Origin: Candidatus Heimdallarchaeum aukensis
Lineage (GTDB): Archaea > Asgardarchaeota > Heimdallarchaeia > Heimdallarchaeales > Heimdallarchaeaceae
Assembly (NCBI GenBank): GCA_021513695.1
Contig: CP084166.1
Coordinates: forward strand, 2,048,001-2,112,000
Reading direction: 5' to 3'
DNA length: 64,000 bases
The notes below the pieces were generated by a model. That model saw nothing but the letters and a program-made list of their open reading frames with translations. It had not been told where the DNA came from and did no database searches. Positions 1 through 64,000 of this stretch are shown one piece after another; positions within the stretch are counted from its first letter, which is position 1; every line of letters starts with the position of its first letter. The translations under genes were made by a program, and so were the position numbers.

Positions 1-1
1 T

Positions 2-3000
2 TTAGTAGGTGTAGGAGAGAGTACAGAGCAGTATATTGCTACAATCAGCAGAGAAGAAAAAACGATTACTTATTCCGCTATTCTAAGTTCAGCAGAGGAG
101 CAAGAACAGTGGAAATATTTCTATATTAGCCTTTATCAGCTTGCGAGACATATTCCTAAAGAATTACTTGTAGATAATTATTCAAATGGAAATAAAGAGG
201 TTGATCTATTAGATGAAAATTACCCTGTTTCTGGTATAATTTCTGATGCAAAAATGGTCGTTAATTATGAAGGTTCATATGTGGAAAAAATCATCCAATT
301 AGAAAAAGGAGCAAATCAAAATCTATACATTTCTGACTTGAAATCTACAATTACTAACATCCATAGCGCATATCCTTACGAAAATGCTTTATCTTCTTTG
401 CCTGAGGAAATAAAATGGAAAAAATATGATGTTCCATTTGATGGGTATATTCCTCTTGATAATGTCTATCTTGATGATTTTGACGGTAGTTCGTATTATA
501 TCTACGATGTAGTGGTTTATGTTGATGCTTCCACTTATTCTAAAGTACATTTAACAGTTGAAACTGAGGGATCTTTTGTTCTTTCTAACCGCTACTCTAT
601 AATATTACAAAAGATGGGTTTTTCAAACGAAGTTGTTTCTACAGTCTTTAGCGCACAACAAGGATATACTCCCTTGTATCTTCACGTTGTTTTTCCAAAA
701 ACAGCTTTTAATCAGAATATACGCATTCAATACATCTCCAATGGAGGAGTGGCTATAAGTGCTGAAAACAATAGAGAAGGAGATGCCATATCAGAGTGGT
801 TGATCTCTACTCCTTTCTATTCGGAAAAAAATGAGGACACCGTTGATTATCTTAATTTTATTTCACAAGTTACACCTATGGAAGGAGAGCGATTCGAAAA
901 AAGAGTAGTAGATTCAGAAGGATTTACCCACACAGAAACAATAGAATTTTCTGAATTCACTTTTCCTGGATTTTGTCCTATCTTAGACTTTGTTCCTCAT
1001 GCTGTTCCTTCAGGTTATTCTGTTATTCTCACTACTACGCTCGATTTCGCCAAAAGTTTGAACACTTCCTTAGTTCTACTTCTAAACAAAGAAAGTGGCA
1101 TAACAATACAATCCTTACTTTGGGATGAGACTCCACTTCTTTACATCAATGAAGGAGTATTTAACGAAATTGACTCCGATTTGGAAAATGGTATGATTAC
1201 TATACCTTTGAATAGTGAAGGGTTAACTGTCAACAGTCTCTTTTCTCCTAAAGAAAACAACCCTAATGAGTATGGTTTCATAGAAAACGACCCTGATTAT
1301 AACTTTCATTTTTCATCTTCTGACCCTTATAGTATAAAAACATCCTCTGTTAACCCTGATTCTGTTATTTTGAACAACAAAGGCATTCACAGAATAGTTA
1401 TCCAATTAACCTTTCCTTCTCCTTATAATACAGATTTTGGAATATATTTGGAAAATGTAGATGATAGCGTGCGAACTGTTTTATCTCCCTCAGATAAAGC
1501 AATAGACTTTCATGCAATCGCACAGAAGAACTTTATTCAATTTGAAAACGATCTTCATCAACCTCAAACTCTTGCTCAATTAGAGAAAAACGAGAATACT
1601 TTATTTAAATCACGATATTTCAAAGATGACTATGGTCAATACCATTCCTATAGAATTTATAGTCTTGGCTTTTCTGATGAATACACCTTAGATAAAGGAA
1701 AGAAATGGAAAATATATGATGGTGATACTGATGATTCTAACGATGTTATCTATGAAAGTACAGCTCACTACAATTGGAAACATGTAATAGGAAAGATGAA
1801 TTTTGCAATTGTTATAGATGAAGGAACTCCACAAGTTTTGCAATTGCCTTTTAATTTTCTAGTAGGTTACATGGTCTTTTGTGATTGGCTAGATACAAAT
1901 GGAGATGGATTAGAAGATACATGTGCTCCTTATATAGGTCTAGCAGACCCCTTAGATGCTAGTTCTACTTACGATGATGTAAAAAAAGGTGTAGTGTATA
2001 ATACAGAGGAAGAGAAGAAAATAAGTTATGATGTTACTGATGAACAACAAGCAGAACTCAAGAATCTTACTGTACGCCAATCGTTGATATCTTCTCTTTC
2101 AACTACAGTAATTACAAAAACAGAAGAAACCATCCCCTTATCCTACACTTCTGACGAAATAGCTGCTATTCAAAACAATGGATTAACTCTTGATCGTTAT
2201 CTTCATTCTTTAATAGAAAATGACTATTTGACCTACTCTGAAGATATTGCAAGAGTAGAAATAACTATTAGTTCTTCAAATAATAAAGAAATTGACCTTG
2301 CTTATGATTATGATAAAGAAATATTGTTCACCCACAGTGTTGATAATGCTACAGGAGAAGAAGAAAAAATAGTCTATGATTTTAGATATGACTGTTTTTC
2401 TGTCCTCACTCCTGATGCTCTTGCTAACGACAACTACAGAGTAGATTTTTATACTTTTAATAATAAACTAAGTCTCTATGATACCGATTTGTATAAACTT
2501 AAAGAAACGCCTAATTCTTACGGATTGTTAGATGATCCACAAACTCTTTCACCTATGGTAGTCTTAGAAAATTATAACTATGAAATAAAAGAAACAGTTA
2601 ATAGTCTTGATTCAAAAGATGAAGAAATTTTAAACAATAGTCCAACAACAATTGTAGACGCTTTTGTTCAAGGATTAAGTCTTTCTCAACTAAGCGTGGA
2701 AATGTATGATGCTGAAATAGAGATGGATTATTACAGTTTAGATCTCTTCTATTCTGTTTTCTTTAATGAATATTTGACTCTACAACAATTCTTCTATTCT
2801 CAAGAAACATTAAATAACAACCAGAATTATCAGTATTATCCTACTGGGACAATCCAATTTGCTAAATGGATTAGTTCAATACTTAACTCCTATATAATCC
2901 AACAATCAGACAAATTATTTGATGAATACCAAAACCGTACTTCTCGATATGATTCAGAGAAAAAAGCTATAGCTGCTATGTCCTTTTTGTTAGACCTTAT

Positions 3001-6000
3001 TATTCCTTATCGCGGATTCAAAACCTACGGTTCGGAACCTAAACCAGAAGAGACTCATCACCCACGTTTCTCTAGTTATGTGGACTTCAAATATAGTCTA
3101 GTTATGTTTTGGGGATTAATCTTAGGTAATAGTGCAGGCTGTGGAATACCTAAAAATTCTGTCTCTCTGTTTAGCGAGAGTGAGAGAACTGGAAAACTCT
3201 TGATGATTGACGAATTATGGGATAAAGCTATTAAACACTGGAACTTGGCAGATAAAAGTAGAATAGATGATCCTAGCGAATATTTGCCCTATACTGACCG
3301 AGCTGTAGTAGACAAAATACTGTTTGACGCCAGAGTAAGAGGAGATGAAGCTATGATCGACTGGATAACAAATGAAGATTATAGTGCTGAGGCTTATTAC
3401 ATGCAACCCTATGGAGTGGATTATTCGATCTATTACTGGTTGAAGGCTTTTACTATTCAACAAGGATATGACCCTTATGCTATCAAGGTTTACACCATTG
3501 AAGAGATGAATAGTCAAGAGAGAGAAGATTTTGACGAAAATTATTTTGTTATAGGCGTTCCTGTTTCCACAATCGAAGACCAATATTTAGAATATAACTG
3601 GTTTGTAAGTCTAGATAAAGAAACACGTGTGCCCACTTCTGCTACATCACAACTAATAGACTTTATCCCTCTTGTATTCGGTCAAAGTTCTAATCCACAT
3701 ATAAGAACAATGATGAAAATAATTAAAAGATTAGGAAATGCAGCAAAAGGAGAAAATTTCGGTTATAATACTTTTAGCATGAGTGAATTCAGCTTAATCG
3801 TTACTTTAGAATTTTTAGTTAATCTTGTAGATATAGGCGCTTTACTTATTGATATCAGAGATGCCTATATAGGAGCTACTCCTTTCATACGCAAAATGTC
3901 GCTCATGCAAATACCAATGGATATACTAGATTTGTTCACTCCAGGACCTTTTTCTCTCGTAGGAAATACAATGAATAAAATTTTCAAATCTATAGTCGGA
4001 GACGTTACCTTAGAAGTAAATAGGATAACAAAAACATTTAATTTACTAGATATTGTACAAAATTTCCCAAAAGGAGAGTGGAAAAGCATTGCTCGAGCAG
4101 CAGGAAAATCAGAACTAATGATCTGGATAGTTGGAGCAGCACAAGTGACTTACCGTTTCTCTAAACTAGCCAATCAATTCTATCAATGGTTCTTCTTCCT
4201 CCCGCAAAAGATTTTCATGAGTAGTTTACAAATAACTTTAGGGTCATTCATGATATTTGCCTCTAAAATGATTTATGCCATCAGAAGAATGGATATCGAA
4301 GAAGCAATGTTGTTAAACATTAAAGCGCAAAAATACTTCAACCAAGGACTAGATGATACCGCTAAAATGACAAGAGCTATATTAAGCCATCCAAAAATGC
4401 TAGCAAGATTTGGAACTGAAGAACTTATAGAACGAGCAAATATAGTAGCAAAATATTACATGAACATTATTATAAAGAAAGTAATGGAATTGGAAGCAAC
4501 ATCAAAAGCAATACTAGAATCGGTTGAAAAGTCACGCTTCTATGTTATGATGGCCTTAAGATATGCTACACATATGTACATGAACACCCCAGGAGGAGTA
4601 GGTATACACTTCTCTCCCAATTTAATTGATAATGAGAAAGAAACTGAAGGAATAAGACATTTCAACACCGTGGATAATATTTTGCCAAAATTAGAATATG
4701 AAATAGCAATGTATTACTGGAAGCATGAATATCTAGCGGATGATGAAAAAATAAAAGAGTATAATAGTGAAAAATTCAATTTCAGAGATGTAGAAAGCGC
4801 AAAAATACATATAACTATAGCTTTTTCATCTATTGCTGCAATACATTCGACACCAGAATCATTCCAAAGATATAAAGAACTACTAGAATACACAGATAAG
4901 AGGTTAATAGAAATAAAAAATGAAAAGGGTGAAAATCTAGAGTATACACCTATATGGTGGATTTTACATTTGCCTGTTGATCCCTCGCTACAAAAACTAG
5001 CCCTTAGCCACATATTTGATGAATCACCTGCAGTTTCACTGCTTCTAAAAGTTCTAATGGTAGAGAAAGGTCTTAACGAAGACTTATTAGAAAATAATAT
5101 CGACGATATAGATGAATACAATAAAGAAGTTCATTCCATTTTAGATCAAATTTTATCTTCTTCCCCCCTAAATATAAGTCATAAAGTCTTTATCCTTGAA
5201 AAAGATGAAAAAGGGAATCATATCTGGAAAGCAAGAATTTTAGATTTGTTAGGGCAATCTGAAGGATCATTAACTAAGTTAAGGACACGAGATGAATATA
5301 TTAAGTGGTCTGTAATCGGTAGAACAGGAATAGACTTGTTAGGCCTTTTCGGAAGTGAAGAATTAAAAAACTATTTTCCCAAAGGAGTAAGAAATGCTTT
5401 AACTGCTAGAAATGATCAAACTTCAATAATCTATGAGCTTATATGTATGGGATTATTAGATTTTAGATTTTATACAGATGATAAAAATGTAAAGGATCAA
5501 TTAAAAATTGATTTTCCAGAGCATGACTTTGAAAAAGAACCCAGTATTAGCATTGCTGAATTAGCTAAAAAATATAGTAAATATGATATTCTAGAATTAT
5601 TTGAAAAAAGTAATTTTATTAGACAGACTCTTATAAGTAATGGAGTAGACGGATTAATACACAGTACAAAAATAGGAAAGTCTCTTTATTCTGTTAAAGA
5701 TTCAACGGGAATATTCAATAAAGCTAATTCAAAAAATATTTTATACTCTGTAGCAGCTGAAAATGCATATATAGGTCATGGAAGTGTTATTTATTATTAT
5801 GATAAGCTACAAGGTGATATTATCACGGATATAGATAATAAATTGATATACAATGCTAGATATTATGATCCTACAGCTTCAAAATCACCTAAACCTTTTG
5901 TTCCAGGCGATGCAATATTACTCTATGATTCCAATGTAAATCGTTATCTGTTTTTAAGAACTAATTTTCCTGAGGACACTATGCTAAATCAAAATCAGAA

Positions 6001-8641
6001 ACTAGATGAATATAGTGGTTTTAAAAGAGAAATTAACGTGTTTTGGTTTCAAATAAACAAAGATACAAATGAGGGAGAGATAGTTTATGATACATTAGAA
6101 CACTATTGTTATGAAAATGAAAAACTGAAGGAAGGAATAAAAGTTGTTGGAACGGAGGATATTTTGCAAGAGGTAGATAAGTTTCATCCAAAGAGAAATA
6201 AAATAAGAAGTAGTCAACCTATAATATCAATAGAAGCAAAGCAAAATGGAGGGAACATAGATTACGTTGTCTCAATGGATGAACAACTTCCTTTATTTAG
6301 GTTTATAGGTGGAGATTATTCAACTGCAACAGAAAAAGACATCAATTTTGCTAGTTTTCTTTACCCAAGAAAACATTCCAACGATATTGTTTTCGGATTG
6401 CAAGATGATAACTTAGATTTTATCGATGAAAAGGGTTTATGGCCTATCCATATGGGTTTAAGCCCAGGAAGGTTTACATACAACGTGCAAAACATATATT
6501 TAGATGAGATTAATTCAGCAAAAGCGTTATTGGATAAATTAGATGAATTAGATAACTTGCCTGTAGTAGAAGTTAAAACAAAGGATAATGAATATATAAC
6601 TCGACCAGCAACAGTTCAGGAAGTAAATCAACAGAGAGTATATGAGTTAATTAGATGGTACTCTACAAGTCAAGTGTATACTTATTATGTGTCTAGTTTA
6701 AATAAAGAAAATAAAGCATTTTTGTGCAGAGCATATCTAGATGATTGGAATGCAGCTAAATCGTTAGGTGAAATCATAGAAATAGCAGAAGATACTAATG
6801 GAAATCTATACCAGAAATATGGTTATGAGAATAAACAAGAATATCTAACCTTTAGAATGAATGTTATTCAAACAATAATAAACGAACAAGAACAGTTCTA
6901 TAAATACAAGTTTAAAGATGAAAGTGATTTAACAAAAGAAGAAAAGTTGGTAATATTTCTAAAAGAACAAAAAGAATTTTTTGAAAGATTACATAATGAC
7001 GCTGCTAAAATAGAGGCATTTCAAGAACCATTTTTTTCAAACTTGAGACTAGACATTAAAGAAGTCGATACATATAATGTACTTAATTATCGCAGTTTAG
7101 AATCGTCAATTGAATTACTTTTATTAAATAGATTTGACTCGTATAATAAGATACACTTATTCGAAGGAGATGTACCTTTTTCAAGAAACCCGATGAAATT
7201 CGGTTTCGATAATGTAATTGTCCAAATAGGTACGAGAGCATTCATAAACAAGGTCAAAGAAGAGGGAATATTAGATTTTGATGAAGATAAAAATTCAGTA
7301 TTAGAACTAGCTAATAAAGTATTTAAAAGAAAAACAGTTATAAAACCATTAATCCGCGGACCAATAAAAGCAAAATCAATTGCTTTTCTCCAACATGAAG
7401 AAACAATGGCTAAACTGAACAATTATAAAACATTGCAAAAAATATCCAAAGAAGAAATAAGGCTCTGGAAACTTTACAACAAAAAATTAGATAATGAAAA
7501 AGGCCATTTGACTGTAGAGCAACTATACGAAATAGAAGAAGAGTTCAACAATATAAATGGAAAAAATATAGTAGGAAAACAAGGAGCAGGGATGACAGTA
7601 ATAGAAGATGGAAACACATATGTTGTAAAAATATACAGTCTCATCAGTGATTTAAGATATAATAACAAAATTCATGCAGGTAGTGAGGCAAATAAGTATG
7701 ATATTGCAGAAAGAGTGTTGGGACTAGCACAACACATAAAGTACGTAGCAAAGGAAGGAAGAATATACATTAATTATGCAATGGCAAACATTCTTTATCT
7801 GATAAAAACACTAACAAACGGTAAAATGGAAATAGATGACGTCCAGAATCTAAGGGACCTGGGAAATCCAAAGGAATTAGAAGCTATACTAGTAAATAAT
7901 TTAGGGGAAGAAAGAACAAAAGAAATACTAAATATTTTAGAAGAAGTAACCATAAGAACGAAAAGAAAAATAAAACAAGGAAAAGATTATTCCATAGAAA
8001 ATATAGAAAAAGGACAATCGTTGGCTTTTCAAATTGGATATGTGGATCTGAAAAATATAACCCCTGAGGTAAGAGGAAAATTAAGGCTACAAGGGATGTT
8101 ATTGAGAGAAATCTTGATGTTACTGGATATAATATATGGACTATATTATACAGGAAGAAATTATATGAAACGCCTAGATATTAATTTAGCGCAAACAACA
8201 GTAATTTTCGAAAAAACAACGGAAGAAGGCAAAACAATACTAAAATTAAAAGACGTAAAAACAAGCACAGAACAAGAAATGAATGGAGAGTTCATATCAT
8301 CACTGAACGATTTCGACCAAAAAACAGCATCAATAATAGAAAAACTGGCTGAAACTAAATATTCATCAGTATTTGGACCAGAATTTATGACTAGAGAACA
8401 ATTAAGAAAATTGGTAGATGAAATAATAGAAGAATATGAGAGTATACTAAAATTGAAAATAAGAAAATTCAATGAAATATTAACTCAAGACGATATGGAA
8501 GTAGAACTAGTAGCAAAGAAATTCAAAATAGAAGAATTGCTAAAAATGCTAACACCTAAAGGATTATGGTCAATGTACGAGCAAAAGAAAAGAAATAATG
8601 AAAAAAGAGGACAAACAAAAATAACAGACTTCCTAATTTAA
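2..8641 (+). CDS. giant hypothetical membrane-associated protein, 5'-partial (ORF open to window edge)
   Basis: One uninterrupted frame. Frame 2 has no stop between nt 2 and the first ATG at 254, so the ORF continues upstream of the window. Hydrophobic helices are encoded at about 3780-4290 (FSLIVTLEFLVNLVDIGALLIDI, ELMIWIVGAAQV, LQITLGSFMIFASKMIYAI). I recognise no catalytic motif. Confidence 0.75.
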   Translation, partial: LVGVGESTEQYIATISREEKTITYSAILSSAEEQEQWKYFYISLYQLARHIPKELLVDNYSNGNKEVDLLDENYPVSGIISDAKMVVNYEGSYVEKIIQLEKGANQNLYISDLKSTITNIHSAYPYENALSSLPEEIKWKKYDVPFDGYIPLDNVYLDDFDGSSYYIYDVVVYVDASTYSKVHLTVETEGSFVLSNRYSIILQKMGFSNEVVSTVFSAQQGYTPLYLHVVFPKTAFNQNIRIQYISNGGVAISAENNREGDAISEWLISTPFYSEKNEDTVDYLNFISQVTPMEGERFEKRVVDSEGFTHTETIEFSEFTFPGFCPILDFVPHAVPSGYSVILTTTLDFAKSLNTSLVLLLNKESGITIQSLLWDETPLLYINEGVFNEIDSDLENGMITIPLNSEGLTVNSLFSPKENNPNEYGFIENDPDYNFHFSSSDPYSIKTSSVNPDSVILNNKGIHRIVIQLTFPSPYNTDFGIYLENVDDSVRTVLSPSDKAIDFHAIAQKNFIQFENDLHQPQTLAQLEKNENTLFKSRYFKDDYGQYHSYRIYSLGFSDEYTLDKGKKWKIYDGDTDDSNDVIYESTAHYNWKHVIGKMNFAIVIDEGTPQVLQLPFNFLVGYMVFCDWLDTNGDGLEDTCAPYIGLADPLDASSTYDDVKKGVVYNTEEEKKISYDVTDEQQAELKNLTVRQSLISSLSTTVITKTEETIPLSYTSDEIAAIQNNGLTLDRYLHSLIENDYLTYSEDIARVEITISSSNNKEIDLAYDYDKEILFTHSVDNATGEEEKIVYDFRYDCFSVLTPDALANDNYRVDFYTFNNKLSLYDTDLYKLKETPNSYGLLDDPQTLSPMVVLENYNYEIKETVNSLDSKDEEILNNSPTTIVDAFVQGLSLSQLSVEMYDAEIEMDYYSLDLFYSVFFNEYLTLQQFFYSQETLNNNQNYQYYPTGTIQFAKWISSILNSYIIQQSDKLFDEYQNRTSRYDSEKKAIAAMSFLLDLIIPYRGFKTYGSEPKPEETHHPRFSSYVDFKYSLVMFWGLILGNSAGCGIPKNSVSLFSESERTGKLLMIDELWDKAIKHWNLADKSRIDDPSEYLPYTDRAVVDKILFDARVRGDEAMIDWITNEDYSAEAYYMQPYGVDYSIYYWLKAFTIQQGYDPYAIKVYTIEEMNSQEREDFDENYFVIGVPVSTIEDQYLEYNWFVSLDKETRVPTSATSQLIDFIPLVFGQSSNPHIRTMMKIIKRLGNAAKGENFGYNTFSMSEFSLIVTLEFLVNLVDIGALLIDIRDAYIGATPFIRKMSLMQIPMDILDLFTPGPFSLVGNTMNKIFKSIVGDVTLEVNRITKTFNLLDIVQNFPKGEWKSIARAAGKSELMIWIVGAAQVTYRFSKLANQFYQWFFFLPQKIFMSSLQITLGSFMIFASKMIYAIRRMDIEEAMLLNIKAQKYFNQGLDDTAKMTRAILSHPKMLARFGTEELIERANIVAKYYMNIIIKKVMELEATSKAILESVEKSRFYVMMALRYATHMYMNTPGGVGIHFSPNLIDNEKETEGIRHFNTVDNILPKLEYEIAMYYWKHEYLADDEKIKEYNSEKFNFRDVESAKIHITIAFSSIAAIHSTPESFQRYKELLEYTDKRLIEIKNEKGENLEYTPIWWILHLPVDPSLQKLALSHIFDESPAVSLLLKVLMVEKGLNEDLLENNIDDIDEYNKEVHSILDQILSSSPLNISHKVFILEKDEKGNHIWKARILDLLGQSEGSLTKLRTRDEYIKWSVIGRTGIDLLGLFGSEELKNYFPKGVRNALTARNDQTSIIYELICMGLLDFRFYTDDKNVKDQLKIDFPEHDFEKEPSISIAELAKKYSKYDILELFEKSNFIRQTLISNGVDGLIHSTKIGKSLYSVKDSTGIFNKANSKNILYSVAAENAYIGHGSVIYYYDKLQGDIITDIDNKLIYNARYYDPTASKSPKPFVPGDAILLYDSNVNRYLFLRTNFPEDTMLNQNQKLDEYSGFKREINVFWFQINKDTNEGEIVYDTLEHYCYENEKLKEGIKVVGTEDILQEVDKFHPKRNKIRSSQPIISIEAKQNGGNIDYVVSMDEQLPLFRFIGGDYSTATEKDINFASFLYPRKHSNDIVFGLQDDNLDFIDEKGLWPIHMGLSPGRFTYNVQNIYLDEINSAKALLDKLDELDNLPVVEVKTKDNEYITRPATVQEVNQQRVYELIRWYSTSQVYTYYVSSLNKENKAFLCRAYLDDWNAAKSLGEIIEIAEDTNGNLYQKYGYENKQEYLTFRMNVIQTIINEQEQFYKYKFKDESDLTKEEKLVIFLKEQKEFFERLHNDAAKIEAFQEPFFSNLRLDIKEVDTYNVLNYRSLESSIELLLLNRFDSYNKIHLFEGDVPFSRNPMKFGFDNVIVQIGTRAFINKVKEEGILDFDEDKNSVLELANKVFKRKTVIKPLIRGPIKAKSIAFLQHEETMAKLNNYKTLQKISKEEIRLWKLYNKKLDNEKGHLTVEQLYEIEEEFNNINGKNIVGKQGAGMTVIEDGNTYVVKIYSLISDLRYNNKIHAGSEANKYDIAERVLGLAQHIKYVAKEGRIYINYAMANILYLIKTLTNGKMEIDDVQNLRDLGNPKELEAILVNNLGEERTKEILNILEEVTIRTKRKIKQGKDYSIENIEKGQSLAFQIGYVDLKNITPEVRGKLRLQGMLLREILMLLDIIYGLYYTGRNYMKRLDINLAQTTVIFEKTTEEGKTILKLKDVKTSTEQEMNGEFISSLNDFDQKTASIIEKLAETKYSSVFGPEFMTREQLRKLVDEIIEEYESILKLKIRKFNEILTQDDMEVELVAKKFKIEELLKMLTPKGLWSMYEQKKRNNEKRGQTKITDFLI

Positions 8642-8664
8642 AAATAGTAAATAAAGAAAAAAAC

Positions 8665-8768
8665 TGGTGCGTCAACCGGGAATTGAACCCGGGCCGTCGA
8701 ATCTCTTCTTGAGGCTTCTAGACGCCATATAATGGAAGTCCGACGTACTACCACTATACTATTGACGC
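8665..8768 (-). tRNA. tRNA-Gly(UCC) with ~30-nt intron at the canonical 37/38 site, CCA encoded
   Basis: Hand-folded cloverleaf. Acceptor GCGTCAA/TTGACGC, D arm GTAT-AGTGGTA-GTAC, anticodon stem TCGGA/TTCGA with loop CT-TCC-A, T arm CCGGG-TTCAATT-CCCGG, then ACCA. Length is 104 nt, so about 30 nt is inserted after position 37. Confidence 0.85.
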
Positions 8769-8984
8769 TTTCTTTGTTTTTTTCTTTCTATTCTTTTGAT
8801 TACCGATTTCTTTTTAACTTTTATGGATTTTGTCTTTTTCTTTTTTTTCTTCTTTCTCTTCTTTTTTTTATTTTTAATTTATGTTTCTCTTCTTTTTTTT
8901 ATTTGTTTAAAATCAATATATTTAAGTAACGTTGTTTTGTTTCTGACTTAAGATATACTAACATTATTTAGAGGAGAATATATT

Positions 8985-9482
8985 ATGAGTTCAGATACAG
9001 TTACTGTTGATCTTTTAGTAGATGGTGGTAAAGCTACCCCTGGTGGTGCTATGGGCCCTGCTCTTGGTCCTACTGGTGTTAATATCAAGCAAGTTGTCGA
9101 TGAAATTAACAAGCAAACTCAAGCTTATAAAGGTATGAAGGTTCCTGTTACTGTTACCGTTTTCAAGAAAACACGTGAGTTTACCCTTTCCGTTGGTATT
9201 CCTCCTGCTTCTGCTCTTATTTTAAAAGAAGCTGGTATTTCCAAGGGTTCTGGTACTCCTAATACTGAGGTTGTTGGTAATATTACTTTTCAACAGTTGA
9301 TCAATGCTGCTAAAGCTAAATGGCCTGATCTTACTGCTGCTACCCTTGCTGCTGCTTGTAAAGAGTTGCTTGGGACCATGGTTTGTATGGGTATTACTTG
9401 TGATGGTAAAGCTCCTCGTGTAGTTCAGAAGGAGATAGATGAAGGAGTATATGATGATATTCTCTCTGAGAATGAGGATTAA
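8985..9482 (+). CDS. rpl11: 50S ribosomal protein uL11
   Basis: The translation DGGKATPGGAMGPALGPTGVNIKQVVDEIN matches the conserved uL11 N-terminal domain. GAGGAG lies about 10 nt upstream of the ATG. Confidence 0.93.
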   Translation: MSSDTVTVDLLVDGGKATPGGAMGPALGPTGVNIKQVVDEINKQTQAYKGMKVPVTVTVFKKTREFTLSVGIPPASALILKEAGISKGSGTPNTEVVGNITFQQLINAAKAKWPDLTAATLAAACKELLGTMVCMGITCDGKAPRVVQKEIDEGVYDDILSENED

Positions 9483-9558
9483 ATTTCGTTATAAACAAAG
9501 TTTATGAATGCTAGTAAAAAATTAAACATGAAGTATATTTAAAATAGAGGTATAGATA

Positions 9559-9753
9559 ATGAGCAAATTTATTAACAATACTCGTTCTTTCGTTATTCGT
9601 AGTAGACGTTTACTTCGTCATGCTAAAAAGCCTAGTCGTCGAGAGCTTTCCATGACTGCTAAAATTACTGCTTTAGGTATTATAGTCATTGGATTAATCG
9701 GTTGGGTTCTTCATCTTATGTTCAACGTTATACTTGACGCTATTAACAAATGA
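9559..9753 (+). CDS. secE: protein translocase subunit SecE / Sec61 gamma
   Basis: 64 aa with a basic N-terminus and one C-terminal TM helix (ITALGIIVIGLIGWVLHLMF). It sits immediately upstream of spt5, as in conserved secE-nusG units. Confidence 0.75.
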   Translation: MSKFINNTRSFVIRSRRLLRHAKKPSRRELSMTAKITALGIIVIGLIGWVLHLMFNVILDAINK

Positions 9754-9799
9754 TATTATTCTTTCTTACGTTTTACTTAAACCTCGTGGAGATGAAATT

Positions 9800-10294
9800 A
9801 TGCCAATATATGCATTGAGAACAGCAATAGGGCAGGAACAATCTGTTTCTGAGTATTTAGCTCGTCGAGCAGATAAACGACCAGAGCTTGATATTAAAGC
9901 TATTTTGGTTACTGGTTCTCTTAAAGGTTATATCTTTATAGAATCAAGTTCAATTGATCACATAGAGTTACTAGTTGAAGGAGTCAGACACGTAAGGAAA
10001 CGTCCTCGTTCTTCTAGAGCTGAAGAGATACCTATTAATGAGCTAGAACATTTTCTTATGCCTCGTCCTGTTATTGAAGGGGTAAACCCTGGTGATATAG
10101 TAGAAATCGTCTCTGGTCCCTTTAAGGGTTCTCGAGCACGTGTCACAGATATTCATTCTGCAAAAGAAGAAGTTACCTTGGAGCTTTTAAGTGTTGATCT
10201 TCAAATACCCGTTACTATTTCTGGAGAATCAATACGCGTTATCGAAAAGGCCGCAACTGAAAAGGAAGAGGAAGAAGGAGAGTATCTTTTATAG
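9800..10294 (+). CDS. spt5: transcription elongation factor Spt5 (NusG homologue)
   Basis: NGN-domain start MPIYALRTAIGQEQSV and KOW motif GDIVEIVSGPFKGSRARV. I placed the start at ATG 9800 instead of the track start 9734, which overlaps secE. Confidence 0.88.
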   Translation: MPIYALRTAIGQEQSVSEYLARRADKRPELDIKAILVTGSLKGYIFIESSSIDHIELLVEGVRHVRKRPRSSRAEEIPINELEHFLMPRPVIEGVNPGDIVEIVSGPFKGSRARVTDIHSAKEEVTLELLSVDLQIPVTISGESIRVIEKAATEKEEEEGEYLL

Positions 10295-10326
10295 ATAACT
10301 AATTATTTTTTGCCTATTTTTCTTTC

Positions 10327-12684
10327 TTGTTCAGAACTTTATTCTTTTTTTGTTCCTTAAGCGTAACCTTTTTTATTTTTCCTCAATACATACTCTGGAT
10401 AGCAAAATTGACCTCCTATATTCCTTTATCTCTTTCTGATGTTGTGCATAAAATAAGTATCTATGAGTCTGAATTGAATTTATTTAATAGTTCCAAGAAA
10501 AAAAACTTTGGTATCTACTATACCCCTGACTTTATAGTTGATTATATTGTTTCTAACGCTTTTCTTAGATATTTATCGAAGTTTGACAGCGATATTCCGC
10601 AATTAGTTAAGAAAATCTTGTCTCTTAACTCAAACCTCTCAAATCATGAAAAAAAGATTCTAATATATTTACACCAACATATTTTTCCAAATATAACTGT
10701 CTGTGATATATCGATGGGTTGGGGTGTCTTCCTCATCCATACATTTGATTACTTATTTTTACTGCGTAAAAACGTATTTATTCTTTTATATTCTCCTTCT
10801 TCTTCTGAATTAGAAGAGGAAAGCAAAAAAATCGCTATAGATATCATTCAGAATAGTCTTTTTGGTGCTGATCTTTCCGAAAAGGCTATAGAATTGGCTC
10901 AATTAAAGTTATTTAAACAAGTAATGGAAGCTCTAAATTGTTCTAATATTAAACTTCCTCGTGCTAATTTTAGACAAGGAAATAGTTTACTAGGTTTTAT
11001 TAATAAAGAATATATTAATGGAAAGGATTCTACAAACTACTGGGTTGAACTTTTTTTATCTAAATTTAAAAAGAAAACATTAATCACAGAAGTTTATAAC
11101 TTTTTAAGAAAACAAAAACTAGTTCATTGGAAATCATTTTTTCCTCAATTGAGAAATCGAGAAGGTTTTGATATTATCGTAGGAAATCCCCCCTACATCA
11201 ATGTTAAACGTTTACCACAAATTGAGAGATATATTTATGCAAGCATTTATGAAACTTATAATTCCAACGGTGATCTATCTAACGTTTTCTGGGAACGTGC
11301 ATTATCAATATTACGTCCCTCTGGAGTTGTTTCTTTTATAGTTCCTCGATACTGGTTAGAGGGTAAAGATAGCAATAAATTGAGATATTTTATCCAGAAG
11401 AATTCTAGAATCCTTGAAATCATGGACTTCCAAAGTAATAGGAGTTTGTTTTCTGAGAGCGAAAAAAAGTTGGGGGTCGATGTTTCTATTGTAACTTTAG
11501 AAAAAAGAAAAGAAAAAGGATTGTTTGACGTTTATATTTTACAAAATTCTGAGAGAATAACCTCTGTCAATAAACATAATTTTCTTGTTAAACAAATCGA
11601 TCAAGAATCCCTCTCCTCTTCAAGATGGAACTTTAATGTTCCTAAACTGGTTGAATATCTCGATGAACATAGTTGTTTAACACTTGGGGGAGATAAAGAA
11701 AATAATATTCCTGGTGTGTGTTATATCGGGAAAGGTTGTTCAACAGGTAATAATTCAATATTTACTTTAAAAAAAATTAAAGATAATATATTTGAAGGAT
11801 ATAAAAAAGTTAAACTTTCTCTCCCTGAAAATGAACAAAGAGTTTTAAGAAGATTAATTAAAAATAGTGATATTACCCGCTATTTTCTTAAAAAACAAGA
11901 GCGATATTGGATATTTCTCAAAGACAAGTCTATTTCAGATTACCCTATGATTGAGCAGTATCTACATAAGTATATCGAGAAACTCAAAGAAACACAAAAA
12001 AAATATGGTAGTAAGAACTTCTTTGACTATGCAGCCTATCGCTCTTTAAATTTAATTGATAGTGTTCCAAAAATCGTAACGCCATATCAGTCTTCAATTA
12101 ATAGATTTGCTTTAGTTAAAAGTAAAGCGCCCCTAACAATTAATGAAACAGATGTTATCACTCTTGTTATCAAACAAGAAATGCGTTCTAAGTTGGACTG
12201 GTTTTTTCTTCTTTCTCTTCTAAATTCTGAACTTTTACATTATTATATTAAACACAGAAACAAAAAAATTTACTATCTCTACGATTTTAGAACAAGTCAA
12301 ATTACCACTCTACCTATTCAAGTCTCTCACAACCAAAAAGTGGTAAGTTTCTTTTCTGAATGTATGTACAGAGCACAAGCACTTCAATTGGATGATAGAC
12401 TATATATGCAAGTCAGATCTAAACTCGAGTTTATAATAAATTCTTTGGTTTTTGAAATTTATCTTAGAGAGAAACTATCTTCAGAATTAGAAGAAGTGTT
12501 GCAAGAAATTGTCTTTACGCAGAAACCTGAAGTCATTAATTTTAAACGCGAAAATGAATTTCTTTCAAAAATATTGTCCTCTCCTACAATTATTAAACAA
12601 CTAAGACAGATTTACTCAAATAAGGAAGTAACCTCTGTAGTTAAAGATTTAAGTTTACCCTATTCAAAATTTATTATAAAGTGA
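10327..12684 (+). CDS. N6-adenine DNA methyltransferase, Eco57I/TaqI-like gamma class, no nuclease domain seen
   Basis: Motif X GIYYTPDFIVDYIV, motif I DISMGWGVFL and motif IV IVGNPPYI are present. The long C-terminal half looks like a target-recognition region. There is no ATG upstream of motif X; the track start is TTG 10327, so the exact start is uncertain. Confidence 0.8.
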   Translation: MFRTLFFFCSLSVTFFIFPQYILWIAKLTSYIPLSLSDVVHKISIYESELNLFNSSKKKNFGIYYTPDFIVDYIVSNAFLRYLSKFDSDIPQLVKKILSLNSNLSNHEKKILIYLHQHIFPNITVCDISMGWGVFLIHTFDYLFLLRKNVFILLYSPSSSELEEESKKIAIDIIQNSLFGADLSEKAIELAQLKLFKQVMEALNCSNIKLPRANFRQGNSLLGFINKEYINGKDSTNYWVELFLSKFKKKTLITEVYNFLRKQKLVHWKSFFPQLRNREGFDIIVGNPPYINVKRLPQIERYIYASIYETYNSNGDLSNVFWERALSILRPSGVVSFIVPRYWLEGKDSNKLRYFIQKNSRILEIMDFQSNRSLFSESEKKLGVDVSIVTLEKRKEKGLFDVYILQNSERITSVNKHNFLVKQIDQESLSSSRWNFNVPKLVEYLDEHSCLTLGGDKENNIPGVCYIGKGCSTGNNSIFTLKKIKDNIFEGYKKVKLSLPENEQRVLRRLIKNSDITRYFLKKQERYWIFLKDKSISDYPMIEQYLHKYIEKLKETQKKYGSKNFFDYAAYRSLNLIDSVPKIVTPYQSSINRFALVKSKAPLTINETDVITLVIKQEMRSKLDWFFLLSLLNSELLHYYIKHRNKKIYYLYDFRTSQITTLPIQVSHNQKVVSFFSECMYRAQALQLDDRLYMQVRSKLEFIINSLVFEIYLREKLSSELEEVLQEIVFTQKPEVINFKRENEFLSKILSSPTIIKQLRQIYSNKEVTSVVKDLSLPYSKFIIK

Positions 12685-12708
12685 TTTTACCGATACAATT
12701 TTCTATTT

Positions 12709-13146
12709 TTAAGTCAATAATTTGCCTAATTTAATAGCTGCTCTTTCTAAATCTAAAAATAGTAAACCAAGTTTTGTGTCTGGTGTAGTGGAAACGGTGA
12801 TAACTGCATTTTCTCCTGCTTGCATTGTAACAATATATCCATTATCTCCTTCAATAAGAATCTTCTTTACTTTTCCTTTTCTTAATTCTGAAACCACACG
12901 TTCCCCTAGAGACAAGCTTGCTGCAGTCATTGCTGAAATGCGAGTTTCATCAATGTTGTCCAACATTAATGAAGCTATGGGTAACCCTTCGACAGAAACA
13001 ACCGCGATATCTAAAATCCCTGGGGACTTGAATCTTAATTCACTTATACAATCAGTTATTTCTTCACTAATTTTGTTTGTTAGAATTCCAAAAGACAATA
13101 TTTTCACTCCTAATTTTTCCTTTGATTGTTCTCCTTTTTTATACAA
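12709..13146 (-). CDS. Roadblock/LC7 (MglB-like) domain protein
   Basis: SPGILDIAVVSVEGLPIASL ... ISAMTAASLSLGERVV ... ILIEGDNGYIVTMQAGENAVITV fits the roadblock alpha-beta-alpha pattern. The antisense ORF 12722-13207 has no such signal. Confidence 0.8.
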   Translation of the reverse strand: MYKKGEQSKEKLGVKILSFGILTNKISEEITDCISELRFKSPGILDIAVVSVEGLPIASLMLDNIDETRISAMTAASLSLGERVVSELRKGKVKKILIEGDNGYIVTMQAGENAVITVSTTPDTKLGLLFLDLERAAIKLGKLLT

Positions 13147-13434
13147 AAATAGAACTTATAAAGACCACAAAATGTTAGTGATAATTCAAAAAGAAAATAG
13201 TTTTTAGCAGTAGGCACTAACCTTTCTTCTAAAGTTTTTGCAATATGTCTGTCTCAACCCTCTCCTTTCATTGTATGTTTAGGTTGAGTTACCAAGTGAT
13301 TAAACTTCCTTTAGTTTTCTCTCTTGAAAGACTGAGTGCGAAAAACTTACGTAAAAAAGTAAATTATATCAATCGACACACTTAAATCATTTAATAATCG
13401 GTTGAGGACAAAGGTTAGATTTTGGTGAATCAGT

Positions 13435-15549
13435 GTGACTAAGCTTGAAAAACTATTAAGGCCTGAAAGCGTAGTAATTATTGGCGCTTCTTCTGATGAA
13501 AAGAAAGTTGGTTATGCAGCATTAAAAAATATGATTGATTGTGGGTTCAAAGGAAGGTTATATGCTGTTAATCCCAAAGCTGAACGCTATAATTATGAAA
13601 TTTTGGGTGTCAAGTGTTATTCTCGTGTAAGCGATATCGAAGATACAATTGATCTAGCAGTAATTTGCATTCCTGCACGGTTTATTCCTGCAACTATTGA
13701 AGAATTAGGTGGAAAGAAAGTCCCATATGTTGCTGTAATAACTGCTGGTTTTAAAGAAGTTGGAGAAGAAGGAGCAAAACTTGAAAAGGAACTAGTTGAA
13801 CTTGTGAAAAAATACAACATGAGAATGGTAGGGCCGAATATTTTAGGTATAATAGATACTATTGCACCTATAAATGCAAGTTTTGCAGAACAAACTCCAA
13901 TAAGAGGAGATATTGCATTTATATCCCAAAGTGGAGCTCTTTTAACGGGTATTCTAGATTGGAGTAGAGCAGAGGGAATAGGCTTCTCATCTTTTATAAG
14001 TATAGGTAATAAAGCAGATCTGGACGCAACAGACTTTATTGAAGCTTTAGGTGAGGATAAGCATACAAAAGCAATATTGGCTTATTTGGAAAGTATAAAT
14101 CGAGGGGAAGAATTCATTAAGATTTGTTCTGAAGTAACGAGGACAAAACCTGTCCTTATTATTAAATCAGGAAGATCAAAAGCTGGAGCAAAGGCAGCAT
14201 CTTCACACACAGGAAGTATGGCTGGTGCAGATACAACTTATGATGTTGCTTTTGAAAAATGTGGTGTAATAAGAGCTGATGATGCTGAAGAATTGTTTGA
14301 TATGGCATTTTCATTCAGTTGTATGCCTATACCAAAAGGAAATAGAATAGTAATAATTACTAATGCTGGTGGACCTGGAATTCTGGCAACTGATGCTGCC
14401 GAAAGAGAAGGGTTAGAATTAGCAGAGATATCCCCCGAGTTTGAGGCAAAATTAAGAGAATTTCTACCTCCTGCATCAAGTTTCAAAAATCCGATAGATG
14501 CCTTAGGAACAGCACAAGGAGAGGATTATGGACGGATAATAGAACTAGCATGTAAAGAAGAAAATATAGATGGAATAGTCGTTATTTTAACGCCACAAGC
14601 TATGACCGAAGGACAAGAAACTGCAGAAAGAATTGTGGAGATGCATGAAAAATATCCTGAAAAACCTATCATTGCAGTTTTTATAGGGGGAGAATCATTA
14701 GGCCCCGCAATATATTATTTGAAGAAACACAAAATACCCACATTTACACTTCCAGAGAGAGGGGTTGGAGCTATGGCCGCTATGGCAAGATATGCTAAAA
14801 TAAAAAACAGGCCAGAAGATGAACCTATACCTGAAATAGAAGTAGATAAACAGAGAGTAGAAGAAATATTCAAGAAAGTAAGGGCTGAAGGTAGAAAAAC
14901 GTTATATGGCACAGAAGCAAAAGAAGTGGTAAAGGTATATGGAATAACTACTCCTGCGGCTAAATTAGCAAAAACAAGCGATGAAGCTAAACAAATCGCT
15001 AAAGAACTAGGTTTCCCTGTAGTTATGAAGATAACAGGGGAAGGAATTATGCATAAAAGTGACATCGGAGGAGTAAAAGTAGGTATAAAAAATGAAGAAG
15101 AAGTAGAAAAAGCTTTTACTGAAATAATGGAAAATGTAAAGAAACATTATCCAAACGCAGAAAGCCTAATAGAAGTGCAATATATGGCTCCTCTAGGAAG
15201 AGAATTAATAACAGGAATATTACAAGATCCTCAATTTGGTCCACTAGTAATGATAGGATTAGGAGGAATATATACCAACTTCCTTAAAGATGCAGCTTTC
15301 GGTTTAGCTCCACTAAGCTACAAAGAAGCTGAAATTGTGTTAAGAAAAACAAAATCTTACACATTGTTAAAAGGAGTAAGAGGAGAAAAACCTTCAGATA
15401 TAAAGGCAATAGTTGACACTATGGTGAAAATATCACTGCTTGCAAGAGATTTCAAAAACGATATTAAAGAGATGGACGTAAACCCATTCTTCGCTTATGA
15501 AGAAGGAAAAGGAATCTCAGCAGTAGATGTAAAAATAGTACTTAATTAA
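13435..15549 (+). CDS. acd: ADP-forming acetyl-CoA synthetase, fused alpha-beta
   Basis: N-terminal CoA-binding and succinyl-CoA-ligase-like domains (VVIIGASSDEKKVGY, FISQSGAL, SSHTGSMAG) are followed by a C-terminal ATP-grasp domain (FPVVMKI..HKSDIGGV). GTG start. Confidence 0.88.
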   Translation: MTKLEKLLRPESVVIIGASSDEKKVGYAALKNMIDCGFKGRLYAVNPKAERYNYEILGVKCYSRVSDIEDTIDLAVICIPARFIPATIEELGGKKVPYVAVITAGFKEVGEEGAKLEKELVELVKKYNMRMVGPNILGIIDTIAPINASFAEQTPIRGDIAFISQSGALLTGILDWSRAEGIGFSSFISIGNKADLDATDFIEALGEDKHTKAILAYLESINRGEEFIKICSEVTRTKPVLIIKSGRSKAGAKAASSHTGSMAGADTTYDVAFEKCGVIRADDAEELFDMAFSFSCMPIPKGNRIVIITNAGGPGILATDAAEREGLELAEISPEFEAKLREFLPPASSFKNPIDALGTAQGEDYGRIIELACKEENIDGIVVILTPQAMTEGQETAERIVEMHEKYPEKPIIAVFIGGESLGPAIYYLKKHKIPTFTLPERGVGAMAAMARYAKIKNRPEDEPIPEIEVDKQRVEEIFKKVRAEGRKTLYGTEAKEVVKVYGITTPAAKLAKTSDEAKQIAKELGFPVVMKITGEGIMHKSDIGGVKVGIKNEEEVEKAFTEIMENVKKHYPNAESLIEVQYMAPLGRELITGILQDPQFGPLVMIGLGGIYTNFLKDAAFGLAPLSYKEAEIVLRKTKSYTLLKGVRGEKPSDIKAIVDTMVKISLLARDFKNDIKEMDVNPFFAYEEGKGISAVDVKIVLN

Positions 15550-15645
15550 TTAAAATAAAGAATTTTAAATAAATTCTCTTCTTTTTTTGTTTTTTATTTA
15601 TAAAAGCAAATAAATTTTAAATAATACCATAAAAGTAGGAAAAAC

Positions 15646-16335
15646 ATGGTGCTTTTAGAGATTCTTGTACTCCTTGTAGGATATATCTGTGGCTCGATTC
15701 CCGTAGGTTTCTTAATAGGAAAAATAGGTTATAATATTGATGTAAGAAAACATGGTAGTGGAAATATAGGAATGGCAAATGTAATGCGTCTATGCGGAAA
15801 AAAAGCAGGAATAATGACAATGATAGGTGATATGGTAAAAGGAACAATTGCCGTTCTAAGTGGGAGAATATTAATATGGACAAAAAATTTTGAAGGATTA
15901 GGAAAAATAGGACAAGTAGAATTAACAAATGAAGGGTTATTTCTGTCATTAATAGTCTTTACAACAATAATAGGGCATAGTTTTCCAATATGGTTAAAGT
16001 TTAAAGGAGGGAAATCAGCAAGTGTGGGAGGAGGAGCAATATTAGGAATAAACCCAATAGCATTTGTAATAATAATGAGTTTATGGATTGTTATACTTAA
16101 AAAAACTAAATATACTTCACTTTCAAATTTAGTAGCAGGTATGCTCTATCCTCCATTGTTATGGGTGTTCGCGGGAACTGATCCTTTCTTTAACAACAAT
16201 TGGCAAGCAGCAATAGTAGGAGCAATATGTTTGTTGTTTGTAATCTGGAGACATAGGGAAAATGTGTCAAGGTTAATAAAAGGAACAGAAAGAAAAATTG
16301 GACAAAAAGAAAAAATAGAAGAGAAAAAAGACTAG
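15646..16335 (+). CDS. plsY: PlsY-family glycerol-3-phosphate acyltransferase homologue
   Basis: GSIPVGFLIGK, HGSGNIGMANVMR and GHSFPIWLKFKGGKSASVGGG are the PlsY/YgiH signature blocks. The protein is polytopic membrane. Confidence 0.85.
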   Translation: MVLLEILVLLVGYICGSIPVGFLIGKIGYNIDVRKHGSGNIGMANVMRLCGKKAGIMTMIGDMVKGTIAVLSGRILIWTKNFEGLGKIGQVELTNEGLFLSLIVFTTIIGHSFPIWLKFKGGKSASVGGGAILGINPIAFVIIMSLWIVILKKTKYTSLSNLVAGMLYPPLLWVFAGTDPFFNNNWQAAIVGAICLLFVIWRHRENVSRLIKGTERKIGQKEKIEEKKD

Positions 16336-16431
16336 AATTAAAATAATGGATAGTTTAGTTCTTTTTAAGTTCTTTTTTGAAAAATTGATTTTTCTTATTT
16401 TTTACTGATTAAAAACGTTTTAATTATTGAA

Positions 16432-17178
16432 ATGAGAGAAAAGAATATAATGAAGAGAAAAATCTCAAAGTCAATCAGTGCACTAGAAATCATAGGTATA
16501 ATAATAGTTGCGTCAGCAGCAACAATATTGATAGTAACAAACATTCAACTAGTAAAAGTAGAAGAGATTTTTCTTGAAAAAGAGTACATAAAAGGAGAGA
16601 ATGTGACATTAAAAGTCCAAATAAATAAAAAAATAGAAGAGATCTCAGAAATAGATTATTGTCTGGTGGGGATAAAATCAGAAAATTACTCTTATGAGGG
16701 AGTGTTCAAAGCAAACATAGAAAAAATAGAAATAGATAATTTAAAAACAAAAAGAACAAACATCACAGTATCATTAAAACCATTAATTAAAAATGAAAAT
16801 GGATATTATGCATTAAACGTAGGAAATTATGAAATAGAAAGCCTAGAGTTAAAAATAGGAAGAAAAATAATCAAGCATAGATTAAATGCAAATTTCGTTA
16901 TAAAACATGGAGAAGAGGAAGAAAGAATAAAAAATGGAAATTTTGAACAAGAAGGAGATTATTGGATAATAGAATACAATAAAGAAAAATTTACACTAAA
17001 TTTTAAAGAAAATGAGTATACAGATGGAAAAGCACTAATCTTAAGAAAAAATGAGGAAAAGACAGAAACAAATCAAACATCTATATTGACTATGACACAG
17101 AAAATTAAACTAAAAGATATACACTACCTAGAAATGGATGTAAAAGTAATAAGTGAAAATGAGAGTAAAGTAAATTAA
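16432..17178 (+). CDS. pilin-like (class III signal peptide) secreted protein, probable 5' part of a frameshifted gene
   Basis: The N-terminus KRKISKSISALEIIGIIIVASAATILIV resembles an archaeal type IV pilin signal. The C-terminal IKNGNFEQEGDYW looks like the start of a jelly-roll/CBM-like domain that is cut off by the stop codon. Confidence 0.6.
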   Translation: MREKNIMKRKISKSISALEIIGIIIVASAATILIVTNIQLVKVEEIFLEKEYIKGENVTLKVQINKKIEEISEIDYCLVGIKSENYSYEGVFKANIEKIEIDNLKTKRTNITVSLKPLIKNENGYYALNVGNYEIESLELKIGRKIIKHRLNANFVIKHGEEEERIKNGNFEQEGDYWIIEYNKEKFTLNFKENEYTDGKALILRKNEEKTETNQTSILTMTQKIKLKDIHYLEMDVKVISENESKVN

Positions 17179-17180
17179 GT

Positions 17181-18032
17181 GTGAAAATTAACAATAAAGA
17201 AAGAAAACATGTGCAAGAAATAGATGAAAAAAGCAAAATGCATCAAAAAATAATTTTTGGAGAAATAAAAGAAGAAAATGAAGAAGCAAACATATCAATA
17301 GAAATAACAACAACAGAAGAAATAAACAAAGATTTTGAAATAATAATTGACAACGTGTCAATAAAAGCTTATGAAAAAAAGATTTTCATAGCAATATTAG
17401 ATAATAACTGGAAAATAGCACAAGGAAAGGTAATAAGAAACGAGACAGAGATAGCAGTAGAAAGAGCATCAAAATATTTCGAGAAGAACCTGGGTATAAA
17501 ACTAATACCACTGGTAAGAGTAGAGTGGAAACTAGAAAGTGAAAACAAAATAATAAGCTTAGATGAGATGCATGAAAAAGCAATAAAAGATGCAGAAAAA
17601 TTGTTGGGATTAAAACAAGAGTGGATAGTAGAAAAAGGAAGATCAGAAAAAAATAATGGGTTCGATATGCTAAACGCTTTCACAAATAAAACAGGAGAAC
17701 ATTTCGGATTTATATTCGGAGGAGAAAATGCAGCCTTCCACTTCGCTCAATCAAATTACCTGCAAAAAGCACTAAATGAAGCAGGAATGGGATACATACA
17801 AGTAACAGTGATAGATGAATGGGCAGAAAGCCTGGTACAACATGAAGTAAGCCATATATTCGGAGCAAAAGATAGAGACAGTAGAGAGTATGAACCAAGT
17901 GTGATGACAAAACAATTGACAACAGAAGAAGTAATAAAAGCATTTATAGAAGGAAAAATGTGGTTACAATGCAATAATTGGTTAATAGAAGACATGAAAA
18001 TAATGATAGAAAATGTAGAACTATTCAAATAA
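17181..18032 (+). CDS. zincin metalloprotease domain protein, probable 3' part of the same frameshifted gene
   Basis: HExxH motif in LVQHEVSHIFGAKD. The N-terminal ISIEITTTEEINKDFEIIIDNVSI looks like the closing strands of the jelly-roll begun in the upstream ORF. GTG start 2 nt after the upstream stop, in a different frame. Confidence 0.6.
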   Translation: MKINNKERKHVQEIDEKSKMHQKIIFGEIKEENEEANISIEITTTEEINKDFEIIIDNVSIKAYEKKIFIAILDNNWKIAQGKVIRNETEIAVERASKYFEKNLGIKLIPLVRVEWKLESENKIISLDEMHEKAIKDAEKLLGLKQEWIVEKGRSEKNNGFDMLNAFTNKTGEHFGFIFGGENAAFHFAQSNYLQKALNEAGMGYIQVTVIDEWAESLVQHEVSHIFGAKDRDSREYEPSVMTKQLTTEEVIKAFIEGKMWLQCNNWLIEDMKIMIENVELFK

Positions 18033-18200
18033 AAATAAAGAAAAAAGACAAAAGAAGCAATGGGTGGGAAAAAGAAAAATTGTAACTATCAGAAAGCGAA
18101 AACTTTAATTAATAATTTGGAAGCAGTAATCCGTCAATAAAAAGAAAAAATTGACAAAAAAGAAAAAAGAAAAATGGCAAAAACGCCCACTAAAAGCGCT

Positions 18201-18277
18201 GGCGGGGTAGTCTAGCTTGGTATGGCCCCTGGTTTGGGACCAGGTGATCAGGAGTTCAAGTCTCCTCTCCGCCACCA
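18201..18277 (+). tRNA. tRNA-Pro(UGG), CCA encoded
   Basis: Acceptor GGCGGGG/CTCCGCC, anticodon arm CCTGG-TTTGGGA-CCAGG, T arm GGAGTTCAAGTCTCC, then ACCA. Confidence 0.9.
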
Positions 18278-18425
18278 TTTTCCTTTGTTTTGAGGCTTTT
18301 TCAGTTCTTTCTTCTGGGAAGATATGCATATTTTACTATTTGAATAAATAATCTAATTATTATGACCAATAATTGTTAGCTCATATTCACTGTATTCTCG
18401 TAACTAACAACAAAAAAACGCTTTG

Positions 18426-19178
18426 TTATTCTGACGAACTGGAGAGTAAATCCTCTGCTCTTAACTTTTTACTAGTTCTCCTATTATAATTTTCTTGAAT
18501 TCTATTAAGGCCGCTATAAAAATCATTATACCTGTTAATTTGTTTTGTAGTTTTTCTTTTTTCTTCATTTTTTCTCTCACGATTAAAAAGATAAGAGAAA
18601 TATTCTCTAACTGACAAACCTGTCTCCTTTATATGATTAAATAATAAACCAATTACGTAGGCAATAGGAAAAACAATTATGGCTATAATAAAGAGATATT
18701 TAAGCCAATCTACACTTTTTCCTACTACTAGAAGAACAATAACAGTTGGTAAATATAATGCTGAAATAGTAGCTACGATTATTGCTATTATATAAAAAAA
18801 TTCAAAAAAAAGTCTACTTATGCTATATGCACCACTTGAAAGATACTTAAACAACAGCCCAACTCCAAAGTTCACAGTAAAAATACCCAAAATAGTGAAC
18901 ATAAATAGATAAACAAGGCTGTTTGTAGGATACTTTTTAAGAGCAATTACATAAAGAATCGAGGATCCTAAAACAGTACAAATAATCTGGACAAAAGGCT
19001 TCCATCTCGACCAGTTTTTACTCACATACTTAGAGGTTTTTCTTTTTGGTGGAGTCTTTATACTAGCCTCAGCTTCGCCATATTCAGCAAGTTTTACAGC
19101 TGTAGAATATAGGCTCATACGTCTCCTCTTTTGTGTTAATTGCTTATGAAAGTCCTTTTCCTTTTTTTTACTGTACAT
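18426..19178 (-). CDS. hypothetical membrane protein (about 4 TM)
   Basis: Long ORF with a basic N-terminus and four clear hydrophobic helices. No recognised family. Confidence 0.6.
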   Translation of the reverse strand: MYSKKKEKDFHKQLTQKRRRMSLYSTAVKLAEYGEAEASIKTPPKRKTSKYVSKNWSRWKPFVQIICTVLGSSILYVIALKKYPTNSLVYLFMFTILGIFTVNFGVGLLFKYLSSGAYSISRLFFEFFYIIAIIVATISALYLPTVIVLLVVGKSVDWLKYLFIIAIIVFPIAYVIGLLFNHIKETGLSVREYFSYLFNRERKNEEKRKTTKQINRYNDFYSGLNRIQENYNRRTSKKLRAEDLLSSSSE

Positions 19179-19658
19179 TAAAACGAAAATCTCAATAAAT
19201 ATTTATAAATTTTATCTATTAAGAAGTATTATGACTAATTAGAACTATCTTGATAATACTCTAAAAGACTAGTTACTAAAAGTAAACAATAAACATAAAA
19301 AACAACCACACCCTAGAAAACTTAGAAAGAGAGTAGTTAAAAAGTACAGAATGGAGAGGAAGTAACCTAAACCGCAGTATAGTAAATATTGAGTAGAAAA
19401 ACCATCTATAAGCGAATTAAAAAGATAAGGAAGATACTAATAAAGAATGGTGTGTAAACACTCGGATGTATCAAAGAAGGGAAAGCGGAAGATCCACCAT
19501 AATTATCACTGATTTAATATCCTGTACTCAGTAGGACACCTAAACCTCTCAAACGGGTATCGAAGATGACAAAAGATTCTTCCATGAGAAGGTAATCCAT
19601 TTTGTTAGTAATTGACCTCTTAATCTTAATTCTCTATAAACTAATTAAAATAGGAACT

Positions 19659-19797
19659 TGGTGCCCCGACCGGGAACCTCAAAAAAAATGCCTCAACATT
19701 TTTCTTTTTGAACCCGGGTCTGCGGATATTCCTGCCACATCCGCGAACTTTAGCATGTGAAAGTCCGCAATGATTGGCCGAGCTACACCATCGGGGC
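19659..19797 (-). tRNA. tRNA-Glu(UUC) with two introns (anticodon loop and T loop), CCA encoded
   Basis: 5' GCCCCGATGGTGTAGCTCGGCCAATCAT is the typical archaeal tRNA-Glu start. Anticodon stem GCGGA/TCCGC with loop CT-TTC-A, then a ~30-nt insert. T arm CCGGG-TTCAA[~31 nt]TT-CCCGG. Acceptor 3' TCGGGGC-ACCA. Total 139 nt. Confidence 0.8.
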
Positions 19798-19999
19798 ATA
19801 GAGTTTTTGTCTTGTTGAAATGATAGAATTAAATTGATTTTTAATATTTTTGTTTGTCGTGTCCTCTTATTAATAATGATTTTCTTTATATTCTGTTATT
19901 ATCTTACAGAGATAAATTTAAAAAATAAATGTTAACTCGTTTCTTAATCCATATAGAAAAACTGCTCGTTTCCTACTTTGTTCATTTGCTTAAAATTTC

Positions 20000-20084
20000 G
20001 CGGGGATTGCCGAGCGGTCAAAGGCGCTGGACTTAGGATCCAGTCCTTAGTGGTTCGAGAGTTCGAATCTCTCTCCCCGCACCA
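20000..20084 (+). tRNA. tRNA-Leu(UAG), CCA encoded; integration target
   Basis: GCGGGGA-TT-GCCGAGCGGTCAAAGGC-G-CTGGA-CTTAGGA-TCCAG, then a long variable arm, then GAGAG-TTCGAAT-CTCTC-TCCCCGC-ACCA. Confidence 0.92.
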
Positions 20085-20095
20085 TTTCTTCTTTT
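20057..20095. repeat. attL core (39 bp)
   Basis: GAGAGTTCGAATCTCTCTCCCCGCACCATTTCTTCTTTT, identical to 22887-22925. Confidence 0.9.
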
Positions 20096-20098
20096 ATC

Positions 20099-20106
20099 TT
20101 TATATA
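20099..20106 (+). promoter_or_regulatory. TATA-box-like element upstream of the element ORF
   Basis: TTTATATA is centred about 26 nt upstream of ATG 20128, a spacing compatible with a leaderless archaeal transcript. Confidence 0.35.
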
Positions 20107-20127
20107 TTTCCTTTTCCTTTTTTCTTT

Positions 20128-22881
20128 ATGGTTGCTTTTTCTCCTACTTTTTCTGTTATCGATTCTTTCTCTTTTCTTCACGACCCTCAATTTGTTTTTT
20201 TACTTCAGACTTTTATTGATTCTTCCCCTGACTTTTTTTCGTTTCTTTCTCTTCTTTCTTCCTCTTCTCCCTCTTCTCTTTCTTCTTTTGTAAGGGACAT
20301 TTTTTTACTTATTTCTTTTGATGATCCTTTTTCTCTTTCTTCTTCCTCTTTTCATTTTTTTGATTCTCATTTTAATTGGAAATCTTTTCTTTCCTTTTTC
20401 CTTGATTCTTTTTCTTCCCGTAAATTTTCTCTTTGCAATTTTTCTTTATTTTATGCTCATTTTTCTTTTTTGCATTTTTCTATTCCTAATTTTTTATCTG
20501 ATTTTGCATTCTTTTTTTTATCTGATTTAGATTTTAATTTTTTATCTTCTTCCTTTTTCAGTTCTTTTTTCTCTTTTGAATCTTTTTATGATTTTTTCTT
20601 TTCTTATTTTGATTCTTTTTTACCTTCCTATCGTCTCCTTATGCGTCATCGTTTTAATTCTTCTCCTAACCATTTTTTTCCTCCTTTTCTTCCATTCCTT
20701 CGTTCTGAAGAGGTTAGCTCTTATTTTAAGTCCTTTCTGTATATTTGTGGCTTTGATAAATCTGTTTTCGGTTTTGGTTCTTCTCGTGCTAAGGTTGATC
20801 CTCGTCAATTTGCTGAGTCTTTTCAAACTTCTTGGATTAAATTGCACTTTCATTTAGACAAAATGCGTTTTCCTTTTACTCTTTCTTCTACTCGTGTTCT
20901 TTCTCTTTATCATCCTGGTCGTTATGTTTCTTCTGTTAATCCAAGTAATGGTTTTGACGATCTAATTGTTTTTTCTTCCTCCTCTTCCATTCCATCCTCT
21001 CTTTCCTCTTCTCCTTCTTCTCTTTCTTCCTTTTCTTCTCCCGTTTCTCCCTGCTTTACTATTTGTGTTATTGAGCAAAAAATGAACCATTTAGACGTTA
21101 AGCGTTTAGATAGTCCTTCTTCCTCTTCCGATTTTACGCGTTATCTCTCTTACCTTGCTAAAACCCACTTAAATCCCTTTATTCTTCTTTTACAAGCGTT
21201 TCATTATCCTGAAAAAGATAGACTTAAATTGTCCTCTCTATTGTATGATCGCTCTTTAACTTATTCTAACTCTGTTGGATTAGACTTTTTACGTAAAATC
21301 ACGAATGGTGATTTTCTATCTTCTCTTAAACTAATTGAACCTTCTTTAGATGATCAAACTATCAATAATATTCTTCGGGGTTCTATTATCCAGCACCAGC
21401 TTATTTCTTTGATTAAGTCTGGTTTTTGTTTTAAATTGGCTTTTGTTGATGGTTATTATACCGTTAAAAAGAGGTATCCTGGTGACCTGGTCTCTTCTGT
21501 TATATGTTATTATAATTGTTTAAATGGTTCTTGCGTTGAAATCCATTTTCCTTCGTCGCTATTTGAAATAAGAATAGATTCTAGGGGTCATTTTCTTGTA
21601 CCTCAGTACTCTGAATCTCAGATTTCTTCATATGCAAAGACAGAAAACGAGCTTATGGCTTATCAGGAACTCAACAATCTATTTAACACTTTACGGAGCG
21701 ATATGATTTTTAATGTAAATATTTTGTCTCTCCCTCCTTTTGAAATTGTAAAAAAAGTTAATTTATATCAAAAAAAGATTCTCTTTTTTTTACTTAATTC
21801 TAGACGAATTGCTGATTTAAGTATCTTTAACGATGGTTTTGTTAAATCTTATTTGGAAATTTTTACTTTACCAAAAACAGCTCATCGGATCAAGAGATAC
21901 TTATCCTATATACACGATTCACTTTCAATTTTTCCCTATTCGTTTTATCAGCAGTGGAATGCTCCTTTTGGCGATAGACTAAAAAACATGTTCTCTGGTT
22001 CTTTTAGTCGTGATACCCTTCTTTGTAAGCGTTTTAAAGAAAAGCTTCTTGAGTTTATTTTATCCTCTGATTATGATTTTTCCGAAATGCCTTTAGAATT
22101 TATTGAAACTAAGTTACGTCATTCACCTGATATTCAAATTTTTTTAGATTGCTATTTTAGTCAGTTTGCTCTTTATCCTGACGGTAATTTTTTACGGTTT
22201 AAACATAATAAAATTTCTTTGAAAGCTCTTGCTTTTTGGGATGAGACCAACAATCAATGGTTTTCGCTTAACAAGAAGCGTTTTTACATTTTATTGAACT
22301 TTGAAGATATTTTAGCTAATATAAGTAAGGAAGTGTCTTTTAAAGTAACAAAAAATCTTTTGCTTTTTCCTATTAAATTTAGTTTAAATAAACGCACAGG
22401 GCAGTTATCAGCTCTATTTAATACTGATTTTACTAACACTGAAGTAAACAGAATTTGGGTTGCATATCTTAAAAAATTGAAAGGAATGGATCTTTCCTTT
22501 GAGATTTTGTCCTCTTTTTCTTATGGTCAACGAAATAAGCGGAGTGGAATTGATTTATTCTATAACTGTAACCAAAAAAAGCTTTCAATATTGTTGGCAA
22601 TATTATCAGAAACTATTAAGTTGTGGAGTTTGGTTAAAGAACTTGTCCTTAACGTTGTTTATAAAAAATTAGATTCTGAAATGGATAAAATTATCTTATC
22701 TACCAAAGGAGATAAAATTGTTCTCAATGGCAAGCAATACAAAATGGTCTTACTCAATTACAATGAAAGTAATTCAAGGGTTAGGTGGTCGTTTAAACAC
22801 TACCTATTTCCTGTTGAAGGAACAATTATTGATGATTTTGTTAAAAAATGTTATTCTATTTATACTGATTTATTTTCTTAG
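20128..22881 (+). CDS. orphan protein of the tRNA-Leu element (about 917 aa; N-terminal third F/S/L-rich low complexity)
   Basis: First ATG after the tRNA in the long frame. The track start 19978 reads through the tRNA gene and is rejected. The stop lies 5 nt before attR. The C-terminal ~600 aa has ordinary composition. I recognise no recombinase or Rep motif. Confidence 0.55.
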   Translation: MVAFSPTFSVIDSFSFLHDPQFVFLLQTFIDSSPDFFSFLSLLSSSSPSSLSSFVRDIFLLISFDDPFSLSSSSFHFFDSHFNWKSFLSFFLDSFSSRKFSLCNFSLFYAHFSFLHFSIPNFLSDFAFFFLSDLDFNFLSSSFFSSFFSFESFYDFFFSYFDSFLPSYRLLMRHRFNSSPNHFFPPFLPFLRSEEVSSYFKSFLYICGFDKSVFGFGSSRAKVDPRQFAESFQTSWIKLHFHLDKMRFPFTLSSTRVLSLYHPGRYVSSVNPSNGFDDLIVFSSSSSIPSSLSSSPSSLSSFSSPVSPCFTICVIEQKMNHLDVKRLDSPSSSSDFTRYLSYLAKTHLNPFILLLQAFHYPEKDRLKLSSLLYDRSLTYSNSVGLDFLRKITNGDFLSSLKLIEPSLDDQTINNILRGSIIQHQLISLIKSGFCFKLAFVDGYYTVKKRYPGDLVSSVICYYNCLNGSCVEIHFPSSLFEIRIDSRGHFLVPQYSESQISSYAKTENELMAYQELNNLFNTLRSDMIFNVNILSLPPFEIVKKVNLYQKKILFFLLNSRRIADLSIFNDGFVKSYLEIFTLPKTAHRIKRYLSYIHDSLSIFPYSFYQQWNAPFGDRLKNMFSGSFSRDTLLCKRFKEKLLEFILSSDYDFSEMPLEFIETKLRHSPDIQIFLDCYFSQFALYPDGNFLRFKHNKISLKALAFWDETNNQWFSLNKKRFYILLNFEDILANISKEVSFKVTKNLLLFPIKFSLNKRTGQLSALFNTDFTNTEVNRIWVAYLKKLKGMDLSFEILSSFSYGQRNKRSGIDLFYNCNQKKLSILLAILSETIKLWSLVKELVLNVVYKKLDSEMDKIILSTKGDKIVLNGKQYKMVLLNYNESNSRVRWSFKHYLFPVEGTIIDDFVKKCYSIYTDLFS

Positions 22882-22886
22882 GCTTG

Positions 22887-22925
22887 GAGAGTTCGAATCT
22901 CTCTCCCCGCACCATTTCTTCTTTT
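22887..22925. repeat. attR core (39 bp)
   Basis: Identical copy of 20057-20095. Confidence 0.9.
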
Positions 22926-22968
22926 CTTTTGTTTTCTTTTTCGTTTTGTTTCGTTTTGTTTATTTTTT

Positions 22969-23010
22969 GATAGTGATAGTGATAGTTACACCTTTTTTGA
23001 TAGTGATAGA
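22969..23010. repeat. GATAGT hexamer array (3 copies, 12-nt spacer, 2 copies)
   Basis: TTTTTTGATAGTGATAGTGATAGTtacaccTTTTTTGATAGTGATAGA, read directly from the sequence. Confidence 0.85.
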
Positions 23011-23012
23011 CT

Positions 23013-23708
23013 TTATTTTTCTCTTATTGTTCCGTAAATTCTCATATATCTTGGTTTTATTTTTTTTCTTTTGATGTATCTTTTTATTATCGTCACATCT
23101 ACTATTATTTTTACTCCTATCATTATCATCAATATTGTTTCTATTGTTCCATTGAATACCAGTAGATAAATTAGGAATTCTTCATCTCCTGCTGCATTAG
23201 CTATTGAAGCTATTACTGAAACAATTATTGAATAGAATCCGAATATTTGGTATAATATACTTCCCACTTTAATATCTGTTATTTTTTTTATTCTTGTTAG
23301 CATTAGATCTATTTTTCTGAATCCTATTGCTCTTGACGCTAGACTTATTAGAATCGCAAAGCTTCCGAAAACCACACTTCCTATAGTGAATGGTTTTAAT
23401 ATTTCTCCTATTGCATAAATCAACAAATATGTTCTTCCTTGCATTCCTTCCTTTCTGACGTGGTCTTTAAAGTATAGGTCTGCTATTCCTCCGAAGCTTA
23501 ATGCTATTGGTATTAAGCTTAGAGCTATTACTGCAGCAAAAATATAATCAAAAAACCAATTTACTGCTCTTAAGTATTGTATTGTCCTGTTCGACAGATT
23601 TATTGCTGCTGCTATTGTAAACAAAATGCTTCCCGTTATTGCTAAAAAAGAAAATTTGTTTATTTCTGTGTTAAATATTTTCTTCTGCTTTTCTTCGTTT
23701 GAGACCAT
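23013..23708 (-). CDS. hypothetical polytopic membrane protein (paralogue of 27285-27950)
   Basis: About 6 TM. It aligns by eye with the 27285-27950 product, for example FGFYSIIVSVIASIANA..LIYLLVFNGTIETILMIMIGVKIIVD against FGSYRIVVAIVVGIAANV..LYLIAVNATLEAIFTFIIGIKLLID. Confidence 0.65.
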   Translation of the reverse strand: MVSNEEKQKKIFNTEINKFSFLAITGSILFTIAAAINLSNRTIQYLRAVNWFFDYIFAAVIALSLIPIALSFGGIADLYFKDHVRKEGMQGRTYLLIYAIGEILKPFTIGSVVFGSFAILISLASRAIGFRKIDLMLTRIKKITDIKVGSILYQIFGFYSIIVSVIASIANAAGDEEFLIYLLVFNGTIETILMIMIGVKIIVDVTIIKRYIKRKKIKPRYMRIYGTIREK

Positions 23709-23723
23709 GCTTAAACCCTTTTT

Positions 23724-24593
23724 TTATACTTCTGATGCTAAGAGAAAGTCTGCTTCCTTTGCGTTAAATGAGCTTCTCACAAACGGAGCTGAAGCTACGA
23801 ACTTAAATCCCAGCTCATAACCTATTTTTTCATATTCCTTAAAAGTATCTGGGTGAACGTATTCTTCTATTTCTAAGTTTGAGCTTGGTGGTTTCAGATA
23901 TTGTCCTATAGTTAATATGTCACAATCTACTTTTCTTAAATCCTTTAATACTTGTATTACTTCTTCTTTTGTTTCTCCTAGTCCAACCATTATTCCTGAT
24001 TTAGTTAATATTTCCTTACTATATTCTTTGACCATCTTCAGTACTTTTAATGATATTTCATAATTTGCTTGTGGTGTGACTTTTTTATATAATCTTGGTA
24101 CTACCTCTACATTGTGATTAATTATGTTTGGTTTTGCTTCTATTATTGTTTTAATGCTCTCCTCTTTTCCTTTCATGTCAGGTATAAGTAGTTCTATTAT
24201 CAAATCTTCTTTATATTCTCTTAATTTTCTTGTTATTTCGGCGAAATGTGCAGCTCCTCCATCTGGTAAATCATCTCTTGTTACTGATGTGACTACTACG
24301 TGCTCTAAATTTAGTTTTTTAGCTGCTTCAACAATATGTTTTGGTTCCATGGGATCTAGTGGTTGTGGTCTTCCTGTTGTAATATCGCAAAATTTACAAT
24401 TTCTTGTACAGACATTTCCCATCACTAGAAATGTTGCAGTTTTATTTACAAAGCATTTTCCTATATTTGGGCACATTGATTCTTCGCATACTGTATGTAG
24501 ATGCAGTTCTCTCATAAGTTTTTGAACTTGTTTTATCTCTTCCCTCTGCACCTTCCCAATTCTTAACCATTCTGGCTTTCTTACATTTGGCAT
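23724..24593 (-). CDS. lipA: lipoyl synthase
   Basis: Auxiliary cluster CEESMCPNIGKC and radical-SAM cluster CTRNCKFC. The length and remaining sequence are typical of LipA. Confidence 0.92.
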   Translation of the reverse strand: MPNVRKPEWLRIGKVQREEIKQVQKLMRELHLHTVCEESMCPNIGKCFVNKTATFLVMGNVCTRNCKFCDITTGRPQPLDPMEPKHIVEAAKKLNLEHVVVTSVTRDDLPDGGAAHFAEITRKLREYKEDLIIELLIPDMKGKEESIKTIIEAKPNIINHNVEVVPRLYKKVTPQANYEISLKVLKMVKEYSKEILTKSGIMVGLGETKEEVIQVLKDLRKVDCDILTIGQYLKPPSSNLEIEEYVHPDTFKEYEKIGYELGFKFVASAPFVRSSFNAKEADFLLASEV

Positions 24594-24617
24594 TATTACT
24601 CACTTTTCTTTATTGTT

Positions 24618-25349
24618 TTATTGTTTTTCTATTTCTCTTTCTCTTTCTTTTTTTTCTATTTTTGTCAATAAATCTCTTGGTGAAAGATCCTTAATTTCTA
24701 TGTTAAATACTTTAGTAAAATTGTTTTTAAATTTCTCATACACTTCACGCATATCAACGCTTCTATTTAGAACTTCCTCGAGTGATATGGGTATAAAATC
24801 TGTTATTCCGCATGGAATTATCATTTGAAAATGACTCATATTTGTATTTACATTCAGTGCTAATCCGTGTGATGTTATATGCTTTGATGCTCTCGCTCCG
24901 ACAGCAGCTATTTTGGATATTTGACCATTATGTTCTATCCACACTCCAGGATATTCTTCTCTTCTGAAACCTTTTATGTTGTATTCCATTATCGTTTGAA
25001 TTACTACTTCTTCCATTTTGTGAACGAACTCGGGTATAGTGATTTTCAATTGTATTAAATCTAATAAAAAGTAAGCTACTAATTGTCCTGGGCCGTGATA
25101 TGTTACTTTTCCACCTCTTCTAATTTCAACAACTTCAATTCCTTCTTTTTCCAACACCTCATCACTAACAAGAATTTCACTTCTCTTTCCTTGTTTCCCT
25201 AAAGTAAAAACTGGTGGATCATGTTGTAACAATAACAGAAAATTGTCGTATTGTCTATCTTCCTCTTTTATGTTTCTTATTTTATTCTGTATCTCTAATG
25301 CGCTTAAATAATCGATAGTATCGTATTTTATAACAAAACATTCACTCAT
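24618..25349 (-). CDS. lipB: octanoyltransferase (lipoate-protein ligase B)
   Basis: RRGGKVTYHGPGQLVAY and KIAAVGAR ... HGLALNV motifs. The gene is adjacent to lipA. Confidence 0.9.
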   Translation of the reverse strand: MSECFVIKYDTIDYLSALEIQNKIRNIKEEDRQYDNFLLLLQHDPPVFTLGKQGKRSEILVSDEVLEKEGIEVVEIRRGGKVTYHGPGQLVAYFLLDLIQLKITIPEFVHKMEEVVIQTIMEYNIKGFRREEYPGVWIEHNGQISKIAAVGARASKHITSHGLALNVNTNMSHFQMIIPCGITDFIPISLEEVLNRSVDMREVYEKFKNNFTKVFNIEIKDLSPRDLLTKIEKKEREREIEKQ

Positions 25350-25519
25350 TAAGTTATTTTTTTCTTATTCTTTTTACAGATTTCGATTGGACGATACCCC
25401 TAATATTTGTGATTAAAACTCTCTTTCTTTTATTTTTGTCCTTTTTTAAAGAAACACTAAATTCAAAAACTTGAAAAAGGTACTAATCAACGCTCCTATG
25501 AGATAAAAAGGTGAACTCA

Positions 25520-25786
25520 ATGAGCGTAAAAGTTTACAAAATTACTGGACATTATAAGAAGGGCAAACAAAGGATAAAATTCAGCAAGTTTGTTCGTGCG
25601 TTAAATCCACAAGATGCTTTGGAAAATATTTATGCAATTATGGGTAGTAAACATCACGTAAAGAGAACTGAGATCGTTCTTACTGAAGATAGCATTCGTG
25701 AAATTACTGATCCCAATGAAATAACAGATCAGTATGTTCATACATTCACAACTGACGATAACCTAAAAATCCCAAAAAAGGCTTAG
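25520..25786 (+). CDS. rplX: 50S ribosomal protein LX (eL20/L18Ae family)
   Basis: MSVKVYKITGHYKKGKQRIKFSKFVRALNPQDALE is typical of archaeal LX. It lies in the conserved LX-prefoldin alpha-FtsY order. ATG 25520 is preferred to the track GTG 25511. Confidence 0.8.
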   Translation: MSVKVYKITGHYKKGKQRIKFSKFVRALNPQDALENIYAIMGSKHHVKRTEIVLTEDSIREITDPNEITDQYVHTFTTDDNLKIPKKA

Positions 25787-25787
25787 T

Positions 25788-26225
25788 GTGATAAGATTGG
25801 CAAGTAATAAACCCCAAATTGGCCAGGAAGAATTAAGTAAGTTACTTTATTCTGCTCAACAACTAGAGCAACAAGCTGGTCAATATCAGAAACAGCTAGA
25901 GGTCTTTCAAAGTTATTTAGCTGATATGAATAATGCTGAAAAAGCAATGAAAGAGCTCAAGAATATCTCTGATGAAAAAAATATTCTCGTTCCAATAGGT
26001 GCAGGTAATTTCATTCATGCATCAGTAAAGAAAACAGAGAAAGTTATTTCCTCTTTAGGTGCAGGAGTACATGCAGAGATACCAATCGACCAGGCATTAG
26101 CTAACATAGAAAAAAGAAAAACTGATGTAAACAATCAAATCTCACAAGTACAGGCAAATTATAACCAAGTAATTGAGAGACTAAAAGAAATCGATTCTTT
26201 TGTTAGAATGATACAACAAGGATAA
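25788..26225 (+). CDS. pfdA: prefoldin alpha subunit
   Basis: About 145 aa with coiled coil, beta hairpins (ILVPIGAGNFIHASV) and a second coiled coil. Conserved position before ftsY. Confidence 0.8.
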   Translation: MIRLASNKPQIGQEELSKLLYSAQQLEQQAGQYQKQLEVFQSYLADMNNAEKAMKELKNISDEKNILVPIGAGNFIHASVKKTEKVISSLGAGVHAEIPIDQALANIEKRKTDVNNQISQVQANYNQVIERLKEIDSFVRMIQQG

Positions 26226-26260
26226 TCTTTCTTTACGGGGGAATTTTTTTGTTCAAAAAT

Positions 26261-27163
26261 ATGAAAAAAAGCCTTTCTTCTCTTTTGAAGAAGATCACTA
26301 TTGCCGAACTTAACCAAAAGACTATAAAAAAGGTAATTCACCCCCTTAAGGACATACTAATACAAAATGAAGTAGCGGTGGTAACAGCTGATAAAATTTG
26401 TGAAAGTGTTTCAGATAAGTTACTAAATGTTGAGTATAAACGTATGTCTTCTCCAAAAAGCCTTATCCTAGAAGCTTTACGCTCTTCATTATTAGAAATT
26501 TTACAACCAGAAGAGACAATTGATTTATTGAGTTTAGTAGAAGAATATAAAAAGAAAAAACAGCCTTTAGTCATTGCCTTCTTTGGAATAAATGGCGTTG
26601 GTAAAACTCTTTCAATAGCTAAATTAGGCTATTACTTGAAAAAAAATGACATTTCTTCTGTTTTTGCTGCGTCAGATACCTTTAGAGCTGGAAGTATACA
26701 ACAATTGGAGCAACATGCAAAAAAAGTAGGGGTAAAAATTATTTCTCAAACATATGGTTCTGATGCTGCAGCAGTAGCTTTTGATGCAGTATCACATGCT
26801 TCAGCTAAAGGAATTGATGTAGTTCTAATTGATACGGCAGGAAGGATGGAAACAAATAAGAACTTAATGGCTGAATTACAGAAATTAGATAGAGTTGTTG
26901 AACCTGATTTGAAGATTTTTGTAGGTGATGCTTTAACAGGTAATTCTTTAGTATCTCAAGCAGAATTATTTAATAGTAAGATAGGTATTGATGCTTCAAT
27001 TATTAATAAGATGGATGCAGATGTTAAAGGAGGAGCAACAATCTCTGTTGTGCATGCTACAAGGAAACCAATTTTATTTATAGGCGTAGGACAAAAATAT
27101 AATGACTTAAAACCATTTATTCCTGAACAAATAATCAAGAATGTTCTTCCAGATAAAATTTGA
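26261..27163 (+). CDS. ftsY: signal recognition particle receptor FtsY
   Basis: SRP-GTPase motifs FFGINGVGKT, DTFRAG, DTAGR and NKMD. ATG 26261 is preferred to the track TTG 26249. Confidence 0.92.
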   Translation: MKKSLSSLLKKITIAELNQKTIKKVIHPLKDILIQNEVAVVTADKICESVSDKLLNVEYKRMSSPKSLILEALRSSLLEILQPEETIDLLSLVEEYKKKKQPLVIAFFGINGVGKTLSIAKLGYYLKKNDISSVFAASDTFRAGSIQQLEQHAKKVGVKIISQTYGSDAAAVAFDAVSHASAKGIDVVLIDTAGRMETNKNLMAELQKLDRVVEPDLKIFVGDALTGNSLVSQAELFNSKIGIDASIINKMDADVKGGATISVVHATRKPILFIGVGQKYNDLKPFIPEQIIKNVLPDKI

Positions 27164-27284
27164 ATTGAACCTTTTCACCTTTTACACTTGGAGTTCTATA
27201 GATAACTTGATTATTCACTATCGTAATGTTTAAAGAACTGATTTTTTGTTTGAAAACTACTAACGATAAGGTTTGTGAATTAAA

Positions 27285-27950
27285 TTGGACGTTTCTCACG
27301 AAGCATTACTACCGTTAAAAATAGAATATCATTTTAAGGAAACATTCATTTGGAGCTTTTCAGGTGTAATTTTGTTATTGCTTTCTTCATTATTCAACAT
27401 CATAGACCTTTTAGTTACAAGATGGGCTTATGTCGGATGGTTCCGACAATACCTAATAAGATCAACGATGTCTATTAGCTTTCTTCCCCTTGCAATAGGT
27501 TTTGGGATGATTTTTTCTAACTTTTTTGTAGGTTTTATAAGGCGAGAAGGAGAATTAGCAAAAAATTGGCTGATTGTTTATAGTATAGCAGAAATGGTCT
27601 CGCTTTTTACATTAAGTACAATAGTATTAGGTGCGTTTACTCTGCTAGCAATTATTTTCGGTAAATTGATAGCATTTATTTACTTAGACAGAGTTTTTTT
27701 GAAACTTAAAAAAAATGATGAGGTAAAGATAAATTTTAGTTTAATTTATCCGCTTTTTGGCTCCTACAGGATAGTAGTAGCTATAGTTGTAGGAATAGCA
27801 GCAAATGTAAGAGATTATGAAACAGAGCTATATTTGATAGCTGTAAATGCAACACTAGAAGCAATTTTTACCTTTATTATAGGAATAAAGTTGTTAATAG
27901 ACCTACTTAAAATTCGTTCTTATATAAATAGTAAAAGAAAGAAAAAATGA
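27285..27950 (+). CDS. hypothetical polytopic membrane protein (paralogue of 23013-23708)
   Basis: See 23013-23708. TTG start as given in the track. Confidence 0.6.
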   Translation: MDVSHEALLPLKIEYHFKETFIWSFSGVILLLLSSLFNIIDLLVTRWAYVGWFRQYLIRSTMSISFLPLAIGFGMIFSNFFVGFIRREGELAKNWLIVYSIAEMVSLFTLSTIVLGAFTLLAIIFGKLIAFIYLDRVFLKLKKNDEVKINFSLIYPLFGSYRIVVAIVVGIAANVRDYETELYLIAVNATLEAIFTFIIGIKLLIDLLKIRSYINSKRKKK

Positions 27951-27967
27951 AAAATAAAATCTTTGAA

Positions 27968-28936
27968 TCACTCAAATACCTTTTTCACAGGTTCAAAGAT
28001 TTTTGCTAATTCGGTAGCAATAACTTTCTTTAAATCTAGAGGATGAAGATTTCCCTCAACAAAGGTTTTTTCTAATTCTTCATAATTATTGAAAGAAATA
28101 TCTCCGCCAAATTTTTCGGGTCTTTCAACAGTTAATGATTTAATGTTCGGAAAAATAATCAATTTTGCAATCTGAAGAACAGGATTGTCTTCAACGATTT
28201 TAGCAGGACAATATGCCTTCTTAAGTTTGCGTTGAATATCCTCCTTGGAATCTATGACAGATATCATCGATTCTGGGATTGAAGAAGACATCTTTGATCC
28301 TGGGCCCATGAGGGAAGAAATAAGAGGAGTGTGAATACATACGGGAGGTTTTAACTTTAATTCACTAGGGAAAACTTCTCTAGCTAACATGTGAATCTTT
28401 CTTTGCTCCATTCCTCCTTGTGCAGCGTCAAGATCAAGATATTTAATATCTAATACTTGCATAAGTGGATAAATCATCTGAGATACGGTAGCATTTTCAA
28501 TATCTCGAGCAATTTCTTGCATAGATCGTAAACCACGGTTAATAGTTACACGCAAAGCTAGACGGTGTAAGTCTTGAATGTATTCCTTGTCATATTGAAA
28601 CTCGCTACCAAGAACGATTTCAGGATTTTTAAGGCCTAAGGCACGCATAGCTTTTTCCCAGAGAACGCAATTTTCACTTATTTCCTCTTCAGTACCTTTT
28701 TTGTTCAAAAGTGCATGAACGTCAGCTAGTAAAATCTTAATATGAAAACCGGCACTTTCAAGATCTTTTAACTTCATTACAGTAACTGCATGACCAAGAT
28801 GAACAGGACCACTAGGTTCGTAGCCAGTATAAATGTTAGGTGAATCTTTAGTCTCTAAAAGCTCTTTTAATTCCTGTTCAGTAACAATTTCAGTAGTATT
28901 ATACTTAATAAGATCAATTTTTTTTGCAGTGTCCAT
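27968..28936 (-). CDS. tyrS: tyrosyl-tRNA synthetase (archaeal type)
   Basis: Class I motifs YTGYEPSGPVHLGH (HIGH) and KMSSS (KMSKS). About 320 aa, typical of archaeal TyrRS. Confidence 0.88.
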   Translation of the reverse strand: MDTAKKIDLIKYNTTEIVTEQELKELLETKDSPNIYTGYEPSGPVHLGHAVTVMKLKDLESAGFHIKILLADVHALLNKKGTEEEISENCVLWEKAMRALGLKNPEIVLGSEFQYDKEYIQDLHRLALRVTINRGLRSMQEIARDIENATVSQMIYPLMQVLDIKYLDLDAAQGGMEQRKIHMLAREVFPSELKLKPPVCIHTPLISSLMGPGSKMSSSIPESMISVIDSKEDIQRKLKKAYCPAKIVEDNPVLQIAKLIIFPNIKSLTVERPEKFGGDISFNNYEELEKTFVEGNLHPLDLKKVIATELAKIFEPVKKVFE

Positions 28937-29279
28937 TTAAATCAACAGTTAAAGTGGGTTAAAAACCATTTTACTAAAAATAATAAATACTTGTTGTTTC
29001 TGAGGAGAAAAAGGAAGAGAATTAGAACGAATAGTTCAATAAACTATTTTGATTTACAAATTAGCATCCTGTTTATTCACTTGGACATTAATAACTTTTC
29101 ATTTAATTGATAGTAAACTGGGCGTAGTTAAATATTGATTAGCTTAATTTTTGTAAGACAACTTTGCTCTCAAGGATAGTTAGAAAAAAACCATCTAAAG
29201 AAGAAAAAAAGAATAAAAGCTATTTTTATCTGAAAAAGATTTTTAACAGAAAAAATCAGTATACTACATAGGTGATTAA

Positions 29280-29513
29280 ATGGCAACAGCTTTTATATTA
29301 ATAAATAGTGAAATAGGAGAAGAAAAATCTGTTCTCGAACAACTGCTAGGGATGCCAAATGTGAAAGAAGCTCATGTAGTTTATGGTGTATATGACCTAA
29401 TAGCTAAAATTGAATCGGAAACAATGGATTCTTTAAAAAAGATTGTAACTGATAACTTAAGAGTATTAGAAAATGTTCGCTCAACAATGACTATGATTTG
29501 TGTAGAAAAATAA
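29280..29513 (+). CDS. stand-alone Lrp/AsnC ligand-binding (RAM) domain protein
   Basis: 77 aa. AFILINSEIGEEKSVLEQLLGMPNVKEAHVVYGVYDLIAKIE fits the beta-alpha-beta-beta-alpha-beta RAM pattern. Confidence 0.75.
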   Translation: MATAFILINSEIGEEKSVLEQLLGMPNVKEAHVVYGVYDLIAKIESETMDSLKKIVTDNLRVLENVRSTMTMICVEK

Positions 29514-29617
29514 CTAAGATAACAATAATTAGTTAATAAATAACAAAAAAAAAAGAAATTTGTCTCTTTTTTTCCTTTTTTCTTTTTCCCCATCTACTAC
29601 TTTTTGAAATAATTTTT

Positions 29618-30325
29618 TTATAGGTTGACATTTTGTTCTTCTTCAAAGTTATAAAGTGAAGCTAAAACGTGAGAAATAACAGAAAAAAGCTCTAATCCAT
29701 GAGGATAAATTGATAATCGATAATCAACAAATTTAGAGTCAATATTAAGGTGTCCATGGGAAAATCCACCAAAAATGAGCAGAGGATTTGAACAACGAGA
29801 AGAAAGAAGATAAGCATATTCACGAGAAGGTAAGACATCTCCCTTTTGAGAAAATTCAACAATAAGGTCATGTTTTTCACGAGCAGAAATTAAGAATTGA
29901 GTTAAAGATTGAGGATGAAGAGTGAGTAAAGGCTCATCAGAAAGAGGAGGAACACGGCCTTCCTTGAAAAGTTGAATCATAAGCCCCTTAAAACGATCTA
30001 AATTTTTAGGAAGACGAATAGAAGGATGGAATTCTATGATTAGATCATTAATGGTATGAATAAAGACACGAAGACGGCGATCTTGAGAAAGAAGAGAACC
30101 AAAACAGGCAAGAAGAGCTAAATGTGGAATATCAGGACGACCACGCTTGGATAAATTAGGTAAATTAGACATAAAACGAGAATGATAATTGGAATCAAGA
30201 ATAATATCACTAGGTTTTTTCTTTATCTTGCGAAAAAAGTTACGGACGGGTAAATTGGATAAAAGCTCTGAAGGAAAAGTTTCCAGAGAAGAATCAGCAA
30301 CAAGGATGGTATAAACATGGGGCAT
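29618..30325 (-). CDS. nep1: rRNA small-subunit pseudouridine methyltransferase Nep1/Emg1
   Basis: ILDSNYH, RGRPDIPHLALL, IRLPKNLDRFKGLM and IFGGFSHG blocks match the Nep1 family. Confidence 0.88.
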   Translation of the reverse strand: MPHVYTILVADSSLETFPSELLSNLPVRNFFRKIKKKPSDIILDSNYHSRFMSNLPNLSKRGRPDIPHLALLACFGSLLSQDRRLRVFIHTINDLIIEFHPSIRLPKNLDRFKGLMIQLFKEGRVPPLSDEPLLTLHPQSLTQFLISAREKHDLIVEFSQKGDVLPSREYAYLLSSRCSNPLLIFGGFSHGHLNIDSKFVDYRLSIYPHGLELFSVISHVLASLYNFEEEQNVNL

Positions 30326-30469
30326 AATTTGGCATGCGCAACAAACGTAATTAATTTTTCTGATACGAGGATAAATTGGAAGGAAAAGAAGAAGGGAAAA
30401 AAGAAGAAAAAAATAAGCGAAAAAACAACTTTTTAATGGGAAAAAAAAACAGTAATTAGGAATATAAAC

Positions 30470-31516
30470 ATGCCAAGTATTGTAAAATATGAAAATGGAA
30501 TAAGAGTGATAGATACAGAAAGAAAAACTAGTCTAATAGCTGATCCAACAACAATAGCAACAGCAAAAAAGAATACAGCAGCAATAATAACACATGCACA
30601 TACAGATCACGCAATAGCCTTCCCAAATGAAGGAATAAAAGTATACGCAACAAAAATAGCAAGTGAATTGTTTTCAACATTAACAGGAAAAAAAAGCAAA
30701 AATACATTTTTCATGGAATATAATAAAGAAATAAAAATTAAAGAAATGAATATAGAAGCACTGCCAGCAGGACACTTGCTAGGAGCAGCACAAATTCTGT
30801 TTAAAACAGAAAAAAAGAACATACTGTATACAGGAGATATAAGCTTTGGAAAAATGAAAACAGTAAAAGAAGCAAAAGAACCAGAAGAAAAAATAGACAT
30901 ACTGATAACAGAAGCAACATACGGAAAACCAGACCTATACTTCGAACCAAGAGAAACAGTAAAAATGAAAATATTCAACTGGATAGTAGAAAAAATAAAA
31001 GAAAATAACTTGGCAGTAATAAATGTGGGAAATCTGGGGCCCGCACAAGAAATAATAGCTTATCTAAATGAAATGCTAGAAATAGATATCTATTGCAACA
31101 AAAAAACAAGTAGAATAAATGAAGTGTACAAAAAAAACGGAATAAAACTAAAATACAAAGAAATAGAAGAAATAGAAGAAAAAATAGACCCAAAAAATAG
31201 CCTGATACTGTTATCAAGAGGAGAAAAAAAAATACCAGAAAAAATAATAAAAGAAAAAATAAAAGTGAAAAGAGCAATAGTAACAGGACAGGCAGCAAGA
31301 TTTAATTATACAAGTTTCGAAAAAGCTTTTCCGTTCTCGATGCACGCAAATACAAAAGAAATAGAAGAATACGCTAAAAAAATAAAACCAAAGAAAATAT
31401 ATACATTATATGGATTTGAAAGTGAATTGGCAGCTTATCTAAGAAAAAAAATAAATGTGGATGCTAGGCCATTAAAAATAGCAAATGAAAAATTACCAAT
31501 AGAGGAGTTCTTTTAA
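30470..31516 (+). CDS. metallo-beta-lactamase / beta-CASP family nuclease (short form)
   Basis: THAHTDH (motif 2), AGHLLGA (motif 3), YTGD (motif 4), TEATYG, and the C-terminal FSMHAN motif followed by YTLYG. Confidence 0.7.
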   Translation: MPSIVKYENGIRVIDTERKTSLIADPTTIATAKKNTAAIITHAHTDHAIAFPNEGIKVYATKIASELFSTLTGKKSKNTFFMEYNKEIKIKEMNIEALPAGHLLGAAQILFKTEKKNILYTGDISFGKMKTVKEAKEPEEKIDILITEATYGKPDLYFEPRETVKMKIFNWIVEKIKENNLAVINVGNLGPAQEIIAYLNEMLEIDIYCNKKTSRINEVYKKNGIKLKYKEIEEIEEKIDPKNSLILLSRGEKKIPEKIIKEKIKVKRAIVTGQAARFNYTSFEKAFPFSMHANTKEIEEYAKKIKPKKIYTLYGFESELAAYLRKKINVDARPLKIANEKLPIEEFF

Positions 31517-31607
31517 AGAATATAAATCTAAGAAAGGAGAAAAAGAGACCCAAAAAGAAAAATTTAAGAAAGAAAGAGAAAGAGTAAAACGAAAAAAAGT
31601 CAAGACA

Positions 31608-31733
31608 GGGGCATTAGCTCAGCTTGGTTTAGAGCATCCGGCTCATAATTTGCGTCCTAGAAACAGTCTAATTCATTAAGAACGCAAAAGAGCGACCGGA
31701 TGGTCATCGGTTCAAATCCGATATGCCCCACCA
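31608..31733 (+). tRNA. tRNA(CAU), elongator Met or Ile2, with ~49-nt canonical intron, CCA encoded
   Basis: Acceptor GGGGCAT/ATGCCCC, D arm GCTC-AGCTTGGTTTA-GAGC, anticodon stem TCCGG/CCGGA with loop CT-CAT-A then the insert, T arm ATCGG-TTCAAAT-CCGAT, then ACCA. Confidence 0.85.
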
Positions 31734-31896
31734 GCTCTTTTGATATAGTTTATCGTTTTTCTTCAGTGCAAGAAAAAGGCTATTGGAAAATTTTTTTATT
31801 ATATTCTTATTTTCCGTTTTTACACTTTTTCTCTTTCTTTGCTTTAACGATAAATCTATAAATTGTTTTCTTTAATTTATTTATTGTCTAATATAG

Positions 31897-32835
31897 GTGA
31901 TTGAACTGGATGATAAATTTCAGAAAATAGTTGATGATATCCGAGCTCTTCGTATTCAAGGAGCGACCAATATTGCTATTGAGGGCGTTAAGGCTTTCTC
32001 TTCTTTAGCTGAGCGAATAGATTTTTCTTCTCTCCCTGATTATTTTGAACATCTTAAGAAAGCTAGTATTATTTTATCTACTGCTAGAGATACTGAACCT
32101 GCTTTACGTAATGGTTTACACTTTATTCTTTACGAGTTAGAGCATCAAGCTAGTTCTGTTTCTGAGGCTAAGGAACTTGTTTCTTCTCTTTCCCAGAAAT
32201 ACGTTGAGATGTTGAAGGATTCTAAAAGGAAAGTTATCTCTTATGGAGCTCACCGGATTCGTGATAATAGTGTTATTATGACTCATTGTCATTCTTCCTT
32301 GTCTACTGGTATAATTATTGAGGCTCACCGTCAGGGTAAAAACATTGAGGTTTTTCTTACTGAGACTCGTCCTAAGTGGCAGGGTCGTATTACTGCTAAG
32401 GAGATGGTTGATGCTGAGATTCCTACTACTATGGTTGTTGATAGTGCTATGCGTTACGTAATCAACAGACATAATGTTGATATTGTTATTACCGGTGCTG
32501 ATGCAATTACTAGCCAAGGTACTGTTATTAATAAGATTGGTACTCGTCTTTTAGCTTTGGCTGCTAGGGAAATGGATGTTCCTTTTTATACCGCTATCAA
32601 CTTGTTGAAGTATGATGCTTCCACTACTATTGGCAAGTTATCTGCGATTGAATTTCGCCCTTCTTCTGAAGTTTGGGAAGATCCTCCTAAAGGTTTGAAA
32701 ATTCTTAATCCTGCATTTGAGACAGTTTCTCGTGATCTTATTGATGGTGTAATCACTGAAGCTGGTATTTTTGCTCCTTCCTTGGTTTACATGATTATTA
32801 AAGAGCGTTATCCCTTTATGCTCTTAAACGAATGA
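31897..32835 (+). CDS. ribose-1,5-bisphosphate isomerase (eIF-2B alpha/beta/delta-like family)
   Basis: IMTHCHS, TETRPKWQGRITAKEM, ITGADAITSQGTVINKIGT and NPAFE blocks closely resemble the characterised Thermococcus enzyme. GTG start. Confidence 0.85.
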   Translation: MIELDDKFQKIVDDIRALRIQGATNIAIEGVKAFSSLAERIDFSSLPDYFEHLKKASIILSTARDTEPALRNGLHFILYELEHQASSVSEAKELVSSLSQKYVEMLKDSKRKVISYGAHRIRDNSVIMTHCHSSLSTGIIIEAHRQGKNIEVFLTETRPKWQGRITAKEMVDAEIPTTMVVDSAMRYVINRHNVDIVITGADAITSQGTVINKIGTRLLALAAREMDVPFYTAINLLKYDASTTIGKLSAIEFRPSSEVWEDPPKGLKILNPAFETVSRDLIDGVITEAGIFAPSLVYMIIKERYPFMLLNE

Positions 32836-33028
32836 ATTTTATGAGCCAACTTTCTTTTCTTTCTTTTTTCTTTCTTTTTCTTCTATTGATTTTTTGCTTG
32901 ATTTTTTCTCTAATACATTTATAATTTTTTTTAATAACTAGTAAAGAGTTTTTTTAATTTTCATTTTTTCTGATTAATAAATTTGAACAAAACAGACCAT
33001 TTAAAAGTTCATTTGCTATTTTTATTTT

Positions 33029-34276
33029 ATGAATAACGCATATAAAGATTTAGTAGTTGCTCGCTATTACGTTGAGCATAAAAGCGTGGAAAAAGCCGCA
33101 GAAGAAATCTGTGATGAAGAAAGTGTTGGCACTTGGACAGACTTACGTACTACAGAGGGTAAGCCTCACGTTGCTAAACTTAGAGCTGAAGTTTTGGACA
33201 CTAAAGTTTTTTCTGAGAAGGATGGTTATCAAACTGGTGAAGTATTAATTGGCTTTAAAACTGAGACTTTTGACTTAGAAGCTGGTATTACTAGTATCCT
33301 CTCTATGCTTGCCGGAAATCTCTTTGGTCTCGGTGCTTTAAGAAACATACGTTGGTTAGACGTTGAGTTTCCTAGAGTCATTGCTGAAACTTATCCTGGT
33401 CCTAAATTTGGTATCGAAGGTGTAAGAAAGATAATAGGGACTGATAAAGGCGAATTTCCTAATCGGCCACATATCGGAACAATAGTCAAACCCAAAATGG
33501 GCTTAACCGCTCAAGAGTGGGCTGATGTAGCCTATGAAGCAGCTATAGGTGGTGTTGATTTCATCAAAGATGATGAAAATTTGTCTGATCAGTCCTTCTG
33601 CAGGTTAGAAGATCGAGTTGTAAAAGTACTTGAAAAATTAGATCAGGTTAAAGAGGAAACCGGTCGCACTGTTTTACATGCTGTAAATGTTACTGCTAAG
33701 CATGATGTTATGTGGAAAAGAATAGAAATGGCTTTAGATAACGGGGCAAAGTGTTTAATGATTGATGTAATATTAACTGGTTTCCAAGAACTTGCTCAAA
33801 TGGCTGAAGATCCAGCAGTTAATGTTCCCATACATGTTCATAGAACAATGCATGCCGCTTTCACTCGAAACCCACTTCATGGAATTTCTATGCTACCTAT
33901 TGCAAAAATAGTTCGCATGTCTGGTGGAGACCAATTGCATATTGGCTCATATGGACAAGGTAAGATGGACACTGATAAAGAACTAGAATTACAAATAAAA
34001 GATACCCTCACTCATCCAATGTATGAATTTAAGCCCACATTTCCTGTAGCTTCCGGAGGATTACATCCCGGAAAAATACCCAACCTAGTAAAATATGGCG
34101 GAAATAATATCATTATTCAAGCAGGTGGAGGTATACACGGTCATCCTGATGGAACAAGGAAAGGGGCAACAGCAATGAAGCAAGCACTAGAAGCAACATT
34201 AAAAGGTATCCCATTAGACGAGTATGCAAAAGAGCATGAAGAATTAGCCAAAGCTTTAACGAAATGGGGTAAGTAG
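33029..34276 (+). CDS. rbcL: ribulose-bisphosphate carboxylase, form III
   Basis: Active-site blocks TIVKPKMGL, GGVDFIKDDEN, HVHRTMHAAFTRNPLHGIS, SGGLHPG and GGGIHGHPDG are all present. Confidence 0.92.
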   Translation: MNNAYKDLVVARYYVEHKSVEKAAEEICDEESVGTWTDLRTTEGKPHVAKLRAEVLDTKVFSEKDGYQTGEVLIGFKTETFDLEAGITSILSMLAGNLFGLGALRNIRWLDVEFPRVIAETYPGPKFGIEGVRKIIGTDKGEFPNRPHIGTIVKPKMGLTAQEWADVAYEAAIGGVDFIKDDENLSDQSFCRLEDRVVKVLEKLDQVKEETGRTVLHAVNVTAKHDVMWKRIEMALDNGAKCLMIDVILTGFQELAQMAEDPAVNVPIHVHRTMHAAFTRNPLHGISMLPIAKIVRMSGGDQLHIGSYGQGKMDTDKELELQIKDTLTHPMYEFKPTFPVASGGLHPGKIPNLVKYGGNNIIIQAGGGIHGHPDGTRKGATAMKQALEATLKGIPLDEYAKEHEELAKALTKWGK

Positions 34277-34523
34277 TCAATTAATGCAACTTGACTTTTA
34301 CTAATTTTTTCTTTTTTTTCGTTTTTTTCTTGTTTCTTCTTATTGGCTTGAACCTTTTTTTCTAATTAGTTGATTATTGGAATAAATAAAAAGAAAATTT
34401 AAAATTAGTGGCTAATACTTAAAACAGAGGAAAGGAAAATAAACAATCTACTTTACAATACTAATCGAAAAAAGAAATATTTATATTAACAGTATAAACT
34501 TGAGGAACGAGAGAATTGGAGTA

Positions 34524-34757
34524 ATGACAATGAGTAAGACACAAAAACCAATGGACCTGTTGAATAACGCTAGAGAAAAAACAGTGTTGATAAGGCTAAG
34601 AGGAAATAGACGAATGAGAGGAACACTAAAAGCTTACGACGTGCACCTCAACCTAATACTAGAAAATGCAGAAGAAATAGGAGAGGAAGGACTTATACCT
34701 CTAGGAGACATAATACTAAGAGGAGACAATGTGATAATGGTCTCTCCAGTGATATAA
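34524..34757 (+). CDS. Sm-like archaeal protein (LSm)
   Basis: Sm1/Sm2 pattern VLIRLRGNRRMRGTLKAYDVHLNLILENAEE ... ILRGDNVIMV. ATG 34524 is preferred to the track TTG 34500. Confidence 0.88.
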   Translation: MTMSKTQKPMDLLNNAREKTVLIRLRGNRRMRGTLKAYDVHLNLILENAEEIGEEGLIPLGDIILRGDNVIMVSPVI

Positions 34758-34781
34758 TAATAAAGTAGAAAAGGGATAAAA

Positions 34782-34946
34782 ATGACTAAAGGAACACCAT
34801 CATTCGGAAGACATAATAAAGCAGCAACACACATGATCTGCAGAAGATGTGGAAAAAGATCATATCATCGAACAAAAAAAGTTTGTGCATCATGTGGATA
34901 TGGAAGAACAGCAAAAATAAGAAGTTATGCATGGCATAAACACTAA
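34782..34946 (+). CDS. rpl37e: 50S ribosomal protein L37e
   Basis: 54-aa ORF below the track cutoff: [54 protein letters not shown]. It has the C4 zinc ribbon and the conserved GTPSFG start. The LSm-L37e pairing is conserved in archaea. Confidence 0.9.
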
Positions 34947-34947
34947 A

Positions 34948-34967
34948 AGGTTAGATTTTACTAACCT
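34948..34967 (+). terminator. hairpin directly after the L37e stop
   Basis: AGGTTAG-atttta-CTAACCT (7-bp stem). A second hairpin, CACAATT-gccata-AATTGTG, lies at 34993-35012. The function is not established. Confidence 0.25.
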
Positions 34968-35024
34968 AAAAAAATTTATAAAAGAAGAAAATCACAATTG
35001 CCATAAATTGTGAAAAAACATTGT

Positions 35025-35135
35025 GGGCTGGTAGTTCAGAGGAAGAACGCTTCCTTGGCATGGAAGAGGCCGGGGGTTCAATTGATTTTTCGTGCGCTGT
35101 GTGCGCCGAATCTGAAAATCCCCCCCAGTCCACCA
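35025..35135 (+). tRNA. tRNA-Ala(GGC) with ~35-nt intron in the T loop, CCA encoded
   Basis: Acceptor GGGCTGG/CCAGTCC includes the G3:U70 alanine identity pair. Anticodon arm CTTCC-TTGGCAT-GGAAG. T arm GGGGG-TTCAA[35 nt]AT-CCCCC, then ACCA. Confidence 0.8.
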
Positions 35136-35287
35136 TTACTTTTTTAGTAATCAGTTATTGGTTTTGATTTGTTTTCTTTTTTTTACTTTAATTTCCATTA
35201 TTGGATTTTCTTTTAACCACAAAGTTTTTTTTATATTAGTTCCTTTTTTATACTTATGGGATTAATATATAATAGAAGGTAGAAATT

Positions 35288-37027
35288 ATGTCTGGTGAAA
35301 GAACAAGTTATGATGGTGATCTCGCTCGTTTAATGTCTGAAGCTCGTGATCTTTTTAAATCTGCCAATTATTCACAGGCAGCTAATAAGTATCTTAAAGC
35401 TGCTGAAGTTCAGCATGAGACCTTAGGATTAGAACAAGCTCGTGATTTATATAATGAGGCTATTCAGAATTTTTTACGTGCTTCTGAGGATTACAAAGAA
35501 AAAAAGCAATACCGTACTAGTGCTCAAAACCTCTACCAAATTGCTCTTATTTATAAAAAATTAAATGATAAAGAAAATTGGTCTGCTGCTATGCGGGCTG
35601 TCATTGATGACCTTTTAGCTGCAGCTCAAGATTATTTACAATTATGGAACGAGTATGAGCGAGCTATTACTTTGGTTTCTGCTTCTTGTTTTCTGTTATT
35701 CTCTTTAGAAGATTTTAGTCTTGCTGAGCAATATTACAATCAATATATTGCTCAAATTCAGAATGATCCAGGTTTTACTGTGGCTCAGCAAGTTCTTTAT
35801 GCAGCTGGGTATGCTATTAAAGCAGTTAAGGATTTAGACGCAAAGGCTCTTCTTAGTGCTCAACAACTTGTTGGGAGTCATCTAAAACCCCATCTTTCTC
35901 AGATGATGGATTCTTCTTTTGTGGATGCTATCGATCGTTCTCTTGACGATGTTGTTCGCATCTTTCGTTCCAAAATCAAACTTCCTAAAATTATCCCCGA
36001 GCTTAATTTCTCTCGTGATCTTGTTTTAAATGAACCCAGTACTCTAAAAGTTGTCTTAGAGAATGAAGGTGAAGGAGACGCTTTTAATATTGATTTTCAA
36101 CTTTATATTCCTGATGAGGTTGAAATTTTAGATGGACAGAAACAATTTATCGTCCCTGAATTATCTTCTGGACAAAAACATGAGCATTCTCTTACTTTTC
36201 GTTGTATGTCAGCTACTGGGGAAGTTACTCATGAGGTTAGTGGTAAGGTAACCTTCTATGACCAACTTCAAACCAAGCAAACAATGATGATTGGACCTTA
36301 TGATCTTATCTTTCGTGAAGTTAGTTTGTCAAAAGAACTGGGAGGAAAATTAGCTGATTTTGAAGCAAGGTGTAATAATTATAAAGAATCGTTGAAGAAC
36401 TCTTTAATTCTTCCAGACGAAGTGGTTGAAAAAACTATTTCTTTGATTCGTGATATCATACGTGCCGCAGAAGAAGATATAAGTAAAGAGGAGTTTAAAA
36501 GTGTTGAATCTAGCATATTGAGTATCTCCAAAGCCTTTAATTTCTTTGATGATATAACCTCACCTGATTTTGTACAAAAGATAAAGGAAGAGCGTGATAG
36601 AGAAATCCAAGAGAAAATTGATGCTGCAGTAGAGAAAGTAAAACTTGAACTACAGGAAGAATTTGCAAAAGAGAAGCAAGAGTTGTCTACCCGCCATCAA
36701 GAAGAATTAACCAATCTCGAAAATGAGTTACGTCAGAAGTTTGAGGAAGAGAAGGCTACTATTATTGAACAAACTAAAGCTGAAGTTAGTGAAACACATA
36801 AACAAGAAATAGAAGAACTTATGAATGAATTAAACAGCCAGCATAAGAAGGAGATCGAAGAGCTCAAGTTGGAAGCTGAAGAAGAAAAAAACCGAGCTTT
36901 AGCAGAACTTCGTGCTCAGATGGAAGAAGAGAAAAAGAAAGCGCTTGAAGAACAAGAATCACTTCTTCAAGAAGAGTTTCAGAAACGTCTATCTCAACTT
37001 CAAAATAGTTCAAAAAAGAAAGATTAA
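35288..37027 (+). CDS. hypothetical protein: helical-repeat N-terminus, beta-sandwich-like middle, E/K-rich coiled-coil C-terminus
   Basis: Long ORF with a good start context. The architecture is inferred from sequence character only. Confidence 0.65.
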   Translation: MSGERTSYDGDLARLMSEARDLFKSANYSQAANKYLKAAEVQHETLGLEQARDLYNEAIQNFLRASEDYKEKKQYRTSAQNLYQIALIYKKLNDKENWSAAMRAVIDDLLAAAQDYLQLWNEYERAITLVSASCFLLFSLEDFSLAEQYYNQYIAQIQNDPGFTVAQQVLYAAGYAIKAVKDLDAKALLSAQQLVGSHLKPHLSQMMDSSFVDAIDRSLDDVVRIFRSKIKLPKIIPELNFSRDLVLNEPSTLKVVLENEGEGDAFNIDFQLYIPDEVEILDGQKQFIVPELSSGQKHEHSLTFRCMSATGEVTHEVSGKVTFYDQLQTKQTMMIGPYDLIFREVSLSKELGGKLADFEARCNNYKESLKNSLILPDEVVEKTISLIRDIIRAAEEDISKEEFKSVESSILSISKAFNFFDDITSPDFVQKIKEERDREIQEKIDAAVEKVKLELQEEFAKEKQELSTRHQEELTNLENELRQKFEEEKATIIEQTKAEVSETHKQEIEELMNELNSQHKKEIEELKLEAEEEKNRALAELRAQMEEEKKKALEEQESLLQEEFQKRLSQLQNSSKKKD

Positions 37028-37038
37028 ACCTTTTTATT

Positions 37039-37455
37039 TTAGCTATTACTTTTTTTGTCTATCGTTAATGTTCTTCTTTCAGGGTCAATTGATATTATAT
37101 CTCCCGTGGACACTATTTTTGTGATGTCTCTATTTTCTACTTCAAAGAAAGGGATTTCTGCTAAAATTGCTCCTGCAATAACAATTGTTTCAGCGTGATT
37201 TGTTACTAAAGCTAGAGGACTAACGTTATTTACCTTTAAACTGTATATTACATAAGATCCTACTGTGGAACCCACACTTTCAGGAAAGACAAATATCTTA
37301 TCTTTAATTGATTTTCCGTGTAGTTCGCTTTGTATGTCTGCAATTATACCTTTTTTTCCATCTACTCCTCCAAGAAAAGAAATAGGTTTTTTAGAAACAA
37401 TTGCTTCTCCTCTAACACTACCTGTTACAATTACCTTTACTTCTACTTCTTTCAT
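37039..37455 (-). CDS. aconitase X swivel-domain protein (DUF126), phosphomevalonate dehydratase small subunit
   Basis: GEAIVSKKPISFLGGVD ... HGKSIKDKIFVFPESVGSTVGSYVIYSL is the DUF126 pattern. It overlaps the large-subunit gene by 4 nt. Confidence 0.8.
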   Translation of the reverse strand: MKEVEVKVIVTGSVRGEAIVSKKPISFLGGVDGKKGIIADIQSELHGKSIKDKIFVFPESVGSTVGSYVIYSLKVNNVSPLALVTNHAETIVIAGAILAEIPFFEVENRDITKIVSTGDIISIDPERRTLTIDKKSNS

Positions 37456-38648
37456 CTTAGAGTTCTCCTTAAAATATTTTCAAGTGTATCAAGGAAAACA
37501 TTAGTTTCTTTGTTTTTACTTAAATAAAAAACTGCTTTAGAAGAGTTAGTTATAATATTTCTGTAATTTTGTCTAGTCACAGGAGAGACAACCATACATG
37601 TATCAGCATAAACCTTTATACCCTTTTTAGTCAATTCTTTTACTATTGAAACTGTCTCAATATCAGTTAGAACTTTCCTTGAAGTAAAAATCATTATATC
37701 TACATCAGATTTTTTTTGTTTGCTCTTAACAACGTTATAAATCATTTTTATTTCTTTTTTTGAAGCGTGGGGGCAACCTATTGCAATCAAATCAATATTA
37801 TCTTGTTCTTTAAATCTTTCATAGATTGCTTTTTTTTCTTCTTCAGTAAAGTGAATTGTTTCTGTTAAATCCTCTTTTTTAATTTTCTTATATTCTGGTG
37901 TGAAGTGTTCTACATGATACATTGCTACGCTTCCTGATGCAGCCATTGCTGCAGATAGACTCTTTGCTTTTTCTATAGACAGTTGTTTTATACCCCTAAA
38001 GAAAGGTATTTTTCCTCCTTGATTCTCTCCAAACCAAAACCCTAAAACTGAAAAATCTGCGAAGGACTCTAATGCTGCATCTACTTCTATTAATACCTCT
38101 GGTTTACGATTTTCTGGTAAATGTAATCCATATTCTGCAGTAAGCCCTGTTAACGCTGAAGCTAAAGATGAGGGCCCTCCTTCACGATTTGTTCTTGCTC
38201 CAAAATAACTATTAGCCATTGAAACAGCAGAACTCTCACTCCAAGCAACATGTTCTCCAAATTTTGGTTCGTGCCCTACTAAATAGGGCGTGCATGTTAA
38301 AGTATCTTTTATCCCTAGCTTTCTATACTCTTCAATAATCTGTATTTGCTTTTTAGAAAATAAACTATCAATGCCCATCTCTTTGTATCTGCCCATGTCC
38401 ATTCCTGCTGGATTTAACCACGAAGGGATCTTAACTTTCAAATTGTCTTTATTTATCATGTCAAAAAAAGAAAATATTGCATCACCTACAGTTAAATAAG
38501 AGACTCCTGCAATTTGAGCACTATTTACAGAAATAAGCTTCTCTGCACCATTTACTTCTCCAATCTTAACTATTAGCTGCAGCATTTTAGAAAGAGCTTC
38601 CCCTTTTTCTCCTTCTAAAATTCTTTCTTGTTCTTTGGTTAGATACAT
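37452..38648 (-). CDS. aconitase X catalytic-domain protein (DUF521), phosphomevalonate dehydratase large subunit
   Basis: MYLTKEQERILEGEKGEA start. The length and position upstream of the DUF126 gene also fit. Confidence 0.8.
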   Translation of the reverse strand: MYLTKEQERILEGEKGEALSKMLQLIVKIGEVNGAEKLISVNSAQIAGVSYLTVGDAIFSFFDMINKDNLKVKIPSWLNPAGMDMGRYKEMGIDSLFSKKQIQIIEEYRKLGIKDTLTCTPYLVGHEPKFGEHVAWSESSAVSMANSYFGARTNREGGPSSLASALTGLTAEYGLHLPENRKPEVLIEVDAALESFADFSVLGFWFGENQGGKIPFFRGIKQLSIEKAKSLSAAMAASGSVAMYHVEHFTPEYKKIKKEDLTETIHFTEEEKKAIYERFKEQDNIDLIAIGCPHASKKEIKMIYNVVKSKQKKSDVDIMIFTSRKVLTDIETVSIVKELTKKGIKVYADTCMVVSPVTRQNYRNIITNSSKAVFYLSKNKETNVFLDTLENILRRTLR

Positions 38649-38701
38649 TACTTCTAACTTTTCTTATTTTTATTTAAACGCTTTCAATTGTCTATTCTTG
38701 G

Positions 38702-39331
38702 TTAATAAACCACTAATTTTTCACATATGTCGTTGAGAGGACATTTATCACATTTAGGACTTTTTTTTGAACATGTCTCTTTTGCATGTTTAACTAATAG
38801 TGCATGAAGTTCCTTGTATAATTCTACATCTTCAGGTATATTTTGTGATACTAGTTTTTGTAATTCGTTATAATCAAATTTCTCTTTATTATAAATCCCC
38901 AATCTTTTAAAAATTCTGAAAGTATAAGCATCGACTACGAAAAAGGGTTTTTCAAATAAATAGTTTAAAATAGAATCTGCAGTCTCGAAACCAATTCCTT
39001 TAACACTTAAAAGCTCTTCCCGCGTAGGTTTAGTTTTTTCTGCAAGTAAATTAATCAAATTACGCAACCGAATGGCCTTCAATCTGTAATAACCTGATGG
39101 ACGAATCAATTCTTCGAGTTTACTTAATTCGATTGATTGTAAGCATTTAATTGACAAACAATTTGCTTTTCTGAGGTTATTTAACGCTATTTCAACATTA
39201 TTCCATGATGTTTGTTGAGTAAGTACTGCACCTATAGCTATCTCTATTCCTTCTCCTGGCCACCAGTTTTGCCTTCCATAAAATTCTAATAGTTTTTGAT
39301 AAGTAAACTGTAGTTTTTCGCTTAAATCCAT
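38702..39331 (-). CDS. HhH-GPD family DNA glycosylase (endonuclease III-like, Fe-S cluster loop)
   Basis: AVLTQQTSWNNV, HhH LLSVKGIGFETAD, and C-terminal CSKKSPKCDKCPLNDIC. Confidence 0.75.
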   Translation of the reverse strand: MDLSEKLQFTYQKLLEFYGRQNWWPGEGIEIAIGAVLTQQTSWNNVEIALNNLRKANCLSIKCLQSIELSKLEELIRPSGYYRLKAIRLRNLINLLAEKTKPTREELLSVKGIGFETADSILNYLFEKPFFVVDAYTFRIFKRLGIYNKEKFDYNELQKLVSQNIPEDVELYKELHALLVKHAKETCSKKSPKCDKCPLNDICEKLVVY

Positions 39332-39425
39332 TGATTGTACAAAATTGGACTAATAAATTAATTTTTGTTTACTTAACTATTTATTCCGAAGTTTTATATT
39401 AACATTGGTAAATGTCGTCACGCAA

Positions 39426-40028
39426 ATGACAATCGAAGACATTGATGCTTCAGAATTTGATATTACTTGTCCATCTTGTAAAAGTAACGATGTTGAGGTC
39501 TCTCAGAAGATTCTAGATATTCCCCATTTTTCAAAGGTTTGGTTGTATAACATTAAATGCAATAATTGTGGTTACAAACATAATGATATGTTAAACCTTG
39601 AATCTAAGGAAGCGACGAGATATATTTATAAAGTAGAAAACGCCAAAGATTATACTTCTAAAATAGTTCGCTCTGCCAATGGGACAGTGAGAATCCCTGA
39701 ATTAGGCGTTATAATAGAACCAGGACCAAGTTCAACTGGCTTTATCAATAATATAGAAGGTGTACTGCAAGATGTGAAAGAAAAAGTCCTATTTTTACTT
39801 AAGAATGCACAAAGCGAAGGTGAACGAGAAAAAATTATCCAATATATTAACCAGTTAAATAGTTATATAGAAAGAAGTTTACCTCTTACATTTATTATTG
39901 AAGATCCACTAGGAAATAGTTTAATTGTCCCATATGATGAAGAAAAACTAACTGTTGAAATATTAACCGAGGAAGAAGCATCAAATCTAAAAACCGGGTA
40001 TTTAATTTTCTCAACAAAAAAAAGTTAA
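39426..40028 (+). CDS. ZPR1-type zinc-finger protein
   Basis: CPSCKSNDVEVSQKILDIPHFSKVWLYNIKCNNCGY is followed by the ZPR1 beta-domain pattern. ATG 39426 is preferred to the track TTG 39405. Confidence 0.7.
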   Translation: MTIEDIDASEFDITCPSCKSNDVEVSQKILDIPHFSKVWLYNIKCNNCGYKHNDMLNLESKEATRYIYKVENAKDYTSKIVRSANGTVRIPELGVIIEPGPSSTGFINNIEGVLQDVKEKVLFLLKNAQSEGEREKIIQYINQLNSYIERSLPLTFIIEDPLGNSLIVPYDEEKLTVEILTEEEASNLKTGYLIFSTKKS

Positions 40029-40043
40029 AGATGAGTTGATTTT

Positions 40044-41294
40044 TTGAAGCAGATAGTTGACTTTCATATCCATAGTCCTTTCTCGCGTGGTGTATCAAAA
40101 AACATGCAGATTTCTATTTTAGCTGCAGAAGCAAGAAAAAAAGGACTTGATATAATCGGAACCGGAGATGTTTTCCACAAACAATGGAATAAATACCTCC
40201 AAGAAAATTTGTCTTATGAAGTTGATGGATTATACAGCCCTTCAAAGAAAGAATATAATACATTGTTTATTGCTACAGGAGAAGTTGAGGATAACGAACA
40301 TATTCATCATTTAGTTATAGTTCCTAGTTTAAAAACTGGTATCGAGATAGCAATAGAGTTTGAAAAAAGGAACAAAATAAAGCTATCTCGCTATGGTGGG
40401 AGACCTAGAGTGGACATGGATGCTTCTCAACTTGTAGATTTGGTAAAAGAGTATAACTGTTTAATTGGTCCTGCACATATATTTACTCCTTTTACTTCAA
40501 TTTTTAGAGAAAATAAATATTCATCACTAAAAGACTGTTTTAAAGAATCAACTGTTAAGGTTGACTTTGTAGAGCTCGGCCTTTCTGCAAATTCTGCGAT
40601 GGCCGATAAAATAAAAGAACTTTGGGGGTATACTTTTTTAAGCAATTCAGATAGCCATTCTCCTAAATCATCGAAAATAGGACGAGAAGCAAATGTGATA
40701 GAGGTTGATGATGTATCTTTCAGTTCAATCCAAAAGTCATTAGAAAAAGGAAAGGAGTCCAAGATTATTTTGAATGTTGGATTAGATCCTCGTTTGGGCA
40801 AATATCATTTGTCTTTTTGCTATAAATGTAGAAGAAGGATAGTATATATTCATAATCCTTCAAAAATTTATGATGAAAAGTTCATTTATTTTGAAAAAGA
40901 AAATGAGAAACAATTCATGATTTCAATATCAGCTAGAAAACTACGTTGTCCTGCATGTAATGGTTTACTTAAATTAGGCGTAAATGACAGGGTAGAGTTA
41001 TTAGCAACTACAAATAAAAAGAACACAAAACGTCCTCCTTATTTTGATAGTGTGCCTCTCGTGTCACTTATTTCTAAAGGACTTAAAATAAAGAACCCTG
41101 ATTCAAAAACGGTGATAAAAGAGTATAACCGTTTAATAGCTACATTTGAAAATGAATACAATATTTTACTTAATGCATCAATAGAAGAAATTAGAAAAGA
41201 GAATGATTATATTGGTAAAAAAATAGAGTTGATGAGAGAAAATAAATTGGAAATCATTCCTGGTGGAGGGGGAAACTATGGGGAATTGGTTTAA
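40044..41294 (+). CDS. PHP-domain endonuclease, EndoQ-like
   Basis: VDFHIHSPFSRGVS PHP start, GTGDVFH, SNSDSHS, and the zinc ribbon CYKCRR...CPACNG. The size (~416 aa) matches EndoQ-type proteins. TTG start. Confidence 0.6.
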   Translation: MKQIVDFHIHSPFSRGVSKNMQISILAAEARKKGLDIIGTGDVFHKQWNKYLQENLSYEVDGLYSPSKKEYNTLFIATGEVEDNEHIHHLVIVPSLKTGIEIAIEFEKRNKIKLSRYGGRPRVDMDASQLVDLVKEYNCLIGPAHIFTPFTSIFRENKYSSLKDCFKESTVKVDFVELGLSANSAMADKIKELWGYTFLSNSDSHSPKSSKIGREANVIEVDDVSFSSIQKSLEKGKESKIILNVGLDPRLGKYHLSFCYKCRRRIVYIHNPSKIYDEKFIYFEKENEKQFMISISARKLRCPACNGLLKLGVNDRVELLATTNKKNTKRPPYFDSVPLVSLISKGLKIKNPDSKTVIKEYNRLIATFENEYNILLNASIEEIRKENDYIGKKIELMRENKLEIIPGGGGNYGELV

Positions 41295-42058
41295 TTTATA
41301 TCGCGAATAAACGCTATGATTTCTTTAAACGCTAATTCTCTATTTTCATCCACTGTAAGAATATGATCTCCTTGTGGTATTTTTACAAGTTTCTTTTTAC
41401 ATTGTAGTTTCTTGTATATTTTTTCAGCGTTTTTAGGGTTAACTGTCTGATCTGATTGACTTTGGGTTAAAAGAACAGGATTATTAATTCTCTTAATGCT
41501 TTTGTGTAATTTTCTATGGAATTTTAAAATTTGATAAGCTCCGTAAGTAGAATCATATGAATATGAAAAAAGATTGTGTTCAATATACCATTTAATACGT
41601 TGTTCACTCCTTGGAATATGTTTCTTGAATATAGCTAATAATGGAGTAATAATTTTGTGTAAAGGTTTGAATTCATAAAAGGCATTTATGGTAAAGATCC
41701 CGTCAACATGGAATAAGCTTCCAAAGTATAAAGAAAGAGCTCCGCCTAATGATACCCCCCCAATAATTACTTTGTCATATTTTTTTGAATATTTGTCATA
41801 AGCATCTTTGATATCATTGATCCAATCTGTCCATTTTATTTTATCTAAATCTTTGGAGGAAGATCCATGACCTGATAGTAAAATACCGTAGCAATCATAT
41901 CCTTCTCTAACTAAAAATTCAGCTAAAGGACGTGTTTCTGTACACGACGCACCAAAACCATGTACTAGTAAAATCAAAGTATTTGTTTCTTTTTTTTCGG
42001 CTTTTAAGAAAAATGGTTGCGCCAACTCTTTTAATTTATCCTGATTCATTTTATTCAT
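41291..42058 (-). CDS. alpha/beta hydrolase (carboxylesterase / monoacylglycerol lipase-like)
   Basis: HGFGAS oxyanion region, nucleophile elbow GVSLGG, and the late GDH histidine (PQGDHIL). Confidence 0.75.
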   Translation of the reverse strand: MNKMNQDKLKELAQPFFLKAEKKETNTLILLVHGFGASCTETRPLAEFLVREGYDCYGILLSGHGSSSKDLDKIKWTDWINDIKDAYDKYSKKYDKVIIGGVSLGGALSLYFGSLFHVDGIFTINAFYEFKPLHKIITPLLAIFKKHIPRSEQRIKWYIEHNLFSYSYDSTYGAYQILKFHRKLHKSIKRINNPVLLTQSQSDQTVNPKNAEKIYKKLQCKKKLVKIPQGDHILTVDENRELAFKEIIAFIRDIN

Positions 42059-42175
42059 AATTTTGACCCTGAAACATTATTTTTTTGATTTCAAATTCAG
42101 AAATCACAAAATTTCAACACATATAAATATTATTCTACTAATATATATAATAGAACTTTTTAGGGTAGAATCTAA

Positions 42176-44419
42176 ATGACAAAAGAAAAAGAAATTTTAG
42201 AACAGGATGAGAAAAAGAAAAAGTGGAGTTTTCTAGGTTGGGGGTTGCTGTTTCTTCTAATTTGGACAATAGCTCTTATGTTTATTCTCGAGGTAGCTCT
42301 GCATCCTGCAGATAGTATTATAGCGACAATTGTTGCTTATGCTCTAGGATTACTAGGCCTAGGTGTTTTCGCAGGGTTGACTCGAAGTAAATGGAAAGTT
42401 TTGGTAACCTTTCCCTTAGCAATACTAATTATCTTTGGTGCAGGTTACCTGCTACACTTAGTTAACGCTCCTATATATAATCCATTAGCTCCCGTTTCAG
42501 AAAGAGTTTTTGTGATTGTAGATGAACTAGATAGTATTGCTAATACTTCTATAGCTGACAATATTCCCGCAGATCTATTGAATAATATGGAATCTATCAA
42601 ACAATATGCTGATTTTGCATTTGTAGTTGATTTAATTATTAGTTTACCGATATTTATCCTTGGTACGTTATCTGTGACGTGGATAGTTCAGATATTTACT
42701 CAGAAACCTAAATGGTGGGTGATTTTCTCTGCGTTTTTTGCTTTAATATTTTTCATGATAGGAATGATTATGACTCCCTTTGTTCACTTAGTTATTGCGG
42801 GCGTTGTTGACCTAGGAACTAATATGAGCATCGGAGCTTTATATATGGTAAATGGACTTTCATACCTACAAGATTTACAGAATGCAGATCAAGCAGATAT
42901 TAATGAAGCAGTAGCTAATCTGAATTTAGCTTCAGAATGGTTTCAAAAAGGAGGAGAAGATATAAAGGTATTCCTAGGCGCGCTTTCTATGTCACCTTAT
43001 TTAGGAGATGCAGCCGATGACTTTAATCACCTGTTCCAAGCAGCATTCATACTCTTAGGTGGAGCAGGAACGTTTGTTAATGGGTCATATCAACTATTCA
43101 AAGGATTTGATCTGATTTCAAAAGCTCTGAATACAAGCTCTGGGTCATTAACTATGCAAGATGATCAAGTTAAACAAGCAATAGACGACGATTTGTTTAA
43201 TCAAGGTATTGACTTTATTAATGAAGGTCTTGAACTATTTGATAATAGTAGCTATGTTTTTGATGATGCTTTAACTGAAATAAAACAAGTTGATTGGCAA
43301 GAAATAAAAACTGAACTTCACGAATTGCCGATAGAAGGGACTGAAGAAATAGATTCAACTTTGGACCAGATGGAAGGTTATCTCAGCATCTTTGAAAATG
43401 CAACAGGATTGATTGATGTACTAATATCAAAACCAACATTTGCTAATGGTAGTCAAAGTAATTATGCAACATTAATTCATTTCTTCTTAGGGGCTTATAA
43501 TATAATGAAAGCTCAAGAAATTATAGGTGATGAAACTAACTTTGCAGGAACAGAAGTTTACTTTAACAGGGCTGGTGAACACTTTAATGTTACATATAAT
43601 GCATTACAAACAAGAACTGTTGCTCAGTTAATACATTCAGACACCCCAATATTAAATGGGACTGTTGCTTTCATTGTTGATATGACCGGATTGGCCGCTG
43701 ATTTAAGTTTCTTCGGTGGAGATATGGGGCCAACACTTGTTGGATTAAATAGCACACTTTCAGTTTTGTCTAATGGATATGAAAATGTAACTGATTATGA
43801 CTCAATTAGAGCAGATATTTCTGATAGTATAACAGAATTAGATAACCTAAAGGATACTGCTCATTCGATAGATAATAGGATTTTAGGAATTCAAGAAAAC
43901 GCAACAGCAAACATTTATGGAGAGTTCAGTGAAACAGCAAGTGATTTTGCATCTAATTTCCAGAAATTTAATATTACTTTGAACCTCGAAAATGCTTATT
44001 ATATTGCCCAATCATTCTATTATCTATTTGGTGCTATGAAAGATCTTAAGGACATTAAAGGATATATTGAAACTGGACAAACTGCTTTTGATAATTCAGA
44101 TTATTTGACCGCCTATAATAACTTCTTAGCCGCTAATACATCATTAGATTCATGCATCGATCAGATGTGGAATGCAAGTTACTACTTTAACCAAACTATA
44201 GGCAATGGAATGGGACAGTTAAGTAGTTCTGGTGATGCAATTGCACTAATTTACTTCTCTCTAGTATCTATACAAACTGACATAAACGTTATAACTGGAA
44301 TCGCAGGGGGTGGTAGCCCAACTGAAAGCGAAATTACTGAAGTAAATAATCGCTTAGACCACATTAACACAGTATTAGTGAATGTAAACAATGAACTAGC
44401 ACAAGTAAAAGGACAATAA
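42176..44419 (+). CDS. hypothetical membrane glycoprotein (N-terminal TM bundle, large sequon-rich domain)
   Basis: Several N-terminal TM helices are followed by ~500 aa with many N-x-S/T sequons. No family recognised. Confidence 0.6.
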   Translation: MTKEKEILEQDEKKKKWSFLGWGLLFLLIWTIALMFILEVALHPADSIIATIVAYALGLLGLGVFAGLTRSKWKVLVTFPLAILIIFGAGYLLHLVNAPIYNPLAPVSERVFVIVDELDSIANTSIADNIPADLLNNMESIKQYADFAFVVDLIISLPIFILGTLSVTWIVQIFTQKPKWWVIFSAFFALIFFMIGMIMTPFVHLVIAGVVDLGTNMSIGALYMVNGLSYLQDLQNADQADINEAVANLNLASEWFQKGGEDIKVFLGALSMSPYLGDAADDFNHLFQAAFILLGGAGTFVNGSYQLFKGFDLISKALNTSSGSLTMQDDQVKQAIDDDLFNQGIDFINEGLELFDNSSYVFDDALTEIKQVDWQEIKTELHELPIEGTEEIDSTLDQMEGYLSIFENATGLIDVLISKPTFANGSQSNYATLIHFFLGAYNIMKAQEIIGDETNFAGTEVYFNRAGEHFNVTYNALQTRTVAQLIHSDTPILNGTVAFIVDMTGLAADLSFFGGDMGPTLVGLNSTLSVLSNGYENVTDYDSIRADISDSITELDNLKDTAHSIDNRILGIQENATANIYGEFSETASDFASNFQKFNITLNLENAYYIAQSFYYLFGAMKDLKDIKGYIETGQTAFDNSDYLTAYNNFLAANTSLDSCIDQMWNASYYFNQTIGNGMGQLSSSGDAIALIYFSLVSIQTDINVITGIAGGGSPTESEITEVNNRLDHINTVLVNVNNELAQVKGQ

Positions 44420-44557
44420 TTTTTCTTTTTTTTTACACTATAATCAAAAAATAATTCTCCTTTTTTTATTCTTCTAAACTTTTTGTATTGCCTAGTGGGG
44501 AAATTTTTTAATAACGAATAAATCAATCATAGTATAGTATATCTTTTAGGTGTTAGT

Positions 44558-45052
44558 ATGGAACATGTTTATCTCATTTATGACCACTCTGTAAGAGAAT
44601 TTAAAGAACCTGCAGATCAAAAAAAGTTCAAATCAATAACTCAAGGCTCTCCCGATGAAATAAGTACAAGTTTAGATAGTGTGGGCGTTGATGGTTTGTT
44701 AATATTTAACAGAGAAAGAAATGAATGGAACTTAATATTCGCAAAAAGCTTAGGATTGGTTGCTCAAAGAACGGCAAGAAGGCAAGCAGATACAATAAGC
44801 AGATCAGGATTTTTGTTATCTTCAGGAGAACGGGTGGGGATACGTAGTAGATTACAGCAATTAACAGAAGATAATATAGGGGATTTACATAAAACTGTGC
44901 AGCAAAAATATATTGTTTCTGATTTAGTTGGTCATGTGGGAGATTCAAGAAGTGAACGTTTTCCAGCTAAAGTCTATGCAACAAAAGAATTAGAAGAAAA
45001 AAGAAATGAGGTTGAGAAAGAGCCAAAACAAACTACAAAAGAAAATATATAA
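44558..45052 (+). CDS. hypothetical protein
   Basis: ORF with an AGGTG-like sequence before the ATG. No family recognised. Confidence 0.45.
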   Translation: MEHVYLIYDHSVREFKEPADQKKFKSITQGSPDEISTSLDSVGVDGLLIFNRERNEWNLIFAKSLGLVAQRTARRQADTISRSGFLLSSGERVGIRSRLQQLTEDNIGDLHKTVQQKYIVSDLVGHVGDSRSERFPAKVYATKELEEKRNEVEKEPKQTTKENI

Positions 45053-45323
45053 GACGGATAATGTAGAGTAAACACATTGATTACAACCTTTATTTTTTTG
45101 CTTTAAGGCTCCTATCCTATAGCTAAATTCAGTAAAATTAAGAAACCACAGTAATTTCTTCATTGTAAGACTGTTTTAGCATTGAAACTTTTTATTGGTT
45201 TTTCTTTTAATAGATGCCTGTAATAGCATCTGTCCCTTAAGATTTATATATAGTTTAAAAAATAAGATAATCTGTTGAGACACATTTATTAACTAGAACG
45301 AACTTACATTTTTTGGTGTTTAA

Positions 45324-46220
45324 ATGTATCAAACACAAGTAAATCCTTTTGAATTATCAAAAAGAAAGATATCTGAAAGTTCAGGAAAAATAGCTAAATT
45401 GCTTATAGCTGTTGTTGCGCTATTGTTTGTACTAATAATCCTTGTGATGATAATGCTAGCTATAGCAGGAGGAAGTTCTGTTGTTATTGACCCAAGTAAT
45501 CCTTATGCGGCAGTTGGTGCAATGTTTAGTTCCTTTATTGTTCTAGGTATCTTTATTCTTTTAATTGCTTTAGCCTTTATTGTCATTCAAATAATGGTGC
45601 TAGTACAATATTACAAACTTGGACAAGGCTTTTCAGAAGTTGCTAATATGGACCCCTCCCTGCCAAATGCGAAAAATATTAGTTTTGGAATCTATGGCTA
45701 CATCATGGGTTATGTTTTAGGCCTTATTATTCCTGGAACCTTTGGAAAAATAATGGCACTTTTAGGTACTTTCTCATTAGCTGCAGGTTTCTACTTCATT
45801 TATGAAACGTTTGAAGATTTTAGAAAACAAGGTAGATTTGGTAAACCCGCATCTAAAAAATTGTTTATTGCTGTGGCTTTTACACTAATAGGCAATATAA
45901 TGAACTTTGTTAACAGCATTGCTATGATCGGTGTTGGCGGTTTCTTTGGTTTAATTGGTTTTATTCTTTTGATAATTGGATTAAAAGATCTAGAGCGAGA
46001 TATTCTGTTGGTTACACCAACGGAAACAGTTCCTACACAACCACCCACACAAACCCCCTATCAAGCTCCAACTTCTGTACCCACTTCTCCAGCTCCTGAA
46101 CAATCTAATCAATCACCACAGACGCAAGACGCAACCCAAGTAAAGTTTTGTCCCAACTGTGGAACAAAAAATGAATTACAAGATAAGTTTTGCATATCTT
46201 GTGGAACAAAACTAGATTAA
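45324..46220 (+). CDS. membrane protein with P/T/Q-rich linker and C-terminal zinc ribbon
   Basis: About 6 TM, then TPTETVPTQPPTQTPYQAPTSVPTSPAPEQ, then CPNCGTKNELQDKFCISCGTKL. Confidence 0.65.
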   Translation: MYQTQVNPFELSKRKISESSGKIAKLLIAVVALLFVLIILVMIMLAIAGGSSVVIDPSNPYAAVGAMFSSFIVLGIFILLIALAFIVIQIMVLVQYYKLGQGFSEVANMDPSLPNAKNISFGIYGYIMGYVLGLIIPGTFGKIMALLGTFSLAAGFYFIYETFEDFRKQGRFGKPASKKLFIAVAFTLIGNIMNFVNSIAMIGVGGFFGLIGFILLIIGLKDLERDILLVTPTETVPTQPPTQTPYQAPTSVPTSPAPEQSNQSPQTQDATQVKFCPNCGTKNELQDKFCISCGTKLD

Positions 46221-46280
46221 GTTCCCATCTTTTATTTCTTTTTTTAAAAATAGTTGCTTTTTTAACTTCATTGATTGCTC

Positions 46281-46319
46281 GATAGTGATAGTGCTGATAG
46301 TGATAGTGATAGTGATAGC
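46281..46319. repeat. GATAGT hexamer array (2 + 4 copies)
   Basis: GATAGTGATAGTgctGATAGTGATAGTGATAGTGATAGC, lying between two convergent genes. Confidence 0.85.
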
Positions 46320-46467
46320 ACTTTTTAAACCAAAATCGAAATGTTTTGAGAAAAAAGTTATTTAAATTAATTTAAGGTTAGTCCTAAAAAAACATACTGA
46401 CAGCTTTTTCGATTATCAACCAAGGATAGAATTTTCTAAATGGGGTGTTTTCTTTTTTTATGGTTTT

Positions 46468-47064
46468 TTATTCTGTATTGCTTTCGCCCATGGCCGCACT
46501 TAAAATTTCTACTTCCTGAGCTACGGACTTGATTTTAGAAGCGATAACTCTCTTCTTTTCTATTTCTTCTTGATCTTTAAGCTCTGGGAGATACTTTCCT
46601 ATAGCCGCAGTTGTTCGTATTCTTACACTATAAGGAAAAATGGTTTTATTACGACTTTTAAGTTCAGCAAGGATGCCCACGGTCCAACGTTCATTCTCTT
46701 CATCTTTGTGAATGTGAAATTTTGTTACATCAACATCACACAGGTTAAGAATTGATGAAAGAAAAGTTTCTATATCCTCATTATTAAATTGACTAATATC
46801 TAAAATCTCTCCTTTTTCAAATTCTTCTTCATGAAAATTGTATATCTGTTTTTTATCATGTATCTGTGAAAAGCGTTTATCTCTCTCGGTTCTTTTTTTA
46901 GCTGGTTGCTTTTTTCCTGTTTCATACTTATTTCTGTTACGAGCGACCCAAACACTAACAGCTTTTCCTGAACCAAGACCTATAATGGGAGCGATTTCTG
47001 AGTATGTATATCCTTGTTTTTTTAGCTCTTCTATCTTATTCCATCGCTCTTGACCTTGTAACAT
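46468..47064 (-). CDS. helix-turn-helix DNA-binding protein, family unknown
   Basis: The N-terminal KKQGYTYSEIAPIIGLGSGKAVSVWVARNR is a typical HTH. The rest is unassigned. Confidence 0.6.
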   Translation of the reverse strand: MLQGQERWNKIEELKKQGYTYSEIAPIIGLGSGKAVSVWVARNRNKYETGKKQPAKKRTERDKRFSQIHDKKQIYNFHEEEFEKGEILDISQFNNEDIETFLSSILNLCDVDVTKFHIHKDEENERWTVGILAELKSRNKTIFPYSVRIRTTAAIGKYLPELKDQEEIEKKRVIASKIKSVAQEVEILSAAMGESNTE

Positions 47065-47110
47065 TATTTTTCATCTTTTTTGGTTTTTTTATTTAGACTA
47101 CCATTCAATT

Positions 47111-47137
47111 ACTATCATTTTTTGATAGTGCTATCAC
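47111..47137. promoter_or_regulatory. operator-like inverted repeats of the TGATAG(T) motif upstream of the HTH gene
   Basis: ACTATCA-ttttt-TGATAGT-g-CTATCAC lies 47-73 nt upstream of the start codon at 47064. Confidence 0.4.
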
Positions 47138-47626
47138 TTTCATATAACATTTTACTTGCAACTATAAAAATTTTTACTAGTTAATAAAATCCTTGCGCAT
47201 AGTATTAGGCTTTTTGTCGGAATATTTTATATATGTCTAGCTAAAGCTACCTAGGCTGCTTCTAAGTTTACATATACTATGACTGTTTGATATTATCCCT
47301 TAAATTCAAGATTTGAATGTTAGTTAAAATGAAATTCTAAATCTTAGTTAATAACGTTGTATTATAAATAGACAAAATAAGCAAAAATAGACCTTTATAA
47401 TCTATATTTTAACCAATTAATCTAAATTCGTTTTGTTATACGTTTAATTATATTATTCCAAGTTTTCTATAACGCCTATTTCTCGATGAAAGTTAAATAT
47501 TAAACGTAAAAGGACTTTTATTATTAGGCTTTTAATGTAGACTTTTTACTTTTTTGAAAGGAGAAATAATTAAAAAGATGTTACAAACCTATTCTCTATT
47601 AGGAGGTAATTTACATACAGGTAAGT

Positions 47627-48622
47627 TTGGCTATCTTATCTGGTGGTGATTCGAAGCGTTATAAGCAGAAAGGTAAACTTATAGATAAAGCATTAATGGA
47701 AGTAAATACCAAGCCTCTGCTTTTTAAAATAGTTGAAGATGGTCTTAATAATTACGACAATGTTATTGTATCCCTGAACAACAATAAAAGGAAAAAAAAG
47801 TATGAAAGTGTATTAAAACCCCTACTGAAAAGCGATAATGTTGAGTTTGTTGAAGATGATAAAGAAATTAATTTTATTGGAGTAGGAAAGGGAATTGCTT
47901 CTGTACTATTGAAATTATTGCCAAAAACTTCAATCCAATTCATTCCTTGTGATCGCCCTTACCTTGATGTGAAATTACTAAGACAGTTAGAGACAGTAAA
48001 AGAGGGAGTAACAATACTTATTTATCAAAGTGGATTGATTGAGCCACTGCTTGCTCTATATGCTGAAAACTATGCATTTCCTCCACTCTTTGTTTTTTCT
48101 TTTGATCTAAGCAGAGCTGACGTGTTTATCCGCTTAGCTCCTCGAATCAGGCTTTATAATGCAACAGAAATAATTGAGATGAATGATCTCAGATCTAGTT
48201 TTTTCTTAAATGTAAACACTCCAAGGTTAACAGCTTCAGACCTCTCTTTAGAAAAAGAGAAATATTTCTTACCAAAATCTAAAATTGTGGAAAGAAAAAA
48301 TCTTGAACCTCTTGATAGTATCGATTTAGATGGTGATCCTACAGAGAGAATTCACCATTTGATTGAAAGAGAACACTTTTTTTTAGCATTCTTAGTAACA
48401 AAATACCTATTTCGAAGTCAAGTTTTTGACTTTGACCTCTTTTCTTACTATGTCAACTTAACACTAAAGTCAGAGTACGAATATTGGATGGAGAAAAATA
48501 TACCTTTCTTAGGATTACATGCGCTGCAAGATTTATCACATACTTTTCAGAATAATGTGTCTAATGAAATTGACAATGAAATAAAGACTCTAAAAGAAAA
48601 AATAGGTATAAAAAAGAAATAA
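47627..48622 (+). CDS. MobA-like nucleotidyltransferase domain protein (molybdenum cofactor guanylyltransferase-like) with C-terminal extension
   Basis: The N-terminal AILSGGDSKRYK..DKALMEVNTKPLL resembles the MobA/NTP_transf_3 start. The gene is adjacent to a molybdopterin formate dehydrogenase. TTG start. Confidence 0.55.
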   Translation: MAILSGGDSKRYKQKGKLIDKALMEVNTKPLLFKIVEDGLNNYDNVIVSLNNNKRKKKYESVLKPLLKSDNVEFVEDDKEINFIGVGKGIASVLLKLLPKTSIQFIPCDRPYLDVKLLRQLETVKEGVTILIYQSGLIEPLLALYAENYAFPPLFVFSFDLSRADVFIRLAPRIRLYNATEIIEMNDLRSSFFLNVNTPRLTASDLSLEKEKYFLPKSKIVERKNLEPLDSIDLDGDPTERIHHLIEREHFFLAFLVTKYLFRSQVFDFDLFSYYVNLTLKSEYEYWMEKNIPFLGLHALQDLSHTFQNNVSNEIDNEIKTLKEKIGIKKK

Positions 48623-48663
48623 AGACTCTAAAAGAAAAAATAGGTATAAAAAAGAAATAAAGA
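48581..48663. repeat. 38-bp tandem duplication (2 copies plus 7 nt) spanning a stop codon
   Basis: ATAAAGACTCTAAAAGAAAAAATAGGTATAAAAAAGAA occurs at 48581-48618 and again at 48619-48656, followed by ATAAAGA. Confidence 0.85.
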
Positions 48664-51375
48664 TTATTCTTTTGTCACTTTTACCGCACAGACTTTAAGT
48701 TCTGGTATTTTTGCAAGAGGATCAAGTGCATCATTTGTTAAGAGGTTAGCAGCTGATTCTTTAAAGTGGAAAGTCATAAAAACAACTCCTTCTTTAATTT
48801 TGTCAGTGACTTTTACTTCTGTTAGTAGTTTACCTCTCCTTGATTCAATGATTACTTTGTCACCCGTTTTTATTCCTAATCTTTTTGCATCTTTGACGTT
48901 TATTTCACTTCTTTCAATTGGTTTACGTTGGTGTATTCCTTCTACCCTACGTGTCATTTCTCCCGTATGGAAATGGAATAAATTGCGACCCGTAGTTAGA
49001 ATTAGGGGATATTCATCATCAGGAAGCTCATCTGGATCCAAGTAATCAATGGCATGGAATTTTCCTTTCCCTCTAGAGAATTTATCCTTATGTAAAATTG
49101 GAGTACCAGGATGGTCATCAGATGGACATGGCCACTGTAAACCTCCATTTTCTACTCTCTTATAACTTATTCCTCCATAGATTGGGGTCACCTGAGCTAT
49201 TTCATCCATTATTTCACTGGGAGAGTTATAGTGTTTTTCAATTCCAAAACGATTAAGCATAATCTCTAAGATTTTCCAATCAGGTAATCTGCTTCCATCT
49301 GTTTCTATAGCTTTTCTAACTCTCTGTACCCTTCTTTCAGTATTGGTGTAAGTACCATCTTTTTCTGCAAATGATTGTCCAGGGAGAATAACATCTGCAT
49401 ATTTTGCAGTTTCAGTAATAAATAAATCTTGAACAACTAAGAACTCCACCTTCTCAAGAGCTTCTCTAACATGGTTAATATTTGGGTCGCTAATAACAGG
49501 ATTTTCACCCATGATGTAGATCCCTCTAATGTTTCCTTTATGGGCTTCGTTCATTATTTCAACAACAGTCAACCCCGCTTTGTCATCAAGTTTATCTACT
49601 CCCCAGAACTCTTTGAATTTCTTGATGTTTTTTTCATCAGTTACTTTTTGATAACCTGGGAAAACATCAGGTAAACCACCTAGATCACAAGCTCCTTGAA
49701 CATTGTTTTGACCACGTAGTGGATTAACTCCAGTACCTGGTTTTCCAACATTTCCAGTTAACATAGCCAAATTAGCTAAACTTAGAACATTATCTGTCCC
49801 AGTAGTATGTTGAGTAATACCCATGGCATAAACTATAGCAGCAGTTTTTGCAGTAGCGTAAAGTGAAGCAGCTTTTTTCACATCTTCCTCATCAACATTC
49901 GCAATCTTACACAGTGAAGAAAAGTCTATCTTACTTATCTTTTCTTTCAATTTCTCAAAGTCTTCTGTCCTATTCTCAATAAACTCTTTATCATATAATT
50001 CTTCGTCAATAATGTACTTAATCATAGCATTAATGAGGGCAACATCGCTACCTGGTCTCTGAGACATATAAATTTCAGCATAATCTGCTAATTCAATTCT
50101 ACGAGGATCTGCAACAATCAATTTTGTTTTGCCTTTTCTAACAGCTTGCTTAATTTTTATTCCTATTACGGGATGCGCCTCTGTTGTATTGCTCCCAATA
50201 ATAAATATAACTTCAGCATTATTAGTTAAATCTGAGACACTGTTTGTCATTGCTCCTGAACCAAAAGCTTTGACAAGTCCTGTGACTGTTGAGGCATGAC
50301 AAAGTCGAGCACAGTGGTCAACGTTATTCGTTCCAATAGCTGCACGGGAAAGTTTTTGCATCAGATAATTCTCTTCATTTGTACATTTAGCAGAAGTAAG
50401 GAAAGCAAGAGAATCAGGGCCCGTTTCACTGATAATTTCCTTAAATCGTTTTTCAATAAGATCGAAAGCTTCTTCCCAGCTTACCTCTACGAAATTTCCA
50501 TTTTTCTTGATTAGTGGAGTATTCACTCTATCATGATGATGGACATATTCCCACCCATATCTCCCTTTTACACAAAGTGACAATCCATTAATACTATCTC
50601 TATGTGATTGGACATCTACGATTCTATTTTGTTTTGGATCAACCAATAGTTCTAGTTGACAACCAACTCCACAGTAGGTACATGTTGTTACTGTTTTCTT
50701 TAATTCATAAGACCGACTTTTTGTAGTTTTGATAGATTTGCTAACTAATGCTCCAACTGGACAGACTTCTACACAGTTCCCACAAGCAACACAACCTGCT
50801 TCTTCAAAACTTCTACCAAAACCAGCACTAGGATAGATGTCAAAACCTCTGTCTTGCATGGAAAGAACATTACATACTTGTATCTCATCTGTAACACGAA
50901 CACAAAGCTGACAACGGATACAGGCGGAATAATTGAGTACAAAAAATTCATTCACTTCTACTAGGTCTGTAGTTGGTTTTTTACCCTCTAGTTTACTTAA
51001 GCGGCTCTTTGGAACATACTGATAGGCTAGTTTTTGTAGAGTGCAAACACCATTTTTATTACACACTATACAGTTTAATGGGTGAGAACGAAGAAGTAAT
51101 TCAATATTAGTTTGACGAGCACGATGAATTCGTTCATTATAGGTGGTAACCACCGCATTAGGACGAACAGGTGTAACACAAGCGGCAACTAAATTAGGAG
51201 CTCCTTCAACTTCAATAACACAAATACGACAAGCACCAGACGGTTTTAATTCTTCCATATGACACAAAGTAGGGATCTCTATTCCAGCACGAGTGATAGC
51301 TGAAAGATATGTGTCATCCTTTTTACATAAGATTTTTTGACCATCAACAATAATAGAAATTTTTTCTTCTGACAT
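48664..51375 (-). CDS. fdhA: formate dehydrogenase alpha subunit (molybdo/tungstopterin, NuoG-like Fe-S N-terminus), Cys type
   Basis: N-terminal 2Fe-2S and 4Fe-4S cysteine motifs, then the molybdopterin oxidoreductase domains. The active-site stretch HCARLCHAST has Cys rather than an in-frame TGA. Confidence 0.88.
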   Translation of the reverse strand: MSEEKISIIVDGQKILCKKDDTYLSAITRAGIEIPTLCHMEELKPSGACRICVIEVEGAPNLVAACVTPVRPNAVVTTYNERIHRARQTNIELLLRSHPLNCIVCNKNGVCTLQKLAYQYVPKSRLSKLEGKKPTTDLVEVNEFFVLNYSACIRCQLCVRVTDEIQVCNVLSMQDRGFDIYPSAGFGRSFEEAGCVACGNCVEVCPVGALVSKSIKTTKSRSYELKKTVTTCTYCGVGCQLELLVDPKQNRIVDVQSHRDSINGLSLCVKGRYGWEYVHHHDRVNTPLIKKNGNFVEVSWEEAFDLIEKRFKEIISETGPDSLAFLTSAKCTNEENYLMQKLSRAAIGTNNVDHCARLCHASTVTGLVKAFGSGAMTNSVSDLTNNAEVIFIIGSNTTEAHPVIGIKIKQAVRKGKTKLIVADPRRIELADYAEIYMSQRPGSDVALINAMIKYIIDEELYDKEFIENRTEDFEKLKEKISKIDFSSLCKIANVDEEDVKKAASLYATAKTAAIVYAMGITQHTTGTDNVLSLANLAMLTGNVGKPGTGVNPLRGQNNVQGACDLGGLPDVFPGYQKVTDEKNIKKFKEFWGVDKLDDKAGLTVVEIMNEAHKGNIRGIYIMGENPVISDPNINHVREALEKVEFLVVQDLFITETAKYADVILPGQSFAEKDGTYTNTERRVQRVRKAIETDGSRLPDWKILEIMLNRFGIEKHYNSPSEIMDEIAQVTPIYGGISYKRVENGGLQWPCPSDDHPGTPILHKDKFSRGKGKFHAIDYLDPDELPDDEYPLILTTGRNLFHFHTGEMTRRVEGIHQRKPIERSEINVKDAKRLGIKTGDKVIIESRRGKLLTEVKVTDKIKEGVVFMTFHFKESAANLLTNDALDPLAKIPELKVCAVKVTKE

Positions 51376-51376
51376 T

Positions 51377-53317
51377 TTAATTCACCTTCTCAATTGCTTT
51401 CTTTGGACAACGCTCAAAACATGCATTGCAAGAGATACATAGACGATTCTCAATGAAAAAACCCGTCTCCTTAGAACCAAAAACAGCATCAACTGGGCAA
51501 ACATTTTGGCACACACCACATTTAATGCAAAGGTCATCATTAATAACATAATTGAATAATCCTGGACAAACCTTTGCTCGACATACTTTTTGTTCAATGT
51601 GCTCAATATATTCTTCTCTGAAGTATTTAAGAGTAGACAAAATAGGATTAGGAGCCGTTTGACCTAAGCCACAGAGAGCAGTATCTTTGATAACAAATGA
51701 TAATTGCTCTAAATCAGTAAGAATGTCTAGTGTAGCATCACCAGATGTGATTTTCTCAAGCATTTCTAATGCGCGAACTGTTCCTTCTCGACAAGGAGTG
51801 CATTTTCCACAAGATTCAGATGCGATAAATGTCATAAAATAACGAGCTAAATCAACCATACAAGTGGACTCACTACAGACAATCATGCCTCCGGACCCCA
51901 TAATAGAACCAAGTTTCTTAAGAGAAGCAAAGTCAACTGGTGTATCAATTAGCGAAAAAGGAATACAACCACCAGAAGGACCCCCTGTCTGAACTGCTTT
52001 AAACTGTTTATCCCCTTTGACACCGCCACCGATATCGAAAATGATTTCACGAAGAGTTGTACCCATAGGAACTTCAACTAAACCAGAATTTTTAACATCC
52101 CCAGTAAGAGCAAAAACAGCTGTACCTTTAGTGTCCTCTGTTCCAATGCTACTAAACCATTTAGCGCCATTAAGAAGAATAACAGGAACTGTGACAAGAG
52201 TCTTGACATTGTTGATAATTGTTGGTTTTTCCCATAATCCGGAAACAGCAGGATAAGGAGGACGGGGGCGAGGTTCACCACGTAATCCCATTATAGAATT
52301 TATTAAAGCTGTTTCTTCTCCACAAACAAAAGCACCAGCTCCTTTTCTGATTTCAATAGAAAAATGAAAATCAGTACCAAAGATGTTATCTCCAAGAAAA
52401 TGGTTTTCGTAAGCTTGTTTTAGTGCAATCTCTAAACGCTTAATAGCAAGTGGATATTCAGCTCGGATGTAAATAAATCCCTTATTTGCTCCAATGGCAT
52501 ACGCAGCAATAGTCAATCCTTCAATTACACTATGAGGGTCTCCTTCAATCAAAGATCTGTCCATGAAAGCTCCAGGGTCGCCTTCATCAGCATTGCAGAC
52601 AACATATTTTTCAGTTTTTTCAATACTATCCTCGGTCGTTTTTGAAAGTTCTGCATTATATGCAAATTCCCATTTCACGCCAGTGGGAAAACCAGCACCA
52701 CCACGACCACGAAGGCCAGAAGATTTGATTTCATCAATAACCTCTTTGGGAGAAAGAGTAGTTAGAGTTTTGTAAAGGGCTTGGTAGCCACCTCTAGCAA
52801 GGTAATCGTTGATGTTTTCAGGGTCAATTATCCCAACATTTCTTAACGTTATTCTCTTTTGTTTCTTTAACATTGGCAAGGATTTGAAAGTTGGTAGTCC
52901 AGAGTAAATCTGTGGAATATTATATTTCCATGACTCTTGGTATTGAATAATATTTTCTTGTTCATCAAACATGCAGAAAACTTTTTCTTTTTTGAGATCT
53001 CCTCCAAAGTGTTTATCTATTATTTCTTTTACTTCTTCAGGCTTAACATTTTTATAAGAAACTCTGGGTGAGTTAGCTAGTTCAATATCCATTAAAGGCT
53101 CATAAGAACAACAACCTATACATCCTGTTTTTTCTATAATGACATCGTCTATTTTTAACTCATGAAGCACTTGTTGCACTTCTTTCAGAACTTCTTCTGC
53201 ACCTGCAGCAATACCACAAGTCCCATAGCCTATAATAATCCTATTTTTATTATGCTTCTCCTTGCTATGTAAAATCGCTTCTTCAGTTATATAATGAAAA
53301 TGATTGGATTTATTCAT
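51377..53317 (-). CDS. NuoF/HydB-like NAD(P)H-binding flavoprotein subunit with N-terminal thioredoxin-like and C-terminal 2x[4Fe-4S] domains
   Basis: GLRGRGGAGFPTG (FMN/NAD site), ESCGKCTPCREG, and C-terminal CIKCGVCQNVCP and CISCNACFERCP. Confidence 0.88.
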   Translation of the reverse strand: MNKSNHFHYITEEAILHSKEKHNKNRIIIGYGTCGIAAGAEEVLKEVQQVLHELKIDDVIIEKTGCIGCCSYEPLMDIELANSPRVSYKNVKPEEVKEIIDKHFGGDLKKEKVFCMFDEQENIIQYQESWKYNIPQIYSGLPTFKSLPMLKKQKRITLRNVGIIDPENINDYLARGGYQALYKTLTTLSPKEVIDEIKSSGLRGRGGAGFPTGVKWEFAYNAELSKTTEDSIEKTEKYVVCNADEGDPGAFMDRSLIEGDPHSVIEGLTIAAYAIGANKGFIYIRAEYPLAIKRLEIALKQAYENHFLGDNIFGTDFHFSIEIRKGAGAFVCGEETALINSIMGLRGEPRPRPPYPAVSGLWEKPTIINNVKTLVTVPVILLNGAKWFSSIGTEDTKGTAVFALTGDVKNSGLVEVPMGTTLREIIFDIGGGVKGDKQFKAVQTGGPSGGCIPFSLIDTPVDFASLKKLGSIMGSGGMIVCSESTCMVDLARYFMTFIASESCGKCTPCREGTVRALEMLEKITSGDATLDILTDLEQLSFVIKDTALCGLGQTAPNPILSTLKYFREEYIEHIEQKVCRAKVCPGLFNYVINDDLCIKCGVCQNVCPVDAVFGSKETGFFIENRLCISCNACFERCPKKAIEKVN

Positions 53318-53783
53318 TTTTTTCGCCCTCCTCTAATCCCGAAAGTAGCTTATCTATTGTTTTTACTGTATTTCTGCCGTAAACTTTTCCGTTGATAACA
53401 ATAGTTGGAGCTAAAGCACATGAACCAATACAAGCTACAGTCTCAAGAGAATATTTTCCATCAGGAGAATGCTCTCCTGCTTTTAGATTTAACTTTGATT
53501 CAATGTAATCAAGATTGCGTTTTGCTCCTGAAACATGACATGCTGTGCCTTGACAAACTGTTATGTTATATTTGGCAGGAGGTTTAAGTTTAAATAAGGC
53601 ATAAAAAGATATTACACCCCACATTTTACTTAAAGGGACTTCAATTTTTTGTGAAATGTCCTCTAAGACTTCACGTGGCAGATAACCATATTTATCTTGA
53701 GCATCGGACAAAATCTGAATTAGAGCGCTAGAATCAAAATTATAACGCGCTAGGATGGAATCAATATTAAAATCTGCATTCAT
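53310..53783 (-). CDS. NuoE/HydC-like thioredoxin-fold [2Fe-2S] subunit
   Basis: CQGTACHVSG ... CIGSCALAP cysteine pattern. It overlaps the NuoF-like gene by 8 nt. Confidence 0.85.
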   Translation of the reverse strand: MNADFNIDSILARYNFDSSALIQILSDAQDKYGYLPREVLEDISQKIEVPLSKMWGVISFYALFKLKPPAKYNITVCQGTACHVSGAKRNLDYIESKLNLKAGEHSPDGKYSLETVACIGSCALAPTIVINGKVYGRNTVKTIDKLLSGLEEGEKNE

Positions 53784-53918
53784 AAAGAAAAAAAAATGAT
53801 TGTACCTATTAAATTTTATGTGACTGTGTGCAAAAAAATACTAAGTGAAAAACACTATGAATTAAAAAATAAGAAAAAACAAAGAAGTGTGAAGTAATAT
53901 GTTGCTCAAAAACAACTA

Positions 53919-54767
53919 TTATACTTCTAAATACTCCTTACCCAATCTATCCATGAATTCTCTAATCTTCTTCCTGTGTTCAGATCTTGTTCCCTTCTTG
54001 TCTACCATGGCAGCAAAAGGGTTCTCAATAGTCTTTTTAAAAGCTTGCTTGACTATCTCGTAATTGATATGATCTAAAACATATTTGGGAGCTATGTGAC
54101 CAATCAGAATGCTTTCTTCACTATACAACTTTTTTTCAAAACGGTAAGCATAATGATTTCCACCAAAACCAACATAAACGGATTCTCCATTTTCTCGGTT
54201 TTTTGCCTTTAAATATTCCTCTGCAGTCTTGATTATAGCTTTTGCAACTCCCTCAGCTCCTCGCTTATCTGTCCAATATTTTTCACTACTTCCTAATTCC
54301 ATGAAACATAAGGGAGTACTCATATTAGTAGGACCATGGTGAGTGACTTCTATCCCAACTCTGTATTCTTCAAGTTTTAAATCGTCTTTGAAAAATCTCA
54401 AGTTCTTTAAACCGATCTTGATGGCTAAAGCAGAAGAATAAGCAAGCTCGTTACTATTACCCCCCAATCTAGCTTCGCCCCAATTACCAGGAGTGTGAAT
54501 AAGTAAAGCAGGAAAACCAGATTCAGCACTATGTCTACTAGCAAAAATAAACAAATCGGTATCAATTATATCTTCTAAATTAGAAATATTCACACCGTCG
54601 TTATCAACATGAATAGCTTTAACATCATTAGGAAACTTAGTATAAGCATAAATCTCTTGGTCATAATCTAATTTCTTGAAAAGAGAAGATTCTTCAATTA
54701 TATCCCACATTGCTGATGCAGCTTGATCTCTTTTAGGAAAAACAATAACTACTTTGGACTTAATCAA
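53919..54767 (-). CDS. dtdA: D-aminoacyl-tRNA deacylase, archaeal type (DTD2)
   Basis: FASRHSAESGFPALLIHTPGNWG, EVTHHGPT, MELGSSEKYW and GHIAPKY blocks match archaeal DtdA. TTG start. Confidence 0.85.
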   Translation of the reverse strand: MIKSKVVIVFPKRDQAASAMWDIIEESSLFKKLDYDQEIYAYTKFPNDVKAIHVDNDGVNISNLEDIIDTDLFIFASRHSAESGFPALLIHTPGNWGEARLGGNSNELAYSSALAIKIGLKNLRFFKDDLKLEEYRVGIEVTHHGPTNMSTPLCFMELGSSEKYWTDKRGAEGVAKAIIKTAEEYLKAKNRENGESVYVGFGGNHYAYRFEKKLYSEESILIGHIAPKYVLDHINYEIVKQAFKKTIENPFAAMVDKKGTRSEHRKKIREFMDRLGKEYLEV

Positions 54768-54887
54768 AGTTACTCATCCTTTTTTAGACTTTTCAAAAAT
54801 TTATTTTTTATTAAGTTAGTTATTAAGACAAATCTGTCGTACTTCGTAAACAATAACAAGAAGGAACGGAACTTAAAAAAATAAGGC

Positions 54888-54965
54888 TGGTGGGGTAGAC
54901 AGGATTTGAACCTGTGACATCCTCCACGTCAAGGAGGTATCATAGCCGGGCTAGATCACTACCCC
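54888..54965 (-). tRNA. tRNA-Val(GAC), CCA encoded
   Basis: Acceptor GGGGTAG/CTACCCC, anticodon arm CCTCC-TTGACGT-GGAGG, T arm ACAGG-TTCAAAT-CCTGT, then ACCA. Confidence 0.9.
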
Positions 54966-55246
54966 AATATTATTAAGGTCTACTGCTTTTTTTTTTCCTC
55001 TGTTTAAATATTTTTTGTTGAGTTATTTTTCTTCAACTGTATCTCATTTAAGTAAGTTTGATTATTAAAATTATTAATGAGTTCTTAGGCTGTTTTTAGA
55101 AAAAATAATTACTAAAGTTTTTTCTTATAGACTCTGACTTCTAGGGAAAAAATACTATCCTGTCATTTGTTATTCTTATAACCTTGCTTTTACATCAAAA
55201 AAGTTCAAACTTCAAAAATGGAATAAAAAAGTGAATAGTTTGGATT

Positions 55247-55372
55247 TTATACTACACATTTTCTTTGTGTAAGGTATATTGAAGTTTGAGTTAATTCTTC
55301 ACGTCTTGTTCTTTTTTGTACTGGTCTTGATTTCCAGTATTTTTCTGTTCTTCCTGTTTTTCTTTCTGCCAT
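55247..55372 (-). CDS. small basic ORF (41 aa), unassigned
   Basis: MAERKTGRTEKYWKSRPVQKRTRREELTQTSIYLTQRKCVV. It is below the track cutoff and is the only ORF in an otherwise empty ~600-bp spacer. No family recognised. Confidence 0.2.
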   Translation of the reverse strand: MAERKTGRTEKYWKSRPVQKRTRREELTQTSIYLTQRKCVV

Positions 55373-55564
55373 TTTTATCACTGTATACATAATGTCCCCT
55401 TATTTATTAAGCACTTTTAAAATCAACAGTTGTAACGCTTCTAATTGTTGGTTTTATCCTCTTTTCTTTTAATTAAGCTTCAAAAGAGAATCATTTATCT
55501 GATAAACCAAAAGGTTAAAGAGGAAATATAGAAGTGAACCACTTTTTATTACTTTTAGTGGCCA

Positions 55565-56437
55565 TTAATTAACTGTTTTACTAACGTTTGTTTGACTTTT
55601 CATCTCTTTTACTTCTCTTTTTTCAGTCGATCTACTTTCTTCTAGTTTACGTGAAAAAAAATTACTTAGTTCTACTTTTAGTTGTGGGCTGAGCCTTGTT
55701 AATTTTTCTACTATTCCGTAAACCTTTGGGTAATATAATTCTTTTTTCTTATTTAACATTAATTTTACTATTTTTTTTGCTAGATCTTCTTTTCTGTATG
55801 TTTTGAACGTTTTTGTGTTTATATTTGCTTTTTCACAGAATGGTGTATCATGTAGTGCTGGATAAACTGTGCTTATTTTTATTCCGCTTTTTTTTAACTC
55901 GTTTCTTATACTTTCGCTTAATATTTTAACTGCACCCTTTGTTATACAGTAAGTTGTGAACCTGTAGGTTGGTACTGCTGCTATTGCTGAAGACATGTTT
56001 ATAATCTGCCCTTCTCCTTGTTTTTTCATTATGTTTGCCACTTTTTTTGTTAATTTTATTAGTCCTATTACGTTTGTTTCTATCATTTCTTCTATATCTT
56101 CATCACTCTGCTCTAGGAAGTCTATATTTTTTCCATATCCTGCATTGTTTAGCAGTACATCTATCTTTCCGTATTTTTTTAACGTTTCATCTACAAGTTT
56201 TCTAATGTCTTCGTTGTTCTTTATATCTCCTACTATCTTTAATGTGCTGATGTTGTTTCTTTTTAGTTCTTCTTCTACTTTACTTAGCTTTTCTTCTCTC
56301 CTTGCAAAAATTACTACTTTTGCGTTGTACTTTATTAGTTCTTTTGCTACTTGTTTTCCTATCCCTGAAGATGCTCCTGTTATTATTACTACTTTTTCTC
56401 TCAATTTTTCTGAATTTTTCTTCTTCAATTTTTTCAT
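55565..56437 (-). CDS. short-chain dehydrogenase/reductase (SDR)
   Basis: Cofactor motif ITGASSGIGK, NNAG, and the catalytic YCITKGAVK (YxxxK). Confidence 0.88.
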   Translation of the reverse strand: MKKLKKKNSEKLREKVVIITGASSGIGKQVAKELIKYNAKVVIFARREEKLSKVEEELKRNNISTLKIVGDIKNNEDIRKLVDETLKKYGKIDVLLNNAGYGKNIDFLEQSDEDIEEMIETNVIGLIKLTKKVANIMKKQGEGQIINMSSAIAAVPTYRFTTYCITKGAVKILSESIRNELKKSGIKISTVYPALHDTPFCEKANINTKTFKTYRKEDLAKKIVKLMLNKKKELYYPKVYGIVEKLTRLSPQLKVELSNFFSRKLEESRSTEKREVKEMKSQTNVSKTVN

Positions 56438-56671
56438 CGAGTTGTTTACCCTATTATCTTATTTAAACAGCAAAAAAGTTCTTTCTTGATTTTCTTACTC
56501 TCTGCTTCTTTTTCTTCTTTTTGTACTTTTTTTAATTATCATTTTCTTTTGTTTAGTTTTTTGTCTGAACTTATCATCTAATTTCTTTAGAAAAAACTTA
56601 TAAAAATATCAACAATTGGTGAGTTAAAGAAAAGAATATTATTCTTTAAGATAAAATTAAATTAGTCAGAG

Positions 56672-58393
56672 TTGATCGACTTGAAAGCAATTGCAATCGG
56701 ATTGAAAGTATTAGGTTTTATCTTAATATTTACCACGGCCTTTGTGCCTATCTACAAGATTTATTATGATGCTACTCCACTGAGTGAGCATGACAAGTAT
56801 ACACAAGATTCACTTTTAATTAGTATATTTGGTTCGAGAGTTGAATATAATACTATAGGATATGATTACAATAACAATATCACGAAGGTGTATACGGAGT
56901 TACAAATTCCTAGTAATATAGTCCTACTGTCTGCAGCGCTATGGTTTTTGTTATTCTTTAGTGTTCTCGCTGCTGCTTTAGGTCAAGTATTTCAGTCAGG
57001 AGGAGTGAAAAAGAGAGGTAATATGGCAGACATAATGGCTGCATTATTCCTGTTAGTCTCTTTGATTGTTCTCATAATTGCTATTAATCGGACTTTGAAC
57101 TTCACTGCGAGTGAATACAAAGCGGTATTGTCTGGACAGACTGCTACTCCTTCATCTGCAGTAACTTTCAATCCCAATGATAGTAATCCTTCTTATTTCT
57201 TAATTAGCTTACGTGGAAAAATGACCTTCATGTTTTATATTTATATTATTGGTGTTCTTCTCACTCTAACAGGTTTATTCTTACCTGTTGATTGGACAAA
57301 ACCAAGTGAGGGAACATTCAGTAAAAAATTCGCTAGTTCTAAACCCATTTCCTTTATTAAACAAATAGCTACAATGAGGTTGACCATCTATATTCTTCGC
57401 CGACTTCTTACACTCATCCCCTTGTTCATTGCCATTATGGTTATGACCTTTGTAATGGTTTCTGGGTTGGGAGACCCTGTCGCATTGTTACTCTTGGGTA
57501 AGATTAACGTTACCGAGGAAGACAAAATTAACCTTACTAGATCTCTTGGATTGGATCAACCTGTTTATGCTCGATTTGTTATTTGGTTCTATAACTTCCT
57601 TCATGGTAATATGGGTGAAAGTTATCGTGGTGGTCGTTCTATTAACACCATGATTGGTGAACTTGTTTGGGAAACACTAAAACTTCAGCTTGCTTCTTTT
57701 GTTTTAGCTTTACTCATAGCTATTCCTCTAGGTGTGGTCGCAGCTAAGAATCAGAATACTTGGATTGATTCAACTGCAAGCACTATCGCTCTTCTTGGTT
57801 TGTCCATGCCTATTTTCGTTTTTGGTTTAATGCTTATTTATATCTTCAGTGGATATGGTTTAGGCTGGCTACCAGCAGCTAAAGCACATTCCATTCCAAC
57901 TCCTGTTGTTGATTGGTCCGCACTCCGGGCAGGAGACTGGGGTACGTGGTGGTCCTCGCTGATGGCGCGTACGGGAGATTCAATAATTCACATGATCCTT
58001 CCAACTACTGCTTTGACCTTCGCTTCTCTTGCTACCTATACTCGTTTAGTCAGAACAACAATGTTAGAAGTTCTTCGCCAAGATTATATTTTAGCAGCTC
58101 GAGCTAATGGTCTTTCTGAACGAGTTATTACTTGGAAACATGCTTGGAGAAACGTTCTTATTCCTGTAGTTACTTATGTTGGTCTATTTTTAGCTTCGGC
58201 TTTAGCTGGTGCTCCTATTACAGAAACGCTTTTCACTTGGCCTGGTTTAGGTTATAGGTATGTTGTTGCTGTGGGTCTTTTGGATTTTCCGATGATTTTG
58301 GGTACAACTGCTATTCTTACTATTTTGATCCTTTTAGGAAATTTAGTTACTGATATTGTTTACGTCGCTGTTGACCCGAGAATTGAATTGTAG
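56672..58393 (+). CDS. Opp/Dpp-type ABC transporter permease (DppB-like) with ~234-aa N-terminal 4-TM extension
   Basis: The canonical permease begins at MRLTIYILRRLLTLIPLFIAIMV (ATG 57374). The same frame is open back to TTG 56672 and encodes extra TM helices. Confidence 0.8.
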   Translation: MIDLKAIAIGLKVLGFILIFTTAFVPIYKIYYDATPLSEHDKYTQDSLLISIFGSRVEYNTIGYDYNNNITKVYTELQIPSNIVLLSAALWFLLFFSVLAAALGQVFQSGGVKKRGNMADIMAALFLLVSLIVLIIAINRTLNFTASEYKAVLSGQTATPSSAVTFNPNDSNPSYFLISLRGKMTFMFYIYIIGVLLTLTGLFLPVDWTKPSEGTFSKKFASSKPISFIKQIATMRLTIYILRRLLTLIPLFIAIMVMTFVMVSGLGDPVALLLLGKINVTEEDKINLTRSLGLDQPVYARFVIWFYNFLHGNMGESYRGGRSINTMIGELVWETLKLQLASFVLALLIAIPLGVVAAKNQNTWIDSTASTIALLGLSMPIFVFGLMLIYIFSGYGLGWLPAAKAHSIPTPVVDWSALRAGDWGTWWSSLMARTGDSIIHMILPTTALTFASLATYTRLVRTTMLEVLRQDYILAARANGLSERVITWKHAWRNVLIPVVTYVGLFLASALAGAPITETLFTWPGLGYRYVVAVGLLDFPMILGTTAILTILILLGNLVTDIVYVAVDPRIEL

Positions 58394-58403
58394 GTGAAAA
58401 AAA

Positions 58404-59636
58404 ATGTTACGAGTGGCTCGTGAAAAAAGAAAAACAGTGTTTGAAAATAACGTTAAAGCTTATATGGAAGAGCATCGCCTTCCTCCATCAATGTCTTGGG
58501 TAGCAAAATTAGCTATTGCTTGGAGACATTATAGTGTTGATATAGCTGTACAGAGTTTGGCTATCTTTACTTTTCTCCTTATCTTTTTATCAATAACCTG
58601 GGATACTAGTTTTGCCCGGATTCTCATATGGTCTCTAATTGTTGCAGGAGTCTGGGGTGTAGTTAGATTTTCTATTCGTCTCTATAAACAAACTGCTATG
58701 CAAAAAGAACTTATTATTGCCAAAGATGGAACGTTAAGAGAACGTAGTCCTTCTAATTGGAGTCTTATCTGGAGACGATATAAGAAAAACAAGGTTTCTC
58801 TTTTGTCTGGAAGTGTGGTCGCAATCGTTACCTTAATTGCTATAATTTATCCTATTCTTTTACCCTTTAACCCTGTACAACAAGTTCCTCTATTTGATGC
58901 TTGGAATGGCGGTGGTTCAATCGCCCGACCTAATTTGAAGTATCCTGCTGGTACAGATATTCTCGGTAGAGATGAATTCTCAAGAGTACTTGCTGGTTCT
59001 GAGGTTTCTTTAACTGTTGGAGTATTTTCAACTGTCTTATCAGTTTTTATTGGTGTGTCCTTAGGAGCTATCGCTGGATATTATCGAGGTTGGTCAGAAG
59101 AAATTATTATGAGAATCACAGATATGTTCCTATCCCTACCTTTCTTAGTTATTGCTATTCTTGCTGTAGCCTTTATTAGGAGAGGAAGGATAGCTTTCTT
59201 GAAACAAATTCCTCAGTCTATGGTTATTATTCTTGTACTGGGAATATTTGGTTGGGGTGGACTGTGCAGGTTAGTAACTGCAAATACAAAGCAGATCTAT
59301 AGGTTAGATTATGTTAATGCTGCACGAGTATTAGGGGCCAGTAATCGTCGAATAATTCTATTGCATATTTTACCTAATATTTTAGCTCCTATAATTGTTA
59401 TAGCAACATTGTCTGTTGCAGGAGGAATATTGTCAGAAGCAGGATTGACTTTCCTAGGTTTGGGTAGTCCAACAACTATTTCGTGGGGACAAATGGTAAA
59501 TGAAGCCCAAACAGTTTTCAGATCCAATCCTGAACTCGCATTCATACCTGGTTTTGCAATATTTTTTGTTGTATTAGCTTTTAACTTACTAGGTGATGCC
59601 CTGAGGGACGCAATGGATCCAAGACTAAAGGAGTAA
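58404..59636 (+). CDS. Opp/Dpp-type ABC transporter permease (DppC-like) with ~115-aa N-terminal extension
   Basis: WRRYKKNKVSLLSG is the usual DppC start region. The EAA-like loop lies near VNAARVLGASNRRIILLHILPN. Confidence 0.85.
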   Translation: MLRVAREKRKTVFENNVKAYMEEHRLPPSMSWVAKLAIAWRHYSVDIAVQSLAIFTFLLIFLSITWDTSFARILIWSLIVAGVWGVVRFSIRLYKQTAMQKELIIAKDGTLRERSPSNWSLIWRRYKKNKVSLLSGSVVAIVTLIAIIYPILLPFNPVQQVPLFDAWNGGGSIARPNLKYPAGTDILGRDEFSRVLAGSEVSLTVGVFSTVLSVFIGVSLGAIAGYYRGWSEEIIMRITDMFLSLPFLVIAILAVAFIRRGRIAFLKQIPQSMVIILVLGIFGWGGLCRLVTANTKQIYRLDYVNAARVLGASNRRIILLHILPNILAPIIVIATLSVAGGILSEAGLTFLGLGSPTTISWGQMVNEAQTVFRSNPELAFIPGFAIFFVVLAFNLLGDALRDAMDPRLKE

Positions 59637-60694
59637 TGAGAATAATGAAGAAAATAGAACCTATACTAGATGTGAAAAATCTTTACACCCGCTTTTATAC
59701 AGAAAGTGGTGTAGTAGAAGCACTTGATGGTGTTAACTTTGATGTAGGTTACGGAGAACCTGTTGGAATTGTAGGTGAAAGCGGGTGCGGAAAAACTGTA
59801 ACAAGTCATAGTGTGCTAAGAATTTTACCTAAAAATGGACGAATACTACAACCTCCAAGTGAAATATACTATAAAGGAGTTAATCTCTTAGACTTAACAG
59901 ATGAACAGATGCGACATGTTAGAGGAAAAGAAGCTGCAATGATATTTCAAGATCCGATGACTAGTCTTAATCCCATTTTCAAAATAAGTGACCAGATGAT
60001 TGAAGTTATCCAGTTACACAGAAAGGTAAACAAAAATGAAGCAAGGGATATAGCTATTGAGATGATGGAAGCAGTAGGTATCCCTGATTCCGCGGAAAGA
60101 ATTGACAATTATCCTCATCAATTCAGTGGAGGAATGAGACAAAGAATTCTAATTGCTAGAGCATTGGCATTACAACCAAGTTTGTTAATTGCTGATGAGC
60201 CTACTACAGCATTAGATGTAACCATTCAAGCTCAAGTTCTTGAAATAATCAAAGAAATGCAAAAGCAATTTGGTTTAGCTCTGATGCTAATCACTCATAA
60301 TCTAGGTGTGGTAGCTGAAATAACAAAAAGAGTACATATATTCTACGGTGGAAGAGTAGTGGAATCAGGTCCAACAGAGGAAATATTCGTTAATCCTTTC
60401 CACCCATATACAAAAGCACTTTTTGATAGTATCCCCTCACTAGAACAAGATAAAACAAGATTAGCAACAATACCTGGAACAGTACCTCAACTTATTAACC
60501 CACCGCAAGGTTGTAGATTTCATCCAAGATGTAAATATGCAACAGAAATATGTCGAAGGGCTCGTCCTCCAGATATGTGGGTAACAGAAACAAGACGTGT
60601 ACAGTGTCACCACTGGGAAGAATTAGATCTTACAATCGATAAAGAAAAAGTGAAAGAAGTGAGAAAAACAGCTGTTTCCGTGGAAGGTGTGTAA
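59636..60694 (+). CDS. Opp/Dpp-type ABC transporter ATPase (OppD-like)
   Basis: Walker A GESGCGKT, signature FSGGMRQR, Walker B LLIADEPTTALD, and the C-terminal oligopeptide-type Cys motif. TAATG overlap with the upstream gene. Confidence 0.92.
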   Translation: MRIMKKIEPILDVKNLYTRFYTESGVVEALDGVNFDVGYGEPVGIVGESGCGKTVTSHSVLRILPKNGRILQPPSEIYYKGVNLLDLTDEQMRHVRGKEAAMIFQDPMTSLNPIFKISDQMIEVIQLHRKVNKNEARDIAIEMMEAVGIPDSAERIDNYPHQFSGGMRQRILIARALALQPSLLIADEPTTALDVTIQAQVLEIIKEMQKQFGLALMLITHNLGVVAEITKRVHIFYGGRVVESGPTEEIFVNPFHPYTKALFDSIPSLEQDKTRLATIPGTVPQLINPPQGCRFHPRCKYATEICRRARPPDMWVTETRRVQCHHWEELDLTIDKEKVKEVRKTAVSVEGV

Positions 60695-60696
60695 AA

Positions 60697-61749
60697 GTGG
60701 CAAGCATGAGATCATTTGAAGAATACGAAGTAATAGACACAGACTTGTTTTCAGCATGGGACCCAAATAAATTCCCTATTCTTGAAACAAAAAATTTGAA
60801 GAAATGGTTTCCAGTAGCTGAACAATCATTACTCTATTCAAAAACAGTAAACTTCATAAAAGCAGTAGATGGAGTAAATCTCTTTTTGAATAAAGGTGAA
60901 ACACTTGGACTAGTAGGAGAAAGTGGGTGTGGAAAGAGTACAACATCAAAAACAATAATTAAATTGGAAGAACCAACAGAAGGGTCTGTTTACTTTAAAG
61001 GAATAGATATGTTTCAACCAATGACAAGAGTTGAAGAGTTAGCAATAAAAAGACAGATACAAATGGTTTTCCAGGACCCATATGCAAGCCTAAACCCGAG
61101 AAGAATGGTTTTAGATATTATAAAAGAACCATTCGATATACATTTCGCTGATATGCCTTATGAAGAAAAAGAAGCAAGAGTACTGGAAATTCTAAGTAAA
61201 GTTGGTCTTGAAGATTATCATGCATTAAGATATCCACATGAATTCTCAGGAGGCCAAAGACAAAGAATAGGAATAGCAAGAGCTTTAGCTATGAATCCAG
61301 AAGTCATTCTGTTAGACGAACCAGTATCTGCATTAGATGTATCAGTTCAAGCTCAAATACTAAATCTATTACATGACTTGCAAATAGATTTCAAATTAAC
61401 ATATATGTTTATAGCACACGATCTAAGTGTAATTAAGCATGTATCAGATAGAGTAGCAGTGATGTATCTAGGAAAAATAATGGAAATGGCACCAACAGGA
61501 GAATTGTTCAGAAACACAGCTCATCCATATACAATAGCTTTATTGTCTGCTATACCGAGACCAGATCCAAGAATAAAAATGGATAGAATAATATTAGAAG
61601 GAGACCCACCAAGTCCAATTAATACTCCAAGCGGTTGTCCTTTTCATCCTCGTTGTTGGAAAGCTAAAGAAGTTTGTTCTCAAAAACAGCCTCCTTTGGA
61701 AGAAGTTAAACCTAATCATTATGTCAGTTGTTGGTTCCCTGAAATATAA
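60697..61749 (+). CDS. Opp/Dpp-type ABC transporter ATPase (OppF-like)
   Basis: Walker A GESGCGKST, signature FSGGQRQR and Walker B ILLDEPVSALD. Confidence 0.92.
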   Translation: MASMRSFEEYEVIDTDLFSAWDPNKFPILETKNLKKWFPVAEQSLLYSKTVNFIKAVDGVNLFLNKGETLGLVGESGCGKSTTSKTIIKLEEPTEGSVYFKGIDMFQPMTRVEELAIKRQIQMVFQDPYASLNPRRMVLDIIKEPFDIHFADMPYEEKEARVLEILSKVGLEDYHALRYPHEFSGGQRQRIGIARALAMNPEVILLDEPVSALDVSVQAQILNLLHDLQIDFKLTYMFIAHDLSVIKHVSDRVAVMYLGKIMEMAPTGELFRNTAHPYTIALLSAIPRPDPRIKMDRIILEGDPPSPINTPSGCPFHPRCWKAKEVCSQKQPPLEEVKPNHYVSCWFPEI

Positions 61750-61883
61750 AACTGCAGAGAAATTAATCATTTTTTCTTTTTTTAATTTTAAAATTCATTC
61801 TTTTTTTTAAAAAATGATCTGATATTATTTTATACTACCGCTAAAAATAAAAATGATAAGTATCAACTTATCATTGATAGATT

Positions 61884-62822
61884 GTGAATGACAAAGTACT
61901 AAAGGTAGGAAAAGAATCAGTACCCGTAACTATACTTGGGTTAGAAAATGCTGGAAAAACCACTCTAATTGAGAGGTTAAAAACAGGTTCTTTTGTAGAA
62001 GATACAACTCCTACATTAGGTGTAAGCTTTGAATCTTTTAAAGTAGGTGATACTTTATTCAAGATTTTTGATGTTGGGGGACAATTTGTTTATCGAAAAC
62101 AGTTTTGGGTAAATTACGCATCAAATAGCTATGGTATTATCTTTGTATTTGATGCCTCCGATAAAGAAAGAACAACAGAAGGAAAAGAGTGGTTCTGGTA
62201 TCTAATAGACAATATTGAAATTGAAGACCGAATAGTTGTAGCTTTTTTTGCTAATAAAGCCGATTTAGAATGCATGTCAATAGAAGAAATTATTGAAGCG
62301 CTTGAACTCCCAAGGATGAGTGAGCACTCAAAGATTAGTTTCCAAATATTTAAGACAAGTAATAAAACAGGCGAAGGAATAGACGCTGCATTAGATTGGT
62401 TTACAAACAAACTAAAACAAATAGGAAAAGAAAAAATAGTCCATCCAAAAGGTTTGATTATAAGTACAACACTAGGCAGAGTGCAGTTATTCTTAGATCT
62501 TGAAGGATTATCACAACAAATATCGCAAATCAGAGAATTATTAGCTCAAATATTTAAATATGAATCAGCTACGCTCAAAGAAGAAAAATTATCTACTATT
62601 TCAAACGAGAATATAAAACTCGTATGTCACGAAAGAAGTGACGTGATAATAACAATGATCATAAATCCAGAAGAATCTCATGTAGAAGCTCAAAGATATA
62701 TTGAGCAAGTGTATGAATACTTAGAAAAGAAAACAGCAAAAACGAAAGATGAGCTTATAAAAGGAATATTAAACTTACTAAATATTAAAGATGAAAGTAA
62801 AGTTAAGATAATTACAATGTAA
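61884..62822 (+). CDS. Arf/Rag-like small GTPase with C-terminal roadblock/longin-like domain
   Basis: G1 GLENAGKTT, G3 DVGGQ followed by the WxxY-like FWVNY, G4 NKAD, G5 TSNKTG. About 130 further residues have an alpha/beta pattern. GTG start. Confidence 0.8.
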   Translation: MNDKVLKVGKESVPVTILGLENAGKTTLIERLKTGSFVEDTTPTLGVSFESFKVGDTLFKIFDVGGQFVYRKQFWVNYASNSYGIIFVFDASDKERTTEGKEWFWYLIDNIEIEDRIVVAFFANKADLECMSIEEIIEALELPRMSEHSKISFQIFKTSNKTGEGIDAALDWFTNKLKQIGKEKIVHPKGLIISTTLGRVQLFLDLEGLSQQISQIRELLAQIFKYESATLKEEKLSTISNENIKLVCHERSDVIITMIINPEESHVEAQRYIEQVYEYLEKKTAKTKDELIKGILNLLNIKDESKVKIITM

Positions 62823-62910
62823 GAAACTTTTTTTCATTTTCAATTTTTTCTTTTTTATTAGACATCAAAATTATTCTATCTACCCTCACAGTAAATCTCT
62901 AAAAAATAAT

Positions 62911-62987
62911 TGGAGCCCCGGGGGGGACTTGAACCCCCGACCATTTGATTACAAGTCAAACGCTCTACCGAGCTAAGCCACCGAGGC
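62911..62987 (-). tRNA. tRNA-Thr(UGU), CCA encoded
   Basis: Acceptor GCCTCGG/CCGGGGC, anticodon arm TTTGA-CTTGTAA-TCAAA, T arm GGGGG-TTCAAGT-CCCCC, then TCCA. Confidence 0.88.
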
Positions 62988-63407
62988 CTTTTTATACATA
63001 TTGCTTTTTCTTTTGTTTTTTTGTTTTTCTTTTTCTTTGTGCTAAAAAATTTTTTTATTAGTTACAATTTTCTTTTCTCTTTTCTTCCTTTTTTACTAAT
63101 ATTTTTCTAATAATTATCTGGGTATTACATTTTCTTTTTAATCACTTTTTGCATTGTTTCCGACATAAAACTTCTTAGTTCATTTTTTAAATAAGTATTT
63201 GCGTTTAAGCCCCCTCCCCTTTGTTTCCAATGGAGTGTGCCGTTTTTTGTTATTTTGGCCGCTCTATCGCCTTTTTCTGAAAAATATTTAACCTTATTCT
63301 TTTTTTAATATATTTCCACTGAAACAATGAAAAGGTTTAATATTATATTAGGTTACTTTTTAAATAATAACATCTCAGTTAATATAGTGAAAGCAAAAAC
63401 AGGTGGT

Positions 63408-63722
63408 ATGATGACTACAATCGCACAAGCCCAAGAAAAATTACTTGAACTCATTCATAGTAGAAATAGTATAAAGCAGACTGACACCGTTCGTATCCCC
63501 AAGCTTCCCAGTAGGATAATTGGTGAAAGAATGCTAGATGCTTTTGCCAATCAAATCCAAAATGATGTTGAAGGTTTAGAATCAGATCCATATATTGAAG
63601 ATGAATTAGTTGAAAGTTTATTAAGCACTTTAGCTTTAGCAGGGCTTGTTGGTATTGATCTTGAATCAAAATTGGAAGAGATTCTATCTTTAATGGAAAT
63701 TGTAACAGCTGATAGTTCTTAA
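63408..63722 (+). CDS. small all-alpha protein, possibly MazG-like nucleotide pyrophosphohydrolase
   Basis: DELVESLLSTLALAGLVGIDLESKLEEIL resembles the MazG helix pair. The start is uncertain (track 63327, internal ATG 63408). Confidence 0.35.
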   Translation: MMTTIAQAQEKLLELIHSRNSIKQTDTVRIPKLPSRIIGERMLDAFANQIQNDVEGLESDPYIEDELVESLLSTLALAGLVGIDLESKLEEILSLMEIVTADSS

Positions 63723-64000
63723 ATAACAGTTGCTTGTTTTACTCTTTATATGCCTCTTTTATCTAATTTGTGCTTTTTATTAATACTAGGTACTTTTTTA
63801 TATACCTTCATTTGTGATTCTTTTGAAATGGGGTATTTTGTAACCTTTTCTTACTGATATCTAATTATATTCAATAATTAAAAATATAAACAACCTAAAA
63901 AAATTAAAACTAGAGTATCTAAGAGTGATTTATTCGATGTCTAAATTCAGGAAAAAATGTAATCGCTATTATAAATTTGGCGCTCCTACTATGGCTAAGA

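Follow-up and report, generated by a model that had tools for sequence, protein, structure and literature searches.

A steep strand bias anchored at tRNA genes in the chromosome of an Asgard archaeon

Introduction

Replication usually leaves only faint strand skews, drawn out over whole chromosomes. In the DNA studied here, 64,000 nt of the Asgard archaeon Candidatus Heimdallarchaeum aukensis (CP084166.1, 2,048,001–2,112,000; GCA_021513695.1), hereafter the window, they instead reach up to 0.9 and flip every few kilobases, pinned to tRNA genes. What kind of process writes such a bias, and why does it turn where it does? The host has so far been grown only in enrichment cultures. Heimdallarchaeaceae have been placed phylogenetically closest to eukaryotes in a study that never mentions skew (Wu et al. 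2022, PMC8813620), and our literature searches found no report of such a pattern. The original prediction described blocks of A-rich and T-rich strand; it offered neither an organizing principle, such as anchoring at tRNA genes, nor a mechanism. Here we show that the blocks reflect a lineage-specific, nucleotide-level strand bias anchored at discrete points, and that the strong anchors in the window are tRNA genes.

Results

The skew follows the DNA strand

The main measure was A–T skew on the + strand at fourfold-degenerate third codon positions. Per gene it spans −0.85 to +0.87 in the window. At all sites, the AT skew of 1-kb intervals ranges from −0.58 to +0.47, and GC skew covaries with it, A going with G and T with C. 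Fourfold A/T counts are lopsided in single genes, at 85/7 in 30470–31516, 9/111 in 31897–32835 and 7/73 in the L11 gene (8985–9482). Likelihood segmentation of 5,596 fourfold A/T sites, with splits accepted at 2LLR≥20 (99.9% permutation quantile, 17.7), returned 17 segments, most of whose boundaries lie inside ORFs. The resulting profile is a sawtooth, with slow T-to-A climbs and abrupt A-to-T falls on the + strand, and contains at least eight A-to-T switches with reversals between them in 64 kb.

As originally claimed, the bias belongs to the DNA strand and not to the gene. It continues unbroken across genes of opposite orientation, within ORFs and through spacers, which carry the sign of the flanking blocks. 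The divergent nep1 (−) and MBL (+) genes share an A-rich + strand (+0.74 and +0.85), as had been noticed, and the convergent 19978–22881 (+) and 23013–23708 (−) share a T-rich one (−0.70 and −0.76). The sign therefore does not follow the coding strand, as it would in transcription-associated asymmetry. A gene-orientation term contributes 2dLL 12, compared with 888 for the tRNA term described below.

Switches within single genes had been proposed at several places and fared unequally. That of rbcL was recovered at 33868 (−0.53 to +0.27, P<0.0005; expected near 33450). The giant ORF does switch (−0.24 to +0.34, P<0.0005), at 3916 (about 3.9 kb) and not at 3.5 kb, while acd shows a gradual ramp with no significant step (P=0.18). 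The three-block course described for fdhA and the NuoF-like gene is partly borne out, with a change-point in the fdhA-like gene (P=0.014) and none of significance in the NuoF-like gene (P=0.59). ORF 20128–22881 also contains a change-point (P<0.0005). When each gene was given one free intercept, distance to the tRNA still added 2dLL=111, indicating that the within-gene gradients are real. Flat third-position skew, or boundaries that vanish once amino-acid composition is controlled for, had been named as grounds for abandoning the claim; the skew is not flat along the ORFs and the boundaries persist. Amino-acid composition is ruled out as the cause by the effect at fourfold sites and by orthologues in relatives, whose skew is about 0.

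Three independent assemblies agree, so that a chimera can be set aside. A Logan contig matches the window at 100% over 12,024 bp and a JGI contig is 99.7% identical; together with the same profile in the sister species Ca. H. endolithica PR6, this rules out an assembly artefact.

tRNA genes sit at the abrupt switches

All eight tRNA genes in the window lie at A-to-T drops, and the five strongest drops all have a tRNA (Table 1). The blocks are thus not irregular, as first supposed, but form a sawtooth anchored at tRNA genes. These were detected with Aragorn, Rfam and an Rfam evalue scan, plus reading of the sequence by eye. Two of the eight, both intron-containing, escaped the standard tRNA finders and were located through the skew, which can therefore serve as a search tool.

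Table 1. Anchors, wakes and the flat zone of the window (skew, fourfold A–T skew on the + strand; beta, amplitude fitted per site)
Feature	Coordinates	Strand	Observations
tRNA with intron	8668..8768	−	Rfam 59.3 bits; skew +0.65 in left 1.5 kb, −0.57 in right 1.5 kb; drop 1.22; beta 2.23
tRNA-Pro(TGG)	18201..18277	+	Skew +0.86 left, +0.19 right; beta 2.15
tRNA-like gene, two introns	19651..19797 (approximate)	−	Missed by Aragorn and Rfam; predicted from the switch at ~19.6 kb
tRNA-Leu(TAG)	20000..20084	+	T-richness of the window peaks in its right wake, −0.88 to −0.94
tRNA(CAT) with intron	31608..31730	+	Strongest anchor; skew +0.85 left, −0.80 right; drop 1.65; beta 3.5
tRNA-Ala(GGC)-like, T-arm intron	35025..35133	+	Rfam 22.8 bits, E=0.052, below gathering threshold; sequence reading
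tRNA-Val(GAC)	54888..54965	−	Nearest left 40-site window +0.94; right −0.67 to −0.89; beta 2.2
tRNA-Thr(TGT)	62911..62987	−	Right wake mostly beyond the window
Weaker anchor without tRNA, convergent spacer	22882..23012		Anchor scan beta 1.0, 2dLL 27
Weaker A-to-T switch without tRNA, inside NuoF-like gene	52700..52900		Anchor scan beta 0.83, 2dLL 30
Left wake	14000..18200	.	+ strand ever more A/G-rich, +0.1 to +0.83; five + genes and homopurine spacer 18033–18200
Right wake	20085..24900	.	+ strand T/C-rich, −0.94 to −0.3; one + gene, three − genes
Left wake	27600..31607	.	Skew +0.3 to +1.0; genes oriented +,−,+,−,+
Right wake	31731..33800	.	R15P isomerase gene and 5' part of rbcL; −0.9 to −0.3
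Flat zone	37000..49200	.	Fourfold skew ~0; no tRNA

A model with three parameters, antisymmetric about the tRNAs and decaying exponentially, correlates with the observed profile at r=0.88 with a decay of 2.2 kb. Its 2dLL of 888 compares with at most 335 in 150 random placements. Amplitudes (beta) fitted per site are positive at all eight tRNAs (1.3–3.5), and the upstream and downstream sides are alike (beta 2.39 vs 2.06; lambda 2.23 vs 2.18 kb). We call the strand that runs 5'→3' outward from an anchor, on either side, the away strand. It is T/C-rich on both sides whatever the orientation of the tRNA. Overall, it is driven to T (and C) and its complement to A (and G), near saturation at the anchor and with an e-fold distance of about 2.2 kb. 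Eight sites thus display the abrupt two-sided jump with T>A on the outgoing strand that is expected in origin-centered skew domains. Genes show no orientation bias around the anchors.

The right wake of tRNA-Pro(TGG) is weak because the next anchors truncate it. Among these is the two-intron gene, which Aragorn calls as a tRNA once an insert of ~30 nt in its T-loop is removed; adding this site improved the model (nll 3431.7 to 3423.0). The 35.0-kb drop, which peaks at 35300, is anchored by the tRNA-Ala(GGC)-like gene. Beyond the window, the right flank of tRNA-Thr(TGT) in a same-species contig (L078) is T-rich (−0.3 to −0.5) for ~3.5 kb and then flat. The hidden tRNA at 19.6 kb and this flank are two out-of-sample predictions that came true, and an unsupervised anchor search on L078 returned its two tRNAs. 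A further anchor ~2 kb left of the window is predicted by the model (2dLL ~15). Exact-protein look-ups returned nothing for the giant ORF or for two ABC ATPase genes on the right; the giant ORF has one homologue and no match in metagenomes. Besides the tRNA itself, no motif shared around the anchors was found, including any conserved origin-like motif.

Wakes cross zero near the midpoints of short inter-anchor intervals. Inside rbcL, the wake to the right of tRNA(CAT) runs into the one on the left of the following anchor. To the left of tRNA(CAT), the wake takes in 27285–27950, the TyrRS-like and AsnC-like (29280–29513) genes, nep1 and MBL, together with homopurine spacers at 30326–30469 and 31517–31607. 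Across the 35–55 kb interval the bias decays within 2–5 kb and then stays at zero over a 12-kb plateau; an Rfam evalue scan found no tRNA in 36900–48700.

The bias reaches every class of site

On the away strand, A at fourfold sites is down about 3-fold and G about 2-fold, and T rises from ~0.4 to 0.74; C stands at 0.11 and G at 0.04–0.05. Twofold sites shift as well, with T/(T+C) at 0.81–0.84 vs 0.72 and A/(A+G) at 0.63–0.67 vs 0.78, both graded near > mid > far from the anchor. A graded excess of C→T and A→G, as on a strand exposed in single-stranded form, is thereby present at twofold sites. First-position skew and the purine content of positions 1+2 track fourfold skew (Spearman 0.92 and 0.82), and codon and residue usage moves with it (Arg AGR 0.25 vs 0.87; Ile ATA 0.17 vs 0.73; Lys 6.8% vs 11.7%). 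Since the bias acts on fourfold, twofold and first positions and on spacers, it determines which synonymous dialect a gene segment uses and pulls protein composition along, whatever the orientation or expression of the gene. Ribosomal-protein genes occur in all three flavors (L11 −0.82, LX −0.20, L37e +0.81), and in L37e, LSM and MBL the bias opposes the direction in which the gene itself is transcribed. Outward RNAs, if made, would contain 38 runs of T≥5 (oligo-U terminators) in 5.4 kb. T-runs and A-runs match the expectation of synonymous shuffling, which rules out selection for or against oligo-T terminators.

Close relatives share the bias and show that it is maintained

The sequence covered comprised the 64-kb window and ~9 kb more from this species, together with 21 kb from PR6 and 18 kb from a Heimdallarchaeaceae relative, L080. 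PR6 has the same skew amplitude at 94% identity, including the tRNA(CAT) site and its profile (L003, 8589–8712). L080 has a sawtooth too. There the main switch falls within an intact ABC ATPase gene where no tRNA is present, and one of the tRNAs lacks a wake, so that the tRNA itself is not strictly required. At this intragenic switch, no embedded conserved element and no recombination junction were found. The sawtooth is absent in 25 other Heimdallarchaeota and unrelated taxa, though tRNA positions are conserved. The other Heimdallarchaeota give a weak positive tRNA-anchored signal (beta up to +0.54) that cannot be claimed, because it does not exceed the null distribution given by unrelated taxa (SD 0.29, range −0.58 to +0.76). 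Within 100 bp of tRNAs, they have the same polarity.

Fourfold divergence to PR6 is 0.07–0.09 in the wakes and 0.173 in flat DNA. This halving of synonymous divergence indicates that the bias is not hypermutation. The wakes hold 14 A/T differences; local hypermutation (extra A→T mutation) predicts 72 (P=9e-17) and a decaying relic ~42, and both are rejected. If strand exposure has a fixed direction near anchors and a random one elsewhere, ~23 are predicted, or ~15 after rate scaling. In flat regions the mutation spectrum equals that of relatives (A<>T share 0.28 vs 0.18–0.36), which rules out that a novel mutational process acts across the genome. The bias is still being actively maintained, and the wakes are not regions of added mutation.

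Discussion

The pattern fits no known mechanism. Our tentative preference is for a fixed outward polarity of some DNA transaction that would start at the anchors and resemble replication-fork polarity. Such a transaction would start repeatedly and run outward both ways for a few kilobases, its direction being fixed near the anchors and random far away. The away strand would be the exposed or lagging-template strand and would gather the outcomes of single-strand lesions (purine loss read as T, C→T, A→G) while its complement is protected, giving a fork-polarity profile with origin-like switch points. Candidate sources at tRNA genes are local origin-like, R-loop-primed or restart-type DNA synthesis, which may be superimposed on chromosome replication that elsewhere has no net direction. 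T>A on the strand leaving a switch point is the polarity of origins in bacteria, yeast and human, which supports outward synthesis. So do the single-strand damage signature on the away strand and the finding that mutations are redistributed, not added. Three other processes were rejected because, judged by strand geometry, each would give the wrong polarity: nick translation, the termination of forks at tRNAs, and double-strand-break resection in which the tails are damaged. Twin-domain supercoiling was rejected as well, as it is not two-fold symmetric whereas both side amplitudes are equal.

Several observations count against outward synthesis. To our knowledge, A/T ratios of 12:1 to 35:1 are far above any documented replication asymmetry, with only mitochondrial DNA coming close. 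The fall to zero within ~5 kb, followed by the long plateau, does not look like a linear inter-origin profile. To produce it, random initiation would have to be very dense, or synthesis short and abortive, and abortive synthesis alone would not be expected to fix mutations. The away strand is poor in G, in contrast to the leading strands of bacteria, and the lack of both an origin-like motif flanking the tRNAs and a gene-orientation bias round the anchors points the same way. The intragenic switch and the wakeless tRNA of L080 also weigh against it. The bolder proposal, in which tRNA genes and a few other sites would be fixed bidirectional start points of DNA synthesis in Heimdallarchaeaceae (origin-like, R-loop- or recombination-primed), with no net fork direction elsewhere and a dense-initiation or origin-independent mode of replication, seems rather doubtful.

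A fixation bias accounts for the divergence data just as well. Chromosome copies might recombine or undergo gene conversion, starting at fragile or targeted sites, usually tRNA genes (favored integration sites in the genus) and occasionally others, and spreading ~2 kb, with strand- and base-specific heteroduplex repair preferentially fixing T on the away strand. Such a process would be the strand-asymmetric counterpart of GC-biased gene conversion. We know of no strand-asymmetric biased gene conversion, and from the mismatch preferences of archaeal EndoMS/NucS one would expect the away strand to be rich in G+T, whereas it is rich in C+T. In standard double-strand-break resection it is the toward strand that becomes exposed, so that versions based on damage give the wrong polarity, and the match to a single-strand damage signature would be a coincidence. 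The explanation does account for the ~2.2 kb exponential decay, which resembles conversion-tract lengths, for easily reached near-saturation, for effects on every site class and for anchors that can be intragenic and can move between lineages. It also predicts reduced wake divergence, a uniform S=1.8 giving 25 A/T differences (~17 rate-scaled) against the 14 observed, and tRNA genes of these genomes are reported as integration sites of many elements (Wu et al. 2022, PMC8813620). We regard it as somewhat unlikely.

Read-through and divergent transcripts from very strong tRNA promoters would make the away strand the non-template on both sides, where it could be damaged, or the template preferentially repaired by transcription-coupled repair. 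The polarity fits, the non-template strand being T-rich, and a two-sided asymmetry that decays over kilobases is also known from the sites where human transcription starts. If purine loss were suppressed on the protected strand, 11.6 A/T differences would be expected, near the observed number, and the polarity within 100 bp of tRNAs in other Heimdallarchaeota agrees. This outward transcription is nevertheless unlikely. Ordinary transcription leaves nearly no mark, as the small orientation term, the scatter among ribosomal-protein genes and the genes biased against their own transcription attest. Amplitudes are equal up- and downstream of the tRNA, the outward RNAs would be packed with oligo-U terminators, and some anchors lie within genes or in a convergent spacer.

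Direct selection on purine/pyrimidine asymmetry for a physical function (promoter insulation, R-loop control, structure-free single strands or translocase guidance) would account for near-saturation, lowered synonymous divergence and identical amplitude in two species at 94% identity. It is quite improbable. Runs of T and A at shuffle expectation imply that no motif or terminator is selected, distorted protein composition is a cost, relatives with the same tRNA positions manage without the bias, and we know of no function that needs every site over kilobases.

A mosaic or artefact, whether a chimeric assembly, islands acquired horizontally at tRNA genes or a classical replication skew that inversions have scrambled, is refuted for the bulk of the pattern and very improbable. 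tRNA genes are classical integration sites, and the giant ORF beside a tRNA may belong to a mobile element. Against this stand the concordant assemblies, the shared profile in PR6 and the wake genes, which are core genes and not foreign genes absent in relatives (R15P isomerase, RuBisCO, nep1 and a radical-SAM gene have orthologues in 13–25 related loci). Inversions cannot make switches inside intact genes, and reverse complementation leaves the sawtooth unchanged. Two translational codon dialects tied to expression (NNT codons/GNN tRNAs and NNA codons/UNN tRNAs) would suit the T-type L11, RuBisCO and R15P isomerase genes but can hardly hold, being refuted by spacers that share the bias, a sign that follows the DNA strand across opposite orientations, gradients within genes, ribosomal proteins in all classes and orthologues elsewhere with almost no skew.

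Whatever its cause, the skew breaks the assumptions of codon-usage-based predictors of expression and horizontal transfer. Since stop codons are missing from pyrimidine-rich strands, gene callers are biased too, and phylogenies built from these genomes can be misled. If directional DNA synthesis or repair from tRNA genes is responsible, the initiation sites of an Asgard archaeon can be read off its sequence, which would bear on the origin of eukaryote-like replication and recombination. Under dense initiation, a near-saturated fork-polarity map would be readable from any assembled genome.

Known systems resemble the pattern in part. In yeast, tRNA genes arrest forks and are, as they may be here, orientation-independent replisome landmarks, but with damage on the lagging template, as usually modeled, arrest or termination should give the reverse polarity, and no compositional footprint was reported there (bioRxiv 10.1101/082008). 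Transcription-associated asymmetry (Szybalski's rule, human gene 5' ends) shares the purine/pyrimidine character and the kilobase-scale decay from a start site, yet follows each gene's transcribed strand, whereas here the orientation of genes does not matter and the bias of some highly expressed genes runs counter to their sense. The original view that neither classical replication skew nor expression-linked codon choice explains the pattern survives testing. Codon choice under translational selection is confined to coding DNA, uniform per gene and correlated with expression, and this bias is none of these. Bacterial and archaeal chirochores likewise show strand-level bias at fourfold and intergenic sites regardless of gene orientation, shifting codon and amino-acid usage; theirs switches only at origin and terminus with a G+T-rich leading strand, whereas here at least eight switches in 64 kb separate purine from pyrimidine and the T-rich strand has C>G. 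The single-strand-exposure gradient of vertebrate mitochondrial DNA is alike in its large amplitude, its grading with distance from an initiation point and its excess of C→T and A→G, and mitochondrial tRNA genes have been proposed as alternative light-strand origins. That DNA is one small replicon with strand-displacement replication and a G+T-rich exposed strand, whereas this is a chromosome with many two-sided wakes in which A→T and G→T dominate. Eukaryotic N-domains and origin skew jumps (human; S. cerevisiae, PMC3459929) share the abrupt switch at fixed sites with T>A on the outgoing strand, the gradual return between sites, reverse-complement invariance and independence of gene orientation. 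Here, however, the amplitude is 10–50 times larger (up to 0.9 at fourfold sites), the spacing is 1.5–20 kb, decay looks exponential to a flat plateau more than linear, C and not G goes with T, and the anchors are tRNA genes, at most candidate origins.

Strand skew along the window

The + strand of the window alternates between A-rich and T-rich states. In 1-kb windows over all sites, AT skew lies between −0.58 and +0.47 and GC skew moves in parallel, so the contrast is one of purines versus pyrimidines. The swings are greater at fourfold-degenerate third positions, which are free of protein-sequence constraint. Likelihood segmentation of 5,596 fourfold A/T sites, in which every split kept had 2LLR ≥20 (99.9% permutation quantile, 17.7), yielded 17 segments with boundaries mostly within ORFs. 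As originally predicted, the flip is real and strand-borne: the + strand course is smooth through oppositely oriented genes, and spacers share the skew sign of the surrounding DNA. Switches had also been predicted inside single genes. Single-gene tests placed change-points in the giant ORF (at 3916) and in rbcL (at 33868), and another within ORF 20128–22881 (P < 0.0005 each). Two further predictions were borne out only in part, since the fdhA-like gene has a change-point (P = 0.014) whereas the NuoF-like gene has no significant step, and acd shows a gradual ramp but no significant step (P = 0.18).

The profile is a sawtooth, in which T-rich DNA climbs slowly to A-rich and then falls abruptly. 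The drop statistic reaches 1.7, while rises are always ≤1.07, and its five peaks lie at 9.0, 19.15, 31.5, 35.3 and 55.05 kb.

Features of the window and of one overlapping contig, with fourfold A/T counts
Feature	Position	Strand	Remark
tRNA gene	8668–8768	−	tRNA searches
tRNA gene	18201–18277	+	tRNA searches
tRNA-like gene, two introns	~19651–19797	−	accepted by Aragorn after removal of ~30-nt T-loop insert
tRNA-Leu gene	20000–20084	+	tRNA searches
tRNA gene	31608–31730	+	tRNA searches
tRNA-Ala-like gene, T-arm intron	35025–35133	+	at 35-kb drop; below Rfam threshold
tRNA gene	54888–54965	−	tRNA searches
tRNA-Thr gene	62911–62987	−	tRNA searches
Giant ORF, 2,795 aa	254–8641	+	directly upstream of tRNA gene 8668–8768
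Eco57I-type N6-adenine methyltransferase/restriction fusion, 785 aa	10327–12684	+	between Spt5 and acd genes
Ribose-1,5-bisphosphate isomerase (IF-2B family), adjoining RuBisCO large-subunit homologue (415 aa)	31897–34276	+	
Operon: molybdopterin formate-dehydrogenase-like, NuoF-like and NuoE-like subunits	48664–53783	−	
Oligopeptide ABC transporter	56672–61749		L080 counterpart, 88–5156
Arf-family small GTPase	61884–62822	+	eukaryote-signature protein
Second, weaker Arf-like gene	L078 (same-species JGI contig) 15906–16505		5 kb downstream
Gene, fourfold A/T 85/7	30470–31516		
Next gene, fourfold A/T 9/111	31897–32835		
Ribosomal protein L11, fourfold A/T 7/73			

The giant ORF has one database homologue, a partial Hodarchaeales protein of 82% identity, and contains a skew bump at 3.9–4.9 kb. 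Its place beside a tRNA gene recalls the 'aloposons', giant genes integrated at tRNA sites (Wu et al. 2022, PMC8813620). The RuBisCO homologue is probably form III; together with the isomerase it makes up the archaeal AMP-salvage pair, and LSM and ribosomal protein L37e genes come after it. The subunits of the minus-strand operon suggest an NAD(P)-linked or electron-bifurcating formate dehydrogenase.

Anchoring at tRNA genes

An A-to-T switch lies at 8/8 tRNA genes, and a tRNA gene at every strong drop. In the flat zone at 36.9–48.7 kb the tRNA search found none. These switch points are called anchors here, and the decaying biased flanks wakes. A residual switch at ~19.6 kb pointed to the two-intron tRNA-like gene. 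Both this gene and the tRNA-Ala-like gene were located via a skew switch and have non-canonical introns; as they stand they are missed by Aragorn and score at or below the Rfam gathering score.

We modeled the skew as antisymmetric around seven tRNAs, with a single amplitude (β), decay length (λ) and intercept. The fit gave β = 2.19 logit units, λ = 2.17 kb and a likelihood gain (2ΔLL) of 888, with r = 0.88 between prediction and observation in 1-kb bins. Random placements among 30 spacers reached at best 335 (n = 150) versus 888 for the tRNAs. The window is rich in tRNA genes, with 8 in its 64 kb. Separate amplitudes were positive at 8/8 sites (1.3–3.5). Taken in the tRNA's own sense, the upstream flank has β 2.39 and λ 2.23 kb, and the downstream flank β 2.06 and λ 2.18 kb. 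A gene-orientation term brought almost no gain in fit, and distance to the tRNA was still worth 2ΔLL = 111 beyond 47 per-gene intercepts. On either side of a tRNA, the T/C-rich strand is the one running 5′→3′ away from it (the away strand). Its fourfold composition is T 0.70–0.74, A 0.12–0.16, C 0.11 and G 0.05 within 1 kb, relaxing to A 0.44 and T 0.37 beyond 6 kb.

An anchor scan also found two weaker, tRNA-less anchors, one in a convergent spacer at ~23.0 kb and one within the NuoF-like gene at ~52.8 kb. For the T-rich DNA that makes up the first 3.9 kb, the best fit calls for an extra anchor, predicted ~2 kb left of the window start (−1500 to −3000; 2ΔLL ~15).

Pressure on nucleotides

The skew pressure targets nucleotides rather than codons, because spacers, twofold sites, six-fold families and amino-acid usage all shift. 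At twofold sites of the away strand, T/(T+C) is 0.81–0.84 versus 0.72 and A/(A+G) is 0.63–0.67 versus 0.78. Six-fold families change box (Arg AGR 0.25 versus 0.87), and amino-acid usage shifts along (Lys 6.8% versus 11.7%; Ser 10.8% versus 4.9%). In 25 other Heimdallarchaeota loci, the fourfold skews of orthologues stay between −0.13 and +0.12, where values here run from −0.85 to +0.63. Relative to orthologues, the first-codon-position shift correlates with the fourfold shift (Spearman 0.92, P = 5e-4), and the purine content of nep1 at positions 1 and 2 is 0.415 versus 0.519. Ribosomal-protein genes span three skew states (L11, −0.82; LX, −0.20; L37e, +0.81), therefore expression is not the driver. 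The numbers of T-runs and A-runs equal the synonymous-shuffle expectation, indicating that the effect acts site by site.

Gene calls were ORF-based, and ORFs are inflated by pyrimidine-rich DNA. Because a pyrimidine-rich strand is without stop codons, ORFs in T-rich wakes may run too long, or else their proteins may have been strongly remodelled. The mechanical ORF start of 19978–22881 (+) overlaps tRNA-Leu, and the first ~400 codons from 20128 are an S/F/L/P-rich low-complexity stretch.

Distribution among relatives

The sequence covered was ~73 kb for the species itself, 21 kb for its sister species Ca. Heimdallarchaeum endolithica PR6 and 18 kb for L080, a MAG of the Heimdallarchaeaceae obtained in the same project. 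Loci taken from relatives are orthologous, not independent. A Logan contig of the species is identical across 12,024 bp. The JGI contig, 99.7% identical, reaches 8.8 kb beyond the window, where the right flank of tRNA-Thr is T-rich as predicted and flat afterwards. An unsupervised anchor search on this contig recovered its two tRNAs. PR6 is collinear with window 22991–44282 at 94% nucleotide identity (RuBisCO, 96% identical), and its profile matches with equal amplitude (β 2.23).

The sawtooth is also present in L080, whose Arf-like GTPase is 70% identical. The strongest A-to-T switch of L080, at ~3350–3400, falls within an ABC ATPase gene that is intact, and the site has neither a tRNA nor a spacer or insertion; across about 50 nt, GGA/GTA/ATA/AGA codons give way to GCT/CGT/GTT/ATT. 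Of the L080 tRNAs, one anchors a weaker switch and another anchors none. In the shared operon (protein identity 82–95%), the synonymous dialects of the two genomes are opposite. The transporter proteins, 82–95% identical across two genera and locally 96–100%, adjoin an Arf-like GTPase that is just 68% identical, and third codon positions of the transporter genes are saturated (identity 0.3–0.5). This may reflect either very strong conservation or an old transfer.

In other Heimdallarchaeota (rbcL 71–85% identical), tRNA positions are conserved, and β ranges from −0.33 to +0.54, which does not exceed the scatter among unrelated taxa (SD 0.29). These loci (L004–L028) have the same polarity, A-rich before and T-rich after the tRNA on the + strand, only within 100 bp (+0.34 ± 0.03, n = 71, non-independent, versus 0.05 in unrelated taxa). 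This short-range polarity may have been the ancestral seed from which kb-scale wakes grew, or may just reflect promoter and terminator signals.

Maintenance and mechanism

Fourfold divergence between the window and PR6 drops from 0.173 in flat DNA to 0.07–0.09 in the wakes, which hold 14 A/T differences. Under approximate equilibrium assumptions, extra A→T mutation on a normal T→A rate predicts 72 (P = 9e-17) and a relic pattern being eroded by symmetric mutation about 42; both were rejected. Suppressed T→A predicts 11.6, uniform fixation bias 25, and a fixed amount of strand-specific damage, confined to one strand close to anchors and free to hit either one elsewhere, about 23. The last two expectations become about 15–17 once the transition rate in wakes, lower by roughly one-third, is allowed for. 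A<>T changes make up 0.28 of all changes in flat DNA, the same as in relatives (0.18–0.36). Together, the divergence counts and this normal share indicate that the bias is kept up today without extra mutation.

The pattern is invariant under reverse complement and equally strong on both sides, which points to one two-fold-symmetric process moving outward from anchors. Single-stranded DNA is prone to depurination, with A-insertion, and to deamination of cytosine and adenine. On the away strand, A and G are lost to T, with C→T and A→G in excess, and we infer that these are the expected outcomes of such lesions. Outward forks would expose the away strand as lagging-strand template, and outward transcription would expose it as non-template strand. 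Given the lesion signature and the strand geometry, outward-polarity models therefore fit best.

Of these, we favour a fork-polarity-like explanation over transcription. A fixation bias with strand asymmetry matches the divergence data no less well. Transcription leaving the anchors, which would make the away strand non-template, is weakened on four points, hence our preference: ordinary transcription is without a mark, ribosomal-protein genes carry a bias that opposes their own sense, a promoter is absent at some anchors, and the RNAs leaving anchors would hold many oligo-U tracts. Inward forks or termination at tRNAs, like double-strand-break resection, would expose the toward strand and were rejected on geometry. 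Fork polarity sits uneasily with the amplitude, with a decay that is short and ends in a flat plateau, with G depletion and with the intragenic anchor of L080.

Comparison with known systems

Full-text literature searches found no description of the pattern, and the genome paper for the genus never mentions skew (Wu et al. 2022, PMC8813620). Its closest counterparts are origin-associated skew jumps with N-domains, bacterial chirochores, the single-strand gradient of mitochondria and transcription-associated asymmetry. It is set apart from each of them by uniting a spacing on the kb scale with near-saturated amplitude, purine/pyrimidine character and anchors at tRNA genes.

Follow-up and report, generated by a model that had tools for sequence, protein, structure and literature searches.

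The window analyzed here is a 64,000-nucleotide stretch of contig CP084166.1 from Candidatus Heimdallarchaeum aukensis (positions 2,048,001 to 2,112,000), and it opens inside a very long reading frame. The locus raises the question of what this frame encodes: whether it is a genuine gene, to what element it belongs, and what a protein of this size might do. From nt 2 onwards, frame 2 meets no stop before the one at 8639-8641, a length of 2,879 codons with the first ATG at 254; from base composition, the log10 probability of such a frame is approximately -99, and the other five frames contain 149-319 stops. The initial annotation had recognized a very large intact gene here and had treated its 2,795-aa called product as a minimum, cut by the window edge, which is correct but a large underestimate. 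Extension upstream to the true start, which it had recommended, was carried out on the same-strain contig L006 and located the ATG, preceded by GGAGG, ~8.03 kb beyond the window edge. As rebuilt from L006 and the window, the full gene in this strain specifies ~5,557 aa, of which the window contains the C-terminal 52%; the ortholog in Ca. H. endolithica PR6, whose complete genome belongs to the same BioProject (PRJNA721962), is a single ORF of 5,541 aa. We find no credible evidence of a pseudogene, because dN/dS lies between 0.1 and 0.7 throughout the gene; third codon positions dominate the differences, also in the diverged part described below. On these codon-level patterns, we hold with high confidence that the ORF is a real, intact gene under purifying selection.

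The complete protein of 5,557 aa has only 16 Cys residues and no Walker A, HExxH or CxxC motifs, in agreement with the earlier statement that the partial product lacks a P-loop, an HExxH motif or a cysteine cluster. Likewise, the lack of internal repeats held for the whole protein, as judged from self-BLASTP of the 5,557 aa and a DNA repeat search, and no repeats of at least 30 nt occur within nt 1-9000. Extra copies of the gene in the window were considered and rejected. Coordinates of the features are given in Table 1.

Table 1. Features of the giant gene and its 3' flank, in nucleotide positions of the window.
Feature	Position	Strand	Evidence
Giant B (Otus or Ephialtes), C-terminal 2,879 codons plus stop	2..8641	+	Open frame, PR6 ortholog, L006 extension, dN/dS
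Distal conserved trunk, window aa 1-1254; acidic, Tyr/Asn/Ser/Thr/Asp-rich, non-repetitive, predicted exported	2..3763	+	P0001/PR6 identity, composition, sequons
A7 homopolymer, apparent frameshift	819..825	+	L006 one base shorter; P0001 and PR6 have an open frame here
Conserved hydrophobic/amphipathic alpha-helical block, window aa 1255-1430, junction of halves	3764..4291	+	Hydropathy; P0004/P0005 match
Polymorphic C-module, window aa 1431-2879; Lys/Glu-rich, mixed alpha/beta (low-confidence prediction)	4292..8638	+	aa identity, dS, breakpoints, site patterns
C6 homopolymer, apparent frameshift	5158..5163	+	L006 one base shorter; independent contig L003 100% identical to window
Intron-bearing tRNA, read as Gly(UCC)	8668..8768	-	Rfam tRNA 59.3 bits, 32-nt insertion in anticodon loop

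Aloposons are tRNA-integrating mobile elements of Ca. Heimdallarchaeum that are defined by the tandem giants Otus and Ephialtes; one such element is described as shared, in conserved form, by Ca. H. endolithica, where it is called Aloposon2, and Ca. H. aukensis, where it is called Aloposon3 (Wu et al. 2022, Nat Microbiol 7:200; PMC8813620). The locus examined here resembles this element in several respects. Upstream of the window, L006 and PR6 both contain a further ORF, giant A; its called product of 3,184 aa is a minimum, as it runs off the contig, and it ends 3 nt before the ATG of the gene under study, giant B. Self-comparison revealed no paralogy between the two giants, and that possibility was rejected. 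In comparison with the published giants, window residues 1-2853 were matched by one giant ORF of PR6 (Ca. H. endolithica, CP084167.1), with 78% identity in the best segment. Also, the tRNA-Gly gene has its 3' end facing the giant B stop, 26 nt away, and the PR6 ortholog is followed after ~36 nt by tRNA-Asn(GUU), an arrangement that is alike with a different tRNA. Tandem genes of 3,000-6,000 aa in a Ca. Heimdallarchaeum/Hodarchaeales host, high conservation of the element between species, a tRNA directly downstream of the giants that differs per species, and an ortholog in the PR6 genome of the published study are all shared with Otus/Ephialtes, and we found no defining difference. From these comparisons we can say with high confidence that giant B is the downstream member of the tandem Otus/Ephialtes pair, which fills most of the Heimdallarchaeum aloposon, and we are similarly confident that the window copy corresponds to the Aloposon2/Aloposon3 element of Wu et al.; that the PR6 locus is Aloposon2 we infer from the text of the paper, not from coordinates. 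The gene family is already known under its published name (PMC8813620), and to flag the gene is not a discovery. Its earlier designation as an orphan stands for database homology, as described below, and falls in the sense of an unnoticed gene.

The tRNA-Gly(UCC) gene is presumed to be both the integration site and the right boundary of the element. Similarity to PR6 stops at window position 8547, at the 3' end of the gene; beyond the window tRNA lie the host genes for L11, SecE and Spt5, and downstream of the PR6 ortholog the tRNA is followed by a gene for an XPD-like helicase. The window contains no ortholog of any gene that flanks the PR6 copy. Two PR6 ORFs, 186 and 167 aa long, had been considered as Spt5 and L11 and are neither.

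Neither the window protein, the N-terminal half of the PR6 ortholog nor the available part of giant A gave a credible match in Pfam (E up to 10), NCBIfam, PHROGs or PADLOC, and a PDB sequence search returned nothing, which bears out the earlier remark that the protein has no recognisable domain. A match to an adhesin, S-layer or cytoskeletal family had been named as grounds for abandoning that view; our profile searches gave no match to such families. Word-indexed searches of 5.8 billion proteins matched only P0001-P0005, that is, a partial ortholog (P0001), a frameshift-truncated piece of the same gene (P0002), and three short fragments (P0003, P0004 and P0005). When window aa 1251-2450 were searched exhaustively with HMMER, 1.84 billion representative proteins yielded 3 matches, one being a partial ortholog and two being short fragments. 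Scans of metagenome and viral contigs, with a profile of the conserved block and with the whole protein, gave no match, and there were no relatives in IMG/VR. AlphaFold2 models of aa 1201-2400 (pLDDT 30) and of aa 1195-1535 from five sequences (pLDDT 48) were unusable, and a Foldseek search of the PDB with the latter had a best E of 0.6, which is meaningless. By the measure of database homology, giant B is a true orphan.

The initial annotation had divided the protein, by its hydrophobic helices, into a D/N/S/T/Y-rich half and a K/E-rich half. This compositional split is real, and the switch occurs exactly at the hydrophobic block. The trunk contains 8.8% Tyr, is rich in D, N, S, T and Y, and has a net charge of -7.7 per 100 aa; the tail contains 9.6% Lys and 9.5% Glu and has a net charge of -2.1 per 100 aa, the host proteins being at -2.6. 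The trunk resembles the exported giant A in composition, and the tail resembles host cytoplasmic proteins. N-x-S/T sequons are depleted in the trunk, and they are depleted as strongly in the C-module as in exported parts (2 observed vs 9.6 expected, p = 0.002). Ahead of the trunk, outside the window, is a putative N-terminal signal anchor with a Kyte-Doolittle (KD) value of 2.49, preceded by six K/R and followed by an acidic stretch; this is the only clear predicted transmembrane (TM) segment of giant B. Giant A ends in a TM helix and a basic tail.

The hydrophobic block had been described as a mid-protein membrane-helix cluster. It is not at mid-protein: the protein is about twice its supposed length, so that the block falls at roughly three quarters (71-74%) of the ~5,557 aa, in aa 3,940-4,110 of the complete sequence. 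What stands of the second part of the description is a conserved hydrophobic/amphipathic helical block; its TM nature is only tentative. The block holds candidate helices at aa 1265-1283 and 1409-1427 and the motif IDIRD...QIPMDILDLFT. Only one 19-mer passes the KD threshold of 1.6, at window aa 1265-1283 (LIVTLEFLVNLVDIGALLI), with E, N and D on one face. The candidate helices have KD values of 2.21 and 1.43 and crude Hessa sums of +3.2 and +4.6 kcal/mol, as against -0.5 for the N-terminal anchor, and the best of them has a high hydrophobic moment. They are marginal TM candidates by these calculations. Both helices are followed by basic residues, 'RR' in the case of helix 1409-1427 and an enrichment of K/R in that of helix 1265-1283. 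AlphaFold2 predicts the block to be all-alpha, at low confidence. The distant fragments P0004 and P0005 match giant B nowhere else. Three boundaries coincide here, namely the composition switch, the only motif common to the distant relatives, and the change in divergence described next; this coincidence is a new observation.

Host divergence was taken from the published genome-wide values for the two species (88% ANI and 90% AAI; PMC8813620) and from one 116-nt tRNA-like host segment (85% identity). Relative to this baseline, the trunk differs little from PR6 (90-100% identity, including several kb at 100%; dS 0-0.2). The distal trunk is 91-100% identical to PR6 at the amino acid level, and its DNA matches that of P0001 without a difference as far as nt 3832, the two sequences starting to differ at nt 3833-3949. 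The last ~4.1 kb are 47-82% identical between species, and in the C-module amino acid identity ranges from 35 to 87% per 100-aa bin, with dS of 0.8-1.7; conservation is best at ~aa 2100-2300, and variability is highest at ~aa 2400-2500 and 2600-2700. Divergence breakpoints are specific to each pair, being at ~4351 against P0001 and ~4651 against PR6. Among the three alleles compared (window, PR6 and P0001, the last from an 8-kb MAG contig), site patterns of 312/301/356 were observed and are spatially clustered (chi2 = 108.9, p = 1.8e-13). These patterns indicate that the ~1,450-aa tail is a highly diverged, recombining module with three deep alleles of mosaic ancestry, carried on an almost invariant trunk, which is a new point. 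Since dN/dS never exceeds 1, diversifying selection is not demonstrated for the C-module. Possibly, the mosaic is selectively neutral and arose as a by-product when the gene recombined, near the integration end of the element, with other copies of the aloposon. Further aloposon giants in these genomes are those of Aloposon1, HeimV2 and a truncated copy, and relatives exist in Thorarchaeota. We rejected the idea that the tail is a DGR target: substitution rates (A 0.23, C 0.42, G 0.34, T 0.25) are not adenine-specific, the variable region extends over 4.1 kb, and repeats of 30 nt or more are absent. As far as the text of Wu et al. (PMC8813620) and the supplements consulted show, that paper reports neither how the domains are laid out nor the anchors, and neither the conserved helical block nor the depletion of sequons nor the mosaic, hyper-diverged C-module.

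Aloposons devote most of their DNA to the two giant proteins, for which no function is proposed in the literature searched; later papers citing aloposons added nothing on this subject. The hosts, Heimdallarchaeum/Hodarchaeales, are among the archaeal groups proposed to be closest to eukaryotes. We think it probable, from sequence properties, that giant B is exported and stays anchored at the cell surface, with a polymorphic C-terminal module that determines specificity. The ~5,557-aa protein would be inserted by its N-terminal signal anchor with the N-terminus inside the cell, and the ~3,900-aa acidic, Tyr-rich, non-repetitive trunk would be displayed on the cell surface alongside the partner giant, itself anchored by its C-terminal TM helix and basic tail. 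The conserved amphipathic helical block would join the trunk to the ~1,450-aa C-module, the putative specificity-determining part, of which several ancient alleles would have been reshuffled by recombination onto a recently spread, near-invariant trunk. Such a pattern of diversity would fit a recognition or interaction module whose diversity is maintained by selection, acting for example in recognition of partner cells or elements, or in exclusion during spread of the element. The layout that emerges (membrane anchors at opposite ends of the two partners, an almost invariant and recently spread trunk, one conserved helical junction, and ancient recombining tail alleles) is testable, and it points to the tail as specificity determinant and to the junction as functional hinge. 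The giant repetitive adhesins (Bap/SiiE/LapA, with Ig- or cadherin-like repeats) are similarly very large, acidic, Cys-poor, predicted exported, and anchored to membrane or surface; giant B differs from them in that its 5,557 aa show no repeats and give no match to Ig, cadherin or Big domains, and in that a mobile element encodes it as one of a pair.

Clues about the side of the membrane on which the C-module lies conflict with each other: its host-cytoplasm-like composition and the basic residues after aa 1409-1427 are set against its sequon depletion and the non-inserting crude Hessa values. A somewhat unlikely alternative takes the former at face value and assumes a receptor-like topology, in which an odd number of TM helices in the block would make the trunk an extracellular loop and place the K/E-rich ~1,450-aa module in the cytoplasm, where it would meet fast-evolving partners such as the ParA/partition genes of the element, host defence or competing aloposons. 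The sharpness of the composition switch (from -7.7 in the trunk to -2.1, near the host value of -2.6), the single 19-mer with KD 2.21, the basic residues following both candidate helices, and the conservation of the block in distant relatives are consistent with this topology. However, the Hessa sums predict no autonomous insertion; the polar face and hydrophobic moment of the best helix, and a sequon depletion in the C-module that equals that of exported parts and would not be expected of a domain in the cytoplasm, also argue against it. Moreover, a variable cytoplasmic side combined with an invariant ectodomain would reverse the usual pattern of surface proteins. This receptor-like topology is the picture that the initial annotation implied.

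Distinctly less likely to be correct is a contact-dependent delivery system, in which all of giant B beyond the N-terminal anchor would be extracellular, the amphipathic block, with its conserved acidic residues, would serve as a conditional membrane-insertion (translocation) module, and the C-module would be cargo, a polymorphic effector delivered into a neighbouring cell. Such a reading would reconcile the conflicting clues, as the exported-type sequon depletion throughout, the block helices, which bear a conserved E/N stripe and are candidates for TM insertion that is not constitutive, the cytoplasm-like composition of the C-module, the polymorphic, recombining C-terminus on a conserved trunk, and carriage on a mobile element would all fit. 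The analogy is with CdiA, Rhs/YD-repeat/teneurin proteins, MARTX and the large clostridial toxins, which are likewise giant, have a conserved trunk and a polymorphic recombining C-terminus preceded by a hydrophobic helical segment, and are frequently carried on mobile DNA. There is a slight chance that the aloposon giants form an archaeal, element-encoded contact-dependent system in which the block, presented by the surface-anchored ~3,900-aa trunk, delivers or exposes the C-module to neighbouring cells for allele-specific recognition, exclusion or antagonism; if so, contact-dependent giants analogous to these proteins, and unrelated to them in sequence, would exist in one of the archaeal lineages proposed to be closest to eukaryotes. 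Against the delivery reading, giant B has no homology to the domains, repeats or demarcation motif of the analogous proteins: at permissive Pfam, NCBIfam and PADLOC thresholds, no trunk repeats or domains (FHA, RHS/YD, MARTX), pretoxin motif (VENN, PxxxxDPxGL), toxin or peptidase were found over the full length. No immunity-like gene follows giant B in the window, because its stop is 26 nt from the tRNA, beyond which lies host L11, and a cognate immunity gene is equally absent downstream in PR6 (tRNA, XPD-like helicase). The ~1,450-aa variable part is very large for translocated cargo, and its alleles are homologous along the whole length, unlike the typical swaps of unrelated cassettes. Also, the host of giant B is an archaeon, and where the analogous proteins have a TPS, T6SS or T1SS signal giant B has its N-terminal TM anchor; the unusable models (pLDDT 30 and 48) and empty fold search lend the delivery reading no help.

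We give a still poorer chance to the giants being structural parts of a virion or virus-like transfer particle, comparable to a tail fibre or receptor-binding protein, in which the variable C-terminus would be the receptor-binding tip. The description of HeimV2 as a virus/aloposon hybrid (PMC8813620) lends this idea some appeal, as does the classic tail-fibre pattern of a conserved proximal part with a mosaic, horizontally exchanged distal C-part. Yet the N-terminal signal anchor of giant B and the C-terminal TM helix of giant A indicate insertion into a host membrane, searches of PHROGs and IMG/VR gave no relatives, and giant B is approximately ten times larger than phage tail fibres. Receptor-binding tips are mostly beta-rich, and the K/E-rich, partly helical tail is atypical of them.

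Our preferred reading, that of an anchored surface protein with a polymorphic tail, presumes that the sequence itself is sound. Contig L006 is one base shorter than the window at two homopolymers, and a third single-base deletion, in a CCC, lies further upstream, beyond the window; the frames of P0001 and PR6 are open at both window sites (825 and 5163). We read the L006 deletions as assembly errors, not pseudogenisation. Reads from this locus are contained in SRR15988954, SRR15988958 and SRR15988959. That the C-terminal divergence is an artefact of chimeric strain assembly, or that the gene is decaying, is highly improbable: the three L006 frameshifts and the short P0001 contig, which is broken at both ends, would suit such explanations, but all of the frameshifts are one-base homopolymer losses, the two in the window are contradicted by L003, P0001 and PR6, the PR6 genome is closed, the dN/dS values and the third-position excess in the diverged part argue against decay, and L003 and L006, two independent public assemblies, each cross trunk, tail, tRNA and host genes with 0 mismatches, which confirms the window allele and its junction. 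The initial annotation had named frameshifts or stops in read-level data as signs of a pseudogene, and none that is credible was found in L006, L003, P0001 or PR6. The tail allele may also serve as a marker with which to track aloposon lineages in populations.

We observed that frame 2 of the forward strand is free of stops from nt 2 of the window to the stop at 8639-8641 (2,879 codons, first ATG at 254), for which log10 P is approximately -99 at a stop probability of 0.076 per codon, derived from base composition. Each of the other five frames contains 149-319 stops over the same DNA. These observations, which uphold the initial annotation of a giant ORF, indicate a genuine ORF that continues beyond the left window edge. 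The ortholog in PR6 (Candidatus Heimdallarchaeum endolithica, CP084167.1) is a single unbroken ORF of 5,541 aa (L001:1970-18595), of which residue 2678 pairs with window residue 1. L006, a public assembly contig of the same strain as the window, covers window 1-6972 with 0 mismatches and reaches upstream to the same ATG as PR6, with GGAGG 8 nt to its 5' side. Joined, L006 and the window give a protein of 5,557 aa, here called giant B, of which the window encodes the C-terminal 52%. As annotated, Walker A, HExxH and CxxC motifs were all absent (the whole protein has 16 Cys), and neither protein-level nor DNA-level searches found internal repeats.

By database homology giant B is a true orphan, as had been proposed. 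Searches of Pfam, NCBIfam, PHROGs and PADLOC with the whole window protein, the N-terminal half of the PR6 ortholog and the upstream partner (giant A) gave no match, and a PDB sequence search with giant B was empty. Its substantial relatives are 2 only, the PR6 locus in a complete genome and P0001, a partial ortholog from a Candidatus Hodarchaeales MAG. An exhaustive HMMER search with aa 1251-2450 against 1.84 billion representatives recovered only P0001, the artefact-like fragment P0003, and P0004, a 304-aa fragment from a marine-sediment metagenome with 40% identity over window aa 1255-1343; a profile search added one further fragment of this distant lineage, P0005. Metagenome and viral contigs were also scanned and yielded no relative. 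The family thus reaches beyond Heimdallarchaeum, where it is known from assembled fragments alone. The short contigs encoding P0004 and P0005 (L007 and L008) are from JGI 3300003143 and 3300039051, marine sediment according to the NCBI name of P0004. AlphaFold2 models of 2 giant B tiles were unusable (pLDDT 30 and 48), and a fold search with the latter returned insignificant helical hairpins only.

In the sense of an undescribed gene, the term orphan did not hold. Aloposons, with tandem genes for proteins of 3,000-6,000 aa (Otus and Ephialtes) and four upstream genes that include a MinD/ParA-like ATPase, have been described in the same genus (Wu et al. 2022, PMC8813620), and the tandem giants and tRNA arrangement at the window locus match that description. 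Giant B is securely identified with the aloposon giant genes; on a presumptive species assignment, the element fits Aloposon3, known here from its giants and tRNA, the aloposon's four upstream genes lying beyond the DNA covered. Giant B as an entity is already described, and there is little novelty in the gene itself. Later literature merely cites aloposons, and in the literature searched we found no function proposed for the giants. The remaining interest of giant B lies in its unexplained function and in the mosaic described next.

The presence of a mosaic, hyper-diverged tail (window aa ~1431-2879) on a conserved trunk is a new observation. Trunk identity of the window strain to PR6 is 90-100% and reaches 100% across several kb; the 2 species have a genome-wide ANI of 88% and AAI of 90% (Wu et al. 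2022, PMC8813620). In the final ~4.1 kb nucleotide identity is 47-82%, and amino-acid identity in the tail is 35-87% per 100-aa bin; dS, which is 0-0.2 for the trunk, reaches 0.8-1.7 for the tail, with dN/dS <1 throughout. The P0001 DNA, from a third genome, matches the window exactly as far as nt 3832, beyond which it carries a third tail allele. Breakpoints are pair-specific: strong departure of P0001 begins at ~nt 4351, whereas PR6 is nearly identical to the window again at nt 4351-4650 and breaks at ~nt 4651. Among the window, P0001 and PR6, the 3 odd-one-out site patterns past nt 3901 are equally common (312, 301 and 356) and spatially clustered (chi2 = 108.9, 22 d.f., p = 1.8e-13); before ~nt 3900 there is essentially one pattern, with a single exception. 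The pair-specific breakpoints and clustered patterns indicate that the tail comprises several old alleles recombined onto a recently spread trunk. A DGR target was rejected, because the substitutions lack A-bias and there is no template repeat, as was an assembly chimera, because L006 and a second public contig, L003, independently cross the trunk-tail junction.

The sole unambiguous TM segment of giant B is an N-terminal anchor at aa 20-38 (KD 2.49, crude Hessa sum -0.5); the six K/R residues before it and the acidic stretch after it predict an N-in, C-out orientation. The trunk (aa 39-3,940) is acidic (net charge -7.7/100 aa), Lys-poor and 8.8% Tyr, similar in composition to giant A, and the K/E-rich tail shifts to the composition of the window's housekeeping proteins, in agreement with the D/N/S/T/Y-rich versus K/E-rich split first annotated. 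A mid-protein membrane-helix cluster had also been annotated. A hydrophobic helical block is indeed present (window aa ~1255-1430), but it lies at 71-74% of the full length, and crude energies do not favour its insertion. The one 19-mer above KD 1.6, LIVTLEFLVNLVDIGALLI, has a high hydrophobic moment, with E, N and D on a single helical face; this segment and a weaker one at aa 1409-1427 both gave positive crude insertion energies. The block is the sole part of giant B kept in the distant P0004/P0005 lineage, with the common motif ...DIRD...QIPMDI.D.FT.

Giant A (L006:1-5625; L001:1-1967) stops 3 nt to the 5' side of the giant B ATG, and its called product, which runs off its contig, is at least 3,184 aa. 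It showed no similarity to giant B and no family matches. Its C-terminus is a hydrophobic helix followed by a very basic tail (…ALILSFSLFIGSLTFIRKRTF…KQFRRK), which predicts that the bulk of giant A is outside the cell.

We suggest that giant B is exported and held at the cell surface by its N-terminal anchor, where it would work together with the oppositely anchored giant A, and that its conserved helical junction bears a polymorphic C-terminal module that may set interaction specificity. Clues to the location of the tail conflict. The composition switch and the basic residues past the second block helix point to a cytoplasmic tail, as in a membrane-spanning version of the protein, which we consider possible but doubtful, whereas block helices that look non-inserting on the crude scale point to export, as does a shortage of N-x-S/T sequons. 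These sequons are few in the tails of the window strain (2 versus 9.6 expected, p = 0.002; reversed motif, 7) and PR6 (3 versus 8.7 expected); depletion is equally strong in the trunk (24 versus 37.7) and giant A (11 versus 23.1), and pooled window host proteins are not depleted (36 versus 30.4). Sequon counts for giant B at full length, tail included, and for giant A (window 2-8638 with L006) fell 35-80% below those of local shuffles and of the reversed motif. A contact-dependent delivery system akin to polymorphic toxins would reconcile the opposed clues, but neither an immunity gene nor homology to such systems was found, and it is unlikely. A virion or tail-fibre-like component is more improbable still.

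That giant B is an artefact or pseudogene is scarcely credible, although one-base homopolymer losses split it into several called genes in L006 (Logan contig SRR15988958_660). Window 1284-13345 and L003 are 100% identical, and the frame stays open in P0001 and PR6 at both window homopolymer sites (825 and 5163). The breaks are most likely assembly error and, less probably, phase variation. In codon-level comparison dN/dS is 0.1-0.7 in every 200-codon bin, and third positions account for most differences, which shows giant B to be a functional coding gene.

Homopolymer differences and intron-bearing tRNA genes at the giant B locus and in the window
Feature	Position	Strand	Remark
A7 run, one base fewer in L006	819-825	+	apparent frameshift
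C6 run, one base fewer in L006	5158-5163	+	apparent frameshift
CCC run, one base fewer in L006	upstream of window		apparent frameshift
tRNA read as Gly(UCC), long intron, 101-nt gene	8668-8768	-	Rfam; presumed aloposon integration site
Second long-intron tRNA, 123-nt gene	31608-31730	+	Rfam, missed by ARAGORN

The 3' end of the opposite-strand tRNA-Gly(UCC) lies 26 nt past the giant B stop. PR6 has an equivalent layout but a different tRNA, Asn(GUU), and its similarity to the window stops at the giant B 3' end. Intron-bearing tRNAs of the window were found by Rfam and missed by ARAGORN. A tRNA-like 116-nt sequence (35023-35135, +; L001:22320-22435), 85% conserved between window and PR6, reached only 22.8 bits with the Rfam tRNA model, short of the gathering threshold, and had no ARAGORN call; we consider it a probable tRNA, either split or interrupted by a non-canonical intron.

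The window (GC ~32%) carries housekeeping genes that include archaeal L11, SecE, Spt5/NusG and a Roadblock/LC7 gene (12709-13146, -), the last of a eukaryotic-signature type typical of Asgard archaea. Past the L11-SecE-Spt5 cluster is an Eco57I-like type IIG restriction-modification gene (10327-12684, +; Eco57I, N6_Mtase and TaqI_C domains). Another sizeable orphan, a mechanical ORF of 967 aa without Pfam match (19978-22881, +), overlaps tRNA-Leu(UAG) (20000-20084) at its 5' end, so that its real start must be further downstream. We also observed a bacterial-type PlsY glycerol-3-phosphate acyltransferase in this archaeal genome (15646-16335, +).

Follow-up and report, generated by a model that had tools for sequence, protein, structure and literature searches.

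A tRNA-Glu(UUC) gene of a Heimdallarchaeum-like Asgard archaeon with predicted introns in the anticodon loop and the T loop

Short bulge-helix-bulge (BHB) introns in the T loop, placed between tRNA positions 59 and 60, have been described in ARMAN-2, where both strict and relaxed motifs occur at this site and the 59/60 intron of tRNA-Cys is cleaved in vitro (2011, PMC3239211). Genes with one to three BHB introns, which also occupy non-canonical sites, are reported for Thermoproteales and other TACK archaea in the work of Sugahara et al. (2007, 2008) as cited in PMC4090602 and PMC3239211. Among Asgard archaea, four genomes, including Heimdallarchaeota AB_125, combine non-canonical or multiple tRNA introns with an (αβ)2 splicing endonuclease (EndA) that carries an L1 loop and has broad specificity; moreover, the tRNA sets of Asgard genomes look incomplete, which hints at disrupted genes that have escaped detection (Kaneta et al. 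2018, PMC5829648). In Atabeyarchaeia and Freyarchaeia, 92-95 % of the tRNA genes are interrupted, often at non-canonical positions and more than once (Valentin-Alvarado et al. 2024, PMC11291895). Introns may also differ between close relatives, as in Caldiarchaeum subterraneum, where closely related genomes are distinguished by the second intron of tRNA-Thr(GGU), a difference interpreted as evidence that an intron was acquired in a short time (Sugahara et al. 2012, PMC3293823).

The gene discussed here, tRNA-Glu(UUC), lies in a 64-kb stretch of DNA (the window, i.e., the whole stretch that was analysed) and very probably represents a functional gene of a Heimdallarchaeum-like Asgard archaeon with two predicted, protein-spliced introns of the EndA type. 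It shares with ARMAN-2 a short BHB intron in the T loop at exactly 59/60 (PMC3239211). However, ARMAN-2 belongs to a DPANN phylum and has an ε2 enzyme, whereas here the 59/60 intron accompanies an anticodon-loop intron in tRNA-Glu and, by virtue of a close relative, can be dated as probably recent. The combination of relaxed and strict motifs recalls the multi-intron genes of Thermoproteales and other TACK archaea, whose hosts, according to the same citing papers (PMC4090602, PMC3239211), have (αβ)2 EndA; the host in this case, in contrast, is an Asgard archaeon with a G+C content of 33 %. The sequence-only reading of this DNA had regarded multiple and non-canonically placed introns as a trait known mainly from Thermoproteales-type archaea. 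This setting must be abandoned, as the host is an Asgard archaeon and such introns have been published for Asgard genomes (PMC5829648, PMC11291895). Those two studies offer statistics, whereas the window provides one described gene, and the window genome, with introns in four of the eight tRNA genes that the window holds, seems far less intron-rich than Atabeyarchaeia and Freyarchaeia (92-95 %). A tRNA-Glu precursor with more than one BHB intron is also known from Methanopyrus kandleri and has been used as a substrate for EndA, but that organism is a euryarchaeon whose (αβ)2 EndA lacks the L1 loop (PMC5829648). That close relatives differ in a second intron recalls the tRNA-Thr(GGU) of Caldiarchaeum; there, however, the gain is tied to a 1.8-kb mobile element and a tRNA fragment, and no such element flanks the Glu gene of the window.

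Read by hand, the whole gene occupies 139 nt (19659-19797, minus strand, as do all of its features given below) and comprises three exons, two introns and an encoded CCA. In the 5'-to-3' direction it begins with GCCCCGA, UG, the D arm GUGUAGCUCGGCCAAUCAUU, GCGGA and CUUUCAC, followed by a 30-nt insert, and continues with UCCGC, AGAC, CCGGG, UUCAAA, a 31-nt insert, U, CCCGG, UCGGGGC, A and CCA. The acceptor stem is thus GCCCCGA/UCGGGGC, with A73 preceding the encoded CCA; the anticodon stem is GCGGA/UCCGC, with a 7-nt loop CUUUCA(C) that presents the anticodon UUC; and the T stem is CCGGG/CCCGG. Exon 1 corresponds to tRNA positions 1-38 (19757-19797, or ending at 19758 if the first intron follows position 37). 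Exon 2 covers positions 39-59, that is, the 3' anticodon stem, the variable loop AGAC, the 5' T stem and UUCAAA (19707-19726), and exon 3 consists of U60, the 3' T stem, the 3' acceptor strand, A73 and CCA (19659-19675, with CCA at 19659-19661). Judged from the sequence only, a possible TATA box, TTTAATTC, lies 29-36 nt upstream of position 1 (19826-19833), and a run of four T residues 9 nt past CCA (19647-19650) might serve as a terminator. A sigma-70 promoter scan was set aside as irrelevant to an archaeon.

Standard tRNA finders do not recognize this gene. On the raw window, ARAGORN called four other tRNAs and missed tRNA-Glu(UUC), and the Rfam tRNA model returned six tRNAs and missed it both at the gathering threshold and at E<=10. 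When both inserts are removed, the remaining 78-nt sequence is called by ARAGORN as tRNA-Glu(ttc) with a normal cloverleaf, and removal of a single insert yields no such call; a tRNA-Pyl call, obtained in ARAGORN intron mode with the T-loop intron alone removed, was discarded as spurious. The identity of the gene is supported by the UUC in the 7-nt loop, by orthology and by the intact cloverleaf. The sequence-only reading, which had proposed a 139-nt gene interrupted twice by inserts of about 30 and 31 nt, is borne out in this respect by the call that appears only after double removal and by insert sizes of 30 nt for the anticodon loop and 31 nt for the T loop. It had also expected BHB motifs at both pairs of junctions: these are strict (hBHBh') at the T loop, whereas the anticodon-loop junctions form no strict motif and adopt a relaxed form only.

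Orthologues were obtained by a scan for the 5'-exon pattern in one genome per GTDB species, which yielded 14 orthologous loci, 11 of them labelled Heimdallarchaeota or Heimdallarchaeum, one Kariarchaeota and two "uncultured archaeon". All 14 share the D arm GGUGUAGCUCGGCCAAUCAU, which was required by the search pattern, and their acceptor and T arms are nearly identical, with differences at few acceptor-stem positions. Between the window gene and the 11 closest orthologues, the 5' exon shows no variation up to CUUUCAC. All eight tRNA genes of the window (at 8668, 18201, 19659, 20000, 31608, 35025, 54888 and 62911) encode the 3' CCA, which is not encoded by the distant orthologues L004, L007 and L013.

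The T-loop insert (intron 2, 31 nt, AAGAAAAAUGUUGAGGCAUUUUUUUUGAGGU, 19676-19706) appears as a clean gap in the alignment with five orthologues, in which the window differs by a 31-nt insertion between TTCAAA and TCCCGG. The precursor was scanned for every arrangement of helix, 3-nt bulge, 4-bp helix, 3-nt bulge and helix, and across its whole length the top strict hBHBh' is, by far, that of the T-loop junction (19670-19717). Its outer helix h is the 5-bp T stem itself (19713-19717 paired with 19670-19674). In the central helix H, UUCA of the T loop (19709-19712; tRNA positions 54-57) pairs with UGAG of the intron (19678-19681) at four of four positions; the bulges are AA^A on the 5' side (19706-19708) and GU^U on the 3' side (19675-19677); and the inner helix h', AGAAAAAUG/CAUUUUUUU, extends over 9-10 bp (19697-19705 paired with 19682-19690). 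An equally good structure, with H at 4/4 and h' of at least 9 bp in the same register, was reached by only 9 of 200,000 composition-preserving shuffles of the insert. EndA cleaves two nucleotides into each bulge, a rule that involves the A-I pair and the geometry of the BHB. By this rule, intron 2 is placed at 59/60 (19676-19706) and the spliced T loop would read UUCAAAU. Indeed, the predicted cuts recreate the orthologous sequence TTCAAATCCCGG exactly, and TTCAAATCCCGG is read in all 14 orthologues. The earlier description, TTCAA[...]TT, was right in placing the insert between CCGGG and CCCGG and wrong by one base at its boundary, the true arrangement being TTCAAA[31]T; as originally drawn, splicing would yield a T loop UUCAAUU, compared with UUCAAAU in the orthologues.

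The anticodon loop holds intron 1 (30 nt, AUGCUAAAGUUCGCGGAUGUGGCAGGAAUA, 19727-19756 in the 38/39 register and 19728-19757 in the 37/38 register). Introns of approximately 17-31 nt occupy the anticodon loop in 14 of 14 orthologues and are clearly homologous in the 11 closest; as it is common to all 14, intron 1 is old. Neither register provides a strict 3-4-3 hBHBh' at its junctions. In the 38/39 register a relaxed BHB can be drawn (19722-19768), in which the outer helix is the anticodon stem (19764-19768 paired with 19722-19726), the 3' site is a 1x2 internal loop with C32 (19763) opposite UA (19727-19728), and the central helix joins UUUC (19759-19762) to GGAA (19729-19732), giving H at 4/4. 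The 5' bulge is ACA (19756-19758), and a 5-bp h' is formed in the window by UGCUA (19751-19755) and UGGCA (19733-19737). Relaxed motifs of this kind are known among the substrates of (αβ)2 and ε2 EndA (PMC3239211).

The sequence-only reading had called this a canonical intron located after position 37. An anticodon-loop intron is indeed present; its position, judged from the motif and from loop invariance, is more likely to be 38/39 than 37/38. Among 12 clade sequences (the window gene and its 11 closest orthologues), H is complete at 4/4 in 10 with the 38/39 register, and h' measures 2-5 bp, whereas with 37/38 H reaches 3/4, C32 faces A and h' is absent from all 12. Furthermore, 38/39 would produce the invariant mature loop CUUUCAC, which the distant L004, L007 and L013 also reach, with canonical motifs, whereas 37/38 would leave position 38 variable (A or U). 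It is this better motif together with the invariant mature loop that favours 38/39. Excision at 37/38, leaving a mature loop CUUUCAA instead of CUUUCAC, is less probable, but it is the most serious of the alternatives considered in this analysis: 37/38 is by far the commonest intron position in archaea (PMC4090602, PMC3239211), and in this register the 3' site becomes a proper 3-nt bulge (AUA) beside an intact 5-bp anticodon stem.

Intron 1 also contains a segment, AAAGUUCGC (19743-19751), that is the complement of tRNA positions 27-35 and could form a 9-bp helix in competition with the anticodon stem. This 9-nt segment is conserved in orthologues L005-L017, in which it reads AAAGUCCGC, or AAAGUUCGC in the window. 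Both the unconstrained minimum-energy fold and the RNAalifold consensus of the anticodon arm favour the AAAGUUCGC helix, not the BHB. In the minimum-energy fold, the intron is paired with positions 29-35. With the cloverleaf stems enforced, however, the fold lies within 0.7 kcal/mol of the minimum, and because the gap is so small, the unconstrained fold was not counted against splicing. In the complete genome of Ca. Heimdallarchaeum endolithica PR6, G27-C28 is changed to A-U, and positions 42-43 have followed while the intron segment has not; compensation in the anticodon stem, with none in the intron segment, points to selection on the cloverleaf stem. A nested-intron or two-step reading of the 30-nt insert, suggested by a duplicated GCGGA and an AAAG:CUUU pairing, was rejected, as no BHB supported it.

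The age of intron 2 can be approached through PR6, which is 95.4 % identical to the window over positions 22763-28097 (5.3 kb). The tRNA-Glu locus is syntenic between the two, with flanks that align directly, and in the complete PR6 genome the tRNA-Glu(UUC) pattern is matched once, at this syntenic locus. Proteins identical to those of the window were found only in the Logan assemblies of runs SRR15988954, 56, 58 and 59. The PR6 gene (L005, 6873-6990, plus strand) has the anticodon stem AUGGA/UCCAU, compared with GCGGA/UCCGC in the window (19722-19768); the two anticodon arms differ by six substitutions, including positions 26 and 44, with pairing kept, and it is PR6 that departs from the stem form shared by the window and the other Heimdall species. 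The T-loop insert was not found in any of the 14 Heimdall or Kari orthologues. Since it is missing from all of them, including PR6, in which the neighbouring genes are about 95 % identical, intron 2 is probably a recent gain in the window lineage. Its source is less apparent: the sequence occurs once in the window, a search for a donor or copy in the window and 31 loci returned only chance matches to A/T runs, and sequence searches gave no evidence of relocation from another tRNA gene.

Position 59/60 is interrupted in other genes as well. A hidden tRNA-Ala(GGC) gene with G3:U70 and an encoded CCA (35025-35135, plus strand) was located in the window by means of a G+C-rich island, and it carries a 36-nt intron at 59/60 within a strict hBHBh' (35083-35118, plus strand). 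ARAGORN missed it, and its Rfam score of 22.8 bits falls short of the gathering score (29). The same Ala intron, with diverged sequence, is present in a related strain (L031, run SRR15988956) identified via an exact match of the LSm protein; the tRNA-Ala(GGC) of L031 also shows a compensatory change in the anticodon stem. When orthologues of tRNA-Ala were sought via RuBisCO homologues, synteny was not conserved, and a contig matching at 96 % did not extend far enough. A metagenome scan for the same T arm with an insert of 10-40 nt yielded contigs L019 and L020, in which the neighbouring RqcH protein is closest to Thorarchaeota proteins. The tRNA-Glu(UUC) genes of L019 (13898-14010, minus strand) and L020 have a 29-nt intron at 59/60 and no anticodon-loop intron, and that of L024 (about 14580-14690, minus strand) has a different 29-nt intron at this position, whereas the syntenic Thorarchaeota loci L021, L023 and L026 have none. 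These Thorarchaeota genes sit downstream of a conserved QRPTase gene and are polymorphic for the 59/60 intron.

The introns of tRNA-Ala(GGC), L031, L019, L020 and L024 are all set in strict BHBs. L024 has the T loop UUCGAAU and, on the intron side of the central helix, CGAA in place of UGAG; here A57:U has been replaced by G57:C, a compensatory change. Across five distinct 59/60 introns, 98.5 % of BHB-core cells are paired and six pairs are changed on both sides, a result matched by 0 of 500 shuffles; the cores were picked by the BHB scan of this analysis itself, and the intron positions were fixed by gaps in orthologues.

The Thorarchaeota genes raise the alternative of an ancestral T-loop intron that has disappeared from PR6 and the remaining Heimdall lineages. 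The occurrence of tRNA-Glu(UUC) introns at the same 59/60 site speaks for this view, as does their patchy distribution within Thorarchaeota. However, with 14 of 14 Heimdall or Kari species lacking the insert, one would have to assume that it was precisely and independently lost many times. Apart from the stretch that has to pair with the T loop, the Heimdall and Thor introns have no sequence in common, and the DNA searched contained no relative of the insert. An ancestral intron is therefore unlikely, and recent gain in the window lineage is the better account.

Intron 2 has one feature that could hamper expression. A tract of eight U residues in the 3' strand of h' (19681-19688) is a potential archaeal termination signal, as archaeal RNA polymerase terminates at oligo-T (PMC2253867, PMC8716108), and it could end transcription before exon 3 and thus lower the amount of full-length precursor. 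Within the other seven tRNA genes of the window, the longest T runs are at most 3 nt, except for 5 nt in the Ala intron; runs of T4-T7 lie downstream of six of the eight genes, and the U8 tract is as long or longer. Inside window ORFs, sense-strand runs of at least eight T residues are depleted (5 vs. 22 runs of at least eight A residues). The tract fits a young intron that has not yet been cleaned by selection, and it also lends some weight to the view that the 31-bp insertion is damage such as the remains of an insertion event, the locus a young pseudogene or a poorly expressed gene, and GAA decoded by another copy. In addition to this possible stop, no orthologue has the insert, not even that of PR6 with its identity of about 95 % in the adjacent genes, and standard tools give no call. 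These points do not make a disabled gene probable: the chance of it appears slim, given the perfect 3-4-3 BHB in the register that restores the ancestral T loop (9 in 200,000 shuffles), exon positions that are intact throughout, an intron of the same kind and position in the window tRNA-Ala that persists between strains, and the single tRNA-Glu(UUC) pattern match of PR6, which is syntenic. The five sense-strand T8 runs inside window ORFs likewise indicate that T8 is no absolute stop. That the insert arose in assembly or sequencing is scarcely credible: nothing favours this beyond the general risk of metagenome-derived sequence, the geometry of the insert is functionally precise, and the identical two-insert gene occurs in an independent Logan assembly (L018, run SRR15988954, in which the contig begins 5 nt inside the gene), so it is not the product of a single assembly.

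With the gene taken as functional, and probably as the only copy, a course of maturation may be proposed. The gene would be transcribed as a 139-nt precursor with two introns, in which the 31-nt intron would pair with the T loop and stack on the T stem, forming a strict 3-4-3 BHB whose geometry on the T arm would be that of a canonical intron on the anticodon stem. The splicing endonuclease would cut two nucleotides into each T-loop bulge, and ligation would restore UUCAAAU. Intron 1 offers a good helix-bulge-helix at its 5' site and a 1x2 internal loop at its 3' site, and would likely be excised at 38/39 to leave CUUUCAC. By analogy with archaeal tRNA splicing, (αβ)2 EndA would make the cuts, an RtcB-type ligase would join the exons and the ends would be processed, and the introns would leave the precursor, probably in circular form. 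Directly computed in this analysis were the BHB motifs, the fact that the mature sequence of the orthologues is restored exactly, and the distribution of the introns across the phylogeny. As regards the enzyme, the 49 ORFs of the window with a length of at least 70 aa include no match to EndA (tRNA_int_endo). The enzyme assumed here is the (αβ)2 EndA that Kaneta et al. (2018, PMC5829648) report for Asgard archaea, Heimdallarchaeota AB_125 among them, with an L1 loop that confers broad specificity; an intron at 59/60 has been cleaved in vitro by a broad-specificity EndA (PMC3239211). It had been suggested from the two inserts that the endonuclease must tolerate relaxed BHB motifs; the strict T-loop BHB does not call for this, whereas the relaxed anticodon-loop motif does.

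A more far-reaching view, at present speculative and rather doubtful, is that Asgard archaea may still be gaining introns in a structure-directed manner, with site 59/60 of the T loop as a hot spot. It is equally conjectural that a BHB intron entered tRNA-Glu within about 5 % of genome divergence and that the introns of tRNA-Ala and of the Thorarchaeota genes are independent entries, and that the site is used because the T arm, with its 5-bp stem and 7-nt loop, mimics the anticodon arm, an explanation that deserves no greater confidence. Such introns might have entered through a reversed EndA/ligase reaction and subsequent reverse transcription, or in some comparable way. If true, the window genome and PR6 would provide a "before and after" snapshot of the origin of an archaeal tRNA intron, in which the fresh intron 2 still bears an unpurged, terminator-like U8 tract.

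The surroundings of the gene deserve a brief comment. An intron-containing tRNA gene (8668-8768, minus strand; anticodon UCC by eye) adjoins a giant ORF of 2,795 aa (254-8641, plus strand) that has no Pfam match and ends 27 nt from the tRNA gene. Giant "aloposon" genes integrated beside tRNA genes have been described in Ca. Heimdallarchaeum, and the giant ORF next to a tRNA gene in the window resembles them (PMC8813620). A 110-nt patch of about 70 % G+C, compared with 33 % for the genome (57883-57994, plus strand), lies inside an ABC permease ORF (56672-58393) and is probably coding, as it falls within the Pfam BPD_transp_1 match. The window also encodes an Arf-family small GTPase (61884-62822, plus strand), a ZPR1 zinc-finger protein (39405-40028, plus strand) and a PlsY-type acyltransferase (15646-16335, plus strand), which are typical Asgard gene content and aided its placement, together with LSm, prefoldin, L18Ae and form III RuBisCO, at a G+C content of 32.7 %.

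Two of the eight tRNA genes in the 64-kb window, Glu(UUC) and Ala(GGC), are missed by ARAGORN and fall below the Rfam threshold. As both escape standard finders, a routinely annotated Heimdallarchaeum genome would seem to lack a tRNA that decodes GAA, although GAA is probably used more often than the other Glu codon, given the high A+T content. Such omissions fit the incomplete-looking tRNA sets of Asgard archaea (PMC5829648). The T-loop intron, in turn, offers a well-dated case for the gain of archaeal tRNA introns and for the recurrence of certain sites, given the unrelated introns at the same 59/60 position in another tRNA and in another Asgard class. A tRNA gene with two introns belongs to a well-described class of features and leaves the known mechanism unchanged; the particular value of this tRNA-Glu(UUC) gene lies in the annotation gap that it exposes and in a datable recent gain at a recurrent site.

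Follow-up and report, generated by a model that had tools for sequence, protein, structure and literature searches.

A 2.8 kb insert in a tRNA-Leu(UAG) gene of Candidatus Heimdallarchaeum aukensis raises the question of how a segment with one gene only, and no recognizable integrase, entered the 3' end of a tRNA gene. We analyzed the surrounding window, a 64,000 nt stretch of CP084166.1 (GCA_021513695.1; positions 2,048,001-2,112,000, forward strand), and compared the insert with related sequences at the same site and with distant relatives elsewhere. With somewhat better than even confidence, we conclude that it is a minimal integrative element from a Heimdallarchaeial family not described before, and that its gene most likely encodes the integration enzyme.

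The insert in tRNA-Leu and its gene

The 39-mer GAGAGTTCGAATCTCTCTCCCCGCACCATTTCTTCTTTT occurs exactly twice, without mismatches (0 matches in 100 shuffles), and the two copies bracket one long ORF. The preliminary description of the locus had reported this arrangement, and had the first copy spanning the T arm, the 3' acceptor strand, the CCA and 11 nt downstream; both statements are borne out, the tRNA having been placed with ARAGORN (Table 1). The orthologous tRNA gene in one related locus (L003) scores 59 bits against the Rfam tRNA family. The tRNA-Leu is kept intact, with its 3' part supplied or duplicated by the insert, and the resulting direct-repeat-flanked duplication of the tRNA 3' half is the attL/attR arrangement of tyrosine-recombinase elements. 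L003, L004 and L005, the only other loci that extend to the attL core, have it in identical form, and the attR core has one mismatch in L005 and L006. Similarity to the tRNA extends imperfectly beyond the attR core (CTTAGGCTTG versus CTTAGTGGTTC of the variable arm; 94% over 50 nt by BLAST) into the end of the ORF, which stops 5 nt short of the second repeat copy. The window has no other copy of the element or the ORF, nor of the CRISPR repeat discussed below.

The TATA-like box to which the preliminary description drew attention, TTTATATA, is conserved in every copy examined and is separated from the ATG by 21 nt; the ATGs of the homologues are likewise preceded by AT-rich, TATA-like sequence. 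Its position fits an archaeal promoter of a leaderless mRNA, and we predict that it may drive such a transcript. We could not uphold a second proposal, that in an excised circle an ORF starting at an ATG at 22718 would run across attP, as in SSV-type elements. Position 22718 holds a TTG codon, with the first ATG of the frame at 22727; the stretch overlaps the 3' end of the long ORF, and there is no similarity to SSV integrases. The frame shared by the two att copies is uninformative, since no stop codon interrupts any of the three frames between the core and the ATG.

Table 1. Coordinates in the window of the tRNA-Leu gene, the insert and its parts.
Feature	Position	Strand	Basis
tRNA-Leu(UAG), integration target	20000..20084	+	ARAGORN (tRNA-Leu(tag))
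attL core: T arm, 3' acceptor strand, CCA, 11 nt downstream	20057..20095	+	exact 39-mer
TATA-like box TTTATATA	20099..20106	+	sequence; invariant in all copies examined
Single gene, proposed integration enzyme	20128..22881	+	ORF list, GenBank identity, pN/pS, family membership
N-terminal extension, Ser/Phe/Leu-rich	20128..20640	+	composition, in-frame substitution pattern
Nuclease-like signature FAE (E230), GFDD (D277, D278), IEQK (E316, K318)	20809..21081	+	residue invariance
Segment replaced in the short allele by 435 bp with mini-CRISPR array	20833..22762	+	BLAST breakpoints
Protospacer of spacer S1	21384..21419	+	32/35 identity, E 2e-8
Imperfect tRNA-like attR extension, overlapping the ORF stop codon	22877..22886	+	BLAST extension and sequence
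attR core, displaced copy of the tRNA 3' part	22887..22925	+	exact 39-mer

From its first ATG the ORF encodes 917 aa; the GenBank annotation (K9W45_09175) has 746 aa, starting at 20641. Comparison with the full-length allele L004 over aa 236-699 gives pS 0.070 and pN 0.019 (pN/pS 0.26), and the ratios lie at about 0.2-0.26. These values show that the ORF is a genuine gene, maintained by purifying selection. The N-terminal extension, the DNA of which is 61% T, shows a synonymous excess in the ORF frame only (pS 0.077, pN 0.014), and its indels of 9 nt and 18 nt preserve the frame. It is missing from the distant homologues and does not align to them.

Searches of Pfam, PHROG, NCBIfam, PADLOC and PDB by sequence and profile, using the ORF, its homologues and the N-terminal domain, gave no usable match. 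The structural comparison proposed in the preliminary description was equally unproductive: the predicted structure of the ORF product has no usable fold match, and a PD-(D/E)xK fold is unconfirmed. Its observation that no integrase, recombinase or primase-polymerase motif can be recognized agrees with our database searches, which detected no recombinase, Rep or primase family in the ORF. Neither the ORF nor its homologues gave a match to the Phage_integrase fold with its R-K-H-R-H/W-Y residues (Pfam, PHROGs, NCBIfam and PDB), and the HxxR...Y pattern is absent among the invariant residues of the family. A HUH reading of HFH in KLHFHLDK was rejected, as the motif is not conserved in the homologues. 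Invariant in the five full-length members, along with other conserved residues, are E, D, D, E and K in the order E...D...ExK. The residues E68, D112, D113, E130 and K132 of homologue P0003 correspond to those listed in Table 1 for the window ORF, where a S-rich low-complexity insert lies between the D and the ExK. The family thus has the E...(P)D...(D/E)xK residues of PD-(D/E)xK enzymes, which suggests that the N-terminal domain works by nuclease-type chemistry; target recognition may fall to the large C-terminal part.

Relatives at other targets

The family was revealed by an exhaustive HMMER search, whereas word-indexed protein searches were swamped by the low-complexity part and returned almost only self-matches. 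The search for further copies, advised in the preliminary description, gave six relatives, all from Heimdall-group MAGs or metagenome contigs, which align to the ORF over about 650 aa and include chromosomal homologues in other Heimdall genomes. The family is small and confined to Heimdall-group archaea and, as far as visible, single-copy per genome. Scans of viral collections with the family proteins gave no matches.

Two distant members are also solitary genes between duplicated 3' ends of a target, each at another type of target. At the fumarase site (L038, L039), the P0006 gene (2875-5595) lies after the end of the fumarase-beta gene and before a repeat of its final 46 codons (5712-5849), which stops 4 nt before the alpha gene. 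The two ends share 73% amino-acid identity (tblastn E 1.9e-17), with pS 0.87 and pN 0.18. Thus, each of them has evolved as functional coding sequence, the two in different lineages, and one duplicated target end is shown to be of foreign origin. At the other site (L042, L043), direct repeats of 65 bp (61/65 and 62/65 identity) enclose the P0016 gene (697-2874) where a conserved, RNA-like non-coding region downstream of PAC2 ends. The conserved region upstream of P0016 and P0003 has no match in Rfam.

The layout is common to the three sites: a repeat, 32-106 nt, the ORF reading away from the target, 5-116 nt, and a repeat, for a total of 2.3-3.1 kb. No downstream repeat was detectable at the P0003 and P0010 loci. 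The targets seen (tRNA-Leu, the fumarase-beta gene and the RNA-like non-coding region) are unrelated, and the gene is the sole component common to the inserts, which makes it the most likely candidate for the integration enzyme. The preliminary description had suggested that the ORF may be a novel recombinase. This suggestion gains from the finding of distant homologues, alone between duplicated target ends, at two other types of site; that the protein would catalyze integration, and by what chemistry, we infer.

We propose that a member of the family consists of little beyond one large gene, preceded by a short spacer with the promoter and followed by another short spacer on the 3' side. The element would enter a gene at the 3' end and bring its own copy of that end, leaving the target functional and pushing the original end to the far side, where the two copies would be seen as attL and attR.

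Occupancy and the short allele

The insert is present, with the same att cores, in all five of the related sequences. The flanks are 95-97% identical and the left part of the element 89-95%. An empty site (tRNA-Leu(UAG) followed directly by CTTTTGTTTTC) and a circular junction were sought, as had been advised, and neither was found in the related sequences or in the metagenome and viral contigs scanned with the 39-mer core. The Logan contigs of SRR15988954 (k=31) break inside the 39-bp repeat, so that integrated, empty and circular states are indistinguishable there. Given full occupancy and the lack of an empty site or circular junction, current mobility of the window copy is unproven; the insert is old and may no longer move. 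The preliminary description held that fixation in all relatives with identical flanks, with neither empty site nor junction, or a lack of coding signal in the ORF, would speak against an integrated element. The first is partly what the five sequences show; the coding signal is present.

Integrase-less islands flanked by att repeats do arise by decay in Heimdallarchaeum, as at a tRNA-Pro gene of H. endolithica.

Three of the five related sequences (L003, L005 and L006) carry a short allele in which 1.93 kb of the ORF is replaced, with the same breakpoints in each by BLAST. The replacement contains a mini-CRISPR array of two perfect 30-nt repeats and two degenerate ones, spaced at 65-66 nt, with two spacers. 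The 22-nt core of the repeat is found in metagenome arrays of up to 117 repeats, and the AT-rich contigs L019, L027 and L028 carry a variant differing by 1 nt. No cas genes were found among the genes called in the ~9 kb of L005 downstream of the array. The degenerate repeats are on the 5' side in the transcription orientation of the repeat, an atypical polarity, and no recognizable leader was identified.

Spacer S1 matches the window at 21385-21419 (32/35) and the full-length allele L004 at 34/36, with all differences from the protospacer at synonymous third-codon positions. The protospacer, flanked by CCA, codes for the best-conserved motif in the family (IIQHQLISLIK), and this region is deleted in the three short alleles. 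The gene is thus treated as foreign. The only match of spacer S2 (23/26 with a 1-nt gap, in the gene next to P0003) was judged to be due to chance. Like the mini-arrays described by Medvedeva et al. (2019), this one has no more than two spacers between bona fide repeats, no cas genes among those called next to it in L005, and a target that is found in a close relative and absent from the carrier. The putative enzyme gene has been gutted in the three sequences and the array put in its place; a gutted gene together with an array aimed at its motif fits CRISPR-based exclusion of intact elements.

Alternative explanations and known systems

The insert might instead be a relic or a non-autonomous islet, with the 39-bp duplication made by a conventional tyrosine integrase that was since lost (with a larger ancestor, or acting in trans) and the ORF as cargo, for example a defense or addiction gene with a nuclease domain. 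Fixation at one site in five related sequences with no empty site found is in keeping with this, as is the identity of flanks and left part, which fits vertical descent rather than recent transfer. The H. endolithica island, which lacks an integrase and has only a ParA-like fragment and a NosD-like gene between 39-nt tRNA-Pro repeats, offers a parallel, and no catalytic fold can be assigned to the ORF. However, the same family is the sole content at three unrelated targets, so that cargo would require the loss of three different integrases with the same gene spared each time, and at the fumarase site a foreign target end was imported with the family gene alone. We consider this explanation rather unlikely, although it is the strongest of the alternatives.

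We give a lower probability to a free-standing homing-type endonuclease that cuts insert-free alleles, with homologous repair then copying its gene in. The duplicated ends would in that case be part of the cassette (a recoded, resistant end and the relic of the old one) rather than products of site-specific recombination. Some homing endonucleases belong to the E...D...ExK nuclease superfamily, which the signature resembles; one member of the family sits between the genes for two subunits of the same enzyme, the pS of the functional and displaced fumarase ends indicates strong recoding, and the family is single-copy per genome. Yet homing normally leaves no target duplication, and the two tRNA-Leu copies are identical, so recoding could give no immunity there. 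The protein, at about 750-900 aa, is far larger than known homing endonucleases, and its nuclease fold is unconfirmed. Most improbable, to the point that we attach very little weight to it, is that no mobile element is involved and that a replication or repair error duplicated the tRNA 3' end beside an ordinary lineage-specific host gene. The chromosomal homologues and the fact that mobility was not seen would agree with this, but duplicated target ends recur around homologues at two other sites, the sense-strand composition of the ORF differs from that of most neighboring host genes, a CRISPR spacer is directed at the gene, and the tRNA-like extension at attR is typical of attP-derived sequence.

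We retain the reading of a minimal element with its own integration enzyme. A fuller version of it, which we put forward tentatively and hold to be somewhat short of an even chance, is that the family represents a novel class of enzymes for site-specific integration, with no sequence relationship to tyrosine and serine recombinases, DDE and HUH enzymes and Cas1, that its members are the smallest autonomous archaeal integrative elements known, and that Heimdallarchaeum lineages neutralized the element by exchanging its enzyme gene in place for a mini-CRISPR array, which "vaccinates" the att site against intact copies. To our knowledge, tyrosine recombinases (and rarely serine recombinases) are the enzymes by which elements have hitherto been seen to integrate into the 3' ends of tRNA and other genes. 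If the proposal is true, a protein of 750-900 aa, not detectably related to these recombinases and alone in an element of 2.3-3.1 kb, would carry out this reaction, and the smallest autonomous archaeal integrative element would be one gene plus a copy of the target 3' end. The enzyme, selecting its targets itself, would be a candidate for a compact tool. The host belongs to the Asgard archaea, and in these archaea, the nearest to eukaryotes, mobile elements and gene flow attract particular attention. With the short allele, conflict among mobile elements by way of CRISPR would be extended to this group, and to an att site on a chromosome; the two alleles form a concrete, testable pair: an armed element and an array aimed at it.

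In P4-like islands, the pTN3/pT26-2 family and SSV-type elements, as in the insert, the tRNA 3' half is duplicated from the T arm to past the 3' end, the tRNA is kept, and the attP-derived side has extra, imperfect tRNA-like sequence. Unlike tyrosine-recombinase elements, the insert has neither a Phage_integrase-type nor a SSV-type integrase, no int gene is split by integration, and the whole element of this family is one gene in 2.3-3.1 kb. Known autonomous tRNA-integrating elements are several kb or more and carry genes besides the integrase. The prophage e14 and phage 21, multi-gene elements with a tyrosine integrase, integrate into the 3' end of icd in E. coli. As at the fumarase-beta gene (L038), they bring an alternative 3' end, keep the target functional and displace the original end, but the fumarase-beta insert has a single, unrelated protein. 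Free-standing homing endonuclease genes are, like the family, solitary selfish genes that insert within conserved genes or between them, and a nuclease signature may be common to both; the family differs in its target duplications, in a protein several times larger and in that no known homing endonuclease domain was detected.

The mobile elements of Heimdallarchaeum described by Wu et al. (2022; PMC8813620) include HeimM1 and C1 (a "territorial dispute"), aloposons and HeimV1. They share with the insert the same genomes, tRNA-adjacent integration, and a spacer in one genome that matches the element at the same locus in a sister. Aloposons are defined there by tandem giant genes of 3,000-6,000 aa with four upstream genes, including a ParA/MinD-like ATPase, and by integration at tRNA; the insert has only one 917-aa ORF, without the giant Otus and Ephialtes genes or ParA. 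The element is absent from the text and mobilome file of that study, the 95% identity cut-off of which would miss the 91% spacer match seen here. The orphan array C4 of the same study has 18 spacers and is not the mini-array.

The closest parallels to the short allele are the virus-borne mini-CRISPR arrays of the portogloboviruses SPV1 and SPV2 (Medvedeva et al., 2019; PMC6858448). All of these have two spacers, CRISPR-type repeats and no cas gene called in the flanks, and a spacer is directed at a close relative, against a locus next to the array that the carrier lacks through deletion. Unlike in SPV1 and SPV2, the degenerate repeats of the short allele are on the 5' side with no recognizable leader, the carrier is a chromosomal, att-flanked remnant rather than a virus, and the target is the element's own presumed integration gene.

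The insert at tRNA-Leu and its gene

Just two copies of the 39-mer GAGAGTTCGAATCTCTCTCCCCGCACCATTTCTTCTTTT are present in the window, where none is expected by chance. The first spans the T arm, 3' acceptor strand and CCA of a tRNA-Leu plus 11 nt downstream. The perfect att-like repeats that the preliminary description placed at this tRNA are confirmed by the exact 39-mer and by ARAGORN. Upstream of the second copy, imperfect similarity extends ~10 nt further (CTTAGGCTTG versus CTTAGTGGTTC in the tRNA), as expected if that side is derived from attP with a longer tRNA-like stretch.

The insert is occupied by one ORF of 917 aa, annotated in Ca. Heimdallarchaeum aukensis as K9W45_09175 from an internal Met at 20641 (746 aa). 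Wu et al. 2022 (PMC8813620) circularised two genomes, including this one. The element is not described in that paper, and its sequence is also missing from the paper's mobilome file. Searches of Pfam, PHROG, NCBIfam, PADLOC and PDB gave zero matches, which bears out the claim that no recognisable integrase is present. Two other details did not hold: the codon at 22718, read as ATG, is TTG, and the common frame of the att copies carries no meaning, since no stop interrupts any of the three frames between the core and the ATG.

By its coding signal, the ORF is a real gene. A Heimdallarchaeaceae MAG (L004) has a copy with 95% identity; against it, pS is 0.070 and pN 0.019 over aa 236-699. The N-terminal 171 aa are Ser-, Phe- and Leu-rich (the first 513 nt of the DNA are 61% T), and changes there are synonymous in excess in the ORF frame only; indels of 9 and 18 nt within or just past this part keep the frame. 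The sense strand is T-rich, whereas that of most neighbouring host genes is A-rich. Strand composition is extreme in the first third of the ORF (20128-21300; AT skew -0.58 over 20001-21000), which holds low-complexity S/F/L-rich inserts, one of them between the D and ExK motifs.

In all five related sequences covering this tRNA-Leu, an insert is present and the att cores are the same; an empty site was not found. The att core had no match in metagenome and viral contigs; a Logan contig simply stops within the 39-bp repeat. In the short form, 435 bp with identical breakpoints stand in place of window 20833-22762. Flanks are 95-97% identical among relatives versus 89-95% for the left part of the element, and thus the window copy looks old and vertically inherited, which by itself would favour a fixed relic.

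The stretch from tRNA-Pro to tRNA-Leu is a variable hot spot, with two NosD-like genes in Ca. H. endolithica (L003), one in L004 and none in the window. The H. endolithica pair sits in a 2.9-kb duplication (79-93% identity). In H. endolithica, an island of 2,395 bp lies between exact repeats of the tRNA-Pro(UGG) 3' end; it encodes a 198-aa ParA/MinD-like fragment and a 461-aa NosD/beta-helix protein, with no integrase, and may be an aloposon relic. Its repeats resemble those at tRNA-Leu in length (39 nt) and position in the tRNA.

Coordinates of features in the window and in related loci
Feature	Location	Remarks
tRNA-Leu(tag)	window 20000-20084	ARAGORN
First 39-mer copy (attL core)	window 20057-20095	
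TTTATATA	window 20099-20106	invariant in all copies examined
ORF	window 20128-22881	
Second 39-mer copy (attR core)	window 22887-22925	
Long form of insert	window, L004	
Short form of insert	L003; JGI contigs L005, L006	repeat spacing 1,353 bp
231-aa membrane protein	window 23013-23708 (-)	immediately beyond attR
Paralogue of 231-aa protein	window 27285-27950 (+)	4 kb off
tRNA-Pro island repeats	L003 15683-15721, 18078-18116	
Empty site for tRNA-Pro island	window 18243-18281	
Variable hot spot	L003 12802-13870, 15703-16777; L004 7310-8713; window 19410-19600	
Perfect tandem repeat	window 48578-48663	38-nt unit, 2.3 copies, 100% matches, AT-rich stretch
P0006	L038/L039 2875-5595	906 aa
Repeated fumarase-beta end	L038/L039 5712-5849	4 nt upstream of alpha start
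P0016	L042/L043 697-2874	725 aa
Gene just beyond P0016 downstream repeat	L042 2965-4146 (-)	
~410-nt non-coding region	L042 ~195-628; L029 9490-9910; L037 621-1059	downstream of PAC2 gene
Split family member	L040 3-2844	ORFs of 442 aa and 497 aa, 20 nt between
Two C-terminal family fragments	L041 2173-2580, 3974-5131	

Relatives of the gene at other targets

Six relatives of the ORF (23-36% identical, aligned over ~650 aa) emerged from an exhaustive HMMER search against 1.84 billion representatives, and those with a named source all come from Heimdall-group MAGs. The two homologue genes examined for composition (P0003 and P0006) are ordinary, with A-rich sense strands unlike the window ORF. 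One further member appears split and another locus holds fragments; both adjoin paralogous genes (333-425 aa) with no assigned function.

P0006 sits between the genes for the fumarase beta and alpha subunits, and the final 46 beta codons are repeated downstream of it. The two beta ends share 73% amino-acid identity (tblastn E 1.9e-17) and 95 of 138 nt, with a longest identical run of 8 nt. Their pS of 0.87 and pN of 0.18 indicate that both evolved as functional coding sequence in separate lineages and were joined later. On this sequence comparison, the P0006 insert carried in a foreign replacement 3' end of the beta gene, which rules out a target duplication that was made by a staggered cut and later drifted. 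The prophage e14 and phage 21 likewise carry in a foreign replacement 3' end at icd.

P0016 is flanked by 65-bp direct repeats (61/65 and 62/65 identity) located at the 3' end of a ~410-nt region. This region shows 70% conservation with the stretch upstream of P0003 in L029, has a strong predicted fold and no match in Rfam, and may be an undescribed structured RNA whose 3' end is targeted by the P0016 insert. It occurs in distant Heimdall lineages and ends in a hairpin and T-run; the fold is predicted at -117 kcal/mol for 398 nt. P0003 and P0010 occupy the same site, where the downstream repeat is undetectable. A tRNA is absent from all family loci examined other than that of the window.

The inserts at the three targets share a layout: a repeat, an AT-rich spacer of 32-106 nt, the ORF pointing away from the target, 5-116 nt and a second repeat (2.3-3.1 kb in total). 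The gene is their sole common component. Outside the inserts, the gene just beyond the P0016 downstream repeat shares a domain with the 231-aa protein beyond attR and its paralogue (48% identity over 79 aa, E 4e-20), despite the different upstream targets.

A mini-CRISPR array in the short allele

Read in ORF sense, the 435-bp replacement comprises R1, S1 (36 nt), R2, S2 (35 nt), R3 (5-6 mismatches), 120 nt, R4 (7-8 mismatches) and 122 nt, with the left breakpoint exactly at the start of R1. The repeat is GTTAAAATTGGACTAAGATAGGATTGAAAT, and arrays with as many as 117 repeats in metagenomes carry its 22-nt core. Three AT-rich JGI contigs (L019, L027 and L028; 32-35% GC) have an array repeat one base different (GTTTAAATTGGACTAAGATAGGATTGAAAT), two of them (L019 and L028) with an identical spacer in common; these may be full-size arrays of Heimdall-like hosts.

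Spacer S1 matches window 21385-21419 (32/35, E 2e-8) and L004 (34/36), and spans IIQHQLISLIK, the most conserved motif of the family. Its differences from the ORF all fall at synonymous third codon positions; thus S1 came from a working copy of the gene that had diverged slightly. Its length agrees with the 36-37 nt mode of Heimdallarchaeum arrays. In the repeat transcription orientation, which was checked on large arrays, the predicted crRNA from S1 would be antisense to the ORF mRNA, and CCA flanks the protospacer at its 5' end. Atypically, it is the 5' side that holds the degenerate repeats, and a leader is not recognisable. The mini-array is not the orphan array C4 of Wu et al., which has 18 spacers, and the match of S1 to the ORF would have escaped their 95% identity cut-off. 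The array carriers have lost the S1-matched region. Virus-borne mini-arrays show the same pattern: their target is a sequence adjoining the array that the carrier has lost (PMC6858448).

Candidate function and comparison with known elements

We moderately favour the view that the insert is an old member of a new single-gene integrative element family, its gene being the likely integration enzyme. The main rival, in which the gene is the cargo of an islet that is decayed or non-autonomous, seems rather unlikely. Integrase-less att-flanked islands do arise in the genus, as at tRNA-Pro in H. endolithica. Cargo would demand that three integrases of three specificities were all lost and the same gene spared each time. 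An enzyme is the simpler reading, and the protein itself likely performs integration; the case rests on recurrence at three targets, in few loci, rather than on the window copy alone.

Residues invariant in the five full-length members (P0003 numbering) are E68, K76, D82, R85, G110-F111-D112-D113, E130 and K132 and, further downstream, Y323, E391, Y418, Q422, W424, P498-D499-G500 and D612. Equivalents of the first group in the window ORF include E230, D277, D278, E316 and K318. PD-(D/E)xK nucleases have the same order, E...D...ExK. The protein could act by true strand exchange, as supported by the identical 39-bp and near-identical 65-bp repeats, or by homing-like cleavage and repair, which would suit both its nuclease-like signature and the location of one insert between two subunit genes.

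Integration at the 3' ends of genes, forming attL and attR, is behaviour of an already known kind. What would be new is the enzyme and the one-gene format, together with the replacement of the element in place by a CRISPR mini-array directed at it.
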